A stretch of 63,646 bases of DNA, the filler included, from Chrysochromulina tobinii (lineage: Eukaryota): NCBI GenBank assembly GCA_001275005.1. It is 8 parts of 8 records of this genome, joined end to end, with 100 filler letters (N's around TTAATTAATTAA, not from the genome) between each part and the next. Parts side by side here need not be neighbours in the genome. Positions count along the whole stretch, not along the records: positions 1 to 13,410 come from JWZX01000643.1; positions 13,511 to 22,789 come from JWZX01000645.1; positions 22,890 to 31,966 come from JWZX01000646.1; positions 32,067 to 35,140 come from JWZX01000647.1; positions 35,241 to 43,970 come from JWZX01000648.1; positions 44,071 to 56,996 come from JWZX01000649.1; positions 57,097 to 60,829 come from JWZX01000652.1; 1 more part is not named here. The stretch is one strand, 5' to 3'. Each line of letters opens with the position of its first letter. Position 1 is the first letter of the stretch. Below the pieces are notes generated by a model, which was given only the letters and a program-made list of their open reading frames with translations, did no database searches and had not been told where the DNA came from. This document shows positions 1-63,646 of the stretch, in pieces. The position numbers were made by a program, and so were the translations under genes.

Positions 1-135
1 ATTCGCTGCTCCCTGCTCGCTGCCCGCGTCAGTTCGCTCCCTCCCTGCTCGCTGCTCGCTGCTCGCTGCTCGCTGCTCCCTGCTCGCTGCTCGCTGCTCG
101 CTGCTCCCTGCTCGCTGCTCGCTGCTCGCTGCCCG
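1..135. repeat. (CTCGCTG)n heptamer microsatellite
   Basis: Tandem ctcgctg/ctccctg units; similar composition to 60930-61590. Confidence 0.9.
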
Positions 136-330
136 CGTCAGTGCGCACACAAGGCGGCACACATGGCAGCTGTTTCGTGCTTGCCCGTCGACGGGTCGGA
201 TGCATGCATGCATGCTTGTCTGGATGCCTCAGGGCCAGGGCACCGCGATGACCGCTGATGGCCCCTGATGGCCACTGATTGCCACTGATTATCAAGTCGT
301 CGGGTGCCTGCTTCTCTGTGGGTGCCTCAG

Positions 331-2065
331 GGCCAGGGTGGCGAACAGGGCGGAGGCTCGCCTTTCGACATGTTCTTTGGCGGCGGGCAGCGCAAAGACA
401 CCGGCCGTGGCAAGAATATGGACATCGAGCTGCCAGTGACCCTCGAAGACTTGTATGCGCGCGCCCATGGCCTCCGCTTGATTACGCTTGATTACGCTTG
501 ATTACGCTTGATTATGCTTGTGTAATGCTTGATTACGCTTGATTACGCTTGTATGCGCGCGCTCATGGCCTCGGATGGGCTCTGATTGCCTCTTGATGGC
601 CTCTGATGGCCTCTCGATTGCCTCCCTCATCAGGTACAATGGCAATGAGAAGCTCTGATTGCCTCTTGATTGCATTTGATGACCTGATGATTGCCTCCCT
701 CATCAGGTACAATGGCAATGAGAAGCTCGCGACGGTCAAGCGGCGCATCGTTTGCCGCAACTGCAAGGGCAAGGCCCACCTGCCGCGATGTGCTGAGTGC
801 GGTGCCTGCCCGAAAGAAAAGAAGATGGTACATCGGCGTGCGGGGCCTGGGATGGTGGTGCAGCAAGAGGTGCGTGCGCCGCTCAGGGCCGTTGATGACC
901 TCTAATGAGCCCTGATGAGCTCTGATGAGCTCTGATGAGCTCTGATGAGCTCTGATTGCCTCCCTCATCAGGTGCGTGCGCCGCTCAGGGCCGTTGATGA
1001 CCTCTAATGAGCCCTGATGAGCTCTGATGAGCTCTGATGAGCTCTGATTGCCTCCCTCATCAGGTGCCTCGCTCATCCAGTGTCGTTGATGACCTCTTGA
1101 GTGCCTTTGAGTGCTTCTGATTCCTGTCTATGGCAGGTCTGATGATTGAGCCGAAGGAGAAGTGATTGGCCTTGATTGCACTTGATTGCGCTGAATTGCG
1201 CTGGATTGCGCTTGATTGGCCTTGATTGCGCTTGATTGGGCTTGATTGGCAACCGTACGTTCGCCCCTTTTATGGCAGGTGATGGTCGAGTCGAAGGAGA
1301 AATGCAAGCGTGAAGACAAGCGACTCACAGCGACCATCGAGAAGGGTATGCCCTGATGAGCCCTGATGACCTCTAATGACCACTGATGACCACTGATGAC
1401 CATCGAGAAGGGTATGCCCGATGCGGAGGAGATCGTCTTCAAGTACGAGTCCGAGCATGAAAACGCTCACGACGGCGCCTCCGCTTCCCCCCCCCCCACA
1501 GGTATGCCTGATGCGGAGGAGATCGTCTTCAAGTACGAGTCCGAGCAGAAACCGGGCCAGATCCCGGGAGACGTGGTGCTCAAGCTCAAGACGACGCCCC
1601 ACCCGATGTTCACACGCTCCCGCGACTCGTTGTCGATGAAGATCGCCATCCCGCTGCGCGCGGCACTGCTGGGCTTCGAGACCTCGTTCAAGCACCTGGA
1701 TGGGCACACGGTCACGCTCAAGCGAACGACCGTGACCAAGCCGGGGCAGGTGGGCAACACGCTGATGACGACTGATGACGCGCCCTGATGACGACTGATG
1801 ACGCCCTGATGACCTCCTGATGACGCCCTGATGACCTCCTGATGACGCCCTGATGACGACTGATGACGCCCTGACGATGTCCTGGCAGGTGATCCGCATC
1901 AAGGGCGAGGGGATGCCTAAGCACGGCACGCCGTCAGAGTTCGGCGATCTGACCATCACCTTCTCAGTCGACTTCCCCACTACCGTCGAGGCGGCCCTCG
2001 CCCAGGGGCTTGAGAAGCTCCTCCCCACATTCAGCGCCTCCGACCTGCGCATCCTCAGCAGCTGA
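331..2065 (+). CDS. DnaJ/Hsp40 co-chaperone (DNAJA/DNAJB11-like), 5'-partial; exons approx 331-452, 707-869, 1279-1345, 1502-1749, 1889-2065
   Basis: Spliced exons read PFDMFFGGG..LPVTLEDL|YNG..CRNCKG..CAECGAC..TIEKG|MPD..PGDVV..HPMFTR..ALLGF..HLDG..IKGEGMP..GDLTITFSVDFP, the Hsp40 G/F, Cys-rich and C-terminal motifs. All joins are GT-AG and in frame. Confidence 0.9.
689..706 (+). promoter_or_regulatory. Recurrent 3' splice-site cassette A, GATTGCCTCCCTCATCAG (representative copy)
   Basis: Exact or near copies ending at 633, 706, 971, 1063, 40595, 58258, 60253 (+) and 6423, 6539, 6585, 6631, 7788, 7847, 15943, 20856, 21022 (-, approx). Confidence 0.85.
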
Positions 2066-3137
2066 GCGCGCCGTGTTGGGCGACCTGCGCATCCTCAGCA
2101 GCTGAGCGCGCGCCGTGTTGGGCGCATGCCGTCAGCTCGCAGGGCGGCGCCGGCCTGGGCGCGCCGTGCTGGGCATCCCTACTTCGAGACGTACGCGCCG
2201 CGACGGGCGCAGCTATAGGCCGCGGCGCTGGGCAGCGTGAACAAACTGGGCAGCGTGAACAAGGCGCCGACCGGCATGTGACGGGGCATGTGACCTTGAG
2301 ACATGTATGGTCGGGTCAGTGCTACATAGTGGGTCGCTGGGCCGCGCCGTCGCGGGCGTTATGCGTGGCTCACTGGCCGGTGGCTCTCGTGTGAGTCGTC
2401 AGCCCTACATCGCCCAACACGGCGCGCGCCCATCGGTCGCCCTCGGCCGTGCATCGTTGCTCAACTTGTGTCCCCCCGCCGGACCGGTTCGCGGTCGTCG
2501 GGGGGTGGGGGTTACGGGTGTGCGCACTTATACGTTACCGCGAATACAAGCCGAGCGGCCGGCCCCGGGGGATCGGGCTTGATGCGGCTTCGGCCTTCGG
2601 GGGTTATATGCGTCGCTCCGGCGTCTAGATCTCGCGCATCGTACGATTTGCCGTCCGCACACGCGCTGCTGTAAACGTAACACACCTCCACAGCTCGCAA
2701 CCGCCCGGCGCAGCCAACGCCTTTACGAGTACGCGACGGACCGCCGCGTGCGCGCCGCGCCCGCCGCACCGAACAAGCGCCGCCGCACGAGGGCCGAGAG
2801 CCGGGGGGCGCCGAGGCGCGCGGGACGGGCCCTTATCCACACTGACCACTCTCACGACATGCCAGTCGGCGGCTCGGCGCCTGGTGGTTCACACCTGGTG
2901 GTTCACAGGAACATAGCTGCCAAAGCATGCATCGGACACGGCAGTCCGCGTTCATGCCGAAATAGGCAAGAGGAACGGCGCATTCACAGTCCTCACGCGC
3001 CTTCATGCCAGGACGAGCTCGGAGAGGTCGATAGGTACGTATCTCGGACGTATCTCGGACGTATCTCGGGGAATTGGCTCCGCCGCCCCAATGGCGCCGT
3101 CGCGGGCGTCGTCGCGGGCGCCATCGCGGCGAGGCGC

Positions 3138-4955
3138 TCAGCCGAGGGGGACGGCGGCCGCGGCCTCATCAGGGGAGATGAACTCTTCAGCTTCGTCAGT
3201 CTTGTACAAGATCTCGAGCACCTGGGCGCGCGAGAGTGGCGCGCGAGAGTAGCGCGCGAGAGTGGCGTCATCGGTGGTGTCATCAGTGGTGTCATCGGTG
3301 GTGTCATCAGTGGTGTCATCAGCGGCACCTTGTCAAGGAAGGGGATCTGCGCCCCCTCGTAATCAATCTCGTAATCAATCTCGTAATCAATCGTAATCAA
3401 TCGTAATCAAGCGGCACCTTGTCAAGGAAGGGGATCTGCGCCCCCTCGTAATCAATCTCGTAATCAATCTCGTAATCAATCTCGTAATCAATCGTAATCA
3501 ATCGTAATCAATCGTAATCCATCGTAATCAATCGTAATCAAGCGGCACCTTGTCAAGGAAGGGGATCTGCTCCCCCTCGTGGCTCTGGCAGAGCACCTCG
3601 ACCTCGCGCAGCTTCGAGTAGTAAAAGTCACGCTGCGCGCGCACCGAGGCCAACATGACGACACTCAGTCGCACTCCGCGCGGCGCTCAGTTTCGTCAGT
3701 CGCACTCCGCGTGACGCTCAGTTTCGTCAGTCGCACTCCGCGTGACGCTCAGTTTCGTCGATCTCGCGAGGGCCATCAGGCGGCCAGCAGTGCGCCATCT
3801 CGCGCTCGAGATTCTCCGTTGCGTAATCAGTGATGTAATCAGTGGCGCCATCACACCTCGCGCTCGAGATTCTCGACGCTCATCTTGAGCTCCGTGACCT
3901 CGAGGGCGAGCTGCTTCGCGCCGCCCTGAGCGCCCGCACCGGCGCTCGACGCCGCACTGGGCACCTCCGACGCTGCCCGCGCAGACGAGGCCGGCATGCG
4001 CTTGGGCGCCTCCTTGGGCGCCGCCGTGGGCGCGGCGGGCGGCGGCTTGGGCGGCGGGGCCTCCTTAGGGGGCGCTGCCTTTTTAGGGACGGGAGGCGCC
4101 GTAGTGGCGGCAGGCTCGTTGGCCGCCTGGTCGGCGAGCGGCGCCGCTGTACCCTCGGGGGCCACGACGGCGCCGTTGGGTGCATGCATATCCCAGTAGC
4201 ACTTCATAAACTGAGAGGCACCCGGACGCGAAGGCGAGCGCCGTGGTGAGCGAGGTGAGAGGCATGCATGCAGGGGGCACGCCTCAGGGCGCCGTGGGCT
4301 GTGACGCCGTGTTGGGCAGTCGCGCCGTGTTGGGCAGGTCGGGCACTGGCGCCGTGTTGGGCAGTATCGCGCCCACGGCGGCGCCGCGGGGGCAGCGTGC
4401 AGTCGCGGGGTGCCCACGGCGGCGCCGCGGGGCCAGCGTGCAGTCGCGGGTCGCTGGCGTCCGAAGAGGTGCTCGGCGGGCGTGCCTGCACAAATTCCAT
4501 GTTGGTCTGGAAGGACTTTTTGGAGAGTTTGTCGATCTCAATGAACCGGTCGATCTTCTTCTGGCTGAACGCTTTCTGGAGCTGCTTGAAGTTGTTGATG
4601 TAGTCGACCTCGATCTTCGCGTCGCGCTTCACCTTGGCCATGACTTTGCATTCCGGGTAGATGGAGTCGATGATCTGGCAGTAGACGACGCCCGAGCCGA
4701 GGTCCTCAATTTTCTGGAAGCTCGGCTGGAAGTGCTGCTGGATCCACCCGATCAACTCCTTGCGCCCCACGAAGTAACCCTCGTGCATCTGCCATCGCCG
4801 CACGAGGCGGACGCACGCACGAGAGCATGGACGCGCGCCCGCTCAGCACGCTGGGACGCGGTGCGCGCGGCTGCGCGCATAGGCGCTGCGGACGCGCGAG
4901 GGCGATAGGCTCCGAGGGGCGGCGAGGGTCAACCCACCATGCCCATCGCCGCCAT
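3138..4955 (-). CDS. EB1: Microtubule end-binding protein EB1/MAPRE; exons 4955-4938, 4788-4486, 4210-3857, 3632-3549, 3221-3138
   Basis: MAAMGM|MHEGYFVGRKELIGWI..IEDLGSGVVYCQIID (CH domain) and ENLERE|RDFYYSKLREVEVLCQ..VLEILYKTDE (EBH domain). Confidence 0.93.
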
Positions 4956-5361
4956 GATGAGTTCGACGGTGCTGCGCTGCTGCTCGCGAGATCCGAAACG
5001 GCGCCAGACGACTGCGCAAAGGAGCAGAGTGCAGCGCGTGAGCCCATGCTGCTGCGTGAGGCACGCCCGGGAGGGTGGGGCCGGCCGTGGTCGCCGGGTG
5101 CCACCGACTTGGGACCCGCTCGCTTCGGCAGGAAGCACACCGTCTCCGCCTTTCCTTCCTCTCAAAGGGCGCTAACCTCGGCAAACTTGGCCATGCTCAT
5201 GACGGCGCGAGCGTAGTATGCACGGGAGCCCTCGTTCGTCCGCGTACATGCACCCTCACTCATTAGGGTTTAGAAAACTCGCACTTAACTCGCACTCAAC
5301 AAGACCGAGGCTTCATTGGGACCCCCGCTCCCCATGCGCCAGCATCGCCTTCGACACGCTC

Positions 5362-6853
5362 TCAGCAGTCATAATACCCCTTGCTGCTGCTCTCCTCCTC
5401 GTCCCCCGCGGTCGCCGCCCCCCTCCTCGCCGGGGACGGCGCCCATGTCACACTCCGGTCCGTGCGCTCGGTGCGCTCGCCACAGCGCTCGGTGCGCTCG
5501 CCACAACGCGCGCTCGATGGGCGTGGCGTGCGCGTTGTGGCGAGCACCGAGTGCGTGTTCTCTAGCGCGCGGTACGTGCGAGCGACCCGCGCAGACGCGC
5601 TCCCGCCCCCCTCCCAGCCCGCGCCCCCCTCCCAGCCCCGCCCCCCTCCAGCCCCGCCCCCCTCAGCCCCGCCGCTGCCGCCCGCTTGGAAGGCGTCGAC
5701 TAGTTGGACCAGTGACGAAGCGCGCACTCGGTCGCGCATCTCGCGTGCCTCCGCATGCCTCTCGCGTAGCAGCGCCTCGCGACGCTGGTCGATCGCGCCC
5801 GCGGCGGCGCGCAGCGTGCTCGCGCCAACGCGCCTTGAGTGACTGAGGAAGGCTCGTGCCTGCTTCGTCGAGATCGCAATCTCGCTCACCTGAGGGAGGG
5901 ACGCACTCAAGTGTCATCAAGCGCAATCAGTCTGAGGAGGGACGCCATCGATCTGAGGAGGGACGCAATCAATCTGAGGAGGGATGCAATCAAGGGCCAC
6001 AAAGATCGCAATCTCGCTCACCTCCGAGCCCGAGCTCGCAATCTCGCAATCAGATCGCAATCTCGCTCACCTCGTCATGGAGCGCCTCCACGTGGCCCAT
6101 CCAACGCGCATCCCTCAGCCGCTTATCCGCCTTCCGCGCGGCCGCCTCGCGCTTGACGCCGCGCGCGCGCAGCTGGTTCAGTTTCGTCACCCGCTGCCGC
6201 TCCTGCTGCGCCAACGCCCGTTGCGACCAGGCGGCCCTCTGCAGGTCCGCGCCGTGCCGAGCGTGCTCGGCGCGCTGGGCGGCGAGGGCCTGCTCGCGCC
6301 GCACCTGTGGGGAAGGGCGAGGCGCCGTGGTGATCACTTGCATGCAAGGCACGTCATCAGTGGTAATCAGCGAGGGCCTGCTCGCGCCCGCACGTCCTCG
6401 AGGGTCATCAAGCGCAATCAATCTGATGAGGGACGCAATCAAGGGGCCACTGAGCTCGCAATCTCGCGCCGCACGTCCTCGAGCCTCGAATGCCAATACT
6501 CGGCGCGCTTGGACGCATGGAGCAGCCATCGATCATACCTGATGAGGGAGGCCATCAGAGGCGTCATTCGAGGCCATCCGGTTCCTGATGAGGGAGGCCA
6601 TCAGAGGCGTCATTCGAGGCCATCCGGTTCCTGATGAGGGAGGCCATCAGAGGCGTCATTCGAGGCGTCCTTCGAGGCAATTCGACGTACTCAGCGAGGA
6701 GCGTGCTGTCCGTGTCGAGGGCGTCAATAGGGCCACCATTCTGCTCAAGCGACGTGACCTTGCCCACGTCCTCGAGGCTGCGACATCCCTTCGCCGCGGC
6801 CAAGATGAGCCAGGACGGTGGCTCGCCGAAGCTGAAACCGCCACCCGCCGGCA

Positions 6854-6895
<42 letters not shown>

Positions 6896-8292
6896 TCTCG
6901 CCGCCCTCTCCGCCGCAGCCGCCGCGGCCTGGCGAGTGCGCACCTGTGGGGAAGGGCGAGGCGCCGTGGCGAGCACTTGCATGCGAGTGCACAGCACGGC
7001 CCGGCGAGTGCACAGCACGGCCGGGGCTGCCGGTACGTCCTCCCCCGCCAAGCGTCGCGTCCGCTCGCAGAAAGGCCGCCAGGGCAGTCACCTCCCTCGC
7101 CGCCTGTGTGGCGGCCTCGGCCGCCTCGACCGCATCCTTGGCCGCCGCCTCCGCCCCAGCTACCGATCGGTTGGTGGCGACGGTGAGCGCCGTGGTGAGC
7201 GCCGGCGAGGCGCCACAGGAGACATAAGGGGTCGACGGGCGCGCGTATGGTGGCGAGCGAGCCGAACGGCGACGAGCGTTGTCGTCGTCGTCGTCACTGT
7301 CGGCGTCGTCACTGTCGTCCTCGTCCTCGTCCTCGTCCTCGTCGCCCTCGATGCTGTTGCCGTCCTCGACGCCTAGAAAGTCCTCCGAGTACGGCGGAGG
7401 GCGCGCGAGCAGGCGCGTCGCAACCGCCGTCGCCGCATAGGATCGCTCGAGCACCTGTGGGGAAGAAGAGAGAGCGCCGTGGTGAGCACGTGCATGCGAG
7501 GCCCATCTTCGGTTCAGCGGCCGAGAGGGCGCCGTGGTGAGCACATGCATGCGAGGCGAGGGCCATCTTCGGTTCAGCGGCCGCTCGAGTACCCGTTCGG
7601 CGAGCGGCGACCGAAATTGATGGGTCAGTGCAGCACGCTCGGGCGGCGCCGGTAAGGCGAGCGCCGAGGTGAGGCGAGCGAGCCGCAGCTCATTCGCGTC
7701 GGAGCGTCCCAATCGACGATCGAGATCGGCGTGCGGCTCGATGAGGGCGTCGAGGCGCTGTGGGGAATCGAGGCGTAGCCCCATCACCTGATGAGGGAGG
7801 CAATTGGTGGCCATCAGCGGACATCATCAAGGGGCAATCAAGTTCCCTGATGAGGGAGGCAATTACCGAAGCGGGCGATGGCTCTTCACAAGGCGTCGAG
7901 CTGGGCGCTTCGGCCTTCCACAGCGGCGGCGTCGGCGTCGTGCTGGTGAAGCGCGAGCGCGTGCCGGTGGAGGCGCCGGTGGAGGTGGCGGAGGAGGTGG
8001 AGGAGGAGGTGGCGGTGGAGATGGCGGACGCGCCGGAGCGCCGTGTTGAGCTGGATCCCGCCTTAATCGCAGCTGACTCGGCGGGCTCCGGCGGCGCTGG
8101 TGTGAAGGCTCTCGCTGGTGTGAAGGCACTCGCGGCTGTGGGGGTGGCGGCTGTGGGGACGGCGACGACAGCAGCGAAACGGCCGGGGGGGCTTGGCGGA
8201 AGATCGAGTGGCGCTGGCCGGCGCCCGCCGCCACCGCCGCCGCCGCCGCTGCTGCCGCTGCTGCCACCGCTGCTGCCGCTGCTGCCACCGCT

Positions 8293-8323
<31 letters not shown>

Positions 8324-9237
8324 CGGCTGCTGCTGGCCGAGGTGCTCGCGGCGCGAGCGGACGTAGCGCCGGCGGCCCGGGCGGTGGCGGCATGGGAGCA
8401 CGTGGAGGGCGCGGAGGCGGCGAGATATGAGCTCGAGCCGGCGCGCCGAAGCTGCGACCGATGTGACGAAGCTGACGAAGCGCCGGTCGGGCGGCGGCGA
8501 CTCGGCGTCGCACGGCGCACCGCCGCGGCGGAAGCTTCTTTGGAGGACGACGCTGACGAAGCTGACGAAACGGAGGCTGCTTTGGAGGAGGAGGAGGTCC
8601 ACGAGGCGGCGCGCACGAGGCGATGCACGATGCGGAGCTGCTGCTCCGAGCCAGGCGAGGAGGCGGTTGACGTGGCCGCACGAACAGCGCCGTGTTGAGC
8701 GCCCCCCGAGGCGCGAGGGCGGAGCTGCTGCCGCACGTGGGCCCATTTTGAGGTCGAGGTCGAGCGGTCCGTCGAGCGATCGGTGGAGGAGCGGTCCGTG
8801 CTCGGAGCCGGCGGCGAGGCGGGCACCTCGAGCACGCAGCCGCACAGAGGCTCGAGCGCGAGCCGAATATTCTTGAGGTGCATCGGCTTCGCATCGCACA
8901 GCTGAGCGAGTGCCGCCTCGACCTCGCGGTAGATGCCGAGGTCCATGTGCTCCAGGTCGTCCGAGTCCTCGACGCCCGCCGCCTCGAAGGCCACGGCGAA
9001 GCGCGACGCGTACCCGGGCTTGATGCCCTCGAGCCACTCCTTGAGCGAACGCTGCTGCTCCATGGAGCGCGCGCTGTGCTCCACCTCGCCGCCGCCAGTC
9101 GGGTTGTCGGTCAGCTGGCTCACGGTGAGCTCGTCGATCCAGCTCTCCTCCGGGCGAGGAGACGTGATGTCGGCGGGCGCGGCCTGGCCGCCCTTTGCGC
9201 CGTCGGCCATCGCGGGCAGCCAGCTGAACATCTGCAT
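5362..9237 (-). CDS. Multi-exon low-complexity protein with an N-terminal SAM-like domain and C-terminal coiled coil
   Basis: SLKEWLEGIKPGYASRFAVAFEAAGVEDSDDL..KPMHLKNIRLAL resembles a SAM domain. ORFs 7690-9288, 6564-7814 and 5362-5910 can be joined through GT-AG introns (7866-7788, 7592-7455, 6070-5890 and others). Confidence 0.6.
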
Positions 9238-9437
9238 CGTCAGGTTACAGGGAGGATGCAGCGACGCGGAAGGAACACTCCTAGTCAAGTCAAAAAGTCA
9301 AGCATGTCAAGTCAAGTCAAGACTTGACATGTTCCTGCGAAACTGGTTGGAACAGTAAGATCGCTTTTTCGCTACGACTGAAGCCAAGTCAAAAGAGACA
9401 AGTCAAGCCTTGTGATGGAAAACTCCGCAAGCAACCA

Positions 9438-11630
9438 ATGAAGCGACGTCGGTTCGGCGTCGCCGGCGGCGGCGACGTCAACGGCGGCGACGACGGCGAT
9501 GTGAGGGTGCGAAGCGCCGAGGGCGAGGTGGTCGCGTGGTCCCGTTTGGCCGCGGCGCGATCGGCGGCGCTCGCCAACTGGGTGAGCGACACGGGCGGCG
9601 CCGAGGGGGCGTTCTCCACTCTGGTGCCTGCGGCTGCGCTCCGCACGCTCTCGCGCGTCGCCGAGGGCGGGGCGGAGGATGGCGGGGCGCTGGAGGGGTG
9701 CTCGCTCGCGCAGCTCGCGCAGCTGTTGCATGGCGCGCACTTTCTCGACGTGGACGTCGAGCTTCTCCGCCTCCTCTCGCGTTCCCTGTGCACTGGCCAC
9801 CTCGCCGGCAAGAGTGGCCCGGAGCTCGGGCGGCTGCTGGGCGTCAAGAGCGACTTCCCCACCGAGGCGGAGCGGCAGGCGGCGACGGAAGAGCCGATCT
9901 TCACGCATGACGCTCAGGACGACGCCATCGCTCCCGGAGCGGCGAGCTCCGACCTTAGACACCTTAAGATTGGCAACGTGGTCATTGAGTTGCCACCATC
10001 GGCGAAGGTCACCTACGGCGAGGGCGGACGCGCCGAGCTGCACCTGAACGCCTTTACTGGCAGTCTGACCGTCTTGCCGACGGCGGCCTCGATGTCCGTC
10101 AAGCGTGCTTCCGATGCACCCACACCGCCACCGCTCGTGTGCTGGCTCTCGACACAGCTCGTCAACGAGGACGCCCTCGAGGACGCCCTCGCAGACGCTG
10201 ACGTGCCGACGCTGTGTGCACTCAAGGGCGTGAGCCTCGCGTGGCGCGCGCGAGCGCGGCGCGTCCTGTGCGCGCGGCTGTGCGCACGCGTCGGCCTGCC
10301 GCTCACGAGCAACCTCGTCGAGGTGACCAAGCTCGACCTCTCGGGCAGCCGCGCCGCCGGTCGCCTCTTCGCCGACGCGGTCGACGCATCGCGCTGGCTG
10401 CCCAACCTGGCAAAGGTGACGGGGCTGGGCGGTTTCGAGGTGGACGTGGCCGCGCTGAGGAGCGTGGAGTCTTCGGATGAATCGGAAGAAGATGAAGAGG
10501 GTGAAGAGGGTCCGCCGCTGTATCCGATGGCAGGGGTACGCGCGTGCATCCGCGGCGAGGGCGAGGTGTCGATGGAGGTGCTGCTCGCCGCGTGCGTGCT
10601 GCGCGACGGTGAGGCGCACGTGCCGGCGAACGCGTTCCGCGACGACACATCGATGACGTCGATCGCGCTGCCCGCCGGCCTCACGAGCATCGGTGAGAGC
10701 GCCTTCGAGGGCTGTACCTCGATGACTTCGATCGAGCTGCCCGCCAGCCTCATGAGCATCGGTGAGTACGCCTTCTATGGCTGCTCCTCGATGACATTGA
10801 TCGAGCTACCCGCTGGCCTCACGAGCATCGGTGATTATGCCTTCCGTGGCTGCTCCTCGATGACGTCGATCGAGCTGCCCGCTGGCCTCAGGAGCATTGG
10901 TGATGGCGCCTTCATTTCCTGCTCCTCATTGACGTCGATCGAGCTGCCCGCCGGCCTCACGAGCCTCGGTGAGTACTCCTTCGAGGGCTGCTCCAGGTTG
11001 ATGTCAATCGCGCTGCCTGCCGGCCTCACGAGCATCGGTCAGTGCGCCTTCTGGGGCTGCTCCTTGATGACGTCGATCGAGCTGCCCGCCGGCCTCACGA
11101 GCCTCGGTGAGGGCGCCTTCATGAACTGCTCCTCGTTGACGTCGATCCAGCTGCCCGCCAGCCTCACGAGCATCGGTGAGTGCGCCTTCGAGGGCTGCTC
11201 CTCATTGACGTTAATCGAGCTGCCTGCCGGCCTCATGAGCCTCAGGCAGTAAGCCTTCAATGACTGCTCCGCGTTGATGTCAATCGAGCTGCCCGCCGGC
11301 CTCACGAGCCTTGGTAAGGGCGCCTTCCAGGGCTGCTCCTCGTTGACATCGATCGCGCTGCCCACCGGCCTCACAAGCATCGGTGAGTGGGCCTTCGGTG
11401 GCTGCTCCTTGATGACGTCGATCGCGCTGCCTGCCTGCCTCACGAGCATCGGCTATGAGGCCTTCCGTGAATGCTCCTCGTTGAAGTCGATCAAGCTGCC
11501 CGCTGGCCTCACGAGCCTCGGTGAGCTCGCCTTCTTTGGCTGCTCCTCGTTGGCGTCAATTGAGCTGCCCGCTGGCTTCTATGACAGCATTCTCAAATCT
11601 GCTGCAGTGCCTCCCAGCGCCATCCTTTGA
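9438..11630 (+). CDS. SKP1-like + F-box-like + BspA-type LRR (LRR_5) fusion protein, with an in-frame TAA at 11250-11252
   Basis: VRSAEGEVV..LLHGAHFLDVD..AGKSGPELGRLLGVKSDFPTEAE (SKP1-like); EDALEDALADADVPTLCALKGVSLAWR (F-box-like); about 14 repeats of 23 aa LTSIxLPAGLTSIGxxAFxxCSS. Confidence 0.8.
10620..11580 (+). repeat. 69-bp coding tandem repeats (BspA LRR units)
   Basis: Recurring ctgcccgccggcctcacgagcatcggtgag..gccttc at 69-bp spacing. Confidence 0.95.
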
Positions 11631-12127
11631 ATGAGCTGCTGCCGGCCTCAAAAGTTGAGCTGCTGCCGGCCTCATGAGCATTGTGGACTGTGCGGTGCGC
11701 ACGGATCAACTGCAACTGAGGTCAACACATCCCAGGCGTGCCTCGTACAAACTGTACACACCAGCTACGCTTTTCCACGACGCACGAAACCCACGAATAC
11801 ACACGCGCATCTCCACGCACAATAAAACAAGACTGTTCCGCCTAGCTATACTATAATACCCCTATACCGCAAAATCGCACTGGTGCGTCGGTCGAGTCGC
11901 ACCGAGCGGAAAGGCGGTGTTAAACGCTTGGTCTGGGGGGTGAGGTTTGTATTCAGTGTCTCGCTGCAAGCAAGCTAATTAGTCGAAACACACAAGTCCT
12001 AAACCTTGCTTGTTTGCTTGCTTGTCTCGCTTAAAAGCGTCCTCGTGGGCGGATGCCGAAAAAACGACGCAACTTTTCTTTTGGGCACGAAAGCCGTGGG
12101 ACGAAGGCCTCCCAGCAGCGACCCAAT

Positions 12128-13330
12128 ATGGCTCGCGTCGCTTATGGAGCCACGTCCGCCGCGGATGACGACGATGACATCCGCTTCGGCAGCATGGGCT
12201 ACACGACCGAGCTCAGCGAGGACTACGTGACCACGGCGCAGTACATGGCCCGGGATCTCGACGATCCCTACGCCTACGAGAAGAAGCCGATCCACTACAT
12301 CCCTGGCTACACTGGCCACCTGCCGCTGAACCGCGAGCGCTTCGGCGTCAACTACCGCGAGGCCTCTGCCGCGACCATCGCGATGCAGAAATCCAAGGGC
12401 GTCCACCACCCCGTCACCGACCTCTCCGCGCCGGCGCCCAACTACGTGCGTGCCACCCGCACCACCCGCCCGCCGCCAGCGCCGCACTCGAGTGCGGAGC
12501 TCGACGGCCGCAGAGAGGATGGCCCTTGCTCGCGGGAGGGAAGCGATGCTGCCGCCGCCTCCGTGGCCGTCCGAGCGCTGTTCGCTCGGATGCCACGACC
12601 CCACCGCCCGACCGACTAGAGGGCCCCACCGCCCTTCAGCCCCCTCTTCTGACCTTCGTGCGTGTGCATGCGTCGGGCAGTTTGGCAAGACCGCCATCAA
12701 GAAGCTCAACCGGAGCCAGAAGTTTATTGCCGCCGACCAGGTCGCTCAGGAGGAGGCCACTACCAACCAGCAAAAGTATGGGCATCCGCACGCTCAGGCG
12801 CCTTTCGGCGTCTTCCCAGTCGGCACGGCGCCCGGAGCGATGGACTACACGGCGACCTCGAGCAAAGTGTGCCCGAACAACCAAGCCGACGACCCCTCGA
12901 GCCTCGCTTCGCGCATCGCCCACCGCCGCGTCGCTCGCATCAAGGTATGACCACTGCCCCCTCTCGCCCCTCTCACCGACCCCATCCCAGCCTCACCCCC
13001 ATTCAAACGCCACCCCCCTCTGCCTCCCTCTCTTCCCTCATCCCCTTCCTCTCTCTGAACTCGCCCCTCTGATTGCCTCTGATTGCATGCGCTCACCCGT
13101 TCCTCTCTCTGAACTCGCCACTCGCAGCGAAACCTCAACGGCGGCCTCTTCCGCCCCGACCCCTACGACGACTCGGTCGTCGACGACATCGCTTCACTCG
13201 ACCCGCGTCTCAAGATCCTTCAGACCCGCACCGAGTACCGTTCCGATGCGGCCGCATGCATGCAAACCTCCGCGGAGGAGCTCTTCGACATGTGCGTCGC
13301 CCACACGCAACCCCCATCTGCCTGCCTCCC
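12128..13330 (+). CDS. FAM166/UPF0605-like flagellar microtubule inner protein (spliced; 3' end uncertain)
   Basis: HYIPGYTGHLPLNRERFGVNYREAS matches the PGYxG motif; likely intron 12446-12680 rejoins in frame at FGKTAIKK. Confidence 0.55.
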
Positions 13331-13410
13331 CCCCCCTCCGATAGGCAACTCCCCGTATCGGACTGCACCCTTCGTCGCTTGTTCCCGCCCGCCCCCTCTC
13401 CCCCCTTCCC

Positions 13411-13510
13411 NNNNNNNNNNNNNNNNNNNNNNNNNNNNNNNNNNNNNNNNNNNNTTAATTAATTAANNNNNNNNNNNNNNNNNNNNNNNNNNNNNNNNNN
13501 NNNNNNNNNN
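13411..13510. other. Artificial contig linker N-TTAATTAATTAA-N (also 22790-22889, 31967-32066, 35141-35240, 43971-44070, 56997-57096, 60830-60929)
   Basis: Seven 100-nt N blocks, each with the same six-frame-stop palindrome at the centre. Confidence 0.98.
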
Positions 13511-14164
13511 GCTCGCAGAGGGTGCTTTTGCCTGCGTTCCGCTTAGACCCTCTGTGAGGGTCGAAACGGCGTCCCGTCGGTTCAAATTCACGAGACAAAT
13601 CGAGTATGGCTGAGATAATAGGGGGTCCAGGGGTCTCCGAGCTAGTGTTAACCGCATCCGTATGTACGCCGGTCCGGTGTCTTGGGTGTCGAATTATAAA
13701 CATTGGCTGTGAAGAAGGTACCGCCTGGAAGCGAGTCGGGAAGGAAACACGACAGCGGTTTCCCCATGATGCTGCTCCAACAAAAGAGCACACGTCGAGC
13801 GCTGAACCGGCACCCAGCGCGGGGCGACACCACCACAGTGGGTGCAGGGAACACACGAGAGTACGCACACGTGAGATGCTACGAACTACATGTAAAAGTA
13901 CATCGATGTACGATCGATGCTGGATCGATGCCGTTCCGTTCCGTACGGCTTGACAGACCAGACACGCATCATCAGGCTCCGGAAGAGCTTGGTGCAGTTG
14001 CTTGCCTGGGGCAACAGGATCCATGCAAGCGCACATCAGAACCATCTCGATCCGAAAGCGGCAAAGCGCACGCGAGGCCAAGAAGAAGGTGCCGCCTCCG
14101 CTAAGAAGAATGGCTCCATCTGTGTCGCACGAGAGCGCGGGCTGCTGAAATTGCCATCGCCCTT

Positions 14165-14719
14165 TTACTCAGCCTTGCTCTCAGCCTTGCTCATGCTCTG
14201 AGCCTTGCTCTGAGCCGTGTGGAGGAACTGTTCCGCAATGACGAGCTTGGATTGCGCCTCTGATTGCGCCGCAACGAGGTCGGTAATGACTGGATCCACA
14301 TGCTGCGCAGCAACGAGGTCACGAACGACCTTGGCGGCATAAGGGTCGGCTTGGCCGTATCTCATTCCCTCGTAGACGCCACCAACATCGACGTTGTTCT
14401 GCTGGAACTCGTCGAAATGCGCAGGCTTCCGGCGGTGCACCTGAATCGCATCGTAAGAGGCCTGCACCGCCTCCCTGCTGATGCCGTGCGCCTTGAGGAT
14501 CTGATCAATATCGACCACATGAGGCACATTCGGATCTTGGTGTTCGTGGACTTCACTAGTGACATCGTGGCCGCCTTGTGTGTCGATGTTTGCTGCAGTC
14601 ACCTCGTCCAATGAGTCGTCTGCATTCGGGTTGGTGATCAATTTCCCGTGTAGGCTTAGCATGCCATTTTGCATCGGCAGCGCGAAAATGGCCAGTGCCA
14701 TGGCCGCCACAGCCATCAT
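14165..14719 (-). CDS. Hypothetical secreted protein
   Basis: ORF from MMAVAAMALAIFALP (signal peptide-like), acidic body, C-terminal AQSK/AESK repeats. Confidence 0.6.
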   Translation of the reverse strand: MMAVAAMALAIFALPMQNGMLSLHGKLITNPNADDSLDEVTAANIDTQGGHDVTSEVHEHQDPNVPHVVDIDQILKAHGISREAVQASYDAIQVHRRKPAHFDEFQQNNVDVGGVYEGMRYGQADPYAAKVVRDLVAAQHVDPVITDLVAAQSEAQSKLVIAEQFLHTAQSKAQSMSKAESKAE

Positions 14720-14830
14720 TTTACTTAAGTAGTCCGGGTCCTTCCTAAATTGGTGCAGCGAGCGAGAGTCTTTGTGGGAAAGCTTAATTTGGTAAGGACT
14801 CAAACTTCGACACATCCTCTACGTTGTACT

Positions 14831-17800
14831 CTACCAGCATTCGCGCGTCCGCGTCACCCGAGGCACCCACGAGTGCACCACCTCCGCCTCCTTGCAAATC
14901 AGCCGGTTGATCGTGCTGCTGAACTGGCGGCCCTGTAGCCCCGCGCCATTCCAATCGTAGAGAGCGAGCGCGTAGACGCGCTCCCACGCGCGCTGAAAGG
15001 CGTTCAGTCCGAGCAGATCGACGCGGTATCCCGCGACGAAGACGGCACGGTTACGCGGCACCGTCGCGGCAAAGTGTTGGACGAGGTGTGTCAGGTTGCT
15101 CTCGACGTCGATCCCATCGCCTTGTAGGCACAGGCAGTCAAAGGGCGCCGCCTGCTGCACCTGTTGTCGCACGTGCCGACGAATCTCCTCACGGTACGCG
15201 ACGCCGCGCATCACGCGCGCCTTCAGAGCGCTTGCCTCAGCCTCGCTCGCTTCCACAGAAGCGCCCGCCACAGCGCCAGACGCCGCCACAGCGCCCGCCA
15301 CAGCGCCCTCAGCCGCCGCCACCGCCACCTTCCCGTCGTCTGGGTCACTCTCTAGGTGGGCCGCTAGCCGGCCGGCGAGGTCGCCCATCTCGAGCAGCGG
15401 CGCGTTCGCATACGGCGCGAGCCAACCGACAATCTCTGCGTCGGTCGCGCCACGGCGCATGTCGGCGGGGGTGAGGACGAGCGCATCCGATGGCGGTGGC
15501 ACGAGGCGCCATTCTTCGTCTGCGTCGATGAAGAGAGTGGGCGGTGCCGCTTCCACGCCGCCCGCGGCCGCCTGTGCCTGCGCCAAGGCCGCACTTGCGA
15601 GTGGATGTGAAAGGAAGCTCGCTTCCCGGTAATAGCCCGCGAACTCGTCCTTGAGGGCGCTAAGGTCAAAGAACCATTCGACGGTGCACCAGTCTGCATC
15701 GACGGCGTCGTCCAGCACGTTGTCGTCGCGTCGCCCGTCGCTGCCATGGTACACGAGAGGCGGCGGCGGCACGAGCCCAGAGTCGTTGGTGAAGGCGCAC
15801 GTCGAGGGCAGCAGCAGCACGCGCCCGAGGAGGACGGCAAGGCGCAGCGCATTCCGCAGCGCGCTCGTTTCCCTGAGGAGCCCGCTCACGCCCGGCTGTG
15901 CCGCCGCGTAGCGTAGCAGGCGTAATGGCCGTCCGGCCTCACCTGATGACGGAGGCGCTCAGAGGCACTCAGAGGCACTCAGAGGCGCTCAGAGGCGCTC
16001 AGAGGCACTCAGAGGCACTCATTTGCTAGCAGCACAGTCGGCCATGACCGCGGTGTAACGGGCGCATGCACGCAGCACAGTCGGCCATGACCGCGGTGTA
16101 ACGGGCGCATGCACGCAGCACAGTCGGCCATGGCCGCGGTGTAACGGGCACACCTTGGTAGTACGAGGGCGGGTCCTGATTCCACAACTGCGCCTCCCGG
16201 AAGCGATGCCGTTTGTTCTCGGCGCCGCCGATCCAATTGTTCTGCACGACGATGGGGGCCGTTCCCTCACGCTCGCCCGTTCGCTTGACGAAGTACTGGG
16301 TATCGGGAGTGGCATGGGGGGGGGGGGGGTGCAGGGGACAACGACCGTGAGGAGCATGGGTTGGGGGGAGGCGAGGGCAGCCAGAGGGCAAGTCGGAGGG
16401 AATGGCAAAGGCAGGCTCCACTCTGTTCCACTCTGTTCCTCACCTGAAAGCCGTTTGGGAAGAGGCGAGGGTGCATCACCGCCACATTCAAGTCGACGAC
16501 GAGCAGCTCGGAGAGGATTTGGTTGAACGACTGCTGGTCGTGCTGCTCTGGGTGGCGCGCCTGGACGGATGGGGAGGGACATGGTTGGGGCGAGGGTGAG
16601 GGTGAGGGTAGCCATCGGAGACGCCATCCAAGAGGCCATCGGAGAGGCCATCAGAGAGGCCATCCGAGAGGCTAGCCAAGAGACTAGCCGAGAGGCCCTC
16701 TGAAGCTCACCTGGTAGTCAAGATTCTCCTTGAGCAAGATGAGTGTTTCATTGAGGGCAATCAAGGGTAATCAAACGAGATCGCACCTGGTAGTCGAGCA
16801 CCTCCTTGAGCAAGATGAGTGGGCGCACGCCCGCGCGCGCATAAAAGAAGCCAGCCATCACCATACCCGGGGCCTCGCGCCAGTTGCGCGGCACCACCGT
16901 CGAGTCGCACGCGACGACCAGCTGCGCGCGGGGCGGGAAGACGGTAAACGGCGATGCGCGAAAGACGGCGTCGGCGTCCGTGAGGAGCACATTGTACCCG
17001 CGGACGAGCACCTCAGCGAGGTAGAGCAGGCGCAGCTTCATGATGTCCATGAAGGCGGCCGACGTGTGCGCCGCGCTCGCCGGCTGCATCTGCGGCATGC
17101 AGGGCGCGTGGTACGAGACGAAACCCGCCGACCCAAAGATGGCATGTGCGGTTTCGTCAAGTGCGATCACGAGCGTATTGGGAACGACCGCGGGTGCGAA
17201 GCCGTTGAGCACAAAGTCGGCGTAGCCCGCGTTCGCAAATGTGAGGATCACGTCGCGCCCATCCACGCCTAGCGTGCCGACCGTGCTCCCCGCCGCCGCC
17301 GCCCGTTGCAACGCGTCGTCCAGATCGGCCAGAAACGGCTCCGAGCATTTCGTCTCCGCCAGCCACTCCGCGCGGAGCATGCGCATAATCTCGGTGGAGA
17401 GATCGTGCTCGTCGTCCATGTACTCGACGAGGTTGTGGAACGGGACGCCGTGGAGGCCCGAGCGGTGCTCCAAGGGCTCGTTACGCGAGAAACCGCCGCC
17501 GCCGCCGCCGCCGCTGCCGCCGTCGCTTGCACTGCCGGCCGGCGCAAACTCGTCCACCAGCTCAGGCGATCCCAAGGCGTCCTGCTGAGTGCGCACGCCC
17601 CAGCGCTCGTCCCGCTCGGGTGGACCATTGTACGCTGCGCGACGCTGCCGGTAGCGCCGCATCGCCTCGCGGAGCCCAGGGTCTCCTTGGCCACCATTGT
17701 GCTCCGAAGCTGCCGCCGCCGCTACTGCCGCCGCCACGGCACGTGCGACTGCTGCGCTGGCTGCTGATGATGACCTGGATGCTGCAGATGGCTGATGCTC

Positions 17801-18040
17801 AGCATCTGATCGTAGTCTGACGTAGCTGAGCGGAAGCAAGCCCGTGCGGCCATCGGTCGCCTGGCACGAGATCCACTCGTCCTCGCCGTCCGCAAGGCCA
17901 TGCACGCGCAGCTCCTCGCCGCGGATCACACTCAGCTCGTCCGTCTCGCGTGCGCGGTAATCGAAGAGCGCAACTCCAGAGGGCGCGGATGCGACTGATA
18001 CGAACACGGCCAGCAGGCACCGCGACGACGTGATTAGCAT
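14831..18040 (-). CDS. Signal peptide + SH3 + nucleotide-diphospho-sugar transferase (GT77-like); exons approx 18040-16787, 16560-16444, 16295-16154, 15942-14831
   Basis: ALFDYRARETDELSVIRGEEL..EW..GLLPLSYV (SH3); GYNVLLTDADAVF (DxD), MAGFFYAR, HDQQSFNQIL, LFPNG, NNWIGGAENKRHRFREAQLW, LRNALRLAVLLGRVLLLP. Confidence 0.85.
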
Positions 18041-18213
18041 TGAGAAGACGCGTTTCTAGAACATTCACTATGAAAACACACGTAAACGGTATCACTGTGA
18101 ACAGAAATACAGGACTCGCGATACATTCACAACACCGGGAGCGGTTGTATGAGAGCTTTACTGTGTCGAACTGTTCACACACACGTTCACACTGTTCTGG
18201 AACCATTGTGCAC

Positions 18214-18756
18214 ATGCTAGAGACCCTTCATCTCAACACTTGGTTGCGGCTGTTACGCCCGGGATCGAGCTGGGTTGCGCCGTATGTACCAACGCCCATG
18301 GCAGTGGCAAGCCGCCTCCTCTCTCTAGCTCGCCTGAAGAGGGGCGAAACCATAGTGGATCTGGGATGCGGCGACGGCCGCTTGCTCACCCTGGCTGCGC
18401 AGGAGTTTGGCGCTGCGCGAGGTATTGGCTACGAAATGGATGCACAACTGGCCGAAAAGGCACGCGCCCTCACGGAGGAGGTTGGCAATGTCCACATCTT
18501 CAACGAGGACCTCGCGAACGCTGCGCCAGCGCTCGAGCAGGCGGACGTTGTGACACTCTATCTTTCGGTCAGCGGCAACGCCTTGGTGTATCCGCTGCTC
18601 ACGCGTCATTTGAAATCGACGGCGCGCGTGGTGTCCTACGTATGGGATATGCCAGTGGCGCCCACGCGCACTGTGCTGATGCCCGGGTCAGGTGCGCCAC
18701 TGCATCTGTTCGAGCACGCTGATCTCGTGAAAGGCACCCGGGTAGGGGCGGAATAA
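18214..18756 (+). CDS. Class I SAM-dependent methyltransferase (FAM173-like)
   Basis: APYVPTP..IVDLGCGDGRLL..GIGYEMD..ADVVTLYL..ARVVSY; lies head-to-head with the GT77 gene. Confidence 0.88.
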   Translation: MLETLHLNTWLRLLRPGSSWVAPYVPTPMAVASRLLSLARLKRGETIVDLGCGDGRLLTLAAQEFGAARGIGYEMDAQLAEKARALTEEVGNVHIFNEDLANAAPALEQADVVTLYLSVSGNALVYPLLTRHLKSTARVVSYVWDMPVAPTRTVLMPGSGAPLHLFEHADLVKGTRVGAE

Positions 18757-18839
18757 GCGGCGGAATAGCTACTCTCCGCGGTTGAAAGCTTCCTTAGAGA
18801 CTCTACCCGTTTAAAAAGGGACACAACTCCGTCTGATTC

Positions 18840-20489
18840 CTACGCCCGATGAGAATGACTTGAAGGAAAATGCAAGAATCCCCTGTCGAATCCCCTGAAG
18901 GTCGTGCTCTTCCGAAGGTCAAACGCTGCCGACAAATGAGCTCTCGGCGTCTGGGAGGGCGCAGGCATCGCTTGCGACGGGGCGACGGAGGAGGAGGCGA
19001 TGGAGGGAGGGGCGACGGAGGAGGAGGCGATGGGGGGGGTGGCGACGGAGGCCGAGGACTTGGAGGAGGCGAGGGCGGAGGCGATGGAGGCGGAGAGGGC
19101 GGCGGAGAAGGAGGTGGTGAGGGCGGCTGCCGACAATTGAGCTCGCGGTGTCGTGGAGGGCGCAGGCATCGCTTGCGGCGGCCCCAGCGTGGCGGCTTTG
19201 CGTGTCGCTACGCCTGGAAGGAACCAGTCGTCGCCATGCATGGATTTCGAGGGGCTCAACCCAGAGTCGTTCTTGTCGGTCTCGCCGCTACCGGCGGGTG
19301 GAGAGGAACCAGCACCGTACTGGGCGGCGGGTAGAGGGGATCCAGCAGCGTTGCGAGGCGCCTTGCGCGGCGTCCCCTTGCGCGCGCTGTCCTGCTGCTG
19401 CTGCTGCTGCTCGCGCTGCTTCCGTACATTCTCATTGTGGGCCGCGAGCTTCTCTTGGGCAGTTTGTGGCGGCGGAGTGGCGTCGTGTTGAGCGTCGTGG
19501 ACTGGACTGAATAGCTGAGTGCTAAACGAGAGGTTCGCCACCACGGTCGGGGACTGGTGCGCGCTAGCTGAAGGTGGCATTTCGGGCGAGGCTGTGCTTG
19601 TTGCGATTGGTGGCGACGCCGCATCGACGAGTATCGCACTCGCAGGCGGCAGCCGGCCCGCGGAGGTATTGCGGGTGGCGCCAGAGCGATTCGCGCTGTT
19701 GTCGAGTTGACTGGGCCGCGATTGGGTCAGCCGGTGCTGCTGCGCTGAGGAGAGCCTCGACGGCTGCTCGCTCGAGCCGAACCAATCGAATCCACCAAGA
19801 CTGCTCAGTAAGGACGTGATCACCGAGCTCTTGTTCTGAGCAGCAGCAGCAGCCTCGGCGGCCAGGGCTCGCTCCTCCATCGATGCGAGTTGCACCTCGA
19901 GCTCAGCGACCCGGGCTTCGGCCAGGTCGGCGCGTGCCTCAGCGGCCAGTGCCCGCTCTTCGATAGACTGCGAAGTTCGCGCCTTCTTCACCTCCTCCTC
20001 CAGTAATGCCTTCTGCGCCGCCCGGGCATCGCGCTTGACGTTGATGGTCTCGGCGTGCTCGCACGCCTTCACGAGCAATTCATGAGGACGCTCATACGCC
20101 CAGCACTCGAAGATCTTGATGCAATCCCTCTCGTTCAAGGACTGCGCGTCGCTCCTCGCAGCTTCCGCATCGGCTTCACAGGCCAGCAACAGCGCGACTG
20201 CGGCAGGCGACTTGCCAAAGACAGCCATCGACAGCGGCGACGCGCCGTCAAGGTTCTCCGCGTCGACGTCCGCGCCATACTCGAGCAGCAGCATCATCGC
20301 TTGCGTTCGACCGAGATACGCGGCTACTCCGAGTGCCGACGTCCCAGAACGATCGCGGCAGCGGTCTGGATTGACGCCTTCCTCCAGAAGGCGCTGTATG
20401 GTGGCAAGATCAAGCGGAAGCACCGGCCCGTCCTTCTGGTGCGGGTCCGCCCCAATGGCGATCAACAGGTCGCGCTCTTTCGACGCCAT
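18840..20489 (-). CDS. Ankyrin-repeat and coiled-coil protein
   Basis: DRSGTSALGVAAYLG..LLLEYGADVDAENLDGASPLSMAV; intronless 549-aa ORF. Confidence 0.85.
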   Translation of the reverse strand: MASKERDLLIAIGADPHQKDGPVLPLDLATIQRLLEEGVNPDRCRDRSGTSALGVAAYLGRTQAMMLLLEYGADVDAENLDGASPLSMAVFGKSPAAVALLLACEADAEAARSDAQSLNERDCIKIFECWAYERPHELLVKACEHAETINVKRDARAAQKALLEEEVKKARTSQSIEERALAAEARADLAEARVAELEVQLASMEERALAAEAAAAAQNKSSVITSLLSSLGGFDWFGSSEQPSRLSSAQQHRLTQSRPSQLDNSANRSGATRNTSAGRLPPASAILVDAASPPIATSTASPEMPPSASAHQSPTVVANLSFSTQLFSPVHDAQHDATPPPQTAQEKLAAHNENVRKQREQQQQQQDSARKGTPRKAPRNAAGSPLPAAQYGAGSSPPAGSGETDKNDSGLSPSKSMHGDDWFLPGVATRKAATLGPPQAMPAPSTTPRAQLSAAALTTSFSAALSASIASALASSKSSASVATPPIASSSVAPPSIASSSVAPSQAMPAPSQTPRAHLSAAFDLRKSTTFRGFDRGFLHFPSSHSHRA

Positions 20490-20747
20490 CGCAGCCGAGC
20501 AGGCTCCGTAGCCAAGGCTCCGGTTCAGCCTTCGCCCCCCTTCGTGCTAAAAACCCGCGCGGCCCCTTCCAAAAAAATTGCTTCGCTTCGGAACTCAAAA
20601 GTTACGGTAGTTACGTCGGTCAGCAAGTTTGAGTGGCGAACTGTGACTTCAGTGATCAGTGTGTTGACGCTACATGTGTGATGTGATCGGATCGGTGATC
20701 TCGGATGTCTCACTTCGACTCATTATTGGCCTCGCGCCACAGCACTG

Positions 20748-22647
20748 TCAGTGGCGCACTGTCTCCCGCAGCGTCGCCACTGCCCTGGCCTCGAGCTCGC
20801 CGGCGTCGGCAGCTGAAACGCCCCGCCGTGCGAGCTCCTCGAGGAAGCGCCCCACCTGATGAGGCAGGCAATCAGTGGAAATCAGTGGCAATCAGTGGCA
20901 ATCGAATCTCCTCGAGGAAGCACCCCACCTCCTCCTCACGCACGCCGTTGACGCCATACGCGGAGGGCTCGAGGGCCGCCGCCGAGTGGTAGAGCAGCGC
21001 GGCCTCGCGCGAGGCGACCACCTGATGAGGGAGATCATCTGTTTTAATCTCGCGCGAGGTGATCACCTTGGGTTTGGCGAGGCACTCTTAATCAGTGGCC
21101 ATCCAGTCGCACTCAGTCGCACTCAGTCGCACTCAGTTGTAATCTCGCGCGAGGTGACCACCTTGGGCTCGGCGCGATTGCCCATCTCGCGCTCGAAACG
21201 GCCGAGCGCCGTACCGAGCGCCGAGAGCCGCCGGTCCGCGCTCGCGTCGTAGCGGGCACTCGCGTCGTCATGGGCATCGCGCGCGTCCTCTCGGGCGTCT
21301 GGAGGCTCGGCAGCGTCCGCAAGCAGTGCCGCCGCCACGCACTTGGCCATCAGGCATGCGTCTACGAGGGTCTGATTCGCGCCCTGACCCTTGAACGGGG
21401 TCATTGCATGCGCGGCATCGCCCAGCAAGGTGACACGTGAGTGCCACGCGCTGGCGGCGCCCGCAACGGCGCCCTCGCCCGCAACGGCGCCCTTGCTCGC
21501 CACAGACGTTTTACGGCGCAGCGGCAGCGCGGGACGATCGAGCAGCGGCGTTCCCCAGACGGAGGAGGCGAGCGTCTCTTCGAGCATCTGCGGCACTGGC
21601 GCGTGCCAGTGCTTGCATCTCGCCTTCATCTCGGCGAGCAGCGCCGCGCCGCCCGCCCGACACAGCGCGCGCGCGGCTTCGGCGTCCTCGGCACGGAAGG
21701 AGAGTTGCCACATGGTCGTATGCGGCGGCCCCTCGTCCGCAAATAAAGGCGGTTGGCTCGTTTTTGGCGGTTGATTGCCAAGAGGGGCCTGGGCGGCGAC
21801 CTCAGCCGCGGGCGCCGTGTCGGGCACCGACTCGGTGGTGGAGGCTCGCTTCAGAGCCGCCGCGTCGTCGGTCGCGTCGCCCGGCCCCTTGGCATCCTCT
21901 AGCGGCTCGTATGGCATCGTGAACAGGCGGTGGGTGCCATCGACGGTGTAGAAGCCCTGCCGATGAAGGAGAGGATGCTGCGTGGTCGAAAGCCCGAGCA
22001 CGACGACGACGCCGACCTCGCGCAGAGCATCACCCACCTTCTGGGCGCGCACGGCGGAGCGCACGCCGTCCGCGCCAATGAGCACGCTGCCGTACGCCAC
22101 GTGCAGCTCGGGCGGCTGCGGCTCTGGCTCCGGTGGCGGTAGTGGCCGATCGTGCGCACGCTCGCCGGCCGCGCGGTCCCACTCTCTCGAGGTGCACGGC
22201 GACGCGCCGCTTCGCGGGCTGCTCTTCGTACCGGCGGAGCCGCCAGCCCCAGCGCACCGTTCCCGGCGCGAGCCGCTCATACAGCAGCTGGCGCAGCGTG
22301 TGGCGCGGCACCCGGAAGTTGCGGCCGTCGCCCGGCTTACCACTGAAGCAGATGCCAAAGTATCCAAGCACACGCCCATCCGCGGCGAACACCCAATGAC
22401 AGTTAGAGGAGGCTTGCATGTCAGTGGCTCTGATGGCATGTGTGAGCCCGAGCGACGCGAGCGCTGTGCTGCACGTCGGGCCGAGCGTGAGACCATAGCC
22501 ACGGCGAGCAACCTCCCAGCTCTCGTCCCGTTCATACACCAGGCATCGAACGCCGCGGTCTTGCAGCGCCACAGCGACAGCTAAGCCGCCAATGCCACCA
22601 CCGATGATGATTGCCTCGGCGTCACAGCTTTCCTGGGCCGCAACCAT
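20748..22647 (-). CDS. FAD-dependent monooxygenase (FAD_binding_3 type); introns 21161-21022 and 20928-20856; frame change near 22130-22185
   Basis: IIIGGGIGGLAVAVAL..VYERD, LIGADGVRSAVR and VTLLGDAAHAMTPFKGQGANQTLVDA fingerprints. Confidence 0.9.
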
Positions 22648-22943
22648 CCCGCGCTGATGCCGTCGGCGCAGGGGCGGTCACGGCTTGGCGGTGTGTGAGC
22701 TCGCTGCTGCTGCTGTGAAACACACACGCGCACAACCTCCGGACCCCCAAGCACGAGGGCCTCTATCGCTATGGACGGAGGTGTGGCCGNNNNNNNNNNN
22801 NNNNNNNNNNNNNNNNNNNNNNNNNNNNNNNNNTTAATTAATTAANNNNNNNNNNNNNNNNNNNNNNNNNNNNNNNNNNNNNNNNNNNNCCCCTCCCCCC
22901 ACCCACCCACCGCTCCTCCCCCCTCCCGATGCTCCTACTGCAG

Positions 22944-25900
22944 GTACACGGCCAAGCTCAAGCAGCGGCACGATGCCGCTCGGGCGCAGCATGAGTCACT
23001 CAGGCAACTCAACGAGCTGCTCGACGACGGCTTGATCACGCCAGAGCTATTTGAGCTCAAGCGGCAGGAGGTGCTCTCGCGCGGTACCGGCGCGGCACCG
23101 GCGCAACACCATCTCGCGCTCCAACAGGGGCCGCGCAGCTCGATGGTCGTTGACGACACTGTCCATGACGTGGTCGGTGCGTTCACTGAGGCGAACGCGA
23201 CACATGGGCCGAGCGCCCCCGCGAGATCTGTTCAGACGATCCAAGCTAAGTTGCTCGGGCAGACCAACGACGACATCGAAGGCGACTTGTTCGAGCTCGA
23301 GGTGCCGCCGAAGGTAAAGCCAGGCATGAAGCTCAGGTTCTCCATTCCTGGCACGGAGGAGACAGTGATGATCCTCGTGCCCGAGGGCGCCGAGCCTGGC
23401 CACACGATCACGTTCACGATGCCCACGAGCATCCACGACTTGGCCCGGGCCAAGCTGCTCGAGCACGAAGGCCATTCGGCTCGGACGATCCAGAAGCTGG
23501 CGCGCGGCAGGCAAGCCCGTCTGGTGCTCAATGGCCAGCGGTTGCGCCAGTCGAAGGCAGTAGTGGCGCCAGAGCCGCCCGAGCCGCCCGCGGCGCCAGA
23601 GCCACCAGAACCGCCCAGGCGCTCTCAGAGGGTTCCAACGGTGCACATGAAGGAAGAAGCCCCCGCCCTCCGAAGCTTTCGTTCGATGAGCGCTCCAAAA
23701 GCTGCTGCACTCCCGCTCACGCTCCCTGGAGCGGTCCCGGAGGAAGAAGTGGCCATTCCCGCTACGCCCGCGTCCCCTAAATCATCGAGACCGAGCGCGA
23801 ATTCTGAGTCGTTCATCAACCTGATGCGCGACCATATCAAGGCAGGCCAGAGCGCCCAGGTGCCCAAGCCACCGAGCTCCGAATCATTCCGATCACTCCT
23901 CAGGGAGCATCGGCTCAATCCCGACGACCCGGAGCTGTACCGCCGTATGCACCACGCCGCCGTCGTCTCGGTGCAAGGGGAGGGGCGGCGGCTCCTCTGT
24001 CGCCGCGCGGCACACAACGCGTGGCAGCGCCTCAGCTCAGCAGTGCCGGCGCAGAAAACGTCGTTTACAAAAGCATCATCATCATCGAGTGCATCAGACC
24101 TCACCAGCCGTCGCTCGTTTCAACGCCCACCCACGAGCGACTCCGATCAAGTGCCTATGGCCTTCGGCATGTGCATGGGCATGCTCGGCACCATGGGGTC
24201 TGCGCCGCCCCTGAAGCGTGCCGCTTCGGTGGAGCTCAGCCGGGCTGGTTCCGAGGAGCTAAAGGCGATCTCGGAGGCGATCTCGGAGGAACCTCCCGAG
24301 GAGCTCAAGACGATCATCGACAAGACCGCCACCTTTGTCGCGCGCAACGGCCCCGACTTTGAGATGCGCATCAAGAACGAGCAAGATCACGCCAAGTTCT
24401 CCTTCTTGCACGCCAACGACCCATTCCACTCATACTACCGCTCCAAGCTTGCCGAGTTCAGTGGCGAGACAAGGGCGCCGAGATCACCAGCGAGATTGCC
24501 AGCGAGATTGCCAAGATCGCCGCCCGGCGCGCCCGTGCCGCTCGGCGCCTTTCTCGTCGCCCATGTTGCCCAAGATGGCGCCTCGCCACCGGCTTCAGTG
24601 GCTCTTGTGATGCCTACGGCTCCTGTGATGCCTACGGCTCTTGTGATGCCCGAAGCAGAGACGCCCCAACGAGCCGAGCAGGAGGCGATGGCCGCCGCCG
24701 CCGCCGAAGTCGCGGCGGCCAGGGCGGAGGCGGCGGCCAAGAAGGAGAGAGTAGTGGCCTTGGCGGCCGAGCTCAGGGCAAACATGGAGGAGGCGGCCAA
24801 AGTTCAATTGGAGGAGGAGGTGGCCAAAGCTGCAGCGGCTCTCGAAGTGGCCAAGGTGGAGGCGGCAGCCAAGGCGGCGGCTGTAGCCGCAGCCAAGGCG
24901 GCGGCGTTCGAAGCTGCGGCGGCGGCTGTAGCTGCAGCTCGCGCGGCGCTCGAAGCAAGCTCGCCGAAGCCAGAGCCTGTGCCAGCTCCGACCGCGCCCG
25001 AAGCCCCATCGTTGTCGCCACAATTCGGGGGCCGGGGCTTTACTCTCTACAGGACTTCTGCTGACTCGCCAGGCCAAGGCAGCAGCAGCCACCTCCAGGC
25101 TGACGAGTCTCCAATTCAAGCCGCAGCAGCGCCACCCGAGCCGCCGAAGCGCACCGCAAGGGTCCAACCCAAATTAGGGACCATCAGGGTCCAGCCCACT
25201 CACATGGAGGCGGAACAAGAAGGGTCTCATCGAAGCAATTTCACCAGCCTGAAGGTCCCGAAGCACGTGCTGGTGGCCCAGGTGGTTCCGGACGAGGAGA
25301 TTGAGGAGATCTCTGGAAGCGGAGCGAGCTCGAAGGAGATCGAGGAGATCGCTGGAAGCGGAGCGAGCTCGAAGCCCCCTCAGAGCAGTGAAGAGGAGCT
25401 CCTCGAGCAAGTGAGGACTGCGATGACTGAGCGGCGCAAGCAGCAGAACTACTGGCGTGAGCGTGCGCGAAACGCCGAGAAGGTGCTTCGCGATCTCGGA
25501 ATCGAGGTCAATGTACAGGAGCTGGACGATGAGCCACCCAGTCGCCCCTCTTCCTCACTGCATCCCCCTGCCGCCTATGACACCGTCTGCGCCTCCCGAA
25601 TCGGCGGCAGCGGTAGCTCCCGAGCCTCCGAAGCGTAGAGACCCTACCCCGAAGCCCCCTCCCTCTACCGAGTTCCCCATGCCACCTATTGCACCGCCTG
25701 CACCGCCTACACCGCCTACACCGCCTGAAGGTGCGCCAGCGTCGGTGGCTCCGGAGCCACCAAAGCGAACTCCTAAGCCAAAGGTTCAATTGCCAGCAGG
25801 TCGGCCGCCTCAACCACCGCCACCACCGCCGCCACCGCCGCCGCCTCCTCCTCCTCTTCCTCCGCCGGTGTTGCCGGTGTTGCCGGAGGTGCCGGAGGTG

Positions 25901-26494
25901 CCGGTGGTGCCCGAAGACGAAATCCCGCTTCGAAGCGCTCGTGATGGCGCTCGACCGATGACTCCGCCTTCCCGACCCGGATCTGGGCCATCGCTGCTTC
26001 AGAAGACGGACCTCATCAAGCGTAAGCTGGGCCTCAGTGGCAACGTGCCGGCTGTCGCCACTACTGCGGCCCAGCAACTGGGCGTCGACGCGACCGCCAA
26101 GACCACGGCAGCAGTCATCAACGAGTGCTACCAGCAAATCCTTTCGGCCAAAGCCATTCCGCAGGCAGGCGAGGGAGCGCCTCGACAGCCAGCCTCGACG
26201 TCGACTCGCCATCGGAGAGACAGAGGCGTTTCTGAGGAGACCGAGGAGACCGAGGCTCCCGAGGTGTCCCTGGGGGGTCATACTCTGAGTTTGGAGAGGA
26301 TCAAGCTTCGGCAAGACTCAAGCTCATCTCCGGCTTCGGAGGCGATCAGCGCGCAGATGAGGTACCTCCAGGCGAGCGAGAAGTCGATCTCGGAAGATCT
26401 AGAATCTTCGCTCGAATCGCCGCCCGCGTCGTCAGCCCCGAAGACCGGCCTTGACGCGGAACAGTCAAGGTTCATGTACATGCTGCGGGTTTAG
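22944..26494 (+). CDS. Large Pro/Ala-rich protein with SHOCT-like, IQ and SURP/SWAP motifs (5'-partial; two overlapping ORFs 23032-25638 and 25457-26494)
   Basis: LRQLNELLDDGLITPELFELKRQEVL; TIQKLARGRQAR; PEELKTIIDKTATFVARNGPDFEMRI..FSFLHANDPFHSYYRSKL. Confidence 0.65.
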
Positions 26495-26853
26495 CATTTA
26501 ACTGCGATGGACGGTTGCGGATTCAGACGAACCATAGTCGATCCAGGGCGAGCGTCAGACGCGGCGCGCGTCGGCGCTGGTGCACGCGCAGCTTCCGGCA
26601 CCGAGCAGCCGCGAACAGACCGATGGACTTTGATGGAGCATGTCAAGTGAGGTTGACTCTTGAGCGACTTTTGAGTTGAGTGAGGGGAGGCTGATGCGGC
26701 ATACGTGCTTTGTTGTTTTCTTCCGAGGTCCGCGTTTAAGGCTTGTAACGACGTAACGAAACTTGTAAGTTTCAAGTTTGGTTGGGCTGCATCTCGGTGC
26801 AACCCTGCGTTCAGCGTGCACGTTCAGCGCTGCAGCTCGGGCGCCACTCCCCA

Positions 26854-29800
26854 ATGCCGGGCTGCTGTTCAGTTTGCTGCACGCTCCTACGCCGCAAGGA
26901 GGCGCTCCTCAAGGCGAATCGCTGCTGCTCGAGCGTCTTCGAGATCCTGATCCCCATCTTCCTCAGCGCCATCGTGCTGGTCGGCGCCCTCGTCTCTGAG
27001 ATCGAAATGTTCCCGACCGAGCTGTTTGTGCCCGATAACTCAACGATCGCATTTCGGGATCTTCAGGGGCTACTTCCTGACATGACCTTCAATAGCTTCA
27101 CGAGCTTCGCGAGCTTGCCAACCTTTGTGCCGCCGCTTCCTCTCTTTCTCGCGTACAATGCCATGTTCACCTCTGCATTCCCCAAGCCCACCGAGTGGGT
27201 CGATGGTTTCAATCCATACGACGGCTCGTACTTGGCGGTGGCTCCGGACACGCCGGAGGTGCGCGCCTTTGTTCAGAGCGTCGTGAGCCCCGCGCCGCGT
27301 GGGTGGATGATCGACCCGACGAATATGGTTGGCGCTTCGGTCCACGCCTCGCTCAAACACGTCAGCATGATCACCAACAGGGACTTCAACATTTCCAACT
27401 TTGGCCATCAGCCGCTTGAGGTGCGCTACCTGCCGAGCGACGAGGCGCTTGAGGTCCTTGCGCGTGCACGGGGGGCCATCTGGGCGGGCCTCGTCTTCAC
27501 CAGCATCCCGGTCGACGGCGTCGGCACCTGGGAATACAAGCTGCGGTACAACGCCTCTTTGCTTCCGCAAGCCAACAGCAGGTTTGATAGGTTCCCGGGA
27601 CAGGGTACGAGCAGCGCGCTCTCGAAGCAGTTTTTCCAATACTACCGCAGCGGCTTCCTCTCACTGCAGGCCGCGATCAACGAGCGCATCCTCCTCATCA
27701 ACACGCGCGTCAACTCGACCATATCGGCGGTCGAAGATGACGTGCTGCCGTATGGCATGCCCTTCCCCGTGCTGGAGAACAAGCTCAACAGCTTCTTCGC
27801 GTTCGCGGGCAACTTGGTCGGCCTCGTGTGCGTCCTCGCTTACCTGATTCCAGTCTCGACCACTTTGCGCACGCTCGTCCTCGAAAAGGAATCGAAGCTG
27901 CGCGAGCAGCTGCTCATGATGGGCGTCACCCTGCCCGCCTACTACGGCTCCGTGCTCACGACGTTTGGCGCGTCCTTCGCCATCATCGCGGCCATCAGCG
28001 GCGTGATCATCTCGATCGGTTGCTTCACGCACTCCTCGCCTGGCATCGTGGCCATCCTCTTCATCCTGTTTGCACTCGCGTCGCTTGCGTTCACCCTCGC
28101 TATCTCGTCGCTCTTCCGCAACTCGCGCGTCGCGGCGCTCGCGGGGCCTCTCATCTTCTTCCTCACCGCGCAGTTCTACAACGTCTTCCTCGAGCGTGGT
28201 GAGCTGCAGGAGGGGATGAATGGCGCCAAGGCGCTCACCTCGCTCTTCCCCGCCATGGGCTTCTATCTGGGCGCCTCTCTCATGGCCAAGTACGAGGGCA
28301 CCCAAATCGGGATCACAGCCTCGAACTTTGCCACGGCAGGCGGCGGCTTCTCCGTCGCGAACTCGATCGCGATCCTCTTCTTCGACATCTGGCTCTGGCT
28401 CTTCATCGCGTGGTACCTCGACCAGGTCATGCCCTCCGACTACGGCCTCCAGCAACGCCCGTGGTTCCTTTGCTCGCCCTCCTACTGGTGCGGAGACAAG
28501 AACGAGCCACTTGCTCTGCGCGCTCTCATCGCCAACGATGCGAACCGGCCGCTCGCCGTCGAGCCGATAGATGAGCCGATGGGCGCGAGGGGCGTGGTAG
28601 TGCAGGGACTTCGGAAGGTGTGGCCGCCGCGCCGCGTCGCTGTCGAGTCGTTGGATATGGAGATGCGATCTGGGCAGATTACGTCCCTCCTTGGCGCCAA
28701 CGGCGCGGGCAAGACCACGACGATCTCGATGCTGACTGGCCTGATGCCGCCAACGTCGGGCAACGCGACGATTGACGGCCTGAGCATCACGTCGCACATG
28801 GCCACGATCCGCTACTCGCTCGGCGTCTGCCCGCAGCAAAATGTCCTCTTCGACCAGCTGACCCCTGTGCAGCACCTGAGCCTCTACGGTGCCATCAAGG
28901 GGCTCGAGGGCGCGGCTCTGCGGGAGACGATCGACCTTCTGATCAGCAAGGTGATGCTGAGCGAACGCAAGGACGTACAGGCCAGAAATCTGTCGGGCGG
29001 CCAGAAGCGCAAGCTGTGCCTTGCAATCTCGCTCATCGGCGGCGCGAAGACGATCTTCCTCGATGAGCCGACGAGCGGCATGGACCCGCACTCGCGACGC
29101 TCGATCTGGGCGCTGCTGCGCGAGCAGCGCGAGGGACGTACGATCGTGCTCACGACGCACTTCCTCGACGAAGCCGAGATCCTCTCCGATCGCATCGCCA
29201 TCATGGCCGAGGGCAAGCTCAAGTGCGTCGGCTCCCCCTTATTCCTCAAGGAGCACCTGGGCACCGGCTACGCTCTTACCATCACCAAGACGATGGTCGC
29301 TGCCTCGGCCAAGTTTGATAAAGAGATGTTGCTCACGTTTGTGAAGAAGCACGTGCCGCTTGCGACGCTCCAAAGCGAGACGAAGCGCGAGGCGAGCGTG
29401 CGCCTGCCGGGCGACAAGCTCTCGATGTTCCAATCGCTCTTCGAGGAGCTCGACAAAAACTTCCGCCAGCTGGGCATCGATGACTATGGCGCCACGTGCA
29501 CCACCCTCGAGGACGTCTTCCTCAAGATCAACGAGAATGCGCTCCAGCGGCTCGAGGACCAAAAGGAATCGCACAACGATGCGAATCTCCAAAAGGCGCA
29601 CAACGATGCTCGGCTCGAGATCCCACCTCCCAAAGGCGAGCTGATGAAGGGCGCCAAGTCGTCTCCGGACAGCCGCGCGGCACCCCAGGTTTTGGCCCCT
29701 ATGTCCCAGACTGGGGCCACCATGCACGTGTACAGCGGCCTCGTCGCTAAGCGCCGGATCGCCGCGCGCCGTGACTGCTACACGACGTGCTGCATGATCT

Positions 29801-31966
29801 GCTTCCCCGTGTCGCTCGTCATCGGCGCGCTCGCGCTGCTGGGCGTCGCGGGCAGGATCACCGCCATCCCCGACCCAGTTGCCCTGCTCCCCGACCCGCT
29901 CTTCCCGAACGGCTTTGGCGGAGACATCCCGCGGCCGGTGCCGCTCACCGTGCCCAAGGGCAACCTCGCCGAGACTCTGCTTCCACAGCTGGCCGAGGGC
30001 GTCTGCCGGAAGAAAGGTTGCGGATGGATGGGCCTCCAATATCGTGCCAACTCGACTCGGAACGGATTCCTTGAGGTGACGCAGGAGATGGAGGCCTATG
30101 TGCTCGCAAACCCGAGCGAGGCGCGGCCGGCGGCGATGGCATGGAGCCCCGGCGTGCGCATCCCCCCTGCGCCCACTTCCTATAAGGACGTGGGGCCGTA
30201 TTGCGGCGACGCGTATTGCGCCTCCCTCAGTTCCGGCGACGCATATTGCGCCTCCCTCAGCACGCCGGGCCCGTGCCCAGCGACTAGCAACAGCAGCGTG
30301 AGTGTCGTGACTCTTATGCACAACGCAACCAACTGGCACTCGATGCCGATCCTGATCAATACGCTCTACGACGCGCTGCTCCTGCAAGCGACGGGCGGCG
30401 CGAGCACGATCACGGGGTACACCCAGGACCTGCCGCTCGATGACGCGAGCAAGGCGTACATCGACTCGTTCATCGCCGTCTTTGCCGCCATCCTCATCAT
30501 GGTGCCATATTCCTTTGTGGGGGCGACGTTTGTGACGCCCCTCGTCCGTGAGAAGGAATCGGGCTCGAAGGAGATGCAGTTCATCTGCGGCGTTGGCACG
30601 GTGACCTACTGGTTCGCATCATGGACGTGGGACCTGTGCATGTATCTGATCATCGAGCTCGCATCCTTCATCGTCTTCATCATCTTCAATCGCGAGGAGT
30701 TCATCGGCACACCCGAGGCGTTCTGGGGCACCATCTTGATCCTCCTGGGCTTTGGCTGGTCGGTGCTCGGGCTGTCGTCGATGGTCTCCTTCTACTTCAA
30801 GACGCCCTCGAATGCGCTGATCGTGATGATCGCCTTCCACTTTCTGACCGGCTTCGGCATGGTCGTGGCCGACTTTATCCTAGCGAACATCGAATCGACC
30901 AAGGAGATCATCAAAGGCCTGCGCCACTTTTTCCGCATCTTCCCGGCCTATTGTCTCGGCCAAGGGTTCGTGACGCTCGCGACCCGCAAGTCGACCAAAG
31001 CGATCAGCGCCCTCATCCCGGGGCTTCCTTCGATTCCAACGCCTGGGCTGTATGAATGGGACCAGCTTGGCGCGATCATCTTTTACCTCTTCGTCACCGG
31101 CCTCATCTTTGGCCTGGCGACCCTCGGGTTCCAGTACGGCAGCTCGTACGTCGCCCTGCGCCAGCGCATGTCCGTTTCGGGAGGGCTCGCCGCCGCGACG
31201 GGTTCCACAAGCACCACCGAGCAGAGCGCCCTCGAGGATGATTCGGTCATCGAGGAGCGCCGGCGTGTGGACGCCGGCGACACGAAGGACTCGATGCTCG
31301 TGCTCAGCCACATGCGCAAGGTCTTCACGGGCGTCTCCGTCAACCGGAAGACGACCCAAAAGATCGCTGTGCGCGACCTCTCGCTGCGCATCGACGCGGG
31401 AGAGTGCTTCGGCTTCCTCGGCGTCAACGGCGCCGGCAAGTCGACAACCTTCTCGATGCTCACGGGCACGCTCGTGCCGACCTCGGGCGATGCGACTCTC
31501 AACGGCATGTCGATCCTGTCCGAGCAAGAGAAGATCCGCCGGCTCGTGGGCTACTGCTCGCAGCACGATACGCTCGAGCACCTGCTCACCGCGCGCGAGA
31601 CGCTCCGCATGTACGCAAGGATCAAGAAGGTAGATCCCGCCATCATTGAGTTCGAGGTCGACCAGCTCATCAAGGATCTCGATCTCGGCAAGTTTGCGGA
31701 CAAGCCCGCGGGCACGTACTCGGGCGGCAACAAGCGCAAGCTCTGCGTCGGCATCTCGTTGATTGGCAACCCGCAGCTCGTGCTGCTCGACGAGCCTTCG
31801 TCGGGCATGGACGCGGCGTCCAAGCGCTTCCTGTGGACACTGATCAAGCGGCGCACGGCGCAGGTCTGCACAGTCCTAACGACCCATTCGATGGAGGAGT
31901 GTGAGGCGCTCTGCGGCCGCATCGGCGTGATGGTCGACGGCACCCTCCGCTGCCTCGGCCCCATTC
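26854..31966 (+). CDS. ABC transporter subfamily A (full transporter), 3'-truncated by gap, intronless
   Basis: Two TMD-NBD halves: LGANGAGKTTT/LSGGQKRKL/LDEPTSGMD and LGVNGAGKSTT/YSGGNKRKL/LDEPSSGMD; EKESKLRE, TTLEDVFL. Confidence 0.96.
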
Positions 31967-32086
31967 NNNNNNNNNNNNNNNNNNNNNNNNNNNNNNNNNN
32001 NNNNNNNNNNTTAATTAATTAANNNNNNNNNNNNNNNNNNNNNNNNNNNNNNNNNNNNNNNNNNNNTCGCCACCGCCACCTTCTCC

Positions 32087-35000
32087 GCCACCTCCATCGC
32101 ACCCTCCATCGCCACCGCCGCCCTCGCCGCCGCCGCCCCCGCCTCCGCCGCCCACAAGCTATTCTGCCCTGCTGGCGCTCGGGACCTACCACACGTGCGC
32201 GTACCTGACAAACGGCGCGCTCCTCAAGTGCTGGGGCGCCAACGGCAACGGCCAGCTTGGCGATAATACGACGACCCAACGCGCCACCCCGACCACGATC
32301 GACGTCGGCGGCGCCGTCGGGCTGCTGGCGCTCGGAGGCTCCTGCACGTGCGCGTACGTGACGAGCAGCGCGCTCCCTCAAGTGCTGGGGCTACAACGGC
32401 AACGGCCAGCTCGGCGACGGCACGACGACCCCACGCGCCACCCCGACCACGATCAACGTCGGCGGCGCCGTCGGGTTGCTGGCGTTCGGAGGCCCCCACA
32501 CGTGCGCGTACTTGACGAACAGCACGCTCCTCAAGTGCTGGGGCTCCAACTGGGCCGGCCAGCTCGGCGACGGCACGACGACCCAACGCGCCACCCCGAC
32601 CACGATGGACGTCGGCGGCGCCGTCGGGCTGCTGGCGCTCGGATACTCCCACACGTGCGCGTACCTGACGGCCAGCGCGCTCCTCAAGTGCTGGGGCTAC
32701 AACTACAACGGCCAGCTCGGTGACGGCACGACGACCCATCGCGCCACCCCGACCACGATCGACGTCGGCGGCGCCGTCGGGCTGCTGGCGCTCGGAGACC
32801 ACCACACGTGCGCGTACCTGACGAACAGCACGCTCCTCAAGTGCTGGGGCTACAACATCTACGGCCAGCTCGGCGACGGCACGACGACCCAACGCGCCAC
32901 CCCGACCACGATCGACGTCGGCGGCGCCGTCGGGCTGCTGGCGCTCGGAGGCTCCCACACGTGCGCGTACGTGACGAACAGCACGCTCCTCAAGTGCTGG
33001 GGCGCCAACTACTTCGGCCAGCTCGGCGACGGCACGACGACCCAACGCGCCACCCCGACCACAATCAACTTCTGGGGCACCGTTGGGCTGCTGGCGCTCG
33101 GAGGCTCCCACACGTGCGCGTATGTGACGAACAGCACGCTCCCCAAGTGCTGGGGCTACAACTACTACGGCCAGCTCGGCGACAACACGACGACCAATCG
33201 CGTCAGCCCCTTTTCGCCGCCTGCTCTATGCGGCACCCTCTCGGCAGACACGTTCCTCGTCGCGGGGGGTCAAGTCTACGTTCTCACGTGCCAGGTGTTC
33301 GTGCCCTCGGGCGTCGTACTGCGTATCGCGCAGGGCGTCACCATTTACGCCTCGCCGGTGGCTGCCGGTGGCGGCGGCGCGCCCGCCCTGATCGTCGAGA
33401 AGGGCGGCTCTCTGCTCGCCGAGGGCTCTGCGACTGCGCCGATCACATTCACTGCCTTCAACCCCACCGAGTCATCGTCCTCGTCGTCGGTGTCGACCGA
33501 CCCTACCGTGCTCGAGACGCGCGGCAAGTGGGGCGGGCTCATCCTGCTCGGCAGCGCGCCGACCAACGTGGCGACCACCACGATCATCGAGGGCATCACC
33601 GCGAAAACGTACGGCGGCACCAATCCGACCGACTCGTCGGGCTCCCTGCAGTACGTGCGCGTGTGGCACGGCGGCGCGGTCGTGGGCGCGAACAACGAGA
33701 TCAACGGCATCACCTTCGGCGGCGTCGGCTCCGGCACCATCGTCGACCACTGCGAGGTGGCGTACAACGTGGACGACGGGTTCGAGTTTTTCGGCGGCAC
33801 CGTGAACGTCAAGTACCTGTCGGCGCTCTTCGTGGGCGACGACGGCTTCGACACGGACCAGGGCTACATTGGCAAGGGCCAGTTCCTGATCGTCATCGAG
33901 GGCCTGAGTGGCGACCACTCGATGGAGATCGACTCGGGCATCGGCTCGAATCAGGACGTGACCCCGCGCTCGCACCCGGCCTTCTACTCGTTCACCTTGA
34001 TCGGCGGAGGCACCGGTACTGGCGCGCGCACGGGCGAGCTGATCCACGTCAACGACGGCACGGGTGGCAAGTTCGGCAACGGCATCCTGGCGTACCCGCA
34101 CTTGAACGGCCTCCTCTTCGAGGACTGCGGCTCGACGCTGAGCTACACGCAGACGCTGCCGGCGGCCTCGGTCAGCATTTCGAACCCCGGATACTTTTAC
34201 TTCTCGGCCAACAACATCATCGACACGGCGACGACTGCGTCGCAGTTCGCTCTGCTCGCCGGTGGCTCCGGCGTCGCCGCCTGCACGCCCGCGGACACGT
34301 GGACGGCGGTTCTTGGTGCCCCCGGCTTCGTTGCGGTCAGCGCCGCCACTGACCTCGCGGAGGGCTCCGCCACCTTCAACCCTCTGCCGTCCGCCACCGG
34401 CGCGGCGTGCACGGGCACCAAGGACGCACTCCCCAACAGCGACCCCTTCTTCTCGTCGGTGAGCTGCAAGGGCGCGTTCGGCTCCTCGACGGACAACTGG
34501 CTCGCCGGCTACTCGTGGCTCGCGTGCAGTGGCAAGATGGCTGGCGCCACGTGCCCGGGCGTACCGGCGACGTTGTTTGCTGCGCTTGGTTCCTCTGTGG
34601 TTGCGATTGGAGGGACCATCTCCAGCTCGTTGGCCCTCGTCTCTGGCACTTCGTACCTGCTCACGTCGCAGCTCTTCGTGCCCTCTGGAATGGCCCTGAA
34701 CATTGAGGCCGGAGTCATGGTGTACGCGCTTCCAGCCGCCTCGCCAACCAGTGCTCCGGCGATCGTGGTCTTGAAGGGTGGCAGGATCGTTGCGCCGGGC
34801 ACGGCGACCATGCCGATCACGTTCACGTCCGTGCTTGCGGAGTCGGCGCTCGTGAGCTCGGCCACCGCCTCCACGGACTCGAATGAGAACGCCATCACGC
34901 TCGGCGAGCGCGGCAAGTGGGGTGGCCTCATCCTGCTCGGCAAAGCGCCGACCAACATGCCGACCAGCACGCAGATCGAGGGCATCACCGGCTACACGTA

Positions 35001-35140
35001 CGGCGGCACCGACGCGACCGAGTCGTCGGGCACTTTGCAGTACGTGCGTGTATGGCACGGCGGCGCGATCGTGGGCGCGAACAACGAGATCAACGGCATC
35101 ACCTTCGGCGGCGTCGGCTCCGGCACGACGGTCGCGTACT
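32087..35140 (+). CDS. Surface protein fragment: SP-rich linker, seven RCC1-like repeats, tandem bacterial-type beta-helix domains; +1 frameshift at about 32376
   Basis: HTCAY..LKCWGxNxxGQLGDGTT repeats; GKWGGLILLG..YGG..SGSLQYVRV..NEINGITFGGVGSGT..DDGFEFFGGTV, with the first part repeated again before the gap. Confidence 0.85.
32165..33200 (+). repeat. 153-bp coding tandem repeats x7 (RCC1-like)
   Basis: caagtgctggggc recurs at about 153-bp spacing. Confidence 0.95.
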
Positions 35141-35240
35141 NNNNNNNNNNNNNNNNNNNNNNNNNNNNNNNNNNNNNNNNNNNNTTAATTAATTAANNNN
35201 NNNNNNNNNNNNNNNNNNNNNNNNNNNNNNNNNNNNNNNN

Positions 35241-35566
35241 CTCGGCCCGCGGGCGCGTCCGCTCGGCCCGCCGCCGCACCGCCGCCTGCTGGGCCCACGA
35301 CGAGCCTCACGCCCGAGCAGGCGATCGAGCGCATCCTGCAGATTGCGTACCGCACGCAGGTGCACGCGCCCGCGAGCACGCGGCTTGCGGACATGCTTGG
35401 GCTGCCCTCCGCCACGAGCCCCGAGTCCAACGCCTTCAAGGTGCCCTGGTCCAGGGTGTGCCTCATGATCCATCCCGACAAGTGCAAGCACCCGCGCGCC
35501 GAGGAGGCCATCAAGGCGCTCAATGGGCTGTACACGCAGGTCAAGAAGGACTTTCACTGGGCGTGA
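35241..35566 (+). CDS. 3' end of a protein with a C-terminal J-domain
   Basis: FKVPWSRVCLMIHPDKCKHPRAEEAIKALN carries the HPD motif. Confidence 0.7.
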
Positions 35567-36009
35567 GAGCGTGAGAACTCTTCCGGTCTGTGTGTTTGCA
35601 CACGTTTGCTTTGGCACTGAATTCGAAATCAAGTCGAGTCAGAAGTGTGAGCTCTACTAGAAATACTAGTCAATGGTGGGCGAATCCAGGAACCAAACAC
35701 CCTCATCCTATCGTATGTGGGCCGCGATAAGGCCGCGACATGGGCCGCGATTGGTCAAACACACGCATGAGAGCGGGCAGTAACAGTGCCGTAGCACCGG
35801 TTGTCGCGTCTGTCGTGTTCACGTTCACGCATGCTTCAAGCTCGCGAAGGGCCTCTCGCCCTACTACGCGCATTCGTTTCGGTGTGATTTATAACACGCA
35901 TGCAATCTCGATTGTTCTGAACGTCCAAGATGTGTTTTCCTAACTTCATGCGTCGTATGGCGTCCGTGTGAGATCGTCCCGCCTGCATCATCGTCCCGCC
36001 TGCATCATC

Positions 36010-37476
36010 ATGCAGACGCGCTGCAACGTGCGCTGCACAGACGCCTTGTGCTCCGATGGCGCCGCACCGCTGTTGAATCCGCCCCTGCCGAGTCTGCGCT
36101 ATTTCATCCATGGCCACGGTGCCTTCAATTTCAGCGACGTGCTCTCCGCACTTCACGCTCGGACAGCGGGACAGCGTATGGACGTGGCGCTGCCCGTTGG
36201 TGAGGCGCAGTACCTGTCGGACATCCCAATCATGGCGGCCCTCGAGCGACATCCACTTCGCACATTCGATGCAAACGCGGCCGAGCTGCACGTCATTGGC
36301 GCGCTGCCATTTGCTTCTTACGTGCTGGCCCTCGTGAGCGGCGGAGAGGAGGCACATGGACGGCGAATGGGCGTGCTCGCAGCGGAGCTGGCGAAGCTGA
36401 CGCTCTTTGTCGAACGCGAGAGGCCCTTTCTGCTGCTGCATTGCTCGTGCTCCGCCAATGAACTGGGCGTGCCGCTCATGAATACCCTCGGGCGTGGCAA
36501 CCTGATAGTCGCCTCGTGTGATCCCTTCTTCGCACGTGATTTCGGCAAGCTGCCGCAGTCTTTCGCCCATGCCTACCGCCGTGGCGTGACAATCCCCTTT
36601 TATCCGCACTCCCTCGCGTACGATGACGGCGGACAAACCAAACGACAGGCGCCGCGCCAAACCTTCATCTTGGGCGATGGCATCGGCGATGGCCGCGCGT
36701 TGCTCAGCGCTCGCTCCGGCCTGATGTTCCACGGCGGTCTGGGGCGGTACGACCACGGGCTGCGTGACGCCATGCTGCTGCTGCTCGAGCGAGTCCGCCT
36801 GAACGGGAGCGTGCCCGTTGACACGCGGGCAGGCGAGATGACACGCGGGTCCAACCGGTCGGCATACAGCCGGGACTCATACGCACGTACGGCGCGGAGC
36901 TACCGGGCGGCATCGATGTGCATGGTGCCCTCGGGTGATGTGCCCTCCTCGCGGCGGCTCTTCGACGTCATGTCTGCCGGCTGCGTCCCCGTGCTTGTGC
37001 GCTCGTATTACCGGATGACCTCCGATCGCCACAGCTTCACCACCTCGCTGCCATTCCCGCTTTCCATCGACTGGCGAGCGACGTCGCTCTGGCTGGGGCC
37101 GATCGTGCGCGGCAAGAACCGCGAGGCATGCATGGAAGAGACGAAGAACTGGTTGCTCCGGTGGCACTCGGAAGGAGCGGAAGCGCTCGAGACGACGCGT
37201 CGGAACGCGCGCGCCGTCTTCGGTGCGTACCTCGACTCCGATCGCAATCCCGAGGGCATTGTGTGGGGGTTACTGCGCGAGATCGAGCACCGCTCCAAGA
37301 ATTGCGACCTCACGATGACCCGACCCAAGAGCCCCTACTTGAAGAACAACACGGTCGACGACCCAACCTTGTGCCCATACAATGATGCGGCCTCGGTGCG
37401 ACGACACCCGGGTTTTAGTGATCGTCCAGCATCGAAAAGGATTTATGTAGCACCCGGGACGGGTAGTAGGTGGTGA
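36010..37476 (+). CDS. Exostosin-family glycosyltransferase (GT47); start uncertain
   Basis: HPLRTFDANAAELHVI..TIPF..LMFHGG..MCMVPSGDVPSSRRLFDVMSAGCVPV..LPFPLSIDW. Confidence 0.88.
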   Translation: MQTRCNVRCTDALCSDGAAPLLNPPLPSLRYFIHGHGAFNFSDVLSALHARTAGQRMDVALPVGEAQYLSDIPIMAALERHPLRTFDANAAELHVIGALPFASYVLALVSGGEEAHGRRMGVLAAELAKLTLFVERERPFLLLHCSCSANELGVPLMNTLGRGNLIVASCDPFFARDFGKLPQSFAHAYRRGVTIPFYPHSLAYDDGGQTKRQAPRQTFILGDGIGDGRALLSARSGLMFHGGLGRYDHGLRDAMLLLLERVRLNGSVPVDTRAGEMTRGSNRSAYSRDSYARTARSYRAASMCMVPSGDVPSSRRLFDVMSAGCVPVLVRSYYRMTSDRHSFTTSLPFPLSIDWRATSLWLGPIVRGKNREACMEETKNWLLRWHSEGAEALETTRRNARAVFGAYLDSDRNPEGIVWGLLREIEHRSKNCDLTMTRPKSPYLKNNTVDDPTLCPYNDAASVRRHPGFSDRPASKRIYVAPGTGSRW

Positions 37477-37564
37477 GTGAGAGGCTATCGAGGCTTCGTT
37501 GGCATGCATCGGCCATCGCGAAATAGTTACCCCCAAACCGACCAAAACTCGAAGCGCTAAAGTC

Positions 37565-40500
37565 ATGACAGACAACACGCCGACGCCGTCGGCTGCCGCT
37601 TCTGCGGCAGCGTCTCGCATGGCTGGACAGCCGCGGAAGCTTTCGCATCCCACGCTAAAGGTGAAGCCGCCAGCCGCAGATTGTGGGTCCGATGTGATGG
37701 TCACAAGCGCACGACGCTCGCAGCAGCAGCAGCACAGCATGCGCTCCGTGTCGTCGCAACCAGGAGGCATGCCCAGCTTCCGATCCGGTGCTTCATCGGA
37801 GCGCTCCCGACGCCGACCGCCAGCGCCATCGCCAGCCCCCGCGCCGCCCGCTCCCAGGACGCAGCGACCGCCAGTTCTCATGCCGTCGTCGGCCTCCGCA
37901 CCATCGGCAGCGCCTCGCATGGCTTGGCAGCCGCAGAAGGGGGCGGCGCATCCAACGCTGATGGTGAAGCAGCCACCAGCTGACTTTGGGCTCGACGGGG
38001 TGATGACCAGCACACGACAGAACTCGCAGCAGCAGCCTAGCATGCGCTCCGTGTCGTCGCAGCCGGTTTCGGGCACGCCCAGCTTCCGAGCAGGCGCTTC
38101 GTCGGAGCGCTTGCGACGCCGACCGCACGAGACCAGAGCCGTTGCATCGCAGAGTACCATCGAAGGCCTCGACGCTGTCGTCAATGCTCGTCAACTCGTC
38201 AGCTTCACCATCGTGGCTCGAGATGCCTTCGACTCCCCCCTGTCGTCCGGTGGCGACCCCTTCGTCGTGGGCGTGCGTGGGCCGTCGCATGCGCATGCAC
38301 GCGTGACCGACACAGGTGATGGCCGATACGCGGTCGAGTTCAAGCTGTCGACCTCGGGCACGTACTCGGTGTGCGTGAGCCTACACGGTGCGAAGGTTGC
38401 TGGCTCGCCGATCGCACTCCTCGTGCAGCGACCACAGCCGAGCGCGCCCCACTGCGTGCTGCTATCTGTGCAGGCGCAGGCGAGCTGCATGCCACCAGTG
38501 CAGGCTCAGGCGCAGGCGAGCTCATATGCGCACATGCACGCGTCGGGCGCCAAGCCCGGTGCACACCTCGTCGTGCAGGCGCGCGAACCCACCCGATTGA
38601 CGATCGCGTTCCGCGACGCCTTCGGCCAACCCACTCACTCAGAGGAGGTCGACTGCTGGGTGGTCTGGGACCCGATTTGGGACGAGAGTGCCTCTGCCCC
38701 CGGAGGCGTTGGCGGAGCCGCCAGCATTTCAAGCAGTGGACCGTTGCCGACTGTAACGCCCGTCGCTCCGATGCTGCGCTCATGCTTCCAGCTACCACGC
38801 CCGACACCAAGCCAGCCGACGCGTGCCGCCCTGCGCATCCAGTCCATCTTTCGCGGCATCCTCTGCCGAAGGCATCAGGCCGCCATCTTGCGACTAGCCA
38901 AGCGCATTCAGGCATGCGCTCGAGGGCGCGCGGTGCGACGGACGCAGGCGCTCGCGCGACCAGCGCCCGTGACGGCGCCGACGCGCGGGCTGGTCGAGAT
39001 GGCGGAGGCCTTGAAGAAGGATCTTCCACAGATCCTTCCACAGAAAGAGAAGCGAACTGAGAAGCGTGCTCAACACAACGCTCGTGGCGGCGTGGGGCGA
39101 CGAACCCCTTCGGCCGAGAAGGCGACTAAGAAGGCGGCAGCTGACAAGGTGGCAGCAGAGAAGGCGGCAGCGGAGAAGGTGGCGGCTGAGAAGGCGTCGG
39201 CCGAGGAGGCGGAAAGGGTGGCCGCCGAGAAGGCGACAGCGGACAAGGTTGCAGCGGTTAAGGCAACACCAGCGCAGGGGGATGAGGCCGCGCTGCATGC
39301 GCGCTGTATGCGTGCTGCATGCGCAGAGGCGGCACAGCATACGAAATGGAGCGAGGCGTCGCTCGAGCACGGAGTGCTACTTCCGATTCGGCAGCCGCAG
39401 CAGACGGAGAGGGCCCCTCCGCAGCATAGCCCACAGCATAGCCCACAGCATAGCCCACAGGGCAGCGCAGGGCGACCGCAATCCCCTCAGAAACAGATCC
39501 CCTCGGGCCGCAATCATGCTTCCGAGGACAGCATAGCCGCCGGAACCAGTACGACTTCATGGGCGCCACTTTCGCCCAACAGCCATCGGCTCAGTAGCTC
39601 ACGCTACTGGTCCGGATCGCCACGCCGAGGCTTTGCCTTGCTGCGGCTCGGGGCGGCCGAGCGACAGCGCCATCGGCGACTCTGGGAGCGTCGGATGGGG
39701 AGTTTGCGGCCGTCGTCGCCGCCGCCGCGTCCGCCTGCCCAGACGGCGCCGATGCCCGAGACGGCGCCGTTGCCGCGGGCAGGAGCCGGAACAGCAGTTG
39801 CGAGCGAGCGCACTGGTGCTGCTGGCGCTGCTGCTGCTGCTGGCGCTGCTGCTGCCGCTGGCGTTGGCGCTGCTGAGTCGGGCGCTGCTGCTGGCGCTAC
39901 CGAGGGGAAGCAGAGAGGCGTGCCGGAGGAGACGATGCCATTCGAGCAGGCAGAGGAGAGCACTCAGAGGACGGCCGACGCAGCGGCGGCGACAACTGCT
40001 GAACGTGAGGAGTTGCTCTTCCTTCCCCTGAGCCCCAAGCCGCCAGGCGCGGGCCCCAGTCACGCTCACGAGCTCGAGGAGGACCCCGAGGGCATAGGCT
40101 TCGCCATCGGGTCGCTCTACCCAGGCACGCTGTACGCCAAGGGCCAAGTGCAGCCCGAGCACACGCTGCCCTTTTCGATAGGCCGCGCGGGCTCGTACAA
40201 GTTGTACGTGGGTCTACGTCATCAGGCAGCGCTGCTCCCAGGATGCCCATTCTCGCTACGTGTGCTTCCCGGCCTCCCGTCGGCACGCCACACGCACGTC
40301 GAGCTGCTCGAGGGCGAGATCGTCGTGAGCGAGGCGGGTAGCCTCTCGCGGAGCGTGCGGGTGGTCACGTGCGACGCGCTGGGCAACCGATGCGTGCGCG
40401 GCGGCGGAGCAGTCGTCGTGAGCAGCCCGGGTCCGGACGTGGAAACACAGCTCATCGACCGCGGCGATGGCACTTACACCTTTGCATGGCTCGCCACGCG

Positions 40501-42125
40501 CAGTGGCCGCCATCGGCTACATGTGAGCCTCGATAGCCTCGATGGCTGATTGCCACTTCTTGCCACTGATGACCTCTGATTGCCTCCCTCATCAGGTGAG
40601 CCTCGATGGCCTCGAGTGAGGAGGCCTTGCATGCAAGTGCTCACCACGGCGCGCCCCTTCCCCACAGGTGAGCCTCGATGGCCTCGAGGTACTCCGGTCA
40701 CCCGTGCACCTCCGTGTGAGTGCGGCGCCGCCCGACGTGGCGCGCTTCCAACTGACGGGCGAAGGGCTCCAGGCAGCCAACGCTGGCGAGCCCGTGCGTC
40801 TGTGCATACGCTGCTTCGACGCGTTTGGCAACCGGCTGCGGCCGCCGCACGGCTTGCCACTATCGCAGACGAACGCCGTGTTCGGCATCGCCATCGTCGA
40901 CAGCGGCAAGGGCAGCAGCGGCAGCGGCAGCAGCGGCAGCGGCAGCGGCAATAAGGGGCGAGCAGCAGCCAAGGCGAACGGTCTGACGAAGCTCCCGCGA
41001 GAGTCTCAAGAGCTCGTCAATCTGCCGGAGTTTCGTCAGGAGTTTCGTCAGGAGCAGCAGCAGCAGCAGCAGCAGCAGCTCGTTCCGCGCCAGCCGCACG
41101 TACCCCTGCGAGCAGGGCACTGCGGTGTCCTAGCCGGCCTCCGCCTCGGCTTCGACTCGATCATAGAGTCGATGCCCTTTGAGGGCAGTTGGCTTGAGGC
41201 GGACGAGTACAGCCTCGCATTGGTCGCCGAGCGCGCGGGAGATTTTGAGCTGCACGTGTGGGTCGAGCTCACGGGCCGGGGAGGTGGGCGCGCCGCACGC
41301 GAGCAGTTGCCAGGCTCGCCGCTCGCGCTGAACGTGCAGCCCTGCCGCCCTAGCGCGGCCACATCGATCATTTGCGCGCCCGAGCCGCTCAAGTCGGGAA
41401 CGCTCACGATGGCCGCGGGTCCCGCCGACATCAGCTTCCGTGTGCAGCTCCGCGACGAGTACGGGAACACGACCCCCGCTAATGAGAGAGCGCTGAAGGC
41501 ACTGGGCATCGTCGCGCACGCGCCCGACGCTGAGCGTCCTCTGTCGGTCACGCGCGTCTCGGACGCCCTCGGAGAGTGCTTGGTGTCCTACCAACCTGCT
41601 CTGTACCCGATGCTCGTGGGCGAATACCGGATCGCCATCATGCTCGGGCACGAGATCCTCGGCGAGTCGCCACTCGTCTTCGCGGTCACGCCTGGCCCAG
41701 CGGACGCCCCGAACTGCGTCATCAGCATGCCCAGCCGTGCGCCCATCTACGATCCGTACTCGAATAACCGACCCTTCAGTGCGACGCTGACGGCGTTCGA
41801 CCAGTTTGGAAACCGGCTGTGCAGGGGCGGTGCAAACGTCATGGCGCGCGTGCAGCAGGTGGAGAGAAACGGCGAGACGACGGGCGTTCCATTATCGGCG
41901 AATGTGGAGGACTGCAAGGACGGCGAATACCGCTTCACCTTCACCTGGCATCGTGTGAGCTTGGTGCTGCTGCAGGTGCGCATCGAGAACAGTGATCTCG
42001 AACCGCAGCACGTCGAATTCTTCGACCCACTCGCGCAGATGGCGCAGAGGGCGAGGGCCAAGTCACCGCCACCAGAGCAGGAGGAGAGCGACGGGGACGG
42101 TAGAGGCGAGGAATCAGAGGGTTGA
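37565..42125 (+). CDS. Filamin/ABP280 Ig-repeat protein with IQ motifs; intron 40523-40667
   Basis: FTIVARDAFD..GGDPFVV..DTGDGRYAVEF..GTYSVCVSLHGAKVAGSP and further copies; IQSIFRG and IQACARG motifs. Confidence 0.85.
40629..40667 (+). promoter_or_regulatory. Recurrent branch/acceptor cassette B, GCATGCAAGTGCTCACCACGGCGC-Yn-CCCCACAG (representative copy)
   Basis: Copies near 1455, 40629, 55244/55304/55364, 55847, 57397, 57923, 58922 (+) and 4240, 6305, 6944, 7455, 7530 (-). Confidence 0.85.
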
Positions 42126-42258
42126 CTTAAAGCGAGGTGGGAAGCGCCTGGCGCGCGCCGATAATAACCAAGGTAAAAGAGTTCATGTATGTACAGCCCA
42201 ACGCGCTTTATACGCGCTTATACGTTTGACTGTCTTCATGCATGTGCTCGAGACACCG

Positions 42259-42900
42259 TCAAACTTGCGGGGCTTTCTTCGAGGGCTTTCTTGAAAGGTG
42301 CCTCGCTGGCGGCGGCATCCGGGGAGAGCAACGAGTAGGCGACGACCGGCGGGCAGCGCAAGACAGGGTTGTACGGCATGCGTAGCTCCTCATTTTCAGC
42401 TCCCGAGCCTGCAGCACGCGAGATATGAGCGGCAGCGCAGATGGGGTGAGAGCTGCGTACGTAGCTGGTAGCTGGGAGGAGGCTGGTGCCCGACTTCGAG
42501 GGCTATGGCAATTACTGCGCATGTATGCGTTTCGGATCTTTTGGTGCAACGGCATCTGCCCATTCGACGATTCCTCCGCTGAGAGATCAGGGAAGTGCTC
42601 CATGAACTGGTCGCAGGCGGCGCGATGATGCTCCCATCGCTCCTTGTGCACCAGCTGGTGCATCTCCTCAAGCTCCGCCTCGGACTCCGATGCGAGCTTC
42701 CTCATGGCAGTGATCATTGCATCGGCGCTCTCGTCAGGCCCCTTTGAACGCCGTTCGCGAATGCGCTCCCGAACCTGTCGGTCCCGGATGCGCTGCTCCT
42801 GCACGGCCGTGTCGCAGATCACCTTGTTCAGCACTTCGCGATACTTGTCATGAAGCGCCGAAGGGGGCGCCTTCTCCGCGCGGTACTTGCCGATGTCCAT
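42259..42900 (-). CDS. Hypothetical helical protein, probably an internal or last exon
   Basis: 213-aa ORF with a charged helical N-half, preceded by ctaac..tag acceptor; upstream gtaagt donor near 43030. Confidence 0.45.
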   Translation of the reverse strand: MDIGKYRAEKAPPSALHDKYREVLNKVICDTAVQEQRIRDRQVRERIRERRSKGPDESADAMITAMRKLASESEAELEEMHQLVHKERWEHHRAACDQFMEHFPDLSAEESSNGQMPLHQKIRNAYMRSNCHSPRSRAPASSQLPATYAALTPSALPLISRVLQARELKMRSYACRTTLSCAARRSSPTRCSPRMPPPARHLSRKPSKKAPQV

Positions 42901-43249
42901 CTAGATGTTAGAGATTAGAAGCGCCAACAAGGGCCTTGGTAACCGAAGGCGCGGGTGCCGATACCCCAGGCTGTGCCGACCTCCAGGCGGGCGAGGCGTG
43001 ATACATGCGAAAAACGAGTCGCAAACTTACCTTGTGTGTCGATTCAACTGACCCTTTCTCAAACTTGACGCAACAGGAAAGCAATTTGCATGCATGAGAA
43101 TTTGCCTACAATCCTCAAATCAACGCGAAAGGTCTCAGCTCCACAAAAGCCGCATCCCGCCGGCGCATCTTGCTCACGTCGATCTGTTGCGCCTGCCGCC
43201 CTTGACGTTCTTGTTCGCCCCTGAAGACAACCAATCTAGCGCTATCGCG

Positions 43250-43970
43250 CTAGAACCCACCGTCTTCTCTGTACTTCTCCCTTGAGGTGTCAACGGACGC
43301 CGCGTCGAACACGAAACTCGAGAGACGGCGGTCAAGGCGGTCCGACGGTAGCGGGGTTGGCGATGGGGATGGCGGCGGTGGCGAGAGGATTGCTGTGCAG
43401 CACGAGAAGCCGCTGCATCCCCTCGCGCCGAAGCCACAGGCGGCTCCGTCCGAGGCTTGGCCGAGCCTGCAGCAGGCACCCTGAGCGCCACAAAACGTTG
43501 GGCAAGGGCCGGCACGTCCGCACGCTGTCCAGCAGCGGAGACCCACGTTCCGCAATGAGGGTTGGGGCGGTGAGGGCGAGGGGGGCGGCGGAGAAGGCGA
43601 TGGCGGTGTGAGTAACGAGGGGGCAAGTTCGAGGACGCTCAATGCCAGCGGCGGTGGCGAGAGGATTGCTGTGCAGCACGAGAAGCCGCTGCATCCCCTC
43701 GCGCCGAAGCCACAGGCGGCTCCGTCCGAGGCTTGGCCCAGCCTGCAGCAGGCACCCTGAACGCCACAAAACGTTGGGCAAGGGCCTGCACGTCTGCAAG
43801 CTGTCCAGCAGCGGAGACCCACGTTCCGCAATGAGGGTTGGGGCGGTGAGGGCGAGGGTGGCGGCGGAGAAGGCGATGGCGGTGTGAGTAACGAGGGGGC
43901 GAGTTCGAGGACGCTCAATGCCGGCGGCGGTGGCGAGAGGATTGCTGTGCAGCACGAGAAGCCGCTGCAT
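43250..43970 (-). CDS. Cys-rich repeat protein with SPPPP linkers (5'-partial); 276-bp units
   Basis: LRNVGLRCWTACxRAGPCPTFCGxQGACCRLG..CGFGARGCSGFSCC twice plus a partial third; anchors at 43381, 43657 and 43933. Confidence 0.75.
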
Positions 43971-44070
43971 NNNNNNNNNNNNNNNNNNNNNNNNNNNNNN
44001 NNNNNNNNNNNNNNTTAATTAATTAANNNNNNNNNNNNNNNNNNNNNNNNNNNNNNNNNNNNNNNNNNNN

Positions 44071-45967
44071 CGCCATCATGCCGTACGGCATCATGCCCAT
44101 CCCCATCCCCATACCCGGCTGCGGCTGCATCATGCCCATCCCCATCCACCTCTGAGCGATCAAGACCTTGTTCTCGGCGTTGACCGCGAGGTTCTCTAGC
44201 GCACCCGCCGCGTTCTTCTTTTGGTCATCCGTGCCGCTCTGCACCAGCGTCACGAGCGGCGCGACGGCGCCAGCCTGCGCGATCAAGACCTGGTTCTCGG
44301 CGTTGTTGAACGCGAGGCTCCACAGCGCAACCGCCGCGTGCTCCTTTTGGCCATCTGTGCCGCTCTGCACCAGCGTCACGAGCGGCGCGATGGCGCCAGC
44401 CTGCGCGATCAAGACCTTGTTCTCGGCGTTGAACGCGAGCCACCGCAGCGCAGCCGCCGCCTGCTCCTTTTGGCCAGCCGTGCCGCTCTGCACCAGCGTC
44501 ACGAGCGGCGCGATGGCGCCCGCCTGCGCGATCAAGACCTGGTTCTCGGCGTTGCACGCAAGGTTCCCCAGTGCACGCGCCGCGTGCTCCTTCTGGCCAT
44601 CCGTGCCGCTCTGCACCAGCGTCACGAGCGGCACGATGGCGCCAGCCTGCGCGATCAAGACCTGGTTCTCGGCGTTGTTAGCCGCGAGGTTCGCCAGCGC
44701 AACCGCCAAACCCTCGCGCTCCATGACCGCTTGGAACGCGCCTTGCACGGTCACGTCGAGCGCCTTGATCTTGGGCAGCTGGCCTTCCTTGTCGCTCTGG
44801 TTGGTCACCGTCACGTCCGGCTTGGAGAGGAAGTCGAAGGCCTGCTGAGGCGTCTTGGTGGCCCACTGCTCGGTGAGCACCTTGGCGAACGTATCGGCCT
44901 GAGCGGCGGCGTTCTGGATGCACACGATGTGGTAGCGCGCGTTTTCCGTGCCAACCGCCGACTTGAGGCCGTTAGGCGTCGCAAACTGCATGCTCAGCCA
45001 CGCCTCGAACTGCGTCCAGAAGCGGGACAAATACGAGAGGTCGAAGAGGATGAGGACGGTCGTGCCGAGGTAGAGCATGTTGACCTGCGCGCAAGTTAAC
45101 GGGGGAGAGAAAGGGCGGGGTGTAGCTGAGTGGTGGGGAAAGGTGGCGAAAAAACAAAAGGGCGGTGCCCGAGGCAAAGCGCGGCACAGACCTGCGACAG
45201 CATGGTCTTGAAATCGGCCGTGTCCTCGTCGCTGCGAATGAGGCCGATGGTAGGCTGGTGCTGTGGCATTGACCCGCCGTCGATCCACACGAGCTCGATC
45301 CGCTTGCCAGCCGACGAAACGAGAAAGGCCTTGATGGCCTTGAGCTGTTCGCCGTCGGGGTCGGGCTGAGTAGGGACCATCCAGCGATGGGAGATGGACA
45401 GAATCTTCTCGACATGTGTCCCGCGGACCACCTCTTCATAGCTGATGGTCACCTCGACGAAAGCACTCGGGTGCTTCGCGCGCAGCTCCTGGAAAAAGGG
45501 CAGGTTCGTGCCGGTGAAGGTGCGCAGGAAGTCCGCCTTGATCATCCAGAACCTACACGAGACAGGGCCTGCTGGCGCTTGAACAGCGCTCGGTGATCGG
45601 GATGGTGCGGCCTGTGCCAGTGCAGCACTGGGATGTAGATCAGGGGGGCTCGCCGGGTGCTGCGGCGTGGGCTTGGAGGCAGCGGCATTCCCCGTCGTCG
45701 CACCCTCGCGCTCCATGACGGCTGGCGGATACTCGTCGTCGTTGGGGGGCGCTTGCGCCTCGTTTTGCCCCCGAGCGGTCTGGCTGCTCGACGGTGCAAC
45801 GGGAACGATTTCGAGACGTCAAGGCCGAGGCTCGCCAGCTTCATCTTTTCTTGATCGCCCACTTTGACGAGGAAAGCCGACCGCTCATCTGCCGATGCAC
45901 CTTCGTACGCGGCCTTGATGTCCGCGTCTGGGCTCTCGACGGACAAAGCCGAGGCGCCCGCGCCCAT
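44071..45967 (-). CDS. N-myristoylated HET-like domain + armadillo repeat protein; intron 45191-45085; frameshift near 45810; 3'-truncated
   Basis: MGAGAS start; ILSISHRW..PDPDGEQL..VWIDGGSMPQ..MLSQ|VNMLY..YLSRFWTQFE; ARM units NAENQVLIAQAGAIAPLVTLVQSGTDGQKEHAAxAL. Confidence 0.8.
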
Positions 45968-46289
45968 CGAAAAGAAACTGCTGTCCTCGTTGTTCAGTGT
46001 GGAACTGCAGACGGGTGAGGAAAACCGCGGCGACATGAACGTTGCTTCCCCTAAATTGGCATGCAAGTGCTCGTTTTTTTCATTCGTCAAGTTGCACGTT
46101 TACCCCTATCGGAGAAGCCTATTCACAGACAACGCTTGACAGCGCGTGGTCGCACGTGATCGATGTGGGCAGCGAAAGCACACCGTTCACGAACCGCGTC
46201 AGTCGGACCTCGTCCCTGAAGAAGATCCACTTAACGCACAGTCGTCACGTACAGCGTCAGCGGGGGCCCTACCTGTTGAAAGATCCAAT

Positions 46290-47688
46290 TTAGGCAAGAG
46301 CAGGCGCCATCAACTCGTCGGAGACCAAGCCTTTCAGAGGCTGCTTCTTATGCAGCCGCTCGACGTTCTCGACAAAGTACCTGCGCCGCACACACATCAT
46401 TACACGGTGGCACCCATCATTACACGGTGGCACCCCAGTGGCAATCAGTGCCACTCCGTGGCGCTCAGCGGCACTCAGAGGCACCCAGTGGCTATCAGCC
46501 GGCGCCCCTCTCGCGCCACTCAGCGCCAAACCGCACCTTGAGTGGCAATCAGTGGCAATCAGTGGCAATCAATGGCAATCAGTGGCAATCAGTGGCAATC
46601 AGTGGCAATCAGTGGCAATCAGTGGCAATCAGTGCCAATCAGTGGCAATCAGTGGCAATCAGTGGCAATCAGTGCCAATCAGTGCCAATCAGTGGCACTC
46701 AGTGCCAATCAGTGCCAATCAGTGCCAATCAGTGGCCATCCAAACCACACCTGTGATTATCCTTGAGTGCCTCATCGGTCCTCCAAGAGTCATGCGGCGT
46801 GATGATGACATTCTCCATCGCCCACAGCGCCGAGTCGGGCGGCAACGGCTCCGTCGCAAAGACGTCGAGCACAGCACCTGCCACGCCGGCCGAGCCGAGC
46901 GCCGAGATGAGCGCCGTCTCGTCGACCACCGCGCCCCTGGCGACGTTGATCAGCCACGCGCTTGGCTTCATCATCCTCAGCCGCTCGGCGTTCAGCAGGC
47001 CGGTCGTGGCCGCCGTCTTGGGCACCGCCACCACCACAAAATCCGAAGTCGAGAGGACAGCGGCGAGGCCATCGTCGCCGCTGAGAACCTCGTCGAAGTT
47101 GAGTGCCGGCGCCGCCTGTCGACGCCATCCGAGGACGCGCATCCCAAACGCTTTACTCAACCTCGCCACCTCGGTGCCTATGCCTCCTGCGCCGATGACG
47201 CCGACCGTGCACGTGCGCGCATCGCGCTGGAGGAGGCTCGTGTACGAGCGGCTCGCCTGGTTGGCGGCGTGCGCCGGCCCCATCCGGCAGATGGAGAGTA
47301 TGTGGCCCAGGCAGTACTGCGCGATCGGGACTGCGTACACGCCGGGACAGTGCGTGATCGTCACGTTGGCCTCGTGGCAAGCCTTCATCAGCGGAAAGAA
47401 GAGTGGGACGTCGAGACCGGAGGCGCACATGTGCACCCACGCCACACGGCCCGCGCGCACAAGGCCGGCGAGGACGTCGTACAGCTCCGCGAGCGCCTTG
47501 GCACCGGACTCGAAGTAGAGCTTGAACGACTCGGGCGTGATCATCGCGCCGTCCCACGTGGCGTCGTCGGCCGCATCGAAGGTACCATCGAACTGTAGGG
47601 TGGTTACGCTCGCAGGGATCGCGGCCAGCTCCGATGCCCAGTTCTGCGCAATGGGCGGCGTGCACAGAAGCCGCAGGTCCTCGGCCAT
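46290..47688 (-). CDS. D-isomer-specific 2-hydroxyacid dehydrogenase; exons 47688-46751, 46380-46290
   Basis: VGVIGAGGIGTEVAR, MKPSAWLINVARGAVVDE, GAVLDVFATEPLP, VIITPH. Confidence 0.93.
46541..46740 (-). repeat. Intronic decamer array (CTGATTGCCA)n, about 20 copies
   Basis: agtggcaatc/agtgccaatc tandem on + strand. Confidence 0.95.
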
Positions 47689-48075
47689 GTGCCGTCGGAG
47701 AGTCTCGTCAAGTGCCTGAGACAGCGCGATTTTTGAGACAGCGCGGCGGCGGCGGGGCGGCGGAGCGCGCGCTGATGACCGATGCCCCAATGGTGCACCT
47801 CCGAGGTATTAAATTGGGTATTAAACCGTAGAATACTCGCGCAACGTAAGAGTACGAGTTTCAGTTTGTGCGGGCACCAGCCCCGCGTGCCAAACGCCCC
47901 GGGCGGCTGTATCGTTGGGCTGCTCGTCTGGTTATGTATACATGTACACACGCGTCGGTACACCATGGTACGCGGGCCCCCCGCACCGCCCCAGTGTTTT
48001 TGCATTGCGTTGAGGGCGGCGCGTGCGACCAATGCAGTCGCCGCCGCCATCTGCCCGGCTGTGCGCCGCGCAGGC

Positions 48076-48806
48076 TCACGTGGTGCGCCCGTCGTTGAAA
48101 TCGACCCACGAGCCACCCGCTTTCATCATCTCGACCTCCTCCTTGAGGTCGTCTTCAGAGTACCCCGACGCGACCACATTCCTCCAGAAGGCAAGGAACT
48201 CGTCCCACGTGATGGTGGCGCTCTTGTCCTCGTCGACCTCGTTGAACATGGCGGTGGCGTTCACCTTGGCAAAGTTCTTGCCCCAGAACGCGATCGCCTC
48301 ATCCTTGGACACCTCGCCGTTTTTGTCGCCTGCGCGAGCGCAGAGGCGGGCAGCCGTGGTGGGCGTGAGAAGGTCATCCGTGGTGGGCGTGCGAAGGTCA
48401 TCCGTGGTGGGCGTGAGAAGGTCATCCGTGGTGGGCGTGAGAAGGTCATCCGTGGTGGGCGTGCGAAGGTCATCCGTGGTGGGCGTGCGAAGGTCATCCG
48501 TGGTGGGCGTGCGAGAAGGTCATCCGTGGTGGGCGTGCGAAGGTCATCCGTGGTGGGCGTGCGAAGGTCATCCGTGGTGAGTGAGAAGGTCCAGCAGCAG
48601 CAGACCAGCCACGAGGGGCGCGCCGCACCGTCCATCGCGTCGAAGAAGGACCTGAGCTCCTGCTCGAGGGCCTCTGACAGCGCCGCCGCATCCTTCTTGA
48701 ACCCATGGGCGAGGTCGTCGCTCGATTTCGAGCGGTGGCCGCTGCCTACGGAGACGCCATCGAACCCGACGTGCTTGTCCTCTGGGGTCGATGACGCGCA
48801 ACCCAT
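48076..48806 (-). CDS. Small EF-hand Ca-binding protein with MGC acylation signal; exons 48806-48629, 48329-48076
   Basis: MGCASS; FFDAMD|GDKNGEVSKDE and MFNEVDEDKSATITWDEF loops. Confidence 0.88.
48354..48592. repeat. 24-bp intronic minisatellite, about 10 copies
   Basis: ccgtggtgggcgtg(a/c)gaaggtcat tandem. Confidence 0.95.
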
Positions 48807-49611
48807 TTCGTCTGATATTTTTCACGTAAGCTCAAAAGAAGGACGTCCGAGTCCGCGGACTTCTGAGTGGCGAAAAACAGAGCGCCAGAAGTTACGTGGC
48901 GCCCGCCGCGACGCGGCACACACTTCGACCTCGAAAAAGTACGATGCCTCTCTTATCGTTTGTATGCTTGGATCTCACAAAACTCTACTCAAAACTCAAC
49001 TCTGAACTCAGCCCCACGAAACGCGTACACAGTACATAGTGTCCACCCCCCTGTGAATCCCGGGAGCCGGGATCTCGGGCGGGAGCCGAGATTTGCCGCG
49101 CGGCGTTGCGCGGTTCCACATGCACATGGGGTCACAGAGGGCCGGCCTTTCGTTCAGTGTCGAGTGTGACCACTTCCTTTTCTTTCTGTCGAGCACCTAG
49201 AGCACCAACTTTTCGTGATTTATTTGCGCCGTTCCGCGACGATCGCTGATCGTTCCGGGACCGTGACCGGCGTTTTCAGCTCATACAATCAAGTTGCTTC
49301 ACTCTGGCCTGTCGCCAGCCTCTGAGTCTGCCCCCCCAGAGCCCCCACCAGGGGGGCAACCTATAAGAGTACGTTCTGAGTACGTTCTGGCCCATCAACC
49401 CCACGCAAGCGCCGACCCGGATGCCGCAAAATGGCAGGCTCGCAAAGTCTCGCACGCAGCGTTCCACACCCATGGCTCACAAGACCAATAATATAATATA
49501 GAAATGTGCGTCCCACCAGCTCACCGGGTAGTAGCAGCGCCCTGAGTCGTGCGCGGCTAGAGCTTGAGCCCAAGCAAGAGGGTCGAAACGTCGCGTTCTG
49601 TCCATGCGCGG

Positions 49612-50176
49612 CTACAGCTTCAGCCCGAGCGCAAAGCCCGCCGCAAACCCTCCACTTGTGCCGAGGCTGTTATCGGCCAGGATGGCCGCCGTCTTGTCGG
49701 AGAGGAACTCATAATCCTTCTGGTCCACCTTGCCATCCTGCCGAACGCGGCGACGAGCGCATGTGTGTAGGAGCAGCATCAACGCAGTGATCCAGGGAAC
49801 GCCTCACCTTGTTGAGATCCATCAGCTTGGTAACATCCGCCTCGATCTTGTGGTAGTTGATCGTCACGTACCCCGCCTTTTGGAGCACAGTAGCCACGAC
49901 GTAGAGGCCGCCCACGGCAATCGCAGCCACATTCCCACCGATTTTCACAGCCTTACCAGTGCAGAAGCCCATCACGCCGCCAGCACCTGCTGCCGGAAGC
50001 ATGTTGGACCCGATGCTGATGGGCAGGAGTGATGAGATACCCTTCTCAGAAATGATGGCCGCAACCGGTGGATTGTGGCGCGCGCGCTCGTGGCGGCGAG
50101 CGACAGACATCGCCTCGCCCGCCGGCATCATGAGAACGAGGCACGTGATCGCGAACAGCTTCGCGGGCGCCATCAT
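49612..50176 (-). CDS. FUN14-domain membrane protein; exons 50176-49808, 49737-49612
   Basis: GAGGVMGFCTGKAVKIGG..LQKAGYVTINYHKIE..LMDLNK|DGKVDQKD..GGFAAGFALGLKL. Confidence 0.85.
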
Positions 50177-50533
50177 CTAAATGATAAACGACTATTAGTC
50201 CCCGCATAGACGATTAAGATTTCGTCGAAAAGGCGATGAACGAGGGCAGGCCCAGGCCCATCAGCCAGATGATCAGTGGGCACAATTCTGTGAGTCTATC
50301 GTCCCAGTCCCCTCAAGACCCTCTATAGGTGAGACTTCGTGACTTCCAGAGAGTCTCTGCTCTCTCTTCCTCTCAATGTGCCTCTCTACGTGTCACCATA
50401 TCGCTCATCTCCAATAAGGGTGTCATGCCACGTAGGCAGGGCGAGCAGCGCACACGTATCGTGCCACAGGCAGGGCCACAGGCAGGGCCACAGGCAGTGG
50501 ACCGTAAGCCAGATCCTGCAGCGCTCCTCCTCC

Positions 50534-51031
50534 TCACGGTGCCGCCGCTGCGCGCAGCTTCTCGAGGAGTTTGTCCTTGAGAAACGGCTTGCCCCGCGGG
50601 GCATACTGCTTGGTGGCCGGGTCGCTCACCATCAAGCTCACGTCCCATAGAGAGTCCACATACTTGTGAAGGTCTGCCACCGAGTAGGTGAGCTTCGCCA
50701 GGCCCGGGTTGAGCTTCCGTAGTTCCTTTTCGTAGAGAGCGATGAACGCATCGAGCGCGAGTGGCAAGGAGTTGAAGTCGGACCATGTGCGCGTGGTGGT
50801 GGCGGCCGTCGTCTGCAGCAGCAGCAGGGTGTGCAGCGCCTTCGGTGTCGGTTCGGCGTTCGGCTTTGTGACCTTCGCCCCGGCGCCCGCGACCGCCACC
50901 AGTGACATGTTGGTAGGCTTGCCGGGCTTATTTTTCCGCTTCTTCTGGACGGCGCCCACTGCTGCCCGCGCGATTTGGCCACCGGCATTGCTCAGCTTCA
51001 TCTTGAGGGATGCTTTCGGCCCCTTACCCAT
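50534..51031 (-). CDS. ERH: Enhancer of rudimentary homolog with N-terminal basic extension
   Basis: HTLLLLQ..TRTWSDFNS..YEKELRKLNP..LTYSVADLHKYVDSLWDVSLMV..QYAPRGKPFLKDKL. Confidence 0.9.
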   Translation of the reverse strand: MGKGPKASLKMKLSNAGGQIARAAVGAVQKKRKNKPGKPTNMSLVAVAGAGAKVTKPNAEPTPKALHTLLLLQTTAATTTRTWSDFNSLPLALDAFIALYEKELRKLNPGLAKLTYSVADLHKYVDSLWDVSLMVSDPATKQYAPRGKPFLKDKLLEKLRAAAAP

Positions 51032-51264
51032 TGGCGCCCCGCGTTTCGCGAAGCTGCGAAAACGCGCGCGCCTTTCGACGCGTTGCGGTGGGCGCTCGTC
51101 GCCAGGCGTCCTTCTCACGGTGGTGCGACACGTGCGTCTCCACACATGGACCACCGTCTCCACAGATGGCCTTCAGATGGCCTCCTCTCGACTCCTCTCG
51201 ACTGTACCAAGACTGTAGTACGGTTACGCCCTCACATAGTGGGCGCGATGAACTATTGTACACG

Positions 51265-51437
51265 CTACATGTGACTCATGGCGGCGGCCAGCCTCCTCTC
51301 GCTCTCGGCGAGCCTCATTGCCGCACTCTCCATCTGGTGAGCCGAGCGCCGGCGGCGGAGCTGGCGCTGCTGCAGCAGCAGCTGATGAGGCGTGATGGGG
51401 CTCGGCTCGCCGTCTGCACCGATGGCCGCTGCCAGCT

Positions 51438-51468
<31 letters not shown>

Positions 51469-53055
51469 CGCCTCTGCGGCCGCCGCCGCGGCCGACGACG
51501 ACGGCGGCACCGCCGCTTGACGCGCTGTGTTGGGTATACGCGCTGTGCTAGGCGACGCGGCGCCGCCCATTTCCAAATTAGGTAATGACGGATCCGCGTC
51601 GCTCAGCTGCGGGGCGAGCGCGCCGTCGCGGGCGCCCGCCCCCGCCCTCCGGCCGTAGCGCGCCCGCGACGGCGCCGCGCCCGAGCGGCTGAAGCCCGCC
51701 GCGGAGGCGTAATGTGAGTGGAGGATCGGCGGGGGAGGGGGGAGCTTGTGTGCGAGAGCGGCAGCCAAGCGCCGCTCGCTGCCCGCGAGGTTGGCGGCGG
51801 CAGCCACCATTGCGGCCTGCAGCTGCGCCGCGGGGTCGTCGCCTAAATTAGGCAATGGAGGGTCGTCGCCCAAATTAGGTAATGGAGGATGGCCGTCCTC
51901 GGCCCCGGCGTCGCCACCGCCCGGTACGGCGCCTGTCGAGCCGCCCGCAGCGGCCGATGCTGACGCCCTGTGCTGAGCGCTGTGCTGAGCGGATCCGCTT
52001 ACGGGTGAGCGTGTGGGTCGTCGGGCGGGTCGCGCTGTGCTGAGCGCTGTGCCGCCGAGGCCGACGCCACCGCCGCGCTCGTCCGCGGCGCCGTACCGGG
52101 CACTCGCGCTCAGAGGGATGCCGCCGCCGCCGCCGCCGCCGCCGCCTCCGCCGCCTCCGTCGACGCTGCTGCTGCCGCCGCCTTCGCTGCCGCCGCCTCC
52201 GTCTCCTCCGTCGACGCTGCTGCTGCCGTCGCCACGAGGTGAACCGCCGGTGCCCACGACGGCGCCCAGACGCCGTTGACGTGGCGGTACTGCGAGAGCC
52301 GATCGTCCAGCCCCAGCCCCAGTGCCAGTGCTAGCCCCAGCACCAGTGCCAGTGCTAGCCGCAGCGCCCGCGCTCGTGCTGGCCACAGTGCCCGCGCGGA
52401 GGATGAGGAGAGTCATTTTGGCGCCGAGGGCGTCGATCAGAGTCCGTCGGCCGCCCTCGGTGTTGGCGAGCACGCGCGCGCTCATGCGCGCGGTGGGCGT
52501 CAGCGGCTGCGCGTCGAGCGACGAGAGCCCAGGCAGCAGGAGGAGCGCTGTGCTGCTACCGAGCCCTTTGGGTACCGCATTGTCCAAATTAGGGTTGTTC
52601 ATCAGGACGAGGTGGCGCAGGCTGTGGATCGATCGGAGGGCGGGCAGCGCGGGCAGCGCGAGCCGATTCGACGGCAGCCAGAGCTCTACGAGCGCCGCCA
52701 GGCCGCCGAGCGCCGACACGTCCGTCAGCCGGTTGCTCGAGAGGTCTAGCCTCCGGAGGGCGCCGAGGGTGCCGAGCGACGCTGGGAGCGACCGGAGCCG
52801 ATTGTGGGCGGCGCTGAGGCGCTCGAGGTCGGGGCAGGCCTCGGCGAGGCCCTCGAGCGAGCTGAGCAAGTTGAACGCCAGGTTGAGCTCGAGCAAGCAG
52901 CCGTCGAGCGCAGGCAGCGAGTGCAGCGCTTGGTTGTCAAAGGAGCCGATCGGGTCGGGCGCCGGAGCGGACGGCGCCGATCTGGCAAATGTGATGTCCG
53001 GGGCGCCGTCGTCGTCGCCACCGCCGTGGTCGTCGAGGCTGCCGTCGCCCGCCAT
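51265..53055 (-). CDS. Leucine-rich repeat protein (SDS22-like) with a low-complexity tail
   Basis: LLELNLAFNLLSSLEGL, LERLSAAHNRL, LRRLDLSSNRL, LRHLVLMNNP, LPGLSSLD (LRR cap). Confidence 0.85.
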
Positions 53056-53058
53056 CTT

Positions 53059-53268
53059 TCACTGCGACTTCTTCTGGCCGCCGTGCCTCTGCACCTCGTT
53101 GGCTGAGATGCTCAGCGTGTCTCGCGTCGACTCCTTTTGCTTGTCGCCCGCGACCGTGTACCCGCGCGACGCGAAGATCGCGGGAGCCGCGAAGCCGGCG
53201 CAGCAGAAGGCGACGAGTCCGAACACGAAGCCACTCCCGACCCTTCCACCTGTTGCAGATGGGCGCAT
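53059..53268 (-). CDS. Small single-TM protein or uORF (69 aa)
   Basis: ATG start, one hydrophobic segment FVFGLVAFCCAGFAAPAIF, coding-like GC3; stop lies 3 nt before the LRR ATG. Confidence 0.45.
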   Translation of the reverse strand: MRPSATGGRVGSGFVFGLVAFCCAGFAAPAIFASRGYTVAGDKQKESTRDTLSISANEVQRHGGQKKSQ

Positions 53269-53458
53269 GGACTTCAGAGGAGCGGAGGAGCCTATTTATT
53301 TCCGAGCATTATGAATCGTTAATCAGCCATCCAGGCGTGCCCTGATGATCCGGGCGCATGTTCACACGCTTTTCACACTTCCACGGGACGCAGGGCCCGA
53401 TCGTCAGCCGGACACACGACACGGCGCAAAGCCTCGCCGTCCCCGGCCGGCCGGGGCC

Positions 53459-53666
53459 ATGCTGAGAGAAACGGAAAGAAGATTTCTCCTGCTATCCGCC
53501 GGCACGATCTTCTTCATCCAGGTGAGCTGCATCATCGAGGAGTGGATCTTCAAGCAGTTGGCCGACTTCCACTACCACTGGTTCGTTGCGCTTCTCGAGC
53601 TTGCGATCTTCAGCCTCTTTGGCCACCTGGCGCACGTGAGCGATTGCGACGGCAGCAGCAGCAGCA

Positions 53667-53706
<40 letters not shown>

Positions 53707-55686
53707 CGGCGGCAGCGGCAGCAGCGGCAGCGGCGGCAGCAGCTGTACGACACCCGCGCGGAAAGGGCCGCTGCGCCTGTACGTGCTGGTCGGCCTCTCC
53801 CTCGCCGCGGGTACGGGGCTGGGCAAGGTCGCGTACCGGTACGTGAACTACGCGACGGGTACGGTGCTCAAGTCGATGAAGCTGCTGCCCGTGATGGCCG
53901 TCTCCGTTTGCTGGCTCCATCGGAGCTACACGAGGCTCCAGGTGGCTGCGGCCGTGCTGATGGTCGGCTCGGCCGTGTGCTTTGGGCTGGGCGAGGCGGA
54001 GCTCGAGCCGAGCTTCCATCCGCTAGGCTTGCTGCTCTCGTTTGGGTGCCTGGTCGCTCAGGTGACGAATCTGATGACCTCTGATGACCTCTGATGACCT
54101 CTGATGACCTCTGATGACCTCTGATGACCTCTGACGACCTCTGATGACCTCTGACGACCTCTGATGACCTCTGATGACCTCTGATGACCTCTGATGACCT
54201 CTGATGACCTCTGATGACCTCTGATGGTCGCTCAACAGTGATGAATCACCTCCGGATGCTCAGCACGTGATTGCCAATTGTTTGGCCACGTGATTGCCAC
54301 GTGATTGCGCATTCTGAGTGCCATAAACGTCAATTGGGTTGAGTCTCGATGATTGCCTCTGATGACCTCTGATGCCATCGATTGAGCCTCGTTGATGACC
54401 TCGGATGGCGCAGGCGCTCTGATGACCTCTGTTGACCTCTGATGATCGTTGATGACCTCTGATGGCGCAGGCGCTCCAGAACAACACGTCTGACCGGCTG
54501 CTGCGCGACTACGGTGTGAACGTTCACGAGGCGATGGCTTGGTCGAACGGTGTGGGCGCCGTCGCGGTGCTCTTTGTCACGCTATGGACGGGCGAACTGT
54601 GGAGGGCACTTGCCTATTTTGGAAACACCGGCCTCGGCTCGGCGCTGCTGCTACTGCGCTCGCTCCTCTTTTATGTGGGGGCTTTGCTCTACACGATACT
54701 CATCAGGTGAGTGACCTCGGAGTGACCTCGGAGTGACCTCGGAGTGACCTCGGAGTGACCTCGGAGTGACCTCGGAGTGACCTCGGAGTGACCTCGGAGT
54801 GACCTCGGAGGGCCATCTGAGTGACCTCTGCCGTCGACTCACTGACTGTATGCGGTGTGAATGTGAATGTGAATGCCCTCTGCCGTCGACTCACTGACTG
54901 TATGCGGTGTGAATGTGAATGCCCTCTGCCGTCGACTCACTGACTGTATGCGGTGTGAATTCACAGTGAGAGTGGGGCCGTCACCGCCGTCTTCGTGACG
55001 ACGATGAGGAAAGCGCTCACGGTGGCGCTCTCATTCCTCATCTTCCCCAAGCCATGGTGATGACCTCTGATGGCTGCTGATGACCCTTGATGGCCAATGA
55101 TGGCCAATGAATTGTCACTGATGGTCGCCGATTTCCACTGACGTCGCAGGTGCTCAAAATACTCTCTTGGGCTACTGCTGCTGCTGGCGGCCATCGTGTG
55201 CGAGGTGCGCCCCTCTCCGCTCCTCTCAGCTTGCAACGGCTCGCATGCAAGCGCCCATCACGGCGCGGCACGCCCCTCTCCGCTCCTCTCAGCTTGCAAC
55301 GGCTCGCATGCAAGCGCCCATCACGGCGCGACACGCCCCTCTCCGCTCCTCTCAGCTTGCAACGGCTCGCATGCAAGTGCCCATCACGGCGCGTCGCCTC
55401 CCCTCTCCTCCCGTCACAGGCGCGCGGCAAGCCAGCCAAGGACCATCAGCGCTCGCCGCCGCCCACCAGTGAGCATGCACGCGCTCCATATGGCGCGGTG
55501 TGCGGCGGCGCAGACGACAGCCCAGGCGCCGAGCTGGGCGCCGAGCTGCGCGGGCTGGGCGCCGTGCTGGGCGCGAGCAGCGGCGGGATGCGCGCCCGGG
55601 AGGGCGCCCGGGATGTTGCCTCTCCGGAGCCCAAGGATGATGACCACGACGGCGCGGGCGAGGAGCAGCCGCTCGTGCGCCCGTGA
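53459..55686 (+). CDS. Nucleotide-sugar/PAPS transporter (SLC35B/UAA family); exons 53459-54061, 54471-54706, 54967-55056, 55151-55204, 55420-55686
   Basis: YRYVNYATGTVLKSMKLLPVM, FHPLGLLL, GAVTAVFVTTMRKALTVALSFLIFPKP; all joins in frame. Confidence 0.9.
54071..54226 (+). repeat. Intronic decamer array (CTGATGACCT)n; an 11-mer array (GAGTGACCTCG)n follows at 54709-54809
   Basis: Direct tandem repeats. Confidence 0.95.
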
Positions 55687-56305
55687 CGAAGGCGTCGTAT
55701 TGGGCACCATGACCACGACGGCGCGGGCGAGGAGCAGCCGCTCGTGCGCCCGTGATGAAGGCGTCGTATTGGGCACCACCCGTGTGCCACCCGTGACACG
55801 TCGAATCGGCCGTTGCACTCGACCCTTCTATATGGACCTCCGCCTTGCATGCACGTGCTCACCACGGCGCCCTCGGTCGAATCGTCGTTGCACTCGACAC
55901 GGATTTTGCGTGGTATTCACGCAGCATACAGGCGTACATAGCCGCGGAGTCTAACAGATGCGTGCAGGGTGCAGCTCGAGGTTCCATAGAAAATAGGTAA
56001 CTGCTTAAAACTCGCGACCCCGGCCCCGCGACTGCCGCATGTGGCATGTGCCGTCGCGAATGAACAAGGAGCGTGCCTTCCGGCCTCACTTACTTGACCG
56101 CCCGTTAAGGCCGTGTCCATCACTCGCTCACTCACTCACTCACTCCCTCACTCCCTCACTCGATTGTGTGATATCCAGGCTCTTGGAGTGCGTGGGGACC
56201 ACGACGAAACTGACATGAAAACCTAATTAGGTTCGGCAACCCCGCGTGCGCAAAAGGCAAGCCGACGGCCGCAAAACCTCTCGTCGCGCCTGTTCTGGCG
56301 CGATC

Positions 56306-56996
56306 ATGGATGATCTTGTCCGGGATGCCATCTTCAAGATCCTGAAGCCCTTGAAAGACCGAGACAACATCTCACGAAAAGAAGCTGAACGGATAGAGGA
56401 CGATGTGGCCGAGTCGGTGAGCTTTGCACTCTGATCCCCCCAAAACCAACTTGCACTGCACATAACATAACATTCCAATGCCTCGCGCCGCGCGCAGATA
56501 CTTCGCGAGATGCGTCACGACGGGCGCACGCACCTCAACTCCGATGATCTGAGTGCTATCCAGCGGCGTGTCACCAGAAAGGTGGACCACCTTCTTGAGG
56601 ATCGCGGCGCGGGCGGCCACCAGCAGACAAACGTGCGACGCGACGAGCCGCGGCACGAGCGCGATGCGCCACGGCGAGACCGCGACGAGCCACGGCGGGA
56701 GCGAGACGTCCCGCAGACCACAAGCGGCCCGACTCCGCGCTTTGCCAGTGAGCAGCAGCTCGGGGGACACAAGCGTGGGGGGAACTTTGCCGACGACGGG
56801 GGCGAGCGCGGGGCGCCGCGACCGCGACCGGACCCTCCGTTCGCGGGGGTGGCGTCGCAACCATTCGGCCAAACAGGGGTCTCGTCATCCTCTGGCCCGG
56901 GGCGCGCGCCGGGCTCCGGGCAGAAGGTGCGTGTGATGACCAACTTCGTGCCTCTTGGCGTGCGGCCGACCTTGGTGGTGACCCAGTACGACGTCT
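56306..56996 (+). CDS. Probable Argonaute/Piwi protein, 5' fragment; intron 56418-56498
   Basis: Ends at the gap with GSGQKVRVMTNFVPLGVRPTLVVTQYDV, which resembles the Argonaute N-terminal GxxxxxxTNxF..QYDV motif; preceded by an R/D/G-rich disordered region. Confidence 0.6.
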
Positions 56997-57294
56997 NNNN
57001 NNNNNNNNNNNNNNNNNNNNNNNNNNNNNNNNNNNNNNNNTTAATTAATTAANNNNNNNNNNNNNNNNNNNNNNNNNNNNNNNNNNNNNNNNNNNNCGCC
57101 GCCCTCGCCGCCGCCACCCCCCTCACCGCCGCCCCTCTCGCCGCCACCGCCGCCATCGTCGCCGTCACCGCCGCCGCCGCGACCGCCCCTGCCCTCGCCA
57201 CCGCCGTGACCGCCGCCATCACCGCCACCGCTGCCGCCGCCACCGCTGCCGCCGCCACCGCCGCCACCGCTATCGCCTTTGATGCCTCCCGTCC

Positions 57295-60200
57295 TTTTGT
57301 GACGACAAGCACCTCAAGTACATGGGCTGGCAGCTGTCCGACATCCAGTCGGCCGCGGTGCGCTTCGTGTGTACATGGCAGGCGAGTGCGCGGCGCGCAT
57401 GCAAGTGCTCATCACGGCGCCCCCTCTCCCCGCTGCACCCTGCAGGTGCGCCTCGCGTCGTTGCAGGCGCTCGGGCTCGTGTACGAGGCCTTTGACGAGA
57501 TCAAGGATCTGACGCCCATTCGCCACTTCACCGAGCGCTTCGAAACGCGGCTGCTATCGATGTTCAAGGACGTCGATGACAGTGTCGCTGTCGAGGCCAT
57601 CCGTCTCGTCACCCGGCTGCAGGCATGCCATCGCCCTGAGCGTTTCTGATTGCGCCTGTCGGTACCTGAACCACCTGTCAATACGATTGCAGGTGCTCCG
57701 CCTCCTCCAGACCTTTTGATTGCATCTGATTGCCCCTCTAATTGCCTCTGAGTGCACTCTGATCACAGGAGCTCGGCCTCCTCAAGTCCTTCGCATCGAC
57801 GAAGCGGGCGGCGCTCCATCTCATGTGCCAGCGCGACGTGCAGCCGAAGCTCTGGACGGCCCTCGGACCCCTCATCCAGCTCCACCTCAAGGTACGTTGA
57901 TTGCATGCGGAGGACCTGCCTTGCATGCAAGTGCTCACCACAGCGCTCTCGCCTCCCAACCCCACCTCAAGGACGACTCGCCCACGGCAACCAAAGGCGG
58001 CGCCGAGGCCGGTGCAAGCGGCAGCGCGGCAGCGGCAGGTGGTGGCGGCGCGATGGCGGACGGCGATGAGGGCGGCGGCGGCGGCGGCGGCGGCGGGGGC
58101 CCGACCTCGCCAAGTAAAGCGCAGCGGCAGCACCTCGCCACCGGCTCCGTCGCCCGGCTCGCCAAGTCCCCTCTCGTGCAGCTCGCATCGCTCCTACTCG
58201 CCGATCGGCAGGTAGCTCTGATGATCTCTGATTGCATGCTGATTGCCTCCCTCATTAGTGCAGCTCGCGTCGCTCCTACTCGCCGATCGGCAGGCGCACC
58301 AAATTCGGGTCGCGGACACGGAGGAGGTGGAGCCGGCGCTGGCGGACGAGGAGAAGGAGGCGAAGGAGGAGGCGGAGCTGGGTGTGCGCTGTGGGCAGTT
58401 GGTGCGCGCGATGGCGCCCATCGAGCCCGCGCTCACCAACTGGGCGGCGTACGTTGAGGTGCGATCACCTGCCTCTGATGGCCAGACTGATGATTCCGGA
58501 TGGACAGCTGATGGATGACCCCTGAGTGCCATCTGAGTGCCGTCTGAGTGCGTCTGAGTGCGCCCCTACCCTCAGGTGCTTACCACCGACGACGAAGATC
58601 TCGACCCATCCATCGAGGCGACGCTGCCCGTGATCCTTCAGCTGATGCATGCCGCCGCGATTGAGACGAACGGCCGCTTCGACGCCGCCGCCGCCGCGGA
58701 GCTCGACGAGCATGACGAGGACGAGGAGGAGGAAGACGACGACGGCGACGTGGACGACGTGGTAGGCGGGCGAGGACGTAAGAGTCGCAAGCGCAAGCAG
58801 CGCAAGGCGATCGCGGCTGTGGAAAAGACGTCGACGGCCCTCTCCACCCACCTGGCGAAGGCGATGGCGCAACTGCTCCAGCGGTTCGGTACGCATGCAG
58901 GACCGCTGCGCGCCGTACTCTGCATGCAAGTGCTTACTACGGCGCCCACCCCCCTCTCCCCACAGGTACGCATGCAAGGCCGTTGCGCACCGTGCTCGCG
59001 CTCGTGCAGCAGATGCGCCTCGCGTCCGCCCAGGCGACGCTGAAGGACAAGGCGTTCGAGAAGATACTCTCGGAGCTCGAAGACGTGACGACCAAGTACG
59101 CTGATGGCCTCTGATGGCTTCTGATGACCACCTGATGGCCCTCTGATGACCACCTGATGACCACCTGATGACCACCTGATGACCACCTGATGACCACCTG
59201 ATGACCACCTGATGACCACCTGATGACGCCATATGACGCCATATGACGCCTGATGACGGCTGATTACATTCGGAAGTGAATGTCTCGTTGATCAGGCACA
59301 CCGACCGGGCGACGCTCGAGGCTTGCGGCGAAGCATGGTCCGCGCTCCTGGCCCAGCCCGGGGCGCCCGCGCTGCAAGAGAAGGTGCAACGTCGATTCGA
59401 CAAGCTCGTCGAACGCCTCCTTCTCCAGCTCAAGACGCTCAAGACGGCGCTCAAGAAGCCGAGCTCGGCCCAGGGAGATCCGCCGAGATTCGGGCTCGTG
59501 TCGGAGGCGCTCGTGACGCTCCACCGGCTCGAGAGCCTCACCAAGGGCCAACGGCAGCCGCTGCCTGGCCTCTCGGGCCTGCTGGGTGGGCTGCTGCAGG
59601 TGAGGGCCGCTGATTGCATCGGATGACCTCTGATTGCCACTGATTACCTCTGATGGGCACTCGGGCCTGCTTGGTGGGCTGCTGCAGGTGAGGGTCGATG
59701 GATTGCCACCGAGTGCCGCTGAGTGCCGCTGCCCTGCCAAGGATAGCCATGGATGGCCACTGACGGCCATCTCCTCTGTTGCAGATGGCGCAGACCAAGG
59801 ACCTCTTCGGGGCCGTGGACACGTACATGAGCCACCAACACGACATTGAAGCCATCCTTCGGGGGGACTCGATGGGCGCTGGAGCAGCGGCATCGAGCGG
59901 CGCGGCTGCCAAGGGAGGCAAGAGCGGCAGCGGCAAGGGCCGCGGCGGCGGCAAGGGCCGCGGCGGCAGCAAAGGCGGCGGCGGCAAGGGCGGCGGCGGC
60001 AAGGGCCCCTCGTCGCCCACAACGGCGCGTCACATAGCCGAGCTCGAGGCGCATGCGCCCACGACGGCGCTCGCGGGCCGGCTGGCCGGCTGCGTGTGCT
60101 CGCTGTTCCGGCTGCAGCTGGCGCAGCTCGTGCTGCGCGTCGAGGCGTTGGTCGTCGCTAAGAGTGACGACGAGACAGCTGTGCGCGAGCTGCTGATGAC

Positions 60201-60759
60201 CTCTGATGACCTCTGATGGCCTCTGATGACCTCTTGATCGCCTCCTTCATCAGGTTCGCGAGCTCGTTGGGCTGCGCCGCGAGCTGCTGCCGAGCCTCCA
60301 AGCGCTCATCGAGGGTTCGTCAGGTGAGCACCGCGGATTGCAGCCACTGATTGCGATGGATTGCGACTGATGAGCTGCTGAGCCTCCAAAGCGCGCCTCG
60401 AGGGTTCGTCAGTCTCTCTCGCGCAGCTCGCACTCGAGATGCTGAGTGCGATGGCCATCACGCTCCACAAGTACCTCGAAAGCGTCGCGTCCGTGGATGA
60501 GCACGCCATTGCGCTGCGGGAGCGCCTCGCTACCAAGCGACTCGAGGCGGAGGCTGCCAAGGACGACCTGTGGCTCACGAGCACCAAGCTCTCCAAGCTG
60601 CAGGAGGAGAATAAGGTGATCAACAAGGAGATCAAGGAGGCGTCCAAGGAGCTGCGTTACCACGAGACGGCCAAGGAGAGGCTCGGTGCCGAGCTTCGTC
60701 AACTTGCCGAGCTGCGCATCGGCCTGCCGCGCGTGATGAGCCTGCGTGGCGGCAGCAGC

Positions 60760-60790
<31 letters not shown>

Positions 60791-60829
60791 GCAGCAGCAG
60801 CGGCGGCGGCAGCGGCGGCAACGGTGGCG
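57295..60829 (+). CDS. Cohesin subunit SCC3/STAG-like, partial, many introns (57358-57445, 57623-57768, 57892-57971, 58212-58293, 58459-58575, 58889-58965, 59096-59295, 59600-59784, 60181-60253, 60324-60412)
   Basis: DKHLKYMGWQLSD..|VRLASLQALGLVY..FTERFETRLLSMFKDVDDSVAVEAIRLV matches the STAG motif YLKYxGWxLxD..VRL..FTxRFxxRxxxM..VAVEAI. Confidence 0.82.
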
Positions 60830-60929
60830 NNNNNNNNNNNNNNNNNNNNNNNNNNNNNNNNNNNNNNNNNNNNTTAATTAATTAANNNNNNNNNNNNNNN
60901 NNNNNNNNNNNNNNNNNNNNNNNNNNNNN

Positions 60930-61590
60930 GCCGCGCTCGCTGACGCTGCGCTCGCTGCTGCTGTGCCCGCTGCGCTCGCTGCTGCTGTGCTCGCTGCTGC
61001 TGTGCTCGCAGATGCTGCTCGCGCCACCGCTGCGCTCGCCGCTGCTCTGCTCGCGCCACCGCTGTGCTCGCGCCGCTGCTCTGCTCGCGCCACCGCTGTG
61101 CTTGCGCCGCTGCTCTGCTCGCGCCACCGCTGCGCTCGCCGCTGCCGCTGCGCTGGCACCACCGCTGCGCTCTCCGCTGCTGCTGCGCTCGCGCCGCCGC
61201 TGCGCTCTCCGCTGCTCTGCTCGCTGCGCTCGCGCCACCGCTGCGCTTGCCGCTGCCGCTGCGCTCGCACCGCTGCGCTCTCCTCTGCTGCTGCGCTCGC
61301 GCCACCGCTGCGCTCGCACCGCAGCTGCTGTGCTCTCGCGCCGCTGCTGTGCTCTCGCGCTGCTGTGCTCTCGCGCCGCCGATCACGCCGCTGCTGTGCT
61401 CGGGCCGCCGCTGCTCTGCTGGCACCACCGCTGTGATCGCGCCGCTGCTGTGCTCGCACCGCCGCTGTGCTCGCGCCGCCGCTGCTCTGCTCGCACCGTT
61501 GCTGTTCTTGCGCCACTGCTGTGCTCGCGGTGCTGCTGTGCTAGCGCCGCTGCTGCGCTCGCCGCTGCTGGGCTCACCGCTGCTGCTTGC
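60930..61590. repeat. Low-complexity A-poor satellite (GCTCGC/GCCGCTGC units)
   Basis: Degenerate tandem cgccaccgctgcgctcg/ctgctctgct units; produces spurious ORFs in all frames. Confidence 0.85.
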
Positions 61591-61635
61591 ACGTTCTCTT
61601 GACTCACAGGGAGCAGCTCCGATGACTCGGACAAG

Positions 61636-63646
61636 ATGATGGCTGACCTTGTCCGCATGTCGGCATGCCCCTATAAAAGCGAATCTCTCGACCTCTGCTC
61701 AAGTAACTTCTTCATCCATTTGATGGATCTCAAGAGTGTCGAAACGCAGATCACGAAGGTAGTCAAGCAGCGCCAGCATACTCACACACTCTTCCAGCAG
61801 TACAGACTTGTGGCGTGTGGTGGGACAGAGCGTGTGGTCACTGGCTTGAAGCCCTTCTTCTCCGCCTTCCGCAACTATCGTACGGCCATCCTTAGTTGCC
61901 CCCTCGCCCACCCCCCTTCTCATCCCCCTCCTGTGGTGTCTTCCCTGGTCAGGAACAAGGGCAAAAGCGCAAAATGCTGCTGTAAACGCGTTGCTCAATA
62001 CCACGCTGCGATGCGGTGAGGAGATCGCAGGTGCCAGACCTCGTGCAACAAGGACTGTGGATGAGGAGAAAGACCTGCAGACAGCTGCGGACCATGCGGA
62101 GGCTGCCCAGCTTCCTCCCAACACCGAGGAGGAGGTGCCTTGTAATATGTGGGATGCAGCTGAAGACCGTCAGGGTCGAGCAGAAGGAGATGAGCAGCTG
62201 GATGAGCTTGCCACTGCCCTTTCAGGTGCTGACGAGGAGCCAGCTCAATCGTACGGCCTCATGGTGAAAGACGACGCCTTGGCGTATGCCTTGGTCCTTC
62301 TCATGATGGACTCTTGCCCGACCACCGGGCACATTAGCAGCACTATAGTTGCACGGATGACTTGCGATGCAGCTCGCATCAGAGGGCAGCTTGTGGGCTA
62401 CCAGAAATGGACATCAGTCATAACGCAGGTGATCGGCAATGGGAAGCTAGGCTGCGAGGCAGTTCGGCACCGTTTCAAGACAGCGATGTGCAGTTCACGT
62501 GCCATCTTTGACCGCCTTGGTCCAGGCTCCGACAACCTACCATGGCTCGAGCGCAACTTCGTCCCGTATCTGCGACAAATTGCTGCGTGCAATCAAGCCA
62601 CCCAAGCGGGACGGGCTCGGAAGTACAATCTTGTGTTGGCACGCTCGCCATTGCAGTTCAGCCCATCGGACAACCCGAACGATCACAATCAATCCAAGTG
62701 GTCTCCTGTCTTCTGCTTTCCAAGGTCTCCGCATCGCCCCACTCCTGTGGACCTGAGCGATCAATGGGCAGGCACCACGGAAGACTGGCTCAATAGCCTG
62801 TATCACGTTGTGCCAACTCCTCTGCTTGTGGAATGGATCTTGGGCCTTGATGGTGGCACCTTCTGTGCCCTTACGCGCACGAGCCCATCGGGTGCAATGC
62901 CTGATGCTTGGACGCTGGCTGTCCAGGCAGAGACACAGAAACCGTATGAGTATGCTGTCCTCAAGAAGGGCAAGAGTGCTGAGGTCTTTGCTGCGGAGCA
63001 TGACCCGAAGAGTGGATGCCTGACGGATGAGATTGAGCACGCAAAGCGCAAACGATGAGCGGTTTAACCGTCGTCAGTTCAGCCTCACCAGGTCTCCTCG
63101 AGAGAAGCCAACACTCGATGCACCACAGACTGGGCCCCAGCGTGGTGGCACACGACAAGCAGCAGAGTTGAGAGCCCTCGCCCAAGACCAGGATCCACAA
63201 CTGCGAGCTGCTCGTGGAGCTATATTCACGGAAGGCATCTCGGATGATGATGACGAACGAGCGCAGCCACAGTTCCAGACACGCATTGAGTATGAGGACC
63301 AGGACTTTAACAATCTTCCAACACCATTCAACCCTGATTCGTTCCGCCCACCACCGAGCTTCACAAAGTCCAAGACGTACGAGACTGACGTGGTCATACG
63401 TGTGCCTGTCAAGTGGTCACAGAATCGTACGCAGACGCGAGCTCTGATTGCGCCACATGAGCCCCCACTGTCACCTTCATCATGTCCTTCCCCTGTATGA
63501 CTGAATGTGCTGCTTCGAGCTCTCAGGTACCGTGGAAGGCATCCTTGGAGAAAATGATGGAGAGCTCCTTAAGCAGTTCACATTTTGCGCCCTGCACATC
63601 CAAATGCGTATTGTTGAATGGATTGGCAACCGCACTCTTGCTGATG
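61636..63646 (+). mobile_element. Lower-GC ORF region (61636-62019, 61991-63058, 63027-end), possibly transposon-derived
   Basis: Codon usage is visibly less GC3-biased than the host genes; overlapping broken ORFs; terminal FCALHIQMRIVE resembles the xLHxxxR motif of Transib/RAG1-like transposases. Confidence 0.3.

What the first reader, a model, noticed from the sequence alone, without database searches (positions are those of the whole stretch)
453..60412. Candidate intron-generating system: exon-boundary duplication plus a shared acceptor cassette
Seen in the sequence: in at least seven unrelated genes on different contigs, introns begin with (or contain) a 10-60-nt copy of the adjacent exon, followed by a TGA-rich short-unit array and cassette A or B ending in AG. 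The cleanest case is 20928-20856 (-): GAG|GTGGGGTGCTTCCTCGAGGAG..(CTGATTGCCA)n..CTGCCTCATCAG|GTGGGGCGCTTCCTCGAGGAG. Other cases are 634-706, 1346-1501, 6070-5890, 7592-7455, 21161-21022, 40523-40667, 57358-57445, 57892-57971, 58889-58965, 60181-60253 and 60324-60412. The duplicated exon GT supplies the donor and the cassette supplies the branch point and acceptor, so splicing restores the ORF exactly. Established: Introner transposons in Micromonas and Aureococcus have terminal inverted repeats and short fixed target-site duplications, and duplication of AGGT-containing exon sequence is a proposed intron-gain route. Inference: the duplications here are long and variable, no TIRs are visible, and only the 3' end is shared. 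That fits templated insertion during break repair or a 3'-anchored retro-type insertion better than classical Introners. Copies range from identical to diverged, implying activity over time.
Basis: partly seen in the sequence, partly recalled or inferred. Interest (0 to 1): 0.92.

Follow-up and report, generated by a model that had tools for sequence, protein, structure and literature searches.

The report
Introns patched together from neighbouring DNA
In a freshwater alga, many introns consist of a near-exact copy of the adjacent coding sequence joined to a piece shared with other introns, which likely records error-prone DNA repair pasting intron parts into new places and would make this alga a rare live model of how new introns are born.

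Summary
The window is from Chrysochromulina tobinii or its immediate kin. In 0.8 Mb of related lake and culture contigs, 185 of 305 cassette-A and 74 of 125 cassette-B acceptors have a copy of the downstream sequence just upstream (null 4.5% and 1.3%). RNA contigs splice these introns out. One lake DNA contig lacks exactly intron 1346-1501, a paralog pair shows another empty site, and five array introns of DnaJ and EB1 are absent from other haptophytes. Best reading: microhomology-driven template switching makes a 10-45 nt duplication plus filler copied from another intron; selection keeps GT-AG units of 64 nt or more. An RNA template is the main rival. It is not a classical Introner; a published survey lists zero families for C. 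tobinii.

The parts
453..706 (+). DnaJ intron of two stacked units (453-633, 634-706); cassette A at 616-633 and 689-706; 22-nt copy of the downstream exon at 634-655
   Evidence: position read through without break in 4 of 4 relative clusters on long contigs
870..1278 (+). DnaJ intron of stacked array units; cassette A at 954-971 and 1046-1063
   Evidence: position unbroken in 4 of 4 relative clusters
1346..1501 (+). DnaJ intron: array, 14-nt copy of upstream exon (1398-1411), 53-nt copy of downstream exon (1412-1465), B-type end; absent in one lake DNA contig
   Evidence: table 8, run X11 record 1 joins 1037-1353 to 1510-1628; unbroken in 4 of 4 relative clusters
1750..1888 (+). DnaJ intron with arrays but no exon copy; probably an old intron invaded by arrays
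   Evidence: no flank copy; P0212/P0223 leave the frame at the same codon, 3 other clusters read through
3222..3548 (-). EB1 array intron with repeated 34-nt copy of the upstream exon end and donor
   Evidence: unbroken in DNA-derived relatives P0037, P0074/75/78
3633..3856 (-). EB1 array intron with 18-nt copy of the upstream exon end
   Evidence: unbroken in P0033, P0037, P0074/75/78, which retain other introns in frame
4211..4485 (-). EB1 GC-AG intron at a position shared with relative P0033; holds a B-like fragment near its 3' end
5890..6070 (-). intron with 19-nt downstream-exon copy (twice) and cassette-A variants
   Evidence: no RNA joint shown
6305..6690 (-). cluster of cassette A (6423-6440, 6539-6556, 6585-6602, 6631-6648) and B (6323-6345) units; exact intron limits not fixed
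7455..7592 (-). intron with two B cores and a short (10 of 11 nt) exon copy
   Evidence: RNA joint in X14; copy not significant alone
20856..20928 (-). type case: 21-nt copy of downstream exon (20 of 21) supplies GT, then 10-mer array and cassette A supply branch-point-like motifs and AG; FAD monooxygenase gene
   Evidence: not covered by a read-laying run
21022..21161 (-). intron with 18-nt downstream-exon copy, array, and an inner second copy of the exon/donor junction
40523..40667 (+). filamin-repeat gene: unit A (40523-40595) followed by unit B (40596-40667), both starting with the same 21-nt exon copy
   Evidence: identical in independent locus L119
55820..55900 (+). B core cut short before its AG, between two ~24-nt direct repeats, downstream of a stop codon (likely 3' UTR): a non-intron product of the same process
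   Evidence: sequence
57358..57445 (+). cohesin SA intron, decayed exon copy plus B
   Evidence: RNA joint in X12 and X13
57892..57971 (+). cohesin SA intron of the mirror type: filler starts at its own donor, B core is cut short, copy of upstream exon supplies AG
   Evidence: RNA joint of 80 nt with 11 ambiguous letters, compatible with these ends; same 5' start in L030, L042, L087
58212..58293 (+). cohesin SA intron: array plus cassette A, then 35-nt copy of the upstream exon supplying the used AG
   Evidence: single copy of the exon peptide in P0001
58889..58965 (+). cohesin SA intron: 32-nt decayed downstream-exon copy plus B
   Evidence: RNA joint in X12 and X13
59600..59784 (+). cohesin SA intron with arrays and a 34-nt copy of the upstream exon end
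   Evidence: RNA joint, and bridged whole by DNA contigs of X3 and X5
60181..60253 (+). cohesin SA intron: 11-nt exon copy, array, cassette A
60324..60412 (+). cohesin SA intron of the mirror type: 38-nt copy of upstream exon supplies AG

Best explanation
These are spliced introns built from a 10-45 nt copy of the flanking exon plus a same-strand piece shared with other introns, likely made when DNA repair or replication synthesis jumps by microhomology onto another intron, copies part of it and rejoins behind its starting point. Shown: the anatomy, the splicing, absence in relatives, empty sites, microhomology at the exon/filler joint, variable filler ends, a sense bias and a local excess of donors. 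Inferred: the 3' end of a broken or stalled strand at exon position p+k primes on a 10-mer array or cassette of a donor intron (often in the same gene), extends 20-70 nt, and re-anneals at p, duplicating k nt (polymerase-theta/SD-MMEJ-like or fork template switching). Selection then keeps only products that read GT...branch point...AG over 64 nt or more; the duplicate may give the GT, the AG or both. Each new intron is a further donor and a slippage hotspot, so units stack at splice junctions, arrays invade old introns, and a few intron-end sequences have amplified to the order of ten thousand copies without any transposase or fixed ends.
For: Exon copy in 185 of 305 A and 74 of 125 B acceptors vs 4.5% and 1.3%. 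Microhomology of 3 nt or more in 20 of 65 clean joints vs 1 of 55 control positions; about 7% is expected for blunt joints (my arithmetic). Three splice-site solutions from one kind of event; cut-short cassettes. Best filler match lies within 3 kb on the same strand for 24 of 213 A sites (2.6 expected) and 12 of 88 B sites (2.7 expected), i.e. 17 and 7 distinct pairs, some with private variants; cassette density falls from 7.8 to about 2 per 10 kb with distance from a seed. Inverted and hairpin fillers with the same duplication footprint in L071, L024, L055, which an excised sense RNA cannot template directly. Floor at 64 nt (0 of 43 B, 7 of 72 A below); no bias modulo 3. Plain tandem duplications without filler are common in the window (57 hits incl. 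arrays). SD-MMEJ gives direct, inverted and multi-round patchwork insertions (PMC2943611, passages). Newness.
Against: Strong sense and genic bias (254 sense, 17 antisense, 11 non-coding of 306 classified clusters; background 37/37/15%) is easier for an RNA template; DNA copying from distant loci should leave many neutral intergenic and antisense copies. Most fillers cannot be traced to a local donor; mean local similarity for A is not significant (p=0.087). Many cassettes end exactly at AG, including a few where that AG is not used (58212-58293, L024). Unit length stays near 78 nt whatever the duplication length (rho -0.71 vs -0.21 under a length floor, 45 clean A units; not significant for 16 B units), which this model does not predict. 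Duplications of 10-45 nt and donors hundreds of bases away exceed what the SD-MMEJ passages describe. No repair gene of this alga was examined.
Confidence: 0.5

Rival explanations
1. RNA-templated: the donor is the gene's own pre-mRNA, an excised lariat, or a transcript into which an intron was reverse-spliced; a break in the gene is repaired on this RNA or its cDNA. If the broken end pairs in register beside the inserted intron, exon letters overwrite the first or last k bases, keeping total length.
For: Sense and genic bias, same-gene donors, exact AG or GT ends, constant unit length with mirror-image types, near-full-length donor-to-acceptor forms with only a short duplication (L101). Local intron propagation is reported in Oikopleura (as cited in 10.1101/051292, part 1 read); sense-only, nested Introners in Micromonas (PMC3879977, passages).
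Against: Inverted and hairpin fillers; fillers cut at both ends, made of arrays only; no 10-nt periodicity in unit length; cis DNA copying also gives sense orientation and local donors; reverse splicing is shown only under special conditions (PMC3443670, passages).
Confidence: 0.27
2. A short non-autonomous mobile element (SINE-like, target-primed reverse transcription) with a fixed 3' end at AG, 5' truncation and long variable target-site duplications; the other types are later rearrangements.
Against: Mirror type with intact 5' start and cut 3' end; two unrelated 3' ends with highly variable tails; no A-tail seen; almost no intergenic or antisense copies; local donors with private variants; no Rfam match.
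Confidence: 0.12
3. No net gain: old introns are renewed when duplications across their junctions and ectopic conversion overwrite them, followed by loss of the old part.
For: 41 of 160 A and 16 of 65 B units stack directly behind an earlier acceptor; 1750-1888 and 4211-4485 are at shared positions; between-sample differences in 10 aligned pairs were inside or at the ends of introns; relatives may have lost introns; long repeats also allow precise deletion, so an empty allele may be a loss.
Against: Five array-intron positions in DnaJ and EB1 are unbroken in every DNA-derived relative tested; empty allele; empty paralogs L003 and L077 for the L046 unit; GT follows 120 of 214 non-seed A and 90 of 136 B acceptors, as donor capture requires; 10 introns in 3.7 kb of one gene against about one per gene on average (PMC4580454, passages).
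Confidence: 0.09
4. Assembly artefact of short reads at repeats.
For: Arrays break assemblies; only contigs, no long or raw reads, were available.
Against: Copies differ from their exons by point changes; RNA contigs splice them; independent DNA contigs bridge 59600-59784 (X3, X5) and 40523-40667 (L119); same footprint in 125 loci from many assemblies.
Confidence: 0.02

Closest known systems
Intron gain by double-strand-break repair in Daphnia pulex (PMC4202315: abstract and passages)
   Same: Recent, polymorphic introns; direct repeats read as staggered-break repair; repeated events at one site.
   Different: Here the filler is a recognisable family copied from other introns in the sense strand, the repeat is a 10-45 nt exon copy that supplies a splice site, and the scale is thousands rather than about 90-120 introns.
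Intron gain by tandem genomic duplication of AG|GT exon sequence (PMC3443670 passages; Hellsten 2011 seen only as a search listing)
   Same: Duplicate supplies GT, AG or both; coding sequence restored exactly.
   Different: The duplicate is too short to be an intron alone; foreign filler adds branch-point-like arrays and length.
Introners with a duplication-derived splice site: Aureococcus/Symbiodinium/Polarella classes and marine Chrysochromulina MAG family 5 (PMC9860276 passages; 10.1101/2020.10.14.339549 sections 4-5)
   Same: Repeated intron sequence, one site carried and one co-opted, flexible splice-site solutions, patchy recent gain.
   Different: Those have fixed duplications of 3-8 nt per family and end-to-end similarity, often inverted ends; here duplications are long and variable, ends are not fixed, no inverted ends.
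Fungal introner-like elements, Micromonas IE-A and Oikopleura local intron propagation (PMC3879977 and PMC3443670 passages; Oikopleura only as cited in 10.1101/051292)
   Same: Sense-strand, genic, nested or merged copies; neighbours in one gene can be related.
   Different: Those copy whole introns without long duplications; here no stable fold (mean z 0.39, 0 of 60 below -2) and only parts are copied.
Synthesis-dependent microhomology-mediated end joining by polymerase theta (PMC2943611 passages)
   Same: Templated direct and inverted insertions, microhomology, multi-round patchwork.
   Different: Described at induced breaks with nearby templates and short insertions, not as a genome-wide source of introns.

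Membership tests
Introner (Gozashti 2022 definition) | Sequence similarity reaching both intron boundaries between family members | tested here: not met
   5' part is a locus-specific exon copy of median 27-28 nt; criterion read in PMC9860276. A minority share a 5' start.
Introner (Gozashti 2022 definition) | Repeated sequence that creates spliced introns at new positions | tested here: met
   RNA joints; absence in relatives; empty sites.
DNA-transposon (MITE-type) Introner | Terminal inverted repeats of 6 nt or more | tested here: not met
   6 of 108 introns reach 6 nt at their ends vs 9 of 108 controls; filler-end matches of 6-8 nt in 21 of 103 are unanchored matches within arrays.
DNA-transposon (MITE-type) Introner | Short target-site duplication of fixed length (3-9 nt) | tested here: not met
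   10-43 nt in clean units; 10th-90th percentile 17-52 (A) and 16-40 (B).
Non-LTR/SINE-type insertion | Fixed 3' end with 5' truncation | tested here: inconclusive
   True of 107 units, but 58 units take the AG from the duplicate and cassettes are also cut at the 3' end.
Non-LTR/SINE-type insertion | Insertion in both orientations and between genes | tested here: not met
   254 sense, 17 antisense, 11 non-coding by a codon-usage score, several of the latter misclassified on inspection.
Non-LTR/SINE-type insertion | Partner autonomous element with reverse transcriptase | not testable with these tools
   No genome held.
Fungal introner-like elements | Stable predicted secondary structure | tested here: not met
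   Mean z 0.39 over the first 60 of 108 units, none below -2, doublet shuffle.
Intron gain by break repair / tandem duplication | Direct repeat of exon sequence spanning the new intron's borders | tested here: met
Intron gain by break repair / tandem duplication | Microhomology and templated filler, both orientations | tested here: met
   20 of 65 joints with 3 nt or more; local donors; rare inverted fillers.
Intron gain by break repair / tandem duplication | Dependence on an end-joining polymerase | not testable with these tools
   Needs genetics.

The most novel reading that the evidence does not exclude
A transposase-free intron factory: intron ends act as self-amplifying repair templates, possibly as the gene's own RNA, and have written a large share of this alga's introns, thousands in all, with a length-conserving exon-overwrite footprint not described for any Introner.
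Probability: 0.35. Interest if true: 0.93.

Novelty: new variant of a known kind. Interest (0 to 1): 0.83.

Why it matters
How new spliceosomal introns arise is a long-open question, and a recent survey proposes that ongoing gain is mainly due to transposons (PMC12130899 abstract passage). This alga was in that survey with zero families, because the pipeline needs similarity at both intron ends. Yet a rough extrapolation gives about 15,000 cassettes in 59 Mb, stacked copies included, in a genome of about 16,800 genes with about one intron each. So a second, large route to intron gain may be invisible to present screens. Each event carries its own record (duplication length, microhomology, donor, age by divergence of the copy), the species is cultured and reported as probably haploid, and at least one site is polymorphic in lakes, so repair-based and RNA-based models become directly testable.

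Tried and rejected
Viral contigs: 0 hits for A, 1 for B (L001, at a contig end); prokaryote genomes: 0 for B. Rfam: 0 matches in window, L001, L087, L101. A 10-nt periodicity of unit length that I thought I saw by eye is absent. The first length-compensation test is confounded by error in the copy's end; it survived for A but not B in the clean set. The first intergenic count (108 'non-coding' clusters) was inflated by neighbouring introns and was redone. A second 'empty site' (L061) was a self-match and was dropped. Of 95 single units screened, 25 had both flanks in another locus, many being the same contig or strain; only L046 had empty counterparts. DNA runs X3 and X5 showed no joint at the RNA-spliced introns listed; X18 holds too little of the stretch to inform. 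Read depth over cassettes (about 21,000-35,000 vs 10-20) is not a copy number and was not used as one. KOO35674.1 is the 5' part of the same DnaJ gene, not a paralog that could explain the empty form. Sharing of the dominant 10-mer unit declines with distance only modestly (15 of 85 pairs under 300 nt vs 6.0% between loci), and close pairs may be one intron. Replitrons (variable duplications, fuzzy ends; 10.1101/2022.12.15.520654 passages) were considered; no terminal repeats or element ends fit. An AATTAGG motif is 4-fold enriched but mostly an array variant.
Full report
Setting. The window is eight contigs joined by N linkers. The spliced DnaJ gene equals KOO36070.1 of Chrysochromulina tobinii exactly and cohesin SA exons are 85-98% identical to KOO33670.1; runs holding the DNA are lake and mixed-culture metagenomes.

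The observation. All 12 stretches are GT-AG; 10 of 12 have a significant exon copy. Cassettes A and B occur 16 and 12 times in the window against about zero in shuffles. Removing the introns restores the frames. RNA contigs skip 57358-57445, 57892-57971, 58459-58575, 58889-58965, 59096-59295, 59600-59784 and a 146-nt intron near 57620, and 4789-4937 and 7455-7592; both joint tables were cut. In the loci, after collapsing 628 hits to 481 distinct contexts, 185 of 305 A and 74 of 125 B acceptors with enough flank have a copy of the downstream sequence within 250 nt upstream, against 4.5% and 1.3% for swapped pairs. Alleles from different samples may be counted twice.

Anatomy. A unit is a copy of exon (median 27-28 nt) plus filler, median 78 nt in all, with a floor near 64 nt and no bias modulo 3. 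Filler is made of 10-mer units that each hold a CTGAT-like motif (branch-point role recalled from the general consensus, not mapped here), ending in cassette A, or of cassette B. An unbiased repeat search gave 381 events: 107 where the duplicate supplies GT, 31 where it supplies AG, 27 with AG|GT inside it, 30 fitting GC-AG, and 186 with no GT-AG option, largely array self-matches or misplaced boundaries. Several fillers start at a shared donor and run through array into B (57892, L030, L042, L087, L101), so A and B are linked, and both ends can be cut. 41 of 160 A and 16 of 65 B units stack directly behind an earlier acceptor, as at 634-706 and 40596-40667.

Are the positions new? (1) DNA run X11, record 1 (436 nt, depth 3) joins 1037-1353 to 1510-1628: it lacks the 156 nt of intron 1346-1501 while keeping upstream intron sequence; its 1572 variant is also on an X6 contig whose listed piece starts at 1510, the other part not shown. 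This is one low-depth contig, and long repeats permit precise loss, so direction is not proven. (2) The unit in L046 is absent from paralogs L003 and L077 (86% and 81% identical). (3) Database proteins called without regard to introns (inferred from P0021-P0029, which read into introns) serve as outgroups. EB1 relatives in three clusters that retain other introns in frame read straight through 3633-3856, and two of two testable through 3222-3548, whereas 4211-4485 is shared with P0033. DnaJ relatives in four clusters on contigs of 18-206 kb read through 453-706, 870-1278 and 1346-1501; one of four breaks at 1750-1888, which has arrays but no exon copy. Caveats: a long contig is taken as genomic, and relatives may have lost introns. 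So exon-copy introns are mostly new positions, and arrays also invade old introns.

Mechanism. The joint between exon copy and filler shows microhomology (20 of 65 with 3 nt or more; control 1 of 55). Donors are enriched locally: 24 of 213 A and 12 of 88 B sites have their best match within 3 kb on the same strand (2.6 and 2.7 expected), for example 49 of 50 nt shared across 147 nt in L061 and across 716 nt in L063; but most sites cannot be assigned and mean local similarity for A is not significant. Orientation is sense (254 vs 17; background equal) and non-coding contexts are depleted (11 of 306 vs 15%; crude codon score trained on 12 window frames). A few inverted or hairpin fillers carry the same footprint. 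No inverted ends, no stable fold, no Rfam match. I therefore favour DNA template switching by microhomology with selection for spliceable products (0.5). The RNA-template rival (0.27) explains strand, genic bias, exact ends and the one result my model leaves unexplained: filler shortens as the copy lengthens (rho -0.71 vs -0.21 for 45 clean A units; not significant for 16 B). A SINE-like element (0.12) fits only the commonest type; renewal alone (0.09) fails the outgroup test.

Comparison and novelty. It works like break-repair gain in Daphnia and AG|GT tandem duplication combined with copying of intron sequence (PMC4202315, PMC3443670, PMC2943611; passages). It fails the Introner tests of two-ended similarity, fixed short duplication and inverted ends; Polarella classes have fixed 3-8 nt duplications (sections 4-5 read). 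C. tobinii and C. parva are in the 2022 survey's genome list and each name occurs only there in the supplement; the 2025 dataset gives C. tobinii zero families. The genome paper mentions introns once, as about one per gene (passages). Ten searches of the open literature showed no description of this pattern; most hits were seen as listings only, and subscription papers and some supplements were not seen.

Verdict. Real, recent, widespread and apparently undescribed; a new variant of repair- and duplication-based intron gain in which intron parts are the amplified template. Interest 0.83.

Noticed in passing
L062 3000-6300 (+): One gene with about ten exon-copy introns every 100-150 nt, most sharing one array variant; the best showcase of spread within a gene.
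   Followed up: partly
L071 7352-7440: Perfect 29-nt duplication around a hairpin filler with array units on both strands.
   Followed up: partly
L038 vs L075: Near-identical copies differ by a new cassette-A unit behind an older B acceptor, and by a 96-nt unrelated insert with a 7-nt duplication.
   Followed up: partly
window 2041-2124, 4368-4450, 16023-16149, 25294-25374, 30201-30260, 55634-55776: Plain tandem duplications of 30-69 nt without filler, in exons (in frame) and at gene ends; the genome seems to have a high duplication rate.
   Followed up: partly
window 11250-11252: In-frame stop inside a BspA-type leucine-rich-repeat array that continues to about 11576.
   Followed up: no
window 32169-33210: Gene of 153-nt repeats whose frame appears to shift near 32360.
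   Followed up: no
window 25169, 51573, 51870, 52584, 56222: Recurrent CC(A/T)AATTAGG motif, resembling a telomere repeat (recalled), inside GC-rich frames.
   Followed up: partly
window 57445-57620, 59342-59603: RNA runs X12 and X13 hold contigs about 8-11% diverged beside identical ones: a second haplotype or paralog of the cohesin SA gene.
   Followed up: no
window 26854-31965: 5-kb intron-free ABC transporter frame; cassette introns cluster in some genes and skip others.
   Followed up: partly
PMC12130899 file 8: Emiliania huxleyi family 24 (5 copies) is noted with 10-bp terminal direct repeats, co-opted 5' and carried 3' site; a possible distant parallel.
   Followed up: no

Follow-up and report, generated by a model that had tools for sequence, protein, structure and literature searches.

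The stretch 870-1278 of the window (the whole analysed DNA of Chrysochromulina tobinii, 63,646 nucleotides with filler included) is the 409-nt intron 2 of a DnaJ gene. It counts as a single intron because nucleotide 869 is joined exactly to 1279 in the RNA contigs of four out of four runs. The intron is composed of four abutting units, and the reading that we consider rather probable is that these are local duplicates of the intron and of its border with exon 3, whose inherited inner CAG|GT junctions are likely still used, so that the units may be removed in any order. The DnaJ gene shows introns growing by whole, probably splice-competent blocks, and such growth would be tolerated, since across junctions with zero-length exons the same message results whatever the splicing order.

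The DnaJ gene and the four units of its second intron

The RNA joints of the gene connect 452 to 707, 869 to 1279, 1345 to 1502 and 1749 to 1889. All have GT..AG ends, and each is carried by one contig per run in all four RNA runs (depth 9-28). After splicing, the translation remains open and DnaJ-like, with the Pfam domain DnaJ_C in exons 4 and 5 and the DnaJ domain in an upstream exon (the latter in L001, a 44-kb contig of a second assembly). The codons QQE and VMV, given as the flanks of the intron in the initial annotation, are correct. The features of this region are as follows:

707..869, + strand: exon 2, with a translation ending in ...VVQQE; RNA contigs cover 707-867 and join onward in 4/4 RNA runs
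870..971, + strand: unit 1, 102 nt; donor GTGCGT; five TGATGAGCTC-type decamers; end TGATTGCCTCCCTCATCAG; donor 870 used in RNA
972..1063, + strand: unit 2, 92 nt; repeats unit 1 minus one decamer
1064..1136, + strand: unit 3, 73 nt; donor GTGCCT; end TATGGCAG; read as an older, diverged copy of the unit 1/2 sequence
1129..1164, + strand: left copy of a direct repeat, comprising the old acceptor TATGGCAG and 26-28 nt of the exon 3 head; right copy at 1271-1304
1137..1278, + strand: unit 4, 142 nt; decayed copy of the exon 3 head (1137-1164), then a decamer array, then a tail
1279..1345, + strand: exon 3, VMVESKEKCKREDKRLTATIEKG..., starting with VMVESKEK; RNA contig piece 1277-1344 and joints

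The same annotation had divided the intron into four abutting GT...CAG units, and both the coordinates and the signals are as claimed, with CAG|GT at 971|972, 1063|1064 and 1136|1137. The bases preceding units 1 to 4 are GAG, CAG, CAG and CAG, respectively, and GT follows each unit. In units 1-3 a YTRAY branch-like motif places its A 16 nt before the AG; the respective distances in the proven introns 4 and 1 are 14 and 19 nt. The array of unit 4 (CTTGATTGCG-type decamers, 1163-1248) is followed by a unique pyrimidine-rich tail and by acceptor 1278, which is used in RNA.

Three internal CAGGT sites in 409 nt are far more than a random sequence would give, as none of 5000 Markov-1 simulations of 870-1278 reached three (mean 0.085); the whole window has 0.93 such sites per kb. 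The three sites should not be counted as independent, being copies of each other or of the real border between the acceptor and exon 3. To judge from the letters, the inner CAG|GT junctions are inherited through duplication and are not due to chance.

Descent of the units and their presence in related DNA

Units 1 and 2 had been called near-identical, and they indeed differ by a single extra TGATGAGCTC decamer in unit 1 (repeat family D2). In detail, unit 2 equals unit 1 over the 77 nt from its GT and over its last 50 nt. The core 20-mer of unit 3 (1078-1097) matches 884-903 and 986-1005 with 2 mismatches and matches nowhere else in the window; by this window search, the 5' part of units 1-3 is specific to the locus. 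Over its initial 14 nt unit 3 strongly diverges from units 1 and 2, and units 1-3 may have arisen either by plain tandem duplication or by repeated insertion. As far as an alignment can show it, the pair of units 1 and 2 stems from a very recent tandem copying, and unit 3 is an earlier copy of their sequence.

As was first noticed, unit 4 opens with a decayed copy of the exon 3 head, and the copy extends further, including also the 8 nt before the acceptor. About 36 nt are aligned between 1129-1164 and 1271-1304, with 4 mismatches, a 2-nt indel and the exact core TATGGCAGGT. The end of unit 3 is likely the earlier acceptor of the intron. Unit 4 originated in a duplication of approximately 36 nt (the old acceptor together with the exon 3 head), between whose copies the decamer array and the pyrimidine-rich tail were placed. 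The working acceptor was thereby shifted 142 nt downstream.

An improbable alternative for units 1 and 2 is an assembly artefact, in which two alleles of one unit were chained and the real intron has three units. The units differ by exactly one decamer, which resembles the differences found between strains, such as the 34 nt by which the array of intron 4 is shorter in L002, a genomic contig of a close relative. Moreover, two DNA contigs, 699-934 and 1038-1399 (the latter covering units 3 and 4), are present in four out of four DNA runs, and none of the contigs listed spans 935-1037. The first runs unbroken past 868 in all four, which is a weak hint of one unit in place of units 1 and 2 in the sampled runs; these contigs were built with k=31, at which the 92-nt exact repeat of units 1 and 2 is not resolvable. 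On the contrary, L001 contains the same two units and is identical to the window over 4249 nt. The duplication is thus documented by the window and by L001, which may share the source material of the window and may not be independent of it. The depth of 699-934 relative to 1038-1399 is 1.19-1.35 in the four runs, and 1.18 is expected if 868-934 occurs twice. The diverged third copy (unit 3) and four other stacks also show that such duplications are real in this genome. Finally, a difference in the copy number of a similar block is seen directly: a donor-bearing block in the neighbouring gene has three copies in the window and two in L002.

L002 starts at window position 1045, that is, with the 3' end of unit 2, and continues with units 3 and 4. 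Intron 3 is absent from L002, which reads straight through the empty site. Among more distant sequences, over 30 related genes align across the QQE|VMV junction without a gap. No intron was found at this position in L003-L034, which give single gapless matches and include the long contigs L019, L020, L029, L030 and L034. The introns of the relatives L035 and L037 are located at other codons, are CCAC-rich and contain no decamers.

This distribution bears on a further explanation, namely that selection maintains the inner AG|GT sites as ratchet points needed for the removal of the intron. In favour of such a device, CAG|GT is perfect at all three inner junctions, and no unit lacks a branch-like motif or a pyrimidine tract. 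Nevertheless, the sites owe their existence to copying, the exon copy that opens unit 4 is decaying, and units 1 and 2, being identical, are too recent to carry a readable trace of selection. The intron is not conserved, since it is absent from all related genes examined. It is also only 409 nt long, and the RNA contigs reveal no intermediate in the removal of the proven 139-254 nt introns of this gene. A selected device is consequently very improbable, and the inner sites of an intron without counterpart in related genes are explained by duplication.

Competence and use of the inner splice sites

The inner sites resulting from duplication are copies of sites that work in the same gene. The donor at 972 equals the RNA-proven donor 870 over 77 nt, letter for letter, and the last 19 nt of acceptors 971 and 1063 equal those of the RNA-proven acceptor 706. 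Both inner acceptors are transcribed before 1278 and lie at a normal intron distance (92-102 nt). The five RNA-supported donors are GTATGC (twice), GTGCGT, GTGGGC and GTGCGC. The unit 3 donor, GTGCCT, is plausible as a regenerated donor, whereas the would-be donor of unit 4, GTCTGA, has a C at +3, unlike all five. Splicing by way of 1136|1137 may therefore lead nowhere.

In organisms with short introns, nearby splice sites get paired. Since the inner sites of units 1 and 2 are the same as proven sites, at least these two units are probably removed stepwise in part of the transcripts. Stepwise removal of the whole of 870-1278, unit by unit, is plausible, and the four-unit architecture can be compatible with recursive splicing. 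Any donor joined to any later acceptor would leave a molecule that could still be finished to the same message; duplications would therefore be nearly neutral and could accumulate. Transcripts that stall at a partial product would meet an immediate stop codon and would be lost.

The competing explanation, that donor 870 is joined to acceptor 1278 in one step only and that the inner sites are silent relics, is rather unlikely. The inner sites would then be hidden, for instance by RNA structure or by a clash of U1 and U2AF at abutting sites. In the RNA contigs, 869-1279 is the sole joint of its kind seen, in 4/4 runs, among the 15 joints listed out of 22. Joints from 869 to 972, 1064 or 1137 do not occur among these 15 in the four RNA runs, in contigs that drop rare forms. 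The predicted fold of 850-1300 is better than that of shuffled sequences (z -2.9; 1 out of 100 shuffles equally good), and the palindrome GAGCTC lies within the decamers. The poor appearance of the unit 4 donor points in the same direction. Against one-step removal stand the identity of the inner acceptors and of donor 972 with working sites and the earlier transcription of these acceptors at normal intron distance. Transient intermediates, furthermore, are invisible in contigs, and the 869|972 junction is identical to the unspliced 869|870 over 77 nt, so the two are indistinguishable in short reads.

The only intron-internal reads are two unspliced contigs of 151 nt that cross 1136|1137 (runs X13 and X14, depth 2-3), and they could be pre-mRNA or DNA carry-over. 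RNA depth in the bin 1104-1170 is 0-3.2. The other 11 listed joints have sides of 20-44 nt and each occurs in one or two runs; none among them combines GT..AG ends with support in all runs. Two joints, 981 to 1376 and 1068 to 1197, were rejected as splicing, because exactly the same joints are present in the DNA runs and therefore belong to look-alike repeats at other loci.

Should the inner sites be in use, C. tobinii would be a natural system in which recursive splicing of short introns could be studied, with stacked units of various ages, some of which vary between strains.

Duplicative growth of introns in the window and in known systems

The pattern of intron 2 is repeated in the other introns of the gene:

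453..706, + strand: intron 1, composite, with an inner CAG|GT at 633|634; RNA joint 452 to 707 in 4/4 runs
1346..1501, + strand: intron 3, with two nested duplications (families D7 and D9); RNA joint
1750..1888, + strand: intron 4, with a CTGATGACGCC-type array and GGCAGGTG on both flanks; RNA joint 1749 to 1889

In intron 1, a 73-nt block at 579-651 is repeated at 652-724, which includes the acceptor and 22 nt of the exon. Intron 3 contains a 22-nt repeat (1332-1353 and 1398-1419) around a decamer array and a 47-nt repeat (1411-1457 and 1501-1547) around a 43-nt insert, the latter matching a dispersed module with up to 5 substitutions. One strain carries intron 3, which is missing exactly from a close relative; the untouched ancestral sequence can still be read inside the intron. 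The origin and growth of new introns is a long-standing question, for which few direct before-and-after pairs exist.

At least four more introns of the window have an inner AG|GT stack, that is, 40523-40667 (+ strand), 21161-21022 (- strand), 6070-5890 (- strand) and the above-mentioned intron 1. The stack units of this DNA are 45-142 nt long and their origin is readable from the exon copies. Single introns flanked by repeats are located at 58889, 60181, 20928, 6474 and 46750. Exact flanking direct repeats of at least 12 nt accompany 13 of the 43 decamer-type arrays, compared with 30 of 300 random placements. The second filler type, with a dispersed 24-mer core, has 12 matches against none expected. 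The 3' end of the units reaches a k-mer depth of approximately 26,000-34,000, compared with about 50 for single-copy sequence, and ten CCTCCCTCATCAG sites lie in the window. Exact 12-mers starting at AG|GT are not enriched for recurrence downstream, with 3/173 cases on the + strand and 7/197 on the - strand against a background of 3.3%. This background consists mostly of coding repeats and N runs, and the period-10 masking hid units 1 and 2, which makes the count uninformative.

Duplicative insertions of this kind are common in the C. tobinii genome and are continuing, which amounts to an ongoing birth and growth of introns, and the zero-length exons are their by-product. In the general event, a stretch starting at or near AG|GT is duplicated with filler between the copies. 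The filler is either a CTGAT-type decamer array ending in CCTCCCTCATCAG or a dispersed module of about 50 nt ending in CCCCACAG. The flanking direct repeats are of 8, 13, 15, 19, 21, 22, approximately 36 and 47 nt, with no fixed length. As the lengths are so variable (8-47 nt), staggered-break repair or target-primed insertion would fit better than a classical transposase.

A further possibility, put forward tentatively, is that a mobile module carrying branch site, pyrimidine tract and AG re-enters its own duplicated, GT-initiated target and thus builds chains of introns that are spliced unit by unit. This would be an undescribed route of intron making, with duplications varying from 8 to 47 nt. 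If true, recursive splicing of short introns would be natural routine in a protist, affecting five or more introns per 64 kb.

Recursive splicing at zero-nucleotide exons is reported for ratchet points in long introns of Drosophila and vertebrates, and two cases are described in Schizosaccharomyces pombe, one of them in the 336-nt intron of SPNCRNA.445 with a zero-length exon (10.1101/226894). The initial annotation held that a 409-nt intron built of ratchet points would be unusual, which is too strong in view of this 336-nt case and of the at least four more stacks in the window. The S. pombe system resembles the present one in being that of a unicellular organism with short introns (10.1101/226894). 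In both, an acceptor abuts a donor inside the intron and the donor is regenerated after the first step. The C. tobinii intron differs in having three such points within 409 nt, each unit being a whole intron of normal size. Its sites are recent duplicates known here from sequence and are not conserved, whereas the animal and S. pombe sites are reported as conserved.

Introner-like elements of Symbiodinium and Polarella are reported to carry one splice site and to take the other from the target-site duplication (10.1101/2020.10.14.339549). Those of a metagenomic Chrysochromulina sp. genome are reported to carry the 5' site and to make 4-nt duplications (PMC9860276). As in introners, a multi-copy filler supplies the branch site, the pyrimidine tract and the AG, the donor GT comes from the left target copy, and (for intron 3 only) presence and absence are found between close relatives. 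The published target duplications of 3-8 nt are fixed for each class (10.1101/2020.10.14.339549; PMC9860276). In contrast, the repeats here vary between 8 and 47 nt, the filler carries the 3' site and inverted ends were not noticed, and the 5' part of units 1-3 is locus-specific. A target-site duplication of fixed length, by which introners are recognised, was not found in the introns of the window.

Neointrons of Daphnia pulex are described as made and enlarged by the repair of staggered double-strand breaks (PMC4202315). The signature of such repair is found in unit 4, in the nested 22- and 47-nt repeats of intron 3 and in the intron ending at 330, which has a 16-nt repeat. Similarly to the reported Daphnia cases, internal direct repeats from repeated bouts lengthen young introns, and alleles with and without the intron coexist. 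The repeats given for Daphnia are of 4-12 bp, whereas those of C. tobinii are as long as 47 nt and in many cases begin precisely at AG|GT; in addition, the filler derives from families spread across the genome, and entire intron units form stacks.

Intron gain through tandem genomic duplication of a segment containing AGGT is reported, for example, for the potato RdRp gene (PMC4974935). In this mechanism too, by the published description, one copy provides the donor and the other the acceptor side, and both the 579-651/652-724 pair and units 1 and 2 are plain tandem duplications. Most events here differ in having filler between the copies, and existing introns are hit as well as exons.

The stwintrons of Hypoxylaceae fungi likewise require at least two splicing reactions per intervening sequence and are reported to spread as sequence-similar copies (PMC9024468, PMC12403724). 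In a stwintron, as these sources describe it, the inner intron sits within a splice signal of the outer intron, so that the order is forced, whereas the units here are complete and abutting and any order works. The identity of the 870-1278 intron as a stwintron was rejected, as its units abut and each has its own GT, YTRAY motif and CAG.

The literature search found no paper describing stacked introns or decamer arrays for nuclear genes of haptophytes, and on tandem or abutting introns it returned only animal and yeast recursive splicing. Intron repeats are reportedly mentioned in the Emiliania genome paper. Emiliania huxleyi is listed in a preprint among species with a repeat content of 25-50% in their introns (10.1101/283549). 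As regards annotation, the decoy exon copies and decoy splice sites of introns like those of the DnaJ gene can mislead gene finders.

The DnaJ gene and its composite intron

A DnaJ gene, of which two-thirds (the 3′ part) are present, occupies the plus strand of the window's initial 2.1 kb with the following exons.

Exons of the DnaJ gene, modelled from the sequence
331-452, plus strand, exon 1
707-869, plus strand, exon 2
1279-1345, plus strand, exon 3
1502-1749, plus strand, exon 4
1889-2066, plus strand, exon 5

The exon model is borne out by RNA contigs in all four RNA runs (X12-X15, which belong to four coded studies and may stem from a single campaign). The joints 452->707, 869->1279, 1345->1502, and 1749->1889 are found together on one contig per run at a depth of 9-28, and the four of them show GT..AG ends after shifting of the cuts. 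Pfam places DnaJ_C in exons 4 and 5, and the J domain in an upstream exon taken from L001, a 44-kb contig of another assembly. When the spliced protein (computed by script) was used in local tblastn, more than 30 related genes with 75-91% identity crossed the QQE|VMV junction, each in one gapless alignment. Because of the RNA joint 869->1279 and these gapless relatives, 870-1278 is a single 409-nt intron (intron 2), wholly missing from the mature message.

Inside this intron the initial annotation had placed four abutting units, which are indeed present, each with a GT start and a CAG end, and all their junctions read CAG|GT.

Units of the 409-nt intron
870-971, plus strand, unit 1, 102 nt
972-1063, plus strand, unit 2, 92 nt
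1064-1136, plus strand, unit 3, 73 nt
1137-1278, plus strand, unit 4, 142 nt

The three inner CAGGT are far above the expectation from composition (mean 0.085 in 409 nt; three or more in 0 of 5000 Markov-1 simulations), and they are not independent, since they are copies. The composite architecture is real. Units 1 and 2 are identical except for one TGATGAGCTC decamer, as was first noticed. Unit 3 has in common with them a 20-nt core (18/20 letters), found at no other place of the 63.6-kb window, and similar ends; therefore it is an older copy of that same unit. The TGATGAGCTC decamer (893-1048) includes the palindrome GAGCTC, and the RNA fold of 850-1300 is somewhat better than that of shuffles (z -2.9).

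The near-identity of units 1 and 2 could be an artefact of assembly. The k=31 contigs from four DNA runs bear out both 699-934 and 1038-1399 and are unable to bridge the repeat. The contig of 699-934 runs past 868 unbroken, a weak hint against the duplication, but it is 1.19-1.35 times as deep as the next contig, a weak hint in its favour. Moreover, the window and L001, whose source material may be the same, show no difference over 4249 nt with units 1 and 2 included. An artefact is thus quite unlikely, and even then a stack of three units would remain.

As proposed, unit 4 does begin with a decayed copy of the start of exon 3. The repeat at 1129-1164, which takes in the end of unit 3 and the head of unit 4, matches 1271-1304, that is, the end of unit 4 and the head of exon 3, over ~36 nt with four mismatches and a 2-nt indel. 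From this decayed copy, the history of unit 4 can be read as follows: the acceptor at 1136 was formerly in use and was duplicated together with 26 nt from the start of exon 3, and the acceptor role then passed to the downstream copy. The two copies are separated by a CTTGATTGCG-type array and a tail rich in pyrimidines.

Duplication footprints and the age of the introns

Footprints of duplication are found in every intron of the DnaJ gene. In intron 1 (453-706), a 73-nt block consisting of the acceptor and 22 nt of exon stands in tandem and produces an inner CAG|GT at 633|634. In the intron whose last position is 330, a 16-nt repeat stands on both sides of a decamer array, and intron 4 (1750-1888) has GGCAGGTG at either flank. 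Intron 3 (1346-1501, 156 nt) is composed of two nested duplications with direct repeats of 22 and 47 nt, and the uninterrupted ancestral exon sequence is still inside it, at 1398-1457. A further repeat lies at the end of the gene, where 31 nt at 2041-2071 (last codons, stop codon, and start of the 3′ UTR) recur 40 nt downstream at 2081-2111; this repeat is also present in L002, a contig of a close relative from another sample.

L002 (4.2 kb) is colinear with 1045-4466 of the window, a span that crosses the intergenic stretch and enters the convergent neighbour gene, and is therefore genomic DNA. It includes the 3′ end of unit 2 and the whole of units 3 and 4, with 99% identity over 1045-1358, and lacks exactly intron 3 (window 1346-1501; L002 300-315). 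Its empty site equals the ancestral copy kept in the window's intron 3, with a C where exon 4 of the window has a T. Judged by this comparison, the two loci are a filled-site/empty-site pair and intron 3 is a very recent gain. The array of intron 4 is 34 nt shorter in L002. The neighbour gene has a block made up of exon tail, donor, and TTGATTACGA-type array that repeats with a period of 89 nt, in three copies in the window and two in L002, where the donor GT of the final copy is changed to TT. The duplication process is ongoing.

The TTGATTACGA-type block of the neighbour gene
3300-3600 of the window, minus strand, three copies
2020-2300 of L002, two copies

None of the four positions is occupied by an intron in related genes of other organisms, among them contigs of 2.9-11.4 kb that are genomic in appearance, and hence the introns of the DnaJ gene are young. 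Two relatives have introns at other places and of a different make. More solid and more interesting than recursion is a gene caught gaining and lengthening its introns by duplicative insertion, with the empty-site allele of a close relative beside it. Zero-length exons are a regular by-product of such insertion.

Order of removal and comparison with known systems

The initial annotation had suggested that the stacked units are removed one by one. Any donor joined to any later acceptor of 870-1278 would leave the remaining units abutting as CAG|GT. Since all junctions are zero-length exons, every route would give the same message; whole-unit duplications would thus be nearly neutral, and for this reason could accumulate. 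Once unit 1 is gone, the regenerated donor does not differ from the RNA-proven one over 77 nt, and the acceptors at 971 and 1063 have the same last 19 nt as the RNA-proven acceptor at 706. In units 1-3, the A of a YTRAY word stands 16 nt ahead of the AG (14 and 19 nt in the proven introns 4 and 1, respectively). The inner acceptors are also the first to be transcribed and are located at ordinary intron distance. On these grounds, stepwise loss of units 1 and 2 in part of the transcripts is moderately probable. A step via 1136|1137 is doubtful, because GTCTGA differs from the donors seen here; its partial product reads GAG GTC TGA, an immediate stop, and every partial product soon meets stop codons. 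No use of inner sites was found in the RNA contigs, a data type blind to rare intermediates. Recursive removal is possible, and it is not needed for explaining the existence of the inner sites.

The best-known cases of recursive splicing through zero-nucleotide exons are long introns of animals. The 409-nt intron has the same juxtaposed acceptor and donor sites, but its inner sites, unlike those reported from animals and S. pombe, are not conserved. Recursive splicing is also described for a 336-nt intron of S. pombe (bioRxiv 10.1101/226894). A stwintron was considered and rejected, since the units abut and do not interrupt each other's signals.

As to their origin, introns of this type resemble introner-like elements and the neointrons of Daphnia, and the intron gain and growth in the DnaJ gene is a variant of known routes. 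Introner-like elements are described as bringing one splice site and recruiting the other from a target duplication of 3-8 nt, fixed per class (Roy et al., bioRxiv 10.1101/2020.10.14.339549), and a family from Chrysochromulina sp. has 4-nt duplications and carries the 5′ site (Gozashti et al. 2022, PMC9860276). Daphnia neointrons are reported to be made and enlarged by staggered-break repair, with repeats of 4-12 bp (PMC4202315). In contrast to both, the repeats here are long and variable (8-47 nt), their edge is often exactly at AG|GT, the 3′ site is carried by the filler, and whole competent units are stacked.

Stacks and fillers across the window

Three further stacks of two complete units with an inner AG|GT were located.

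Two-unit stacks
40523-40595 and 40596-40667, plus strand
21161-21067 and 21066-21022, minus strand
6070-6022 and 6021-5890, minus strand

In all three, the unit start is a copy of the first 18-21 nt of the downstream exon. In two of them, the fillers of the units are unrelated, yet both begin with the same 19-21-nt exon copy, as though one target had been struck twice. At least five single introns of the window have flanking repeats of the same type. Exact direct repeats of at least 12 nt surround 13 of the 43 decamer-type arrays, versus 30 of 300 random placements.

The fillers are of two types. The first consists of decamer arrays with a branch site-like CTGAT or TTGAT in each decamer, often ending in TGATTGCCTCCCTCATCAG. 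The second is a dispersed module of ~50 nt, in which a pyrimidine tract and CACAG come after the core GCATGCAAGTGCTCACCACGGCGC; the core has 12 matches in the window at up to three mismatches (0 expected).

Sites of the GCATGCAAGTGCTCACCACGGCGC module
40629-40652, plus strand
57397-57420, plus strand
58922-58945, plus strand
55847-55870, plus strand
57923-57946, plus strand
55243-55392, plus strand
6322-6345, minus strand
6961-6984, minus strand
7474-7497, minus strand
7529-7552, minus strand

Intron 3 holds a diverged member of this family as its 43-nt insert. The module usually forms the intron end, and the first 11-24 nt of the intron copy the next exon, which begins with GT. Its behaviour is like that of a mobile unit bearing a 3′ splice site.

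The DNA runs give a k-mer depth of ~26,000-34,000 for the 3′ end of unit 1 (single-copy ~50); therefore this end is present at hundreds of genome sites. The joint 974->920 is found in X1, X3, X5, and X6 on a single-copy contig of 423-425 nt (depth ~43-57), where CCTCCCTCATCAGGTG leads directly into a TGATGAGCTC array with a second CCTCCCTCAT end after it. The contig thus points to a further stacked unit at a locus beyond the window.

At 48373-48590 (plus strand), approximately nine tandem 24-nt units, GTCATCCGTGGTGGGCGTGCGAAG, each start with GT and end with AAG; the array may be intronic to a gene on the minus strand. At 6539-6631 and 7788-7847 (both minus strand), inside other introns, the intron-end motif CCTCCCTCATCAG stands in two to three tandem copies spaced by 46 and 59 nt. 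In four out of five copies the next letters are GA or GG, not GT, and these copies are therefore decoy acceptors with no regenerated donor.

Follow-up and report, generated by a model that had tools for sequence, protein, structure and literature searches.

How can an intron come to carry, in its own interior, an intact copy of the exon–exon junction that its removal creates? The question is raised by the fifth intron of a DnaJ-type gene of Chrysochromulina tobinii. A preliminary description, made from the sequence alone, had read positions 1398–1457 as the end of the upstream exon fused to the start of the downstream exon and had proposed that this is a fossil of the uninterrupted gene; all positions refer to the window, that is, the whole stretch of 63,646 nucleotides that was analyzed. 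Biologists have long asked how spliceosomal introns originate, and a clear view of a site both before and after a gain is seldom to be had. We consider it fairly probable that the intron at 1346–1501 is real and young and that the 60-base junction copy is a leftover of two nested target-duplicating insertions.

The intron has the borders that had been assigned to it. Intron 5 (1346–1501, + strand, 156 bases) runs from GT to AG, lies in phase 1 and has a length that is a multiple of three. In contigs of all three RNA runs position 1345 is joined directly to position 1502 with the 156 bases skipped, and no contig of the DNA run contains this joint. The upstream exon 5 (1279–1345, +) ends with ...ATIEK and the first base of a glycine codon, as defined by tblastn with the open reading frame of a relative and by RNA contig pieces covering 1277–1344 in the three RNA runs. 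Exon 6 (1502–1749, +), which encodes the DnaJ C-terminal domain, is delimited by RNA contig pieces spanning 1501–1752, by tblastn and by the precomputed PF01556 assignment in relatives. Intron 4 of the same gene (870–1278, +) precedes exon 5, and an RNA loose end at 1277 runs on into letters of exon 4.

Within and around intron 5 two inserts, each flanked by copies of its target, are nested in the order A (22 bases), array (44 bases), B (60 bases), cassette (44 bases) and C (47 bases). Copy A (1332–1353, +, repeat family D4) comprises the last 14 bases of exon 5 and the first 8 bases of the intron and holds the donor in use. It is followed by insert 1 (1354–1397, +, repeat family D2), an array of 10-base CTGATGA-type units that brings TGA stops into the reading frame. 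Copy B (1398–1457, +, families D3 and D4) is the fossil junction itself, in which the last 14 bases of exon 5 and the first 46 bases of exon 6 stand together uninterrupted, with an unused duplicate donor at 1412. Insert 2, termed cassette B (1455–1501, +), is a module of the intron 3′ type, in which a putative branch site, CTCAC, is accompanied by a run of pyrimidines and by the CAG acceptor used in RNA; the module ends with ...CACAG, and the target copy follows directly. Copy C (1502–1547, +, family D3, 46/47) is the working start of exon 6 and the downstream copy of a target duplication of 46–47 bases. The repeats are nearly perfect: 1332–1353 equals 1398–1419 in 22 of 22 bases at a spacing of 66, and 1411–1457 matches 1501–1547 in 46 of 47 bases at a spacing of 90, the sole mismatch being a C at 1419 versus a T at 1509, which is synonymous (CCC/CCT). 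The fused junction is thus established by both repeats, and its flanks are also those of the preliminary description, namely the CTGATGA array, with a 10-base periodic tract detected over 1353–1401, and cassette B at 1455–1501. At the junctions short overlaps are found, three bases between the end of copy B and the start of the cassette and five bases between the array and copy B, as judged against a single empty site.

The joint used in RNA connects the outer donor at 1346 with the cassette AG at 1501. The mRNA is restored exactly, with the GT coming from the upstream target copy and the AG from the cassette, and the protein P0001 (330 aa, 100% identical) is continuous across the junction of exons 5 and 6. 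The two donors, at a spacing of 66 bases, are identical over 22 bases, and use is observed for the outer donor alone. In favor of the internal copy being an alternative exon or a splicing decoy under selection stand this identity of the inner donor to the used one and the lack of stops in the frame that leads from copy B across the cassette to exon 6. Yet RNA depth is zero over 1420–1491 in all three RNA runs, with the reservation that contigs can miss rare isoforms, and an exonic use of 1398–1457, which would have refuted the fossil reading, is accordingly not seen in these data. Furthermore, the frame continued from exon 5 through copy A meets TGA TGA on the way into copy B, the sister allele described below manages without the copy, and the RNA fold of 1326–1521 is not significant (z = −1.52, 14 of 200 shuffles fold as well) and gives no sign that the inner donor is hidden. 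We detected no role for the 60-base fossil, and we give hardly any credence to a selected function.

A direct comparison is possible with an allele that lacks the intron. The metagenome contig L002 and the window disagree at about 2% of the aligned bases; they match at 99.4% over 1045–1358 and at 94.8% over 1501–3390, and exactly 156 bases are missing from L002. L002 retains introns 4 and 6 of the gene as well as the introns of the neighboring gene and is without intron 5, and it is unlikely to be a partly spliced RNA contig. Its positions 288–347 are identical to copy B in 60 of 60 bases, including the CCC codon at which the working exon has CCT. The main point of the preliminary description, that the internal copy preserves the uninterrupted gene, is directly supported by this. 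A chance origin of the 60-base copy is excluded because all 60 bases are identical to L002 and anchored matches of such length occur in none of 300 random windows.

The relatives point in the same direction. At 34 of the 39 loci examined (L002 and 33 further relatives) the sequence EKG/MPD is uninterrupted, and several of the intron-less relatives carry the whole open reading frame of about 400 aa within longer contigs. The preliminary description had suggested that intronless orthologues be used to polarize the substitution, and CCC turns out to be the commonest codon, being found in 21 of the 34. In contrast, RNA contigs over 1501–1752 have no letters differing from the window, that is, the mRNA of this strain has CCT. 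For this reason a cDNA template, which had been named as one possible source of the copy, is less likely, and it is not needed. Two relatives (L035 and L037) have an intron near the same site; its position is not that of intron 5, it lacks a target copy, and it is a separate event.

Could the intron instead be old and have been lost precisely in L002, by recombination between its flanking direct repeats or via a cDNA copy? Deletion would be favored by direct repeats as long as these, of 22 and 47 bases, and two slips would restore the intron-less sequence. Against this, intron 5 is absent from every more distant relative examined, both neighboring introns are kept, which argues against a cDNA-mediated loss, and the codon is CCC in L002 but CCT in the mRNA transcribed from the filled allele. 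Moreover, copy B has not decayed in comparison with L002 (60/60), and the nested layout must still have arisen beforehand. A loss in L002 is therefore highly improbable.

An artefact of assembly, with reads from cDNA or from an allele lacking the intron threaded into it, has to be considered as well. Among the contigs listed for DNA run X1 the positions 1240–1399 and 1428–1547 are covered and 1403–1427 are in none, a gap of this kind being no evidence either way; the central part of copy B is thus supported by the assemblies of the window and of contig L001, and these may share reads. On the other side, L001 is an independent contig and is identical to the window over 4249 bases; one X1 DNA contig starts within copy B and continues across the cassette to exon 6 (1428–1547) with no mismatch, and another one through copy A and the array up to 1399. 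At least half of the words of this stretch are present in each of 15 runs, and the same layout recurs at independent loci (6305–6474 and 40523–40667, see below). An artefact thus appears extremely unlikely.

We suggest the following course of events. In a first step a 44-base 3′ cassette would have been copied into the exon just after ...GAGCA, with a target duplication of 46–47 bases. The duplication happens to begin with GT, and therefore the upstream copy would have given the donor and the cassette the acceptor. Excision of the target copy and the cassette, 90 bases together, restores the reading frame exactly, and copy B, the cassette and exon 6 form one open frame. At this first stage the intron would have contained no stops and would have had a length divisible by three, so that poor splicing would have been tolerated. 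In a second step 22 bases across the new exon/intron border would have been duplicated, with the 44-base CTGATGA array placed between the two copies. The first donor and the 14 exon bases attached to it would thereby have been pushed inside the intron, where they form the fossil. Intron 4 probably served as the template of the array: exact strings of 14 and 15 bases in insert 1 are shared, within the window, with intron 4 only, where each occurs twice (894–908 and 905–918, with duplicates at 996–1010 and 1007–1020, all +), at a distance of 350–470 bases. The nested order of A, array, B, cassette and C fits the two rounds of duplication that the preliminary description had proposed, and it recurs at 6305–6474 (−) and, in a variant form, at 40523–40667 (+). 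Two steps and one complex event are indistinguishable from the filled and the empty allele, which are the only alleles found, because no allele with a 90-base intron alone is among them.

The cassette is not peculiar to this gene. Within the window 12 copies of the cassette-B family could be aligned, and they are shared by introns of unrelated genes; their 3′ ends are conserved and their upstream extent varies, and the cassette of intron 5 differs at several positions from all other copies in the window. The sequence CCTCATCAGGT occurs 9 times in the window versus 0.04 times expected. The 11-base motif CACGGCGCCTC is not enriched (8 found versus 5.5 expected), and after this test the family was defined by alignment. 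For the target copies an exact scan for junction copies of 10 + 10 bases over all GT..AG pairs was swamped by the tandem arrays and missed the copy in intron 5 owing to the C/T mismatch; anchored scans that tolerate mismatches were used in its place. By this measure 18 of the 37 module ends tested have an anchored upstream copy at a level reached by none of 300 random windows. Nine of these 18 lie outside tandem arrays, with copies of 12, 18, 20, 21, 21, 21, 22, 32, and 46 bases. A general survey of direct repeats (601 segments, 193 after filters) yielded mostly coding repeats of the LRR, RCC1, and ARM type and served only to spot extra cases.

Several further candidate introns have similar footprints. 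The candidate at 6305–6474 (−) has the same order of A, insert, B, cassette B and C, with an anchored copy of 12 bases (0/300 null windows). The junction copy that had been placed near 6377–6402 is a true one, located at 6370–6402 and containing one extra G; one RNA contig runs unspliced over 6319–6535. In a filamin-repeat gene the candidate at 40523–40667 (+) consists of an array-type element ending in CCTCATCAG and then a cassette-B element, each of them preceded by a copy of 20–21 bases of the start of the next exon, which makes three copies in all. When the 145 bases are removed two long open frames, both with Filamin domains, are joined in frame. A simple form is seen in the candidate at 20856–20928 (−), in which a 21-base duplicate of the next exon's beginning precedes an array and then CCTCATCAG (anchored copy, 0/300). 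The first 18 bases of the candidate at 21022–21161 (−) copy the start of the next exon (0/300), and a further copy of its 5′ splice-site region lies in its interior at 21050–21073. A junction-spanning copy had been reported here at about 21046–21072; the copy of the splice-site region is borne out, and the full junction is not, because beyond the 18 bases common to the start of the intron and exon 2 the internal copy follows the intron and not exon 2. Finally, in a 77-base cassette-B candidate at 58889–58965 (+) at least the first 17 bases recur at the beginning of the next exon (0/300).

Introners of Aureococcus and Micromonas were reportedly described by Huff et al. in 2016. Further examples are classes 4/5 and 6/8/10 of Symbiodinium and Polarella (bioRxiv 10.1101/2020.10.14.339549, in the passages compared here). 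Intron 5 resembles introners in several respects: its sequence is one of a family of intron ends present in multiple copies, the insert brings the acceptor and the duplicated target the donor with splicing restoring the mRNA exactly, and presence and absence are found between close genomes, L002 being empty and 33 further relatives being without intron 5. Accordingly, the intron could be a classical introner of the sort found in Symbiodinium, Polarella, and Aureococcus, that is, a short non-autonomous DNA transposon which a transposase mobilizes and for which the duplicated target provides the GT. The multi-copy family would agree with this, and the same logic is described for Symbiodinium in the parts of the literature considered (PMC9860276; bioRxiv 10.1101/2020.10.14.339549). 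However, the target duplications of the published classes are fixed at 3–9 bases in the compared passages of these two sources, whereas here they range from 12 to 46 bases and vary within one family. Terminal inverted repeats, present in many introner families and not in all, are absent in the four introns tested here, in which only short internal pairs were found, and the 5′ extent of the element varies, with one insert appearing to be copied from a neighboring intron. We therefore hold a classical introner to be very unlikely. The sole haptophyte case in the passages compared, an introner of a Chrysochromulina sp. with a 4-base duplication, carries the 5′ site and not the 3′ site (PMC9860276), the reverse of the situation described here.

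The neointrons of Daphnia pulex are attributed to the repair of staggered double-strand breaks, including a 'staggered-then-staggered' class (PMC4202315, in the sections compared). According to the same sections they are new introns that are polymorphic in Daphnia populations, and adjacent exon sequence is directly repeated at the far end of the intron, as is here the case for 1411–1457 and 1501–1547. They also frequently have internal direct repeats, comparable to 1332–1353 and 1398–1419 with 44 bases between them, which are read as secondary staggered breaks, possibly simultaneous with intron formation (PMC4202315). In contrast, the exon/intron repeats reported there are 4–12 bases long versus 22 and 47 bases here, and for most Daphnia inserts the origin is unknown and unrelated (PMC4202315, same sections), whereas here recurrent families of intron ends bring ready-made branch, pyrimidine, and AG signals. 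The enzymology is the least certain part of our proposal and is read from the footprints only: on this basis we opt for repair of staggered breaks with templated fill-in from other introns via short microhomologies and against a transposase with a fixed cut.

Intron gain by tandem duplication is said to go back to Rogers in 1989. In the AGGT model of tandem genomic duplication, as presented in the parts of the literature compared (PMC3265369; PMC4974935; PMC2891723), the new intron likewise holds a copy of the flanking exon and takes its donor from duplicated coding sequence. That model derives the donor and the acceptor alike from the duplicated exon segment, with no foreign insertion, whereas here the acceptor, the pyrimidine tract and the putative branch site come from the 44-base cassette. 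As neither the cassette nor the 44-base array has a counterpart in L002, intron 5 does not derive entirely from exon duplication.

The inserts might also have arisen by retroposition, as 5′-truncated DNA copies whose template was either intron RNA after excision or a SINE-like RNA with its end exactly at the intron AG, made by target-primed reverse transcription at a nick. Such a process would naturally leave the 3′ end fixed and let the 5′ end and the length of the target duplication vary, and in these traits our inserts are like non-LTR and SINE-like retroposons. The cassette copies do share constant 3′ ends and differ in upstream extent, duplications of 12–46 bases occur within one window, and the three-base overlap at the 5′ junction of the cassette would also fit. 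In addition, non-LTR retroelements make up about 5% of the confidently classed introners in the compared part of one survey (PMC12130899). The difference from such elements lies in the 3′ end, which is followed by neither a poly(A) nor a simple tail, and in the enzymes, as a Pfam scan of 35 of the 107 listed long open reading frames of the window revealed no reverse transcriptase, endonuclease, or transposase domain. The resemblance of insert 1 to an intron only 350–470 bases away fits local repair, although the gene's own pre-mRNA could also have been the template. Overall, we regard retroposition as unlikely.

We found no description of nuclear intron cassettes with long duplications or of CTGATGA arrays in haptophytes in the literature searched, and the supplements of introner surveys may list haptophyte families. 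It is likely that we are dealing with introner-like or break-repair intron gain with unusually long and variable target duplications, a known kind of process in a new form. Its footprints, namely long variable duplications, an intron-derived acceptor cassette and filler seemingly copied from a neighboring intron, fall between those of introner transposons and those of break-repair neointrons.

The locus unites the empty site, the filled site, exact splicing proven by RNA and an internal record of the intermediate in one stretch of 220 bases. With its donors at 1346 and 1412 it is also a natural experiment in splice-site choice. For annotation it should be noted that short RNA-seq reads spanning a junction can align unspliced to such fossils and that gene predictors may call fossil junctions exons. 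Within three units the 10-base arrays present TGA stops in all three frames, which hypothetically, judging from these motifs, would expose unspliced transcripts to decay.

The results point to a way in which existing introns could seed new ones. As a tentative generalization, which seems to us possible and rather less than probable, introns might breed introns without a transposase: 3′-end cassettes and CTGATGA arrays would be copied into staggered breaks via microhomology, target duplications of 12–47 bases that start with GT would turn them at once into working introns, later hits would bury the donors, and the flanking repeats would make the process reversible and polymorphic in natural populations. 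Repeated across genes, the same process would create, lengthen, and rearrange introns in Chrysochromulina tobinii.

The intron considered here is the fifth of a gene coding for a DnaJ/Hsp40-type chaperone, the larger part of which is encoded at 331–2065 (+) of the window, in eukaryotic DNA with a GC content of 59–70%. Over the query exon its nearest named relatives are haptophyte proteins (Coccolithus braarudii 82%, Chrysotila carterae 77%). The open reading frame of a relative (∼400 residues) was mapped onto L001, a metagenome contig with the sequence of the window (identical across 4249 bases), and gave a gene model of seven exons and six introns. The splice sites in use are seen directly, as contigs of three RNA runs join position 1344/1345 to 1501/1502; 156 bases with GT..AG ends are skipped and eight bases fit either side of the joint. 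In the contigs of the DNA run this joint was not found. The public collection contains a protein with the same sequence as the product of this gene over the query exon, and its residues across the junction are ...ATIEKGMPDAEEIVFKYESEQ....

Intron 5 (1346–1501, +) is built of repeats of its own target. Copy A (1332–1353, +) comprises 14 exon bases and the first eight intron bases and is followed by insert 1 (1354–1397, +), 44 bases of CTGATGA-type 10-base units. Then follow the 60 bases of copy B (1398–1457, +), insert 2 (1458–1501, +; 44 bases, a cassette whose alignment to its family begins at 1455 and thus overlaps the last three bases of copy B) and copy C (1501/1502–1547, +), which is the working start of exon 6. 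The repeat comparison bears out the preliminary description in that copy B is the end of exon 5 fused to the start of exon 6: positions 1332–1353 and 1398–1419 are identical (22/22, spacing 66), and 1411–1457 and 1501–1547 agree in all but one base (46/47, spacing 90). The sole mismatch between the junction copy and the exons, C1419 versus T1509, is synonymous (CCC/CCT). Exonic use of 1398–1457 was not seen, the RNA depth being zero in the bins over 1420–1491 in all three runs with the flanking exons covered, although contigs can miss rare isoforms. A functional role of the internal copy is unlikely. It is also unlikely that intron 5 is an assembly artefact. Among the listed contigs of the DNA run X1, 1240–1399 and 1428–1547 are covered without mismatch and 1403–1427 is uncovered, so that the middle of copy B rests on two assemblies which possibly share reads.

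With the peptide of exon 6 as query, 44 loci were found in public metagenome contigs, and 39 of these were examined around the intron-5 site. Intron 5 is present in L001 among these 39. The allele without the intron is directly observed in L002, a separate record which is 99.4% identical to the window over 1045–1358 and 94.8% over 1501–3390. The global alignment has 2956 matching positions, 65 mismatches, and 19 indels, and exactly the 156 bases of intron 5 make up one of the latter. L002 retains the 3′ part of intron 4 and intron 6 in full, as well as the intergenic region and the arrays in the introns of the neighboring convergent gene; thus, it is most likely genomic and lacks just intron 5. 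Altogether 34 of the 39 loci (L002–L034 and L036), many of which are probably transcripts, read continuously ...EKG|MPD... at this site, and five of them (L019, L020, L029, L030, and L034) have an uninterrupted frame of about 400 or more codons within longer contigs. The distant homologues L038 and L039 are likewise uninterrupted, and an unrelated intron lies 15 bases farther downstream in L035 and L037. The latter two loci are more distant relatives and very GC-rich (71% GC); their introns (1104–1217 in L035, about 112 bases, versus 2236–2501 in L037, about 264 bases) are pyrimidine-rich and do not contain a target copy.

The proline codon at the mismatch is CCC in 21, CCG in 5, CCT in 4, CCA in 2, and GCC in 2 of the 34 uninterrupted loci. 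Taken together, L002, the read-through of the relatives, and these codon counts indicate that the intron-less state is ancestral, and precise loss of the intron in L002 is unlikely. The filled allele is the derived one, and it is very young. Copy B is identical to the uninterrupted sequence of L002 at 60 of 60 positions, the CCC included; it is preserved pre-insertion sequence, a fossil of the uninterrupted gene as had been proposed, and the working exon later changed from C to T. The shares of the stretch's words found in DNA runs fall into two groups (0.89–0.90 in X1–X4 versus 0.77–0.81 in X5–X11), which might be two strains, for example, with the filled and the empty allele.

As read from the sequence, the layout of intron 5 would be the expected product of two nested insertions, each flanked by a target copy. 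Exact splicing of insert 1 by itself would not be possible, as the GT of copy B has no AG before it. Insert 2 by itself would yield a workable 90-base intron with the GT of the target copy as its donor and the CAG of the cassette as its acceptor. In translation this unit is in frame and free of stops; the frame from copy A meets TGA TGA within insert 1. From this we infer the order of insertion: the cassette would have inserted first and created the intron, then insertion of the array would have duplicated the new 5′ splice-site region, and the first donor, with 14 exon bases still attached, would have been left stranded in the intron interior. The nested layout fits the two rounds of duplication proposed in the preliminary description. 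Several template switches within one complex event may equally have given rise to it; only empty and fully filled alleles were found among the 44 loci.

Insert 2 is a member of a family of 3′ intron ends, and 12 copies of this family align within the 63.6-kb window. The copies have in common a conserved core with a CTCAC-like motif, a putative branch site by position and consensus only; downstream of it come a run of pyrimidines and (A)CAG. The sequence CCTCATCAG is another 3′ end that recurs; together with a following GT it occurs nine times versus 0.04 expected. An origin by tandem duplication (AGGT model) was rejected, as the empty allele has nothing of the acceptor module. Two exact strings of insert 1, one of 15 and one of 14 bases, recur in the same orientation in intron 4 of this gene, 350–470 bases farther upstream. 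The window as a whole has three occurrences of each, two in the internal duplicate of intron 4 and one in insert 1, and this confinement points to local templating of insert 1 rather than to arrival from a distant source. The last array units already include the five bases with which copy B begins, which suggests slippage at this junction.

The neighboring introns of the gene are repetitive as well. The acceptor module of intron 3 (453–706, +) and the 22 exon bases after it are present in two copies (616–655 and 689–728, spacing 73 bases); as the upstream AG is directly followed by GT, recursive removal of this intron in two steps is conceivable in principle, and the exon start in the upstream copy reads into a stop. 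Intron 4 (870–1278, +) has its own first part tandemly duplicated (102/92 bases) and carries a decayed copy of its acceptor and of ∼30 bases from the start of exon 5 (∼1126–1165). Arrays of 10-base units with TGATGA are common in the introns of the window (for example, at 1353–1401, 1755–1870, 54089–54218, and 59100–59230). Because a unit length of 10 is not divisible by 3, stops fall in all three frames within three units; that the arrays would expose unspliced RNA to decay is speculation.

Target copies were sought upstream of 37 candidate module ends, anchored at the first base after the AG, and each was compared with 300 random windows. At 18 of the 37 ends the match level was reached by none of the 300 windows; the remaining 19 gave nothing beyond chance or weak matches only. 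Nine of the 18 lie within tandem units and the other nine have single non-tandem copies of 22, 46, 20, 21, 32 (5 mismatches), 18, 21, 12, and 21 bases. Exact splicing requires a copy that begins with GT, and this holds for eight of the nine; the remaining one, which corresponds to insert 1 on the minus strand, begins with GG. In a filamin-repeat gene, the candidate intron 40523–40667 (+) consists of an array-type element adjoining a cassette-B element, 20–21 bases of the start of the next exon are copied before each, and removal of its 145 bases fuses two long open frames in frame. The candidate at 6305–6474 (−) has the same layout as intron 5, with one RNA contig unspliced across 6319–6535, and the candidate at 20856–20928 (−) has the simple form.

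Further repeats were noted in the window. At 3321–3580, in a minus-strand gene, the last ∼30 exon bases and first eight bases of a candidate intron are present in three copies divided by 10-base TGATTACGAT-type arrays. L002 has 124 bases, that is one unit, fewer here, so that duplicated 5′ splice-site regions are also polymorphic in copy number. A cassette-B-like unit stands in three tandem copies at 55230–55419 (+; 63-base period), with different sequence only after the last. At 58177–58294 (+) an array-type element lies between direct repeats of 36–37 bases; its 3′ module ends ...CCTCATTAG and not ...CCTCATCAG, so exact removal would need a non-canonical border. The otherwise intron-rich region contains an uninterrupted frame of 1757 codons for an ABC transporter (26749–32019, +; ABC_tran, ABC2_membrane_3). 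Masked or gap stretches, each of two 44-N runs with 12 bases between them, occur at seven places (13411–13510, 22790–22889, 31967–32066, 35141–35240, 43971–44070, 56997–57096, and 60830–60929).

Judged by their form, the footprints fit staggered-break repair with templated filler. A transposase with a fixed cut is argued against by target copies of 12–46 bases within one family, the variable 5′ extent of the inserts, the short junction overlaps, and the absence of terminal inverted repeats in the four introns tested; the published introner classes have duplications of 3–9 bases (PMC9860276; bioRxiv 10.1101/2020.10.14.339549). Target-primed reverse transcription of an intron-derived RNA is a serious rival, as it would equally yield a constant 3′ end and a variable duplication; against it, a tail was not found at the insertions nor a reverse transcriptase domain in the 35 open reading frames of the window scanned. 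In full-text searches of the literature such cassettes or arrays were not found described in haptophyte nuclear genes; supplements of introner surveys may list haptophyte families. As in introners, the element supplies the acceptor and the duplicated target supplies the donor, but the short fixed-length duplication and the inverted ends are missing. Staggered-break repair has been proposed for neointrons of Daphnia, including a “staggered-then-staggered” class and frequent internal repeats (PMC4202315). Intron 5 shares this form; it differs from the neointrons of Daphnia in that the duplications are much longer, the inserts are recurrent, and the filler is a ready-made intron end.

Follow-up and report, generated by a model that had tools for sequence, protein, structure and literature searches.

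In a gene of Chrysochromulina tobinii, one reading frame encodes a diverged SKP1 domain together with an F-box-like motif, a linker domain and BspA-type LRR_5 repeats. The frame is situated on the plus strand at 9438–11630 of the window (the whole 63,646 nt stretch of DNA analyzed). The fusion of these parts in one polypeptide, described for this gene in the initial annotation, recurs in hundreds of relatives with differing C-terminal repeat domains. We place at roughly one half the probability that the intact paralogues are one-piece SCF-type substrate receptors, in which one chain supplies SKP1 domain, F-box-like motif, linker and LRRs. In such a receptor the SKP1 domain would contact a cullin and also accept the F-box-like motif from its own chain, and a target held by the LRRs would be ubiquitylated; the putative targets are variable intracellular proteins, possibly viral. 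The locus itself is atypical of the family: because of a nonsense codon, its product would lack the conserved tail and 5 of the 14 LRR units, those at the end of the array.

Reading frame, premature stop and insertion

The frame begins with the ATG at 9438, which matches the usual family start, MKR, and ends with the TGA at 11628–11630. An in-frame TAA is found at 11250–11252 (plus strand) in LRR unit 9, at a site occupied by Tyr or a different residue in the other units. Because of this TAA the open reading frame (9438..11252, plus strand) consists of 604 codons plus the stop. The homologue P0001 (601 aa) stops at the same place. The identical TAA is present in a second assembly (L001) and in RNA-library contigs, with 11091–11311 and 11214–11308 bridged without a joint. 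An intron spanning the TAA was considered and rejected; a GTAAG starts at 11249, but no acceptor was found that would bring both frame and repeat register back, and the contigs bridge the site unjoined.

The cut-off remainder (11253..11630, plus strand) shows 125 more open codons, which are still LRR_5 (Pfam E-value = 3e-31). It contains 5 LRR units and a C-terminal tail that matches the tail of intact paralogues, followed by the TGA. The initial annotation had read 9438..11630 as a single open reading frame. Its coordinates, frame, LRR_5 repeats and SKP1-like part hold, but the stop was overlooked, the array is cut after approximately 9 of 14 units, and the F-box-like assignment is sub-threshold. 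The product of the locus would be at most a shortened receptor.

A copy-specific insertion is found between the SKP1-like and F-box-like segments (9927..10136, plus strand; aa positions 164–233). Most of the 109 homologues compared by BLASTP align only to aa 1–163 and 234–397 and skip it. The core of the insertion, aa 169–225 (9942–10112), has approximately 90% identity to the N-terminus of the unrelated proteins P0106/P0108; Pfam gives nothing for the insertion or for the donors P0106–P0108. The AF2 pLDDT of the insertion is <50, and RNA-library contigs carry it without mismatch. It was rejected as an intron, since it has no GT..AG borders and the contigs bridge it unspliced. Judged by its sequence matches, the insertion is a captured foreign piece of another gene, roughly 58 codons in length (58–70). 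The premature stop, present in two assemblies, together with the foreign insertion means that the locus itself may be non-functional, and it may be becoming a pseudogene.

Contigs from all four RNA libraries compared with the gene, which are not strict proof of transcription, tile the gene with the insertion and stop included. Contig cover is absent at 9312–9415 and 11912–12100, which proves nothing. A relative with the module and LRR_5, P0170, comes from a transcriptome.

The SKP1-like domain and the F-box-like motif

The divergent SKP1 domain (9495..9905, plus strand; aa 20–156) consists of a POZ part and C-terminal helices. Neither Pfam Skp1 (PF01466) nor Skp1_POZ (PF03931) detects it in this sequence, even with the threshold relaxed to E ≤ 10. 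However a profile of 44 relatives, this protein included, places 33 SKP1 sequences on top in the PDB with E-values of 2e-18 to 4.4e-7. The top match (69.7 bits, E-value = 2e-18) aligns profile positions 9–143 with SKP1 residues 3–147, and weak Elongin C matches are found besides SKP1. With a narrower N-terminal profile from 12 close and mid-distance relatives, every one of the 28 PDB matches with E ≤ 10 is a SKP1 orthologue, the best being ASK1 (E-value = 7.2e-4, profile 25–154 and ASK1 11–159). No BTB protein is found among the PDB matches of the family sequence profiles. Pfam itself detects Skp1 in part of the family. Of the 150 relatives listed, 73 were scanned; 18 of these show Skp1 at E ≤ 0.01, two of them scoring over the curated threshold, and 3 show Skp1_POZ, one of them over its threshold with 35.1 bits. 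At E ≤ 1, Skp1 is found in 27 of the 44 profile members.

The predicted fold agrees with the profiles. An AF2 model of aa 1–397 gives pLDDT 80–92 across aa 20–150. Each of the Foldseek matches listed is a chain from a SKP1 complex (TM normalised to the target 0.58–0.75, approximately 131–160 alignment columns). The best VIA match is SKP1 1ldk_D (Z = 11.7, rmsd 2.5, 111 residues aligned), and yeast Skp1 (Z = 11.0) and ASK1 (Z = 9.7, 132 residues aligned, model 20..156 and chain 4..160) are found as well. The BTB/POZ core and the SKP1-specific C-terminal helices are both present by AF2, Foldseek and VIA. A dN/dS of 0.36 among paralogues indicates purifying selection on the segment. Profile and predicted fold both argue firmly for full-length homology to known SKP1. 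The SKP1-like POZ and dimerisation region that had been read from the sequence at the outset thus has both profile and structural support (E-value = 2e-18, VIA Z = 11.7), though it is invisible to Pfam in this protein.

The F-box-like motif (10149..10307, plus strand; aa 238–290) is a three-helix segment delimited by AF2, dN/dS and sub-threshold matches. Its helices, at about aa 244–253, 256–264 and 267–284, appear in both AF2 models with pLDDT 65–80. Its dN/dS of 0.13 is the lowest of all segments (SKP1-like 0.36, linker 0.67, LRR units 1–4 0.80; 78 pairs from 13 copies), where gene conversion may distort paralogue values and those in the LRRs may also be skewed by aligning units that are not positional equivalents.

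In the protein itself, searches with Pfam F-box (PF00646) and F-box-like (PF12937) up to E ≤ 10 come back empty, and family-wide no F-box match passes a curated threshold or is statistically significant in the relatives scanned with Pfam or in the PDB profile searches. The best relative is P0158, with an F-box-like match of 23.0 bits (E-value = 6.9e-5, cut-off 24.3) situated directly after its Skp1 match and ahead of ankyrin repeats. P0237 shows an F-box match with an E-value of 0.0039, and one of 18 close relatives shows one at 0.014. At E ≤ 1, F-box-like is found in 2 and F-box in 2 of the 44 profile members. A motif-centred profile has nine PDB hits at E ≤ 10, of which five are weak matches aligned at the hit's own F-box: GID2 three times (E-value about 0.1), FBXW21 (1.8) and mouse C85627 (0.075). 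The GID2 F-box is also matched weakly by the 44-relative profile (E-value about 1).

VIA matches to BTB+3-box/BACK CUL3 adaptors extend from model position ~18 to 245–282 with 125–145 residues aligned (SPOP 3htm_A Z = 7.2; 4j8z_B Z = 6.4). As these matches reach into the F-box-like helices, the helices in the model would lie against the SKP1-like domain as the 3-box does on BTB. Fold searches with model 2 (aa 225–604) are filled by LRR proteins and thus barely probe the F-box part; FBXL2 is found only at Foldseek rank 30 with this model (E-value = 7.3e-4, TM 0.16), which is uninformative. Several weak signals, in mutual agreement, suggest F-box-like identity, and aa 238–290 may be a true F-box. 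What stands of the F-box-like motif first proposed is a conserved three-helix segment; its F-box identity is sub-threshold in both Pfam and PDB profiles.

A conserved alpha/beta linker domain (10308..10628, plus strand; aa 291–397) separates the F-box-like motif from the repeats. It shows AF2 pLDDT mostly of 86–94 (model 2) and is kept across the superfamily irrespective of the C-terminal domain.

The LRR_5 array and the family

The BspA-type LRR_5 array (10650..11576, plus strand) is found by Tandem Repeats Finder as 13.4 copies of 69 bp. The translation displays 14 'LP' units, 9 before the TAA and 5 after. Pfam LRR_5 (PF13306) gives an E-value of 1.3e-72 (242.1 bits, cut-off 27.7), and VIA aligns the array with 4fs7_A (Z = 25.6, rmsd 1.6, 214 residues aligned) and 6mlx_A (Z = 24.2). 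The earlier estimate of about 14 units is therefore correct, with five of them beyond the stop. Over 669 LRR units, variability is found at positions 10, 11 and 14 of each unit (entropy 2.9–3.8 bits); most scaffold positions have entropy ≤1.1 bits. No signal peptide is present, as had been stated (maximum Kyte-Doolittle 19-residue mean of 0.33 over the first 25 windows), and no membrane segment is found anywhere in the protein (maximum 1.45).

The superfamily consists of 381 cluster representatives at 50% identity with E ≤ 1e-3, 200 of them with E ≤ 1e-10. All named records are from Chrysochromulina. The constant module of SKP1-like domain, F-box-like motif and linker is joined to LRR_5 in some members and to RNI-type LRR, ankyrin or further domains in others. 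The range of C-terminal domains, which with the paralogue count had been suggested as a check on the fusion, includes LRR_6 in 19, LRR_5 in 3, ankyrin in 1 and SNF2 helicase in 1 of the 73 relatives scanned. Intact single-ORF paralogues carry 9–18 LRR units and some are in tandem. Purifying selection on the N-terminal module is found together with the variability at three positions per LRR unit. The ESM Atlas gave no usable match. Literature searches at the level of listings and abstracts yielded no published description of a natural SKP1/F-box fusion or of this family.

Proposed function and known systems

Recurrent fusion and LRR variability at three positions fit receptors for variable intracellular targets. 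This role had been proposed from the single gene; the recurrence of the three-part fusion and the focused LRR variability speak for it, but the F-box is sub-threshold and this copy is interrupted. Docking of the F-box-like motif within the chain and cullin binding by the SKP1-like domain are putative. SKP1/F-box pairs also work outside SCF ligases, e.g. Skp1-Ctf13 in the kinetochore CBF3 complex and Skp1-Rav1 in RAVE, which means that cullin binding by the fused module is not a given. It could be a scaffold outside SCF that merely holds the LRR domain for sequestration, signaling or assembly. A SKP1-like domain too diverged for Pfam in this protein and the presence of non-SCF Skp1 complexes among the PDB matches (CBF3 entries 6fe8 and 1nex) favor such a scaffold. 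However the cullin surface of SKP1 sits on the POZ part, and here the whole domain, POZ part included, is kept under purifying selection. (The H5 'N-Y' pair of SKP1 may take part in CUL1 contact, a point that carries no weight in this argument.) The combination of the module with LRR, ankyrin or HEAT also mirrors canonical F-box receptors, and we consider a scaffold of this kind unlikely. Similarly improbable is a decaying pseudogene, in which function was lost through the nonsense codon and captured insertion, leaving a transcript that is noise. The stop common to both assemblies, the 58–70 codon linker insertion, modelled with low confidence, and the intact state of most paralogues examined are in line with decay, as are the differences between the two assemblies, 25 of about 31 of which fall within 9615–10567 of the gene. 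Yet apart from the stop the frame is open throughout and free of frameshifts, the 604 aa product retains the entire N-terminal module and 8–9 LRR units, intact paralogues with 9 LRR units exist, and RNA-library contigs cover the locus.

A decoy or inhibitor appears very unlikely. Here the SKP1-like domain would bait foreign (e.g. giant-virus) F-box proteins, or the F-box-like motif would titrate host SKP1, with no degradation of LRR targets. [quoted passage not shown] Least credible is a BspA-like surface antigen or adhesin. The LRR_5 fold is closest to bacterial cell-surface proteins and the source names of relatives read 'surface antigen-like protein', but this public annotation is based on the repeats alone. 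The reading was rejected, as export signal and membrane segment are both absent and the fold of the N-terminal SKP1 domain is one of the cytosol or nucleus.

The one-piece receptor reading can be extended to an immune-like repertoire, a doubtful proposal at present. Chrysochromulina is an alga that forms blooms, and giant viruses of it are known. Hundreds of one-piece SCF receptors, each with a self-docked SKP1/F-box module in CUL1 and with hypervariable LRR, ankyrin or HEAT sensors diversified by tandem arrays and gene conversion, would direct giant-virus proteins to the proteasome. If the one-piece reading is true, the family size, tandem arrays and focused LRR variability make a candidate innate-defence repertoire that is directly testable. 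The receptors would also be compact natural templates for engineered degraders.

To our knowledge, all SCF ligases described so far keep the SKP1 adaptor and the F-box receptor as distinct subunits that can be exchanged. Subunit exchange by CAND1 cycling is central to SCF regulation, and one-piece receptors would raise the question of how they exchange on the cullin. FBXL-type SCF receptors with SKP1 (SKP1-SKP2, ASK1-TIR1/COI1/GID2) have the SKP1 fold and sequence family in common with this family, and also the order of an F-box(-like) motif directly N-terminal to a linker and LRR solenoid; RNI-type LRR_6 repeats are also present in many relatives of this gene. However adaptor and receptor are two polypeptides there and one here, this branch has BspA-type LRR_5, its own F-box match is sub-threshold and its cullin binding is putative.

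A natural family that welds SKP1 to an F-box receptor would be the CUL1 counterpart of the one-piece CUL3 BTB adaptors (SPOP, KLHL/KBTBD, KEAP1), which likewise combine the fold of a cullin adaptor with a domain for substrate binding in a single chain. VIA matches to these adaptors cover the SKP1-like domain and F-box-like helices (KBTBD2 8h3f_I Z = 9.8; SPOP BTB/3-box, 125 residues aligned). The domain is nevertheless closer to SKP1 than to BTB proper (VIA Z 11.7 vs ≤10.1; profile E-value 2e-18 vs no BTB match), and the partner would be CUL1, not CUL3. BspA-like LRR_5 proteins (BACOVA_04585 4fs7 of Bacteroides, Treponema TpLRR 6mlx, and Trichomonas and Entamoeba families) have the identical repeat type but lack any SKP1 or F-box part and are secreted or located at the surface, whereas this protein has no export signal. 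Plants and nematodes have expanded, fast-evolving F-box families of many paralogues, in which the end that docks on the ligase is conserved and the substrate end varies. The abundance of paralogues and the conserved and variable ends are alike in the family described here, but the plant and nematode proteins need a separate SKP1.

The SKP1-like domain and the F-box-like motif

The gene at 9438–11630 (+ strand) gives no Pfam match over amino acid positions 1–397, even at E ≤ 10. A phmmer search of solved structures ranks two SKP1 chains first, with E-values of only 0.62 and 2.2. With an 18-member family alignment, SKP1 is the only non-LRR family among the best 60 matches to solved structures (best E-value = 6.5e-4). 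When the alignment is limited to the N-terminal part (12 sequences), all 28 matches at E ≤ 10 are SKP1 orthologues (best E-value = 7.2e-4). A broad profile of 44 diverse relatives, gathered by exhaustive search of cluster representatives, is led by 33 SKP1 sequences (E = 2e-18 to 4.4e-7, SKP1 residues 3–147), with Elongin C trailing far behind (E = 0.08–1). Pfam Skp1 is found at E ≤ 1 in 27 of these 44 aligned members. Among 73 scanned relatives, Skp1 appears at E ≤ 0.01 in 18, two of which exceed the cut-off, and Skp1_POZ in three, with 35.1 bits in the database protein P0182. Pfam's own profiles recover the SKP1-like region proposed in the initial annotation in more distant relatives but not in this protein.

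The AlphaFold (AF2) model of positions 1–397 is confident at 20–150 (pLDDT 80–92) and poor elsewhere (mean 64.9). The Foldseek matches listed are all chains of SKP1 complexes (target-normalised TM 0.58–0.75, identity 18–23%). VIA structure alignment against 48,161 representatives also places SKP1 first (1ldk_D, Z = 11.7; yeast Skp1, Z = 11.0; ASK1, Z = 9.7 over 132 residues, model positions 20–156), and generic BTB domains rank below it (Z ≤ 10.1). Because the family profiles match SKP1, homology of the N-terminal domain is established with near certainty; the domain is very diverged in this branch.

Amino acid positions 238–290 display three predicted helices (AF2) with a motif near-invariant across the family. 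The closest profile match is in the relative P0158, where the Pfam F-box-like profile reaches 23.0 bits (E = 6.9e-5) against a cut-off of 24.3, between a Skp1 match and ankyrin repeats. The Pfam F-box profile matches in the relative P0237 (E = 0.0039) and in one of 18 close relatives (E = 0.014); at E ≤ 1, F-box-like and F-box each appear in two of the 44 aligned members. The broad profile reaches the F-box of GID2 at E of about 1. A motif-centred profile gives nine PDB matches at E ≤ 10, of which five align at their own F-box (mouse C85627, 0.075; GID2, three times, about 0.1; FBXW21, 1.8) and four are RNI-type LRR proteins aligned on repeats. Some relatives start the motif with 'LP.EL', which is typical of F-boxes. 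None of the F-box or F-box-like matches in the family passes the curated threshold, and the segment is therefore named F-box-like and not filed as an F-box. The evidence for F-box identity is consistent but weak.

That the segment is a genuine docking motif is favoured by three indirect observations. Over 13 paralogous copies (78 pairs) dN/dS is lowest in the F-box-like segment, 0.13, as against 0.36 in the SKP1-like segment, 0.67 in the linker and 0.80 in LRR units 1–4. The motif sits directly N-terminal to the repeats, where canonical receptors have the F-box. Finally, VIA matches to CUL3 BTB+3-box/BACK adaptors run from the SKP1-like domain into the helices of positions 238–290 (SPOP 3htm_A, Z = 7.2, 125 aligned, model 18–263; 4j8z_B, Z = 6.4, 145 aligned, model 18–282; KBTBD2, Z = 9.8, model 18–251), with modest Z values and with ranges that mark only the first and last aligned residues. 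Since these matches reach positions 238–290, the helices adjoin the SKP1-like domain in the model and are predicted to lie against it.

The repeat array and the premature stop

The roughly 14 LRR_5 units of the initial annotation are borne out. Pfam LRR_5 gives 242 bits (E = 1.3e-72), and Tandem Repeats Finder reports a 69-bp unit in 13.4 copies at 10650–11576. The AF2 model of positions 225–604 is confident (mean pLDDT 85.5, pTM 0.80). Its closest folds are bacterial BspA-type solenoids (VIA: 4fs7_A, Z = 25.6, rmsd 1.6, 214 aligned; TpLRR, Z = 24.2), also found by Foldseek. Over 669 units from 88 proteins, variability focuses on positions 10, 11 and 14 (2.9–3.8 bits) with free scaffold positions at ≤1.1 bits, seven positions being discounted (1, 2, 13 and 16 fixed and 5, 8 and 12 restricted by the search pattern).

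The + frame runs from ATG 9438 to TGA 11628–11630, with an in-frame TAA interrupting it at 11250–11252, inside LRR unit 9 of 14. The open reading frame is 604 codons and does not extend to 11630. The 125 open codons past the TAA still match LRR_5 (Pfam, E = 3e-31) and finish in the C-terminal tail common to intact relatives. An assembly slip is ruled out: a second assembly of the locus (99.6% identity over 7,979 bases) carries the same TAA, the database protein P0001 terminates at the same residue, and RNA-library contigs cross the site with neither mismatches nor a joint (X2, 11091–11311; X3 and X4, 11214–11308).

Relatives, insertions and surroundings

A word-indexed search with the N-terminal part gives 109 clusters (90% identity). 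At E ≤ 1e-3 an exhaustive N-terminal-profile search gives 381 representatives of clusters at 50% identity; 200 of them reach ≤1e-10 and 81 reach ≤1e-30, and many cover both the SKP1-like and F-box-like parts. Among the 73 scanned relatives the C-terminal domain is RNI-type LRR_6 in 19, LRR_5 in three, weak HEAT in two and ankyrin in one; one carries an SNF2 helicase preceded by the F-box-like start only, 26 have no Pfam match, and BRCT, PFU or SAP additions are occasional. All organism-named relatives are Chrysochromulina (C. tobinii or the C. parva 'OHIO' genome), and so likewise is the LRR_6 branch, labelled 'nlrc3' or 'nod3' after its repeats. Some called proteins begin at the F-box-like motif and have no SKP1-like part, either in reality or as a gene-calling effect of short contigs. 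In P0090, a relative of this kind, a piece of the SKP1-like C-terminal helix region is embedded in the LRR array, apparently a scar of recombination within the family.

Paralogues at 18 metagenome loci are mostly intact single open reading frames with 9–18 LRR units. Head-to-tail tandem genes about 500 bp apart are found in L008 (three, 1–5656) and L009 (two, 1646–5932). Synonymous divergence between copies is low, about 0.1, and the copies are therefore young or homogenised. In the paralogue L018:3836–5857 the linker domain is deleted and the F-box-like motif runs straight into the LRRs.

Positions 164–233 are an insertion missing from most paralogues, with pLDDT <50 (AF2). Its core (positions 169–225, 9942–10112, roughly 57 codons) shares about 90% identity with the N-terminus of P0106 and P0108, otherwise unrelated, unannotated proteins with no Pfam family. 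Judged by this identity, the core looks like an in-frame capture of the first coding part of another gene. RNA-library contigs carry the insertion unspliced and mismatch-free (X1, 9860–10184; X3, 9863–10165; X2, 9894–10119). At the corresponding SKP1-like/F-box-like junction, the paralogue L002:3551–6079 has another, unlike insertion, about 50 residues long, and this linker seems to be an insertion hotspot. Between the two assemblies of the locus, 25 of about 31 differing columns of the 7,979-base alignment fall in the N-terminal half of the gene at 9615–10567 (16 substitutions and one 9-bp indel) and none in the LRRs, which suggests exchange with, or gene conversion from, paralogues.

The window resembles typical nuclear DNA from a GC-rich eukaryote and encodes CH, SH3, ankyrin, filamin, exostosin and enhancer-of-rudimentary domains. 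The upstream neighbour (7690–9288, − strand) is a long low-complexity open reading frame with Gly/Ser/Ala runs, in which Pfam recognises nothing at E ≤ 1e-5; its 5′ part (9000–9277) is represented in RNA-library contigs. Paired 44-base N runs 12 bases apart at seven places (13411–13510, 22790–22889, 31967–32066, 35141–35240, 43971–44070, 56997–57096 and 60830–60929) are regular masked or gap blocks and non-biological.

Proposed function

That SKP1-like, F-box-like and repeat domains are joined in a single chain is highly probable. The best-supported reading of this architecture is a one-piece SCF-type receptor, whose full mechanism has a probability of about 0.5 and is inferred at each functional step. 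In this reading a cullin would attach to the SKP1-like domain, whose F-box groove would be filled by the F-box-like helices of the same chain, while targets would be held on the hypervariable face of the LRRs. The usual linker, about 25–30 residues, should be long enough for same-chain docking.

Use of the SKP1/F-box pair independently of a cullin, as in CBF3 or RAVE, is unlikely. Equally doubtful is that this copy, with its premature stop, is a non-functional remnant, which would be compatible with a receptor function at the level of the family. A C. parva virus reportedly encodes six F-box proteins (PMC12085832); a decoy for viral F-box proteins is a very improbable role. Least probable is the annotated 'surface antigen' role: public names of the relatives come from repeats only, and the gene product has neither an export signal nor a membrane segment, in agreement with the lack of a signal peptide noted initially.

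A full-text literature search turned up no published account of this family or of any naturally occurring SKP1/F-box fusion, though domain-architecture databases and supplements may mention one. The one-chain format is that of CUL3 BTB proteins, and the proposed one-piece receptor would represent SCF logic in that format.

Follow-up and report, generated by a model that had tools for sequence, protein, structure and literature searches.

The gene described here, from a GC-rich alga, encodes filamin repeats and lies on the plus strand of the 63,646-base stretch of DNA that was analysed (the window). Its upstream exon, recognised from the ORF list and its translation, is an open frame from 37481 to 40522 with CAT as its last codon (40520-40522; ...GRHRLH), and a Pfam Filamin match (profile positions 23-79 of 93) extends to the last amino acid of this frame. 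The downstream exon, defined by ORF, translation, homologues and an RNA contig, extends from 40668 to the stop codon at 42125. ORFs and translation showed the gene to be uninterrupted from 37481 to 42125 apart from the 145 nt between these exons, in keeping with the original prediction of an otherwise intronless gene, and the two frames can be joined only by removing 73 or 145 nt. From 40520 to 40690 the sequence is laid out as CAT / GTGAGCCTCGAT...CATCAG (40523-40595, 73 nt) / GTGAGCCTCGATGGCCTCGAG...CCCCACAG (40596-40667, 72 nt) / GTGAGCCTCGATGGCCTCGAG GTACTCC; as had been claimed, three copies of the exon start head, in turn, a unit with one cassette (A), a unit with another (B) and the exon itself.

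The 5' module of unit 1 (40523-40546) is a GTGAGCCTCGAT..GGC copy composed of 15 nt of target and a 9-nt internal duplication, with GTGAGC as its donor. It is followed by cassette A (40547-40595), which consists of CTGAT-type decamer repeats (period 10 by TRF) and ends in CCTCCCTCATCAG; sequence-based prediction places branch-point-like motifs, a pyrimidine tract and the AG within it. In unit 2 the 5' module (40596-40616) is an exact 21-nt copy of the exon start, whose donor GTGAGC adjoins the AG of unit 1, and cassette B (40617-40667) comprises the 12-nt palindrome CTTGCATGCAAG, then GTGCTCACCACGGCGC, a pyrimidine tract and CACAG. The third target copy (40668-40688) is exonic and encodes VSLDGLE. 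The second and third copies agree at all 21 positions; the first agrees with them for 12 nt and continues with the internal duplication (AGCCTCGAT twice, 40526-40543) and GGC. The 12-mer GTGAGCCTCGAT occurs exactly three times in the window, at 40523, 40596 and 40668, and in 100 shuffles with up to one mismatch allowed the mean was 0.52 matches, three being reached in 2 of the 100. Register 0 is the sole register of the repeat that gives GT..AG. At 40595/40596 (CATCAG|GTGAGC), within the removed sequence, a 3' splice site is directly followed by a 5' splice site, which amounts to a zero-length exon, and retention of unit 2 would give VSLDGLE followed directly by a stop codon.

Both units, 145 nt in all, are removed in RNA, as seen in a single low-depth contig of one run (X16 record 9; 273 nt, depth 2.43, 0 mismatches) that fuses 40412-40522 (111 nt) to 40668-40829 (162 nt). 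This contig thus joins 40522 to 40668 and shows neither a retained unit nor the use of other splice sites, the outcomes that had been named as counting against the original prediction. None of the contigs listed in four other RNA runs (X11-X14) bridged 40522/40668: X13 record 21 (40625-40850) is unspliced across the second acceptor, X14 records 26 and 32 are ambiguous, reaching 16 nt and 4 nt into the repeat, and X12, like the further run X15, had no coverage of the junction. No conclusion is drawn from these gaps. Among 15 listed members of a protein cluster of about 90% identity, 11 read GRHRLH|VSLNGHEVLRSP unbroken; these proteins are possibly RNA-derived and hence were not counted as a zero-unit allele. 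A 61% identical relative, GRHKLR|VCLNGHEILHSP, is also continuous over the junction, where homologues have H|VSL(N/D)G..EVLRSP and an internal paralogous filamin repeat of the same gene has YSVCVSLHGAKVAGSP. The 145 nt may be cleared in one step or recursively, by way of the zero-length exon; no splicing intermediate appeared among the listed RNA contigs.

In the DNA, four separately assembled contigs (L001-L004) are base-for-base identical to the window across the site, and k-mer contigs from the DNA runs X2 and X3 agree with the two-unit form. One exact X3 contig of 72 nt (40577-40648; depth 94 compared with 79 on the flanks) links cassette A to cassette B by way of the middle copy, with only 19 letters in A, which falls below our bridging rule of 31 letters. 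The search for relatives with 0, 1 or 2 units, proposed at the outset, recovered a one-unit form. Two environmental contigs from two metagenomes, L005 and L007, which share 99.87% identity with each other and 96-98% with the window, have only cassette B and read CAT|GTGAGCCTCGATGGCCCTCGAG + cassette B|GTGAGCC, with no A unit. A third lineage (L006, 97.4% identical) has the A unit including its 9-nt duplication, and unit A is in all present in the window, L001-L004, L006 and L008 and absent from L005 and L007. No zero-unit or A-only DNA form was seen among the contigs compared. L008 had been considered as an A-only form; after 132 nt of exact agreement with the window, through unit 1, it runs on into non-window sequence, and it was treated as a repeat-induced chimera or another locus. 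L009, a distant paralogue (47% identical), was left out. Because B-only relatives exist while another lineage has A, the two units have separate histories. Private differences numbered 31 in the window, 18 in L005 and 14 in L006 and, with three lineages and no outgroup, fail to unite the two lineages that have A; precise loss of A by slippage between the 12-21-nt direct repeats would be possible, and gain and loss of A would both be compatible with the data.

The prediction of two different 3' modules was borne out. Local alignment of cassette A (40547-40595) with cassette B (40617-40667) gave a score of 8, no better than chance (reached by 181 of 1000 shuffles), whereas each cassette aligned with its copies elsewhere in the window at scores of 36-37. 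With at most three mismatches allowed, a 20-mer from the end of cassette A had 17 matches in the window (0.01 expected) and a 20-mer from the core of cassette B had 8 (0.00 expected). DNA runs X2 and X3 placed 1259 and 1246 contigs on the stretch, nearly all of them on cassettes, and the summed depth on cassettes of 78,076 (X2) and 43,791 (X3), compared with 41 on the unique flanks in X2, is not a copy number. Judged by their sequences, A and B are unrelated multi-copy families. The only inverted repeat is the 7-nt pair CTGATGA/TCATCAG, which lies inside cassette A and not at its ends. Rfam covariance models gave 0 matches to 40300-40900 at E up to 1, and folds of either unit or of both were no better than those of shuffled sequences (z-scores -1.1, 0.3 and -0.3); a reading in terms of RNA structure was dropped on these grounds. 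The window has 57 ORFs of at least 220 aa, and a scan of 52 of them (E up to 1e-5) found no reverse transcriptase, transposase or endonuclease domain; the remaining five overlap the focal gene, and two of these, scanned separately, had Filamin and Ig-like domains only.

Cassettes of these kinds occur at about 20 sites in the window, between 8-46-nt copies of local exon sequence. A raw repeat screen returned 27 (+) and 22 (-) GY..AG candidates with cassette motifs, from which alternative registers, antisense readings (40529-40682 minus; 6561-6676 plus), rows without a cassette and a 24-nt array (48354-48591) were dropped; the 18 sites kept, with two more from a test for repeats at cassette ends, make up the 20 curated sites. 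In that test, 17 of 29 cassette 3' ends were followed by at least 10 nt recurring within 320 nt upstream, compared with 11.5% of 400 random AG positions, and for 11 of these 17 the repeat was at least 11 nt long and its upstream copy began with GT. The commonest form in the window is a single-cassette intron with one repeat pair, but two further stacks were found. A second A-then-B stack, in another gene (6305-6474, minus strand, 170 nt), has GTGCGGCGCGAG three times, the middle copy including 9 nt of the upstream exon. The third (1346-1501, plus strand, 156 nt) has a decamer array flanked by a 17-nt repeat spanning the donor and then a B-like end, which is preceded by a 46-nt exon copy with one mismatch. 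Relative to the donor, the A-side repeat register in the three stacks is 0, -9 and -10. The order is A-then-B in all three mixed stacks of the window, and the DNA runs, scored by cassette order alone, each had about 25 A-then-B contigs and 1 B-then-A contig. Whole-unit tandem duplications of a cassette intron were present at 880-1063 (plus strand), 6539-6650 (minus) and 3329-3548 (minus). The inserts are about 40-65 nt long, with neither constant ends nor constant repeat lengths; several cassettes share a preferred starting phase (TGAT...), both GT and AG are missing from some inserts (for example 54414-54470 and 59600-59687), and a B core between 24-nt repeats at about 55800-55900 has no terminal AG.

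We think it likely that two successive insertions of unrelated repeat-family cassettes made the stacked 73- and 72-nt introns. This supports the original prediction of two insertions at the same GT with different cassettes, the number of events being read from their footprints. The direct repeats would be target-site duplications, 15-21 nt of target being copied at each insertion; the exon's own GTGAGC would have become the donor, and the cassette would have brought the branch point, the pyrimidine tract and the AG. Cassette B would have come first, with a 21-nt duplication, and cassette A would then have inserted into the upstream copy and duplicated 15 nt. The enzymology would be of a break-repair type with copied-in filler, or target-primed, and not that of a transposase with fixed ends and a fixed duplication length. 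A selection filter may have operated in addition: a cassette with a strong AG would be harmless in an existing intron only if a complete intron again followed it, and that would be so only when the duplication starts exactly at the donor GT. That both insertions used one GT would then probably reflect what selection tolerates, and not a chance agreement of independent events. Against two independent insertions stands the recurrent A-then-B order, which such insertions do not predict, and the absence of constant insert ends and constant repeat lengths, with no reverse transcriptase or transposase domain found in the scanned ORFs, also counts against the proposed origin.

The recurrent order is what would be expected if the whole arrangement of target, A, target, B and target had been made at once, by break repair with template switching, with the B-only form left by a later slippage loss. 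The differences among the three lineages, which do not polarise the presence or absence of A, also suit such an event, and the Daphnia study, as far as its available text goes, suggests that internal repeats may form with the intron 'by a complex process' (PMC4202315). We nevertheless consider it unlikely, since the B-only form exists naturally in two metagenomes, single-cassette introns with one repeat pair are the commonest form in the window, and the A-side registers of the three stacks differ as separate hits would make them. Much less probable still is that a single intron unit was duplicated in tandem and that one of the two 3' modules later diverged or was converted. Whole-unit duplications do occur in the window, but A and B resemble each other no better than shuffled sequences while matching other loci closely, and their 5' modules hold unequal lengths of target (15 and 21 nt). 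The original prediction had excluded a simple tandem duplication or an assembly stutter, and the agreement of L001-L004, the X3 contig linking A to B and the unrelated modules uphold it. That an A-only and a B-only haplotype were concatenated in assembly is hardly credible: differing unit content does coexist in one metagenome, the source of both L005 and L008, but the four separate assemblies are identical, the X3 contig crosses the site exactly, even with its 19 letters in A, and the shared 21-mer is shorter than the 31-letter Logan words, so that real reads would have been needed to bridge it if the contigs were built from such words.

A different kind of alternative is that the cassettes are not transposable elements but filler copied from other introns during staggered double-strand-break repair, the stack being a 'staggered-then-staggered' insertion into a young intron. 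There is a precedent in the neointrons of Daphnia pulex, which the accessible part of PMC4202315 ascribes to staggered double-strand-break repair, with 4-12 bp direct repeats and, at one locus, six non-homologous introns gained at one site. The wide range of repeat lengths, the heterogeneous insert ends, the inserts lacking GT and AG, the B core without a terminal AG, the lack of terminal inverted repeats beyond the short pair within cassette A and the lack of a transposase or reverse transcriptase in the scanned ORFs are all in its favour. Against it, there are two sharply defined families on about 1250 contigs per run, whereas the Daphnia inserts are mostly unique, and the preferred TGAT... 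start of several cassettes hints at defined ends. We regard copied filler as possible but doubtful. This alternative touches the enzymology only and is compatible with two successive events.

The origin of new spliceosomal introns is an old open question, for which the best-documented routes are introner transposons, with short fixed duplications, and break repair in Daphnia, with unique filler; introners are known from Micromonas and Aureococcus. The present locus unites features of both routes at the resolution of a single site, in that the pre-insertion sequence is kept three times, alongside two unrelated cassettes, a natural one-unit form and RNA without both units. What is new here is the stack, together with its RNA evidence and the allele with one unit. 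The locus shows how, given a bare '3' half of an intron', any exonic GTGAG can become the start of one, and why the donors of young introns draw further insertions; the length and variability of the duplications point to a mode of insertion that surveys adjusted to short fixed ones may overlook.

As with introners, multi-copy families here form introns at unrelated sites and the target is duplicated by insertion; the repeats are direct and locus-specific and a splice site is recruited (the 15- and 21-nt repeats start at the donor GT); presence or absence differs between close lineages (here for unit A, by gain or loss); and the insert is removed from RNA with the frame restored, in one contig of one run and with continuous homologous proteins. 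In the available portions of a survey of 3,325 genomes, introner duplications are 3-9 bp, and 4 bp in a Chrysochromulina MAG family, and the haptophyte hosts include Emiliania huxleyi (653 elements), Chrysochromulina MAGs (up to 827) and a Prymnesium MAG (230; PMC9860276, supplementary table 5). The excerpted account of Symbiodinium and Polarella glacialis gives introner classes with duplications of 3, 4, 5 or 8 nt (bioRxiv 10.1101/2020.10.14.339549). The published duplications are thus short and fixed for each family, whereas those described here are 8-46 nt and vary within a family, and the inserts measure only about 40-65 nt, lack a constant 5' end and in some cases are without either splice site. 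DNA-transposon (MITE-like) introners differ further from these cassettes, which have no fixed duplication length (8-46 nt at 20 sites) and no terminal inverted repeats. Cassette A or B may nevertheless be one of the haptophyte families of PMC9860276, the comparison made here being with their published description. The accessible parts of three introner papers (PMC9860276, bioRxiv 10.1101/2020.10.14.339549 and PMC12130899) did not mention a stack of two different families at one donor around a zero-length exon, and neither stacked introners nor haptophyte cassettes whose duplications are long and variable were found described in the literature. The Daphnia introns, as far as the portion of PMC4202315 at hand describes them, are similar in having the adjacent-exon repeat at the far end of the new intron, 'staggered-then-staggered' insertions in young introns, repeated gains at one site and natural presence/absence polymorphism; their parallel gains are, however, on different alleles and not in cis, and the inserts do not come from large repeat families. 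More tentatively than for the two insertions, we suggest that these are an undescribed kind of insert, a 40-65-nt 3' splice-site cassette (or decamer filler) with 8-46-nt target duplications, no fixed ends and probably no transposase, which would have been active so recently that it is polymorphic in lakes and would land repeatedly at the donors of young introns to give stacks of complete introns with zero-length exons, perhaps recursively spliced.

Recursive splice sites and zero-length exons are known from long animal introns of tens of kilobases. The stack resembles them in that a 3' site abuts a 5' site within the removed stretch (CCTCCCTCATCAG|GTGAGC, 40595/40596), but it totals 145 nt, the juxtaposition would be a by-product of two insertions, and its stepwise removal would be a prediction from the sequence. 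An intron made by exonic tandem duplication of AGGT was rejected as an explanation, since the upstream exon ends in CAT and not AG and 100 of the 145 nt are cassette sequence common to other loci. Fungal stwintrons are described, in the accessible text of PMC12403724, as two spliceosomal introns at one position that form a propagating sequence family, in which the inner intron lies within a splice signal of the outer one, interrupting it, and the order of removal is obligatory. In contrast, the units of the present stack are adjacent and complete, each with an intact GT...AG, and would be removable in any order or together, which makes the locus a tractable case for comparing the removal of abutting introns together with their removal one after another.

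The stretch from 40520 to 40690 in the filamin-repeat gene reads, in order, CAT, a 73-nt unit (unit 1, 40523-40595), a 72-nt unit (unit 2, 40596-40667) and exon, and re-reading it bore out the coordinates and description of the stack in the original prediction. Unit 1, unit 2 and the exon share one start (GTGAGCCTCGAT), a 12-mer of which the whole window (63,646 bases) has exactly three copies, one at each of these starts. Unit 2 and the exon have 21 nt in common (GTGAGCCTCGATGGCCTCGAG), and in unit 1 the first 12 nt are followed by a 9-nt internal duplication (AGCCTCGAT twice) and then GGC, so that target sequence makes up 15 nt of this unit in all. The 3' part of unit 1 (cassette A, 40547-40595) is a run of CTGAT-type decamers followed by CCTCCCTCATCAG, and that of unit 2 (cassette B, 40617-40667) consists of a 12-nt palindrome CTTGCATGCAAG, GTGCTCACCACGGCGC, a pyrimidine run and CACAG. 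Judged by sequence only, the repeated CTGAT motifs about 17 nt from the AG of cassette A, and a CTCAC about 26 nt from that of cassette B, are branch-point-like.

The two cassettes are mutually unrelated, and each is a repeat family. Their best local alignment to one another scored 8, a chance level reached in 181 of 1000 shuffles, whereas each matches copies elsewhere in the window at a score of 36-37. With up to three mismatches allowed, the last 20 nt of cassette A gave 17 matches in the window against 0.01 expected, and the core of cassette B gave 8 against 0.00; the terminal 20 nt of the focal B copy occur nowhere else in the window. In two DNA sequencing runs, 1259 and 1246 contigs fell on a 1.4-kb stretch, nearly all of them over the cassettes, where the summed depth (which is not a copy number) exceeded the depth on unique flanking sequence roughly a thousandfold.

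The open frames on either side (37481-40522 and 40668-42125) are in register only after removal of 73 or 145 nt, and a stop codon is met on reading into either unit. The Pfam Filamin match of the upstream frame extends to the final residue of that frame (profile positions 23-79 of 93), and the next Filamin repeat begins 22 residues into the downstream frame. The joined reading, GRHRLH followed by VSLDGLEVLRSPVHLRV, resembles a repeat found earlier in this protein (YSVCVSLHGAKVAGSPIALLV). In a cluster of proteins about 90% identical, GRHRLH followed by VSLNGHEVLRSP is unbroken in 11 of the 15 listed members, the remaining four being shorter pieces that end before the site, and the protein of a 61% identical relative is likewise unbroken there. 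The predicted junction of 40522 with 40668 was seen in RNA, in one contig of one run (X16; 273 nt, depth 2.43, no mismatches): its letters 163-273 correspond to 40412-40522 and its letters 1-162 to 40668-40829, so that precisely the 145 nt between them, GT through AG, are left out. No contig bridged the junction in the other five RNA runs, and one RNA contig (X13 record 21) is an unspliced piece across the second acceptor. The site is thus an intron position from which both units are removed. The same mRNA would result whether donor 1 is spliced straight to acceptor 2 or removal takes two steps; with unit 1 removed alone, a stop would remain.

An assembly artefact was ruled out, in agreement with the earlier denial of assembly stutter, by four separately assembled contigs (L001-L004) identical to the window across 5.5 kb, site included, and by contigs of DNA runs X2 and X3, one of 3675 nt that leads from the exon into unit 1 and one of 313 nt that leads from cassette B into the exon. 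An exact 72-nt contig from X3 (40577-40648) joins the last letters of A, across the middle copy, to the first letters of B, although with only 19 letters in A it lies below the 31-letter criterion for bridging. The words of Logan's index are 31 letters long, more than the shared 21-mer; if the contigs were built from words of this assumed size, the link between A and B must derive from reads.

A scan of metagenome contigs, queried with the 181 residues that lie upstream of the site, gave nine loci, among which was a one-unit form, one of the forms that the original prediction had suggested looking for. Two contigs from different metagenomes (L005 and L007; 99.87% identical mutually and 96-98% to the window) read CAT, GTGAGCCTCGATGGCCCTCGAG, cassette B ending in CACAG, and GTGAGCCTCGATGGCCTCGAG; they carry unit 2 (B) but not unit 1, and their intronic copy has an additional C. 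A third, L006, is 97.4% identical; unit 1 is present there, differing by one substitution and including the 9-nt duplication, and the contig stops within it. A fourth (L008), from the same metagenome as L005, has exon and unit 1 and then, from 133 to 2558, after CATCAG, foreign sequence that the window lacks; the contig was probably misassembled into a chimera at the repeated cassette and was used only to show that unit 1 occurs in that metagenome. Unit A is therefore present or absent between lineages 1-2% apart in substitutions. Private differences numbered 31 in the window, 18 in L005 and 14 in L006 in a comparison made without outgroup DNA, and the flanking repeats would permit precise loss of A as well as gain.

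The same footprint recurs across the window. At 17 of 29 cassette 3' ends, the next 10 nt or more have a second copy no further than 320 nt upstream, and in 11 of these 17 the repeat is at least 11 nt long and its upstream copy begins with GT; the control value was 11.5% of 400 random AG positions. Over a hand-curated list of 20 sites the repeat measures 8 to 46 nt. The origin of the splice sites varies, each being supplied by whichever part offers one: in the focal units, as at 634-706 and 20856-20928, the repeat supplies the donor and the cassette the AG; at 57892-57971, 58212-58293, 3799-3856 and 16726-16801 it is the insert that supplies the GT and the repeat the AG; and at 54414-54470 and 59600-59687 a repeat spanning AG|GY supplies both sites. 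At about 55800-55900 (+) direct repeats of 24 nt (one indel) enclose a B core that lacks a terminal AG, a footprint with no usable acceptor, which argues that the repeats mark insertion, not splicing. Whole cassette units of 46-131 nt also stand in tandem, each with its own kind, at 880-1063 (+), 6539-6650 (-), 3329-3548 (-), 7455-7592 (-) and about 55160-55360 (+), so that introns in the window also grow by local duplication. CTCGAG was present in 5 of the 20 reconstructed target sites (among them 40683-40688, 20835-20850 (-), 3799-3830 (-) and 7440-7455 (-)) against 0.59 expected (P about 0.0004), a post hoc excess measured against random window segments not restricted to coding DNA, which may reflect a target preference or merely Leu-Glu codon pairs.

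The data show how the site is built, that both cassettes belong to families, what splicing yields and that the units are separable. The reading originally proposed is supported, and the stack most likely arose by two cassette insertions, each duplicating its target. Cassette B would have entered with a 21-nt duplication, giving CAT-target-B-target, and cassette A would then have entered with 15 nt, its left end at the donor GT, giving CAT-target'-A-target-B-target. The cassettes would in effect be portable 3' halves of introns, an exonic GTGAG at the left end of the duplication becoming the donor; there are only seven GTGAG in the 4.5 kb of exon, five of them GTGAGC. The shared GT need not be a second independent coincidence: a young intron may be the one place in the gene where another insertion is tolerated, and a cassette with a strong AG would be harmless there only if it is followed by a whole intron again, that is, if the repeat starts at the donor (register 0). 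There are two other mixed stacks. At 6305-6474 (-) an A-type insert precedes a B-type one, with GTGCGGCGCGAG in three copies, the middle one including 9 nt of upstream exon; at 1346-1501 (+) repeats of 17 nt flank a decamer array, and after a 46-nt copy of exon sequence comes a B-like end. In both stacks the local exon junction has a copy in the middle and the repeats span the donor, with registers of -9 and -10, and the A-type inserts have no AG end adjoining the repeat, which fits this argument.

Independent insertions do not predict the recurrent order, A then B in all three mixed stacks. Contigs joining the end of A to the B core (40580-40600 to 40624-40629) numbered about 25 against one reversed in each DNA run, a count that leaves the letters between A and B unread but suggests that the arrangement is common genome-wide. 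Such an order would be predicted by a single complex repair event, or by a preference of A-type inserts for the donors of B-type introns. As to the means of insertion, the repeat length is variable, the ends are inconstant and inverted termini are absent, all contrary to a classical transposase, as is the finding of no transposase or reverse transcriptase domain in the window's long ORFs. A better fit is repair of breaks by copying in filler, or a target-primed mechanism; a non-transposon origin of this kind is nevertheless put forward tentatively, as possible rather than probable.

The focal case sits between introners and the neointrons of Daphnia. In the portions of the introner literature drawn on here, introners draw one of their splice sites from the target duplication (PMC9860276; bioRxiv 10.1101/2020.10.14.339549), haptophytes are among the recorded hosts (supplementary table 5, PMC9860276), and the duplications are 3-9 bp and fixed per family, unlike the 8-46 nt in the window. 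The corresponding portions on Daphnia describe direct repeats, 4-12 bp long, that derive from the exon, secondary inserts termed 'staggered-then-staggered', and recurrent gain at a single site on different alleles (PMC4202315); those inserts are not repeat families, whereas cassettes A and B are. What the focal case adds is that two families are stacked in cis, separated by a zero-length exon. The A/B junction is like a recursive splice site in its letters only, and the units are not nested, hence not a stwintron.

Around the gene, an open frame with an Exostosin GT47 domain (35944-37473 (+)) ends 5 nt before the focal gene's frame, in another frame, and is probably a neighbouring gene. Downstream lie tandem repeats at 43372-43970 (period 276, 2.2 copies, 97% matches) and 44152-44707 (period 123/249, 4.5 copies, 87%). 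The window contains 546 all-N hexamers, and its N run is read as marking part of it as assembly gap. An array of 24-nt units resembling GAAGGTCATCCGTGGTGGGCGTGC, distinct from cassettes A and B, occupies 48354-48591 (+).

What the first reader, a model, noticed from the sequence alone, without database searches (positions are those of the whole stretch)
44071..45967. Myristoylated HET-domain protein fused directly to variable ARM repeats
The motifs SHRW, WID..MPQ, MLY and SRFWTQFE resemble the HET domain, a TIR-related cell-death effector of fungal NLR-like proteins. Here it has an MGAGAS anchor and joins ARM repeats with no NACHT or NB-ARC domain. Repeat DNA is nearly identical except in helix 3: EHAARALGNLAC, EQAAAALRWLAF, EHAAVALWSLAF, KNAAGALENLAV. 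Inference: a membrane-tethered sensor-effector immune protein. A 1-nt frameshift near 45810 (tcgaaatc, probably a missing A) separates the N-terminus, and an M/G/Q-rich tail follows the repeats.
Basis: partly seen in the sequence, partly recalled or inferred. Interest (0 to 1): 0.7.

Follow-up and report, generated by a model that had tools for sequence, protein, structure and literature searches.

The report
Shuffled algal TIR-like/armadillo immune receptor
This is a frameshift-broken, patchwork copy of an algal gene family that joins a likely TIR-like (HET-type) signalling enzyme to armadillo repeats whose binding-groove residues vary, which would make the intact copies membrane-anchored immune receptors built from the same parts as animal SARM1.

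Summary

Three corrections. (1) The frameshift is real DNA, not an assembly slip, and is a lost C at 45794-45793, not an A at 45810, so the anchor is out of frame with the effector. (2) The gene is a chimera: start and ARM come from an intact family (anchor-SAM-HET-like-ARM; 10 proteins found), the SAM is deleted, and a HET-like module of a second subfamily, bounded by an 18-nt direct repeat, is swapped in. (3) The tail continues through the N gap as GGYPPx repeats.

Verdict: a probably disabled by-product of a shuffled receptor repertoire. The intact SARM1-like family is the real finding; I found no description of it in print. Enzyme activity and immune role are untested.

The parts
45794..45967 (-). 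N-terminal module with myristoylation-type start (MGAGAS; Gly2, Ser6), from family B; 7 residues shorter than P0045/P0052 at about 45810
   Evidence: 98% identical to P0048 over 54 aa
45793..45794 (-). 1-bp deletion in a C run: the true frameshift
   Evidence: paralog DNA L023 alignment; same DNA in L001-L003 and in contigs of X1, X3
45542..45544 (-). premature stop in the frame of the first ATG
45720..45792 (-). remnant family-B linker; the SAM-like domain of the paralogs is deleted in frame at about 45759 with a 2-nt (GG) overlap
45702..45719 (-). 18-nt direct repeat, copy 1 (VMEREG); holds the first in-frame ATG of the effector frame at 45716
45558..45701 (-). Pro/Ala/Ser-rich linker of family A
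   Evidence: shared with L004, L006, L009
45192..45557 (-). HET/TIR-like domain, first part (SHRW, D66, W-x-D93, MPQ)
45085..45191 (-). 107-nt GT-AG intron
   Evidence: skipped in a paralog-like RNA contig of X16; absent in paralog L018
44728..45084 (-). HET/TIR-like domain, second part (Y-SRFWT-E149, R172, VTN-DK)
44710..44727 (-). 18-nt direct repeat, copy 2 (VMEREG), at the domain/ARM joint
   Evidence: paralogs leave the window sequence at 44725-44731
44152..44709 (-). 4.5 armadillo repeats of family-B type, variable at repeat positions 30, 33, 36, 37, 40
44071..44151 (-). start of a low-complexity tail (M/G/Q-rich, then GGYPPx repeats to a stop in L001-L003), joined where family-B proteins end three residues later
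43971..44070 (.). scaffold gap; hides the end of the gene and at least 3.9 kb more, or marks a wrong join

Best explanation
The locus is a frameshifted chimera of two paralog subfamilies of a large, module-shuffling haptophyte gene family whose intact members are likely immune-type sensor-effector proteins, and this copy is probably disabled. Shown: parts, joints, lesion, intact paralogs of the form MGAGAS-SAM-like-HET-like-ARM(4-10), conserved catalytic-type residues, groove-focused repeat variation. Inferred for the intact proteins: the myristoylated N-terminus holds them on a membrane; the ARM groove binds a variable, probably pathogen-derived or pathogen-modified peptide; binding would cluster the proteins (SAM, plus self-association of the HET-like domain); the clustered domain would use its invariant glutamate to cleave NAD+ or a related nucleoside, depleting it or making a signal, and the cell would die or arrest. 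Inferred for this copy: recombination at short shared sequences (the 18-nt VMEREG repeat, 2-nt overlaps) swapped in a family-A domain, removed the SAM and added a GGYPPx tail; a 1-bp loss then cut the anchor off.
Against: No Pfam HET hit for the window's segments, none in 41 close homologs at E<=0.01, none above the cut-off in 93. Foldseek gave no match at E<=0.001 and all VIA Z are under 8, which can mean only a common alpha/beta arrangement. Profile comparison with seven TIR_2 segments gave nothing. That E149 equals the TIR catalytic glutamate rests on its position in the helix after the third core strand and on a recalled TIR motif; no residue-level superposition was available. Even fungal HET domains have no shown enzyme activity (PMC10197012 section 9; PMC12881547 table). 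The selection signal rests on four non-independent repeats; the five-codon test (13 non-silent/0 silent vs 6/6, p 0.005) used positions picked after seeing the entropies. The dimer was predicted for a paralog that differs from the window at 30 of 241 positions, several in the interface helix. No listed RNA contig spans the frameshift or the domain/ARM joint (903 pieces not shown). No ligand, pathogen or phenotype is known.
Confidence: 0.6

Rival explanations
1. This copy is alive: translation starts at the downstream ATG (45716), or an unseen intron restores the frame, giving a soluble HET-like-ARM-GGYPPx receptor whose low-complexity tail would replace SAM and anchor as the clustering device.
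For: The frame from 45716 is open to the stop in L001-L003; 44 of 44 conserved positions are kept; many GT..AG pairs could restore the frame on paper; several family-A paralogs lack an anchor.
Against: An upstream ATG frame overlaps 45716 and stops at 45544, ahead of the intron. A very young pseudogene would look just as intact. No RNA contig shows this locus or such a splice.
Confidence: 0.2
2. The family is immune-type, but the domain is a non-catalytic adaptor that recruits other HET-like proteins, as animal TLR TIRs do.
For: Predicted homodimer; Dyrka et al. proposed an adaptor role for HET (PMC4986451, passages); some TIRs keep the glutamate yet show no activity (bioRxiv 10.64898/2026.04.20.719644, passage).
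Against: Invariant D66, D93, E149, R172 and near-invariant S56, H57, Q99, R143 at 39-77% overall identity look like an active site; enzymes (deoxyribosyltransferases, SpbK, SARM1) are among the top folds.
Confidence: 0.1
3. The family is not immune: it is a general signalling module or a selfishly spreading domain, and the repeat pattern arises from gene conversion with relaxed constraint at surface sites.
For: Partners are very mixed, including Tub, DEAD helicase and decapeptide repeats; many copies look fragmentary; no pathogen link was found.
Against: Partners are rich in NACHT, TIR, LRR, GBP, Roc, ART and PARP; variation sits on one face of helix 3 while other exposed positions are nearly fixed.
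Confidence: 0.08
4. The frameshift is a homopolymer sequencing error and the gene is intact.
For: The lesion lies in a short C run; the window is a gapped draft.
Against: Three other assemblies and contigs of two DNA runs carry the same bases without a gap.
Confidence: 0.02

Closest known systems
Fungal HET-domain (PF06985) proteins, above all the Podospora HNWD family (HET-E, -D, -R)
   Same: TIR-related N-terminal effector with a conserved glutamate; C-terminal repeats of high internal identity that vary at few sites (PMC4986451, PMC9815663, PMC12881547 passages). HET homologs in Haptophyceae were already noted (PMC4986451).
   Different: Below the PF06985 cut-off; no NACHT; ARM instead of WD40; lipid anchor and SAM in the intact paralogs; a unicellular alga without hyphal fusion.
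SARM1 / C. elegans TIR-1 (domain order ARM-SAM-SAM-TIR, recalled)
   Different: Order is SAM-effector-ARM; one SAM; the ARM repeats are near-identical and variable, and the gene is multi-copy, whereas SARM1 is a conserved metabolite sensor (recalled). No sequence link was found. The window copy lacks the SAM.
Ectocarpus ROCO-LRR and NB-ARC-TPR candidate immune receptors (PMC3341825, abstract and outline seen)
   Same: Algal multi-copy genes with birth and death, shuffled repeats and diversifying selection on the binding face.
   Different: There each repeat is an exon; here the repeats lie in one exon and joints fall inside exons at short shared sequences. No GTPase or NB-ARC in this gene.
Catalytic TIR domains of unicellular eukaryotes (bioRxiv 10.64898/2026.04.20.719644, passages seen)
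   Same: Glutamate-dependent NAD+ chemistry in TIRs of protists and algae, with a clade that includes haptophytes.
   Different: Those are recognisable TIR domains; this domain hits neither TIR nor TIR_2 in Pfam. The preprint's supplementary tables were not seen.

Membership tests
HET domain (PF06985) | Pfam score above the curated cut-off (22.5 bits) | tested here: not met
   No hit for the window segments or the intronless paralog; best relative 19.5 bits, E 0.0013; 12 of 93 at E<=1
HET domain (PF06985) | TIR-like alpha/beta fold | tested here: inconclusive
HET domain (PF06985) | Conserved glutamate in the helix after the third core strand | tested here: met
   E149 in 93 of 93, in helix 144-153 after strand 130-136; equivalence to the TIR catalytic residue is inferred
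HET domain (PF06985) | Triggers cell death when expressed | not testable with these tools
   needs expression
NLR / STAND receptors | Central NACHT or NB-ARC ATPase | tested here: not met
   18 nt between domain and ARM; no such Pfam hit; none in four family-B proteins scanned
NLR / STAND receptors | C-terminal repeat sensor with high internal identity and site-focused variation | tested here: met
SARM1-type NADases | SAM oligomerisation domain | tested here: not met
   Deleted in the window copy; weakly present in family B and above cut-off in P0216
SARM1-type NADases | Order ARM-SAM-SAM-TIR (recalled) | tested here: not met
   Order is SAM-effector-ARM in family B
SARM1-type NADases | NAD+ hydrolysis on oligomerisation | not testable with these tools
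   Only a predicted homodimer
N-myristoylated proteins | Met-Gly start with Ser/Thr at position 6 (rule recalled) | tested here: met
   MGAGAS
N-myristoylated proteins | Motif in frame with the rest of the protein | tested here: not met
   1-bp deletion at 45794-45793; met in family-B paralogs
Armadillo repeat proteins (PF00514) | Tandem 41-42 aa repeats above cut-off | tested here: met
   96.8 bits vs 20.6, four stretches

The most novel reading that the evidence does not exclude
Haptophyte algae have independently assembled a SARM1-like immune executioner (lipid anchor-SAM-TIR-like NADase-armadillo sensor) and turned it into a variable receptor repertoire: near-identical armadillo repeats are diversified at exactly their peptide-groove residues, like a natural binder library, and effector, sensor and anchor modules are recombined inside exons at short shared motifs such as the 18-nt VMEREG repeat. 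This locus is one such recombination caught shortly after it happened.
Probability: 0.3. Interest if true: 0.82.

Novelty: new variant of a known kind. Interest (0 to 1): 0.55.

Why it matters
Haptophyte blooms are ended by viruses, and their intracellular immune receptors are essentially undescribed. A NACHT-free receptor with a variable armadillo groove would be a new sensor design. The domain folds confidently, is compact and comes in thousands of clusters, so it also offers a direct test of a standing question: whether HET-type domains are NAD+-cleaving enzymes like TIRs. The window's own copy matters less: it is probably broken, but it records how the modules are swapped.

Tried and rejected
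No whole genome is held, so no complete paralog census was possible; copy numbers rest on summed contig depth, which the tool warns is no copy number. Missing A at 45810: rejected. Assembly error: rejected. L003 as an independent allele: not used, since its 22 differences cluster in patches that match paralogs. Sequence searches of solved structures found nothing useful. Foldseek against PDB and viral structures gave nothing at E<=0.001. Atlas: nearest clusters unnamed, two haptophyte and one ascomycete (0.96, 0.93, 0.92); no usable named hit. hhalign against seven TIR_2 segments: probability 0.07. The profile search for longer homologs covered only 969-2765 aa and reached no HET-annotated protein. 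RNA runs X12-X17 hold 0.29-0.38 of the words, but the contigs laid are paralog-like, so transcription of this locus is neither shown nor excluded. Raw reads at the frameshift were not seen (contigs only). Literature searches for this architecture found nothing: (open-access library only). Earlier findings of the scan: none. PMC2939053 passages were not informative.

Full report
Source and anatomy. The window is GC-rich eukaryotic DNA. The closest named homologs of the gene are Chrysochromulina tobinii and C. parva proteins (86-94% identity over the first half of the domain), so the source is most likely a Chrysochromulina. The gene lies on the minus strand: ATG MGAGAS at 45967, a linker, a 241-residue domain split by a 107-nt GT-AG intron at 45191-45085, 4.5 armadillo repeats at 44709-44152 and a tail that runs into an N gap at 44070. 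Three other assemblies of the locus (L001-L003) fill the gap: the tail goes on as GGYPP(Q/P/R) repeats of differing assembled length and ends at a stop.

The frameshift. Paralog proteins read DVSK-AAQSGNE-SFPSH-PSSSQTARG; the window reads SFPLH in the frame of the first ATG and SSSQTARG in another. Paralog DNA in L023 aligns with a single gap in the C run at 45794-45793. The lesion is in the DNA: L001 and L002 match window 48000-44071 at 100%, and contigs of runs X1 and X3 cover 45690-45839 with no difference at about single-copy depth. These sources may be one strain, so the lesion need not be fixed in nature. From the first ATG the frame stops at 45544; the first ATG of the effector frame is at 45716.

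The gene is a chimera. A search with the N-terminal 57 residues gave 56 proteins. Ten of them have the form MGAGAS-type start, linker, HET-like domain, 4-10 ARM repeats, and most end VLIAQAGG (family B); nine carry a SAM-like segment before the domain (absent in P0096), with weak SAM_1 hits (E 0.02-0.16) in three of four scanned. A sister protein, P0216, has a clearly related SAM above the Pfam cut-off and an MGCSSSK motif. The window's N-terminus is 98% identical to family B and its ARM region 73-81%, but its domain is only 38-40% identical to family B and 89-90% to another subfamily, family A; a tree of 27 domain rows (26 of the 27 stored proteins given passed the length filter, plus the window) separates the two with strong support. 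Relative to family B the window has lost seven linker residues, one base and the SAM (2-nt overlap at the joint). The family-A module is bounded by an identical 18-nt repeat at 45719 and 44727 (VMEREG); paralog DNA leaves the window's sequence at these places, and a VMERE-like motif recurs at module joints in many paralogs. Of 30 loci with the family-A domain only this one has ARM behind it. That the motif drives recombination is inference.

The repeats. Over 54 distinct repeats (window plus eight of the ten family-B proteins; two near-duplicates left out) the most variable positions are 40, 30, 36, 37 and 33 (2.8-1.9 bits), while most scaffold positions are nearly fixed. The numbering and the assignment of these positions to the peptide groove are recalled; that helix 3 forms the binding pockets is stated in PMC10684580 and PMC11228518 (passages). 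In the window's four full repeats, seven groove positions chosen beforehand give pN 0.43 and pS 0, the rest pN 0.028 and pS 0.111. The five-codon count, 13 non-silent and 0 silent against 6 and 6, gives p 0.005 but was chosen after the entropies were seen. Four related repeats are a small, non-independent sample.

The repertoire. The same MGAGAS module heads proteins with more distant members of the domain family plus NACHT-LRR, NACHT-like-ankyrin or MORN, and NACHT-WD40 proteins. Family-A domains follow TIR_2 domains in 3 of 41 homologs. Among 93 representatives scanned, partners include WD40, HEAT, ankyrin, GBP, Roc, PARP, ART, SPRY, TIR and decapeptide repeats; most have no Pfam partner. 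Seven of 131 Met-starting representatives begin MG-x-x-x-S/T against 0.9 expected.

Mechanism. For intact family-B proteins I propose: anchor on a membrane, ligand binding in the ARM groove, clustering through SAM and the domain's own interface, glutamate-dependent cleavage of NAD+ or a related substrate, then death or signalling. Every step after the anatomy is inferred. For this copy the anchor is cut off and the SAM is gone; a disabled gene is the most likely state, a downstream start the main rival. RNA contigs show splicing of the intron and expression of related sequence, but none listed is specific to this locus.

Comparison with what is known. HET homologs in Haptophyceae, and hypervariable, concertedly evolving repeats in fungal NLRs, are described in PMC4986451 (passages); its alignment figure and supplements were not seen. 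HET enzyme activity and structure are listed as undetermined in PMC10197012 (passages and section 9) and PMC12881547 (passages). Shuffled candidate receptors in a brown alga are in PMC3341825 (abstract and outline). Catalytic TIRs of protists are in bioRxiv 10.64898/2026.04.20.719644 (passages; supplements closed). Searches found no paper on an anchor-SAM-HET-ARM family or on variable ARM receptors in haptophytes; only open-access papers were searched. It works like an NLR without the ATPase, or a rearranged SARM1, and is a member of neither.

Verdict. Real feature, partly misread; new variant of a known kind. Interest 0.55: the copy in the window is probably broken, the family behind it is large, apparently undescribed and directly testable.

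Noticed in passing
proteins P0044-P0099: In 38 of 51 proteins that contain MGAGAS, it is preceded directly by R[VIL]RGG, which resembles a ubiquitin C-terminus (recalled). Cleavage after GG by a deubiquitinase would expose the Met-Gly start for myristoylation. The window's copy lacks this leader.
   Followed up: partly
L023:1284-6652 and L024: One long reading frame holds a family-A domain near its start and a SAM-like remnant plus family-B domain further on: both subfamilies in one gene.
   Followed up: partly
window 44903-44869; L003: Differences among family-A paralogs cluster in the helix at domain positions 183-194, which is part of the predicted dimer interface; this could set which paralogs pair.
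   Followed up: no
window 43971-44070; L001:4440-8318; L002:6488-10366: The 100-base N gap carries a TTAATTAATTAA filler, and 3.9 kb downstream in L001 and L002 has no match in the window beyond the gap: the gap is much larger than drawn or the join is wrong.
   Followed up: partly
L018-L021 vs other loci: The intron in the domain is absent in some paralogs and 92-119 nt long in others: intron loss, possibly through a cDNA copy.
   Followed up: no
window 44157-44142; L023 about 5547-5562: A 16-nt stretch at the ARM/tail joint also occurs, read in another frame, in the long family-A gene of L023 (seen by eye); chance not tested.
   Followed up: no
window 46300-47808, minus strand: The upstream neighbour looks like a D-2-hydroxyacid dehydrogenase (GxGxxG and NVARG motifs, label recalled) with a 10-nt-repeat intron at 46541-46740; no link to the finding.
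   Followed up: no
window 10650-11576 and 32169-33210: Two other arrays of near-identical coding repeats: period 69 (BspA-like LRR by eye) and period 153 (RCC1-like by eye). They may vary in the same site-focused way.
   Followed up: no
window 43372-43970: A 276-bp tandem repeat (2.2 copies, 97%) encoding a Cys- and Pro-rich unit just beyond the gap.
   Followed up: no
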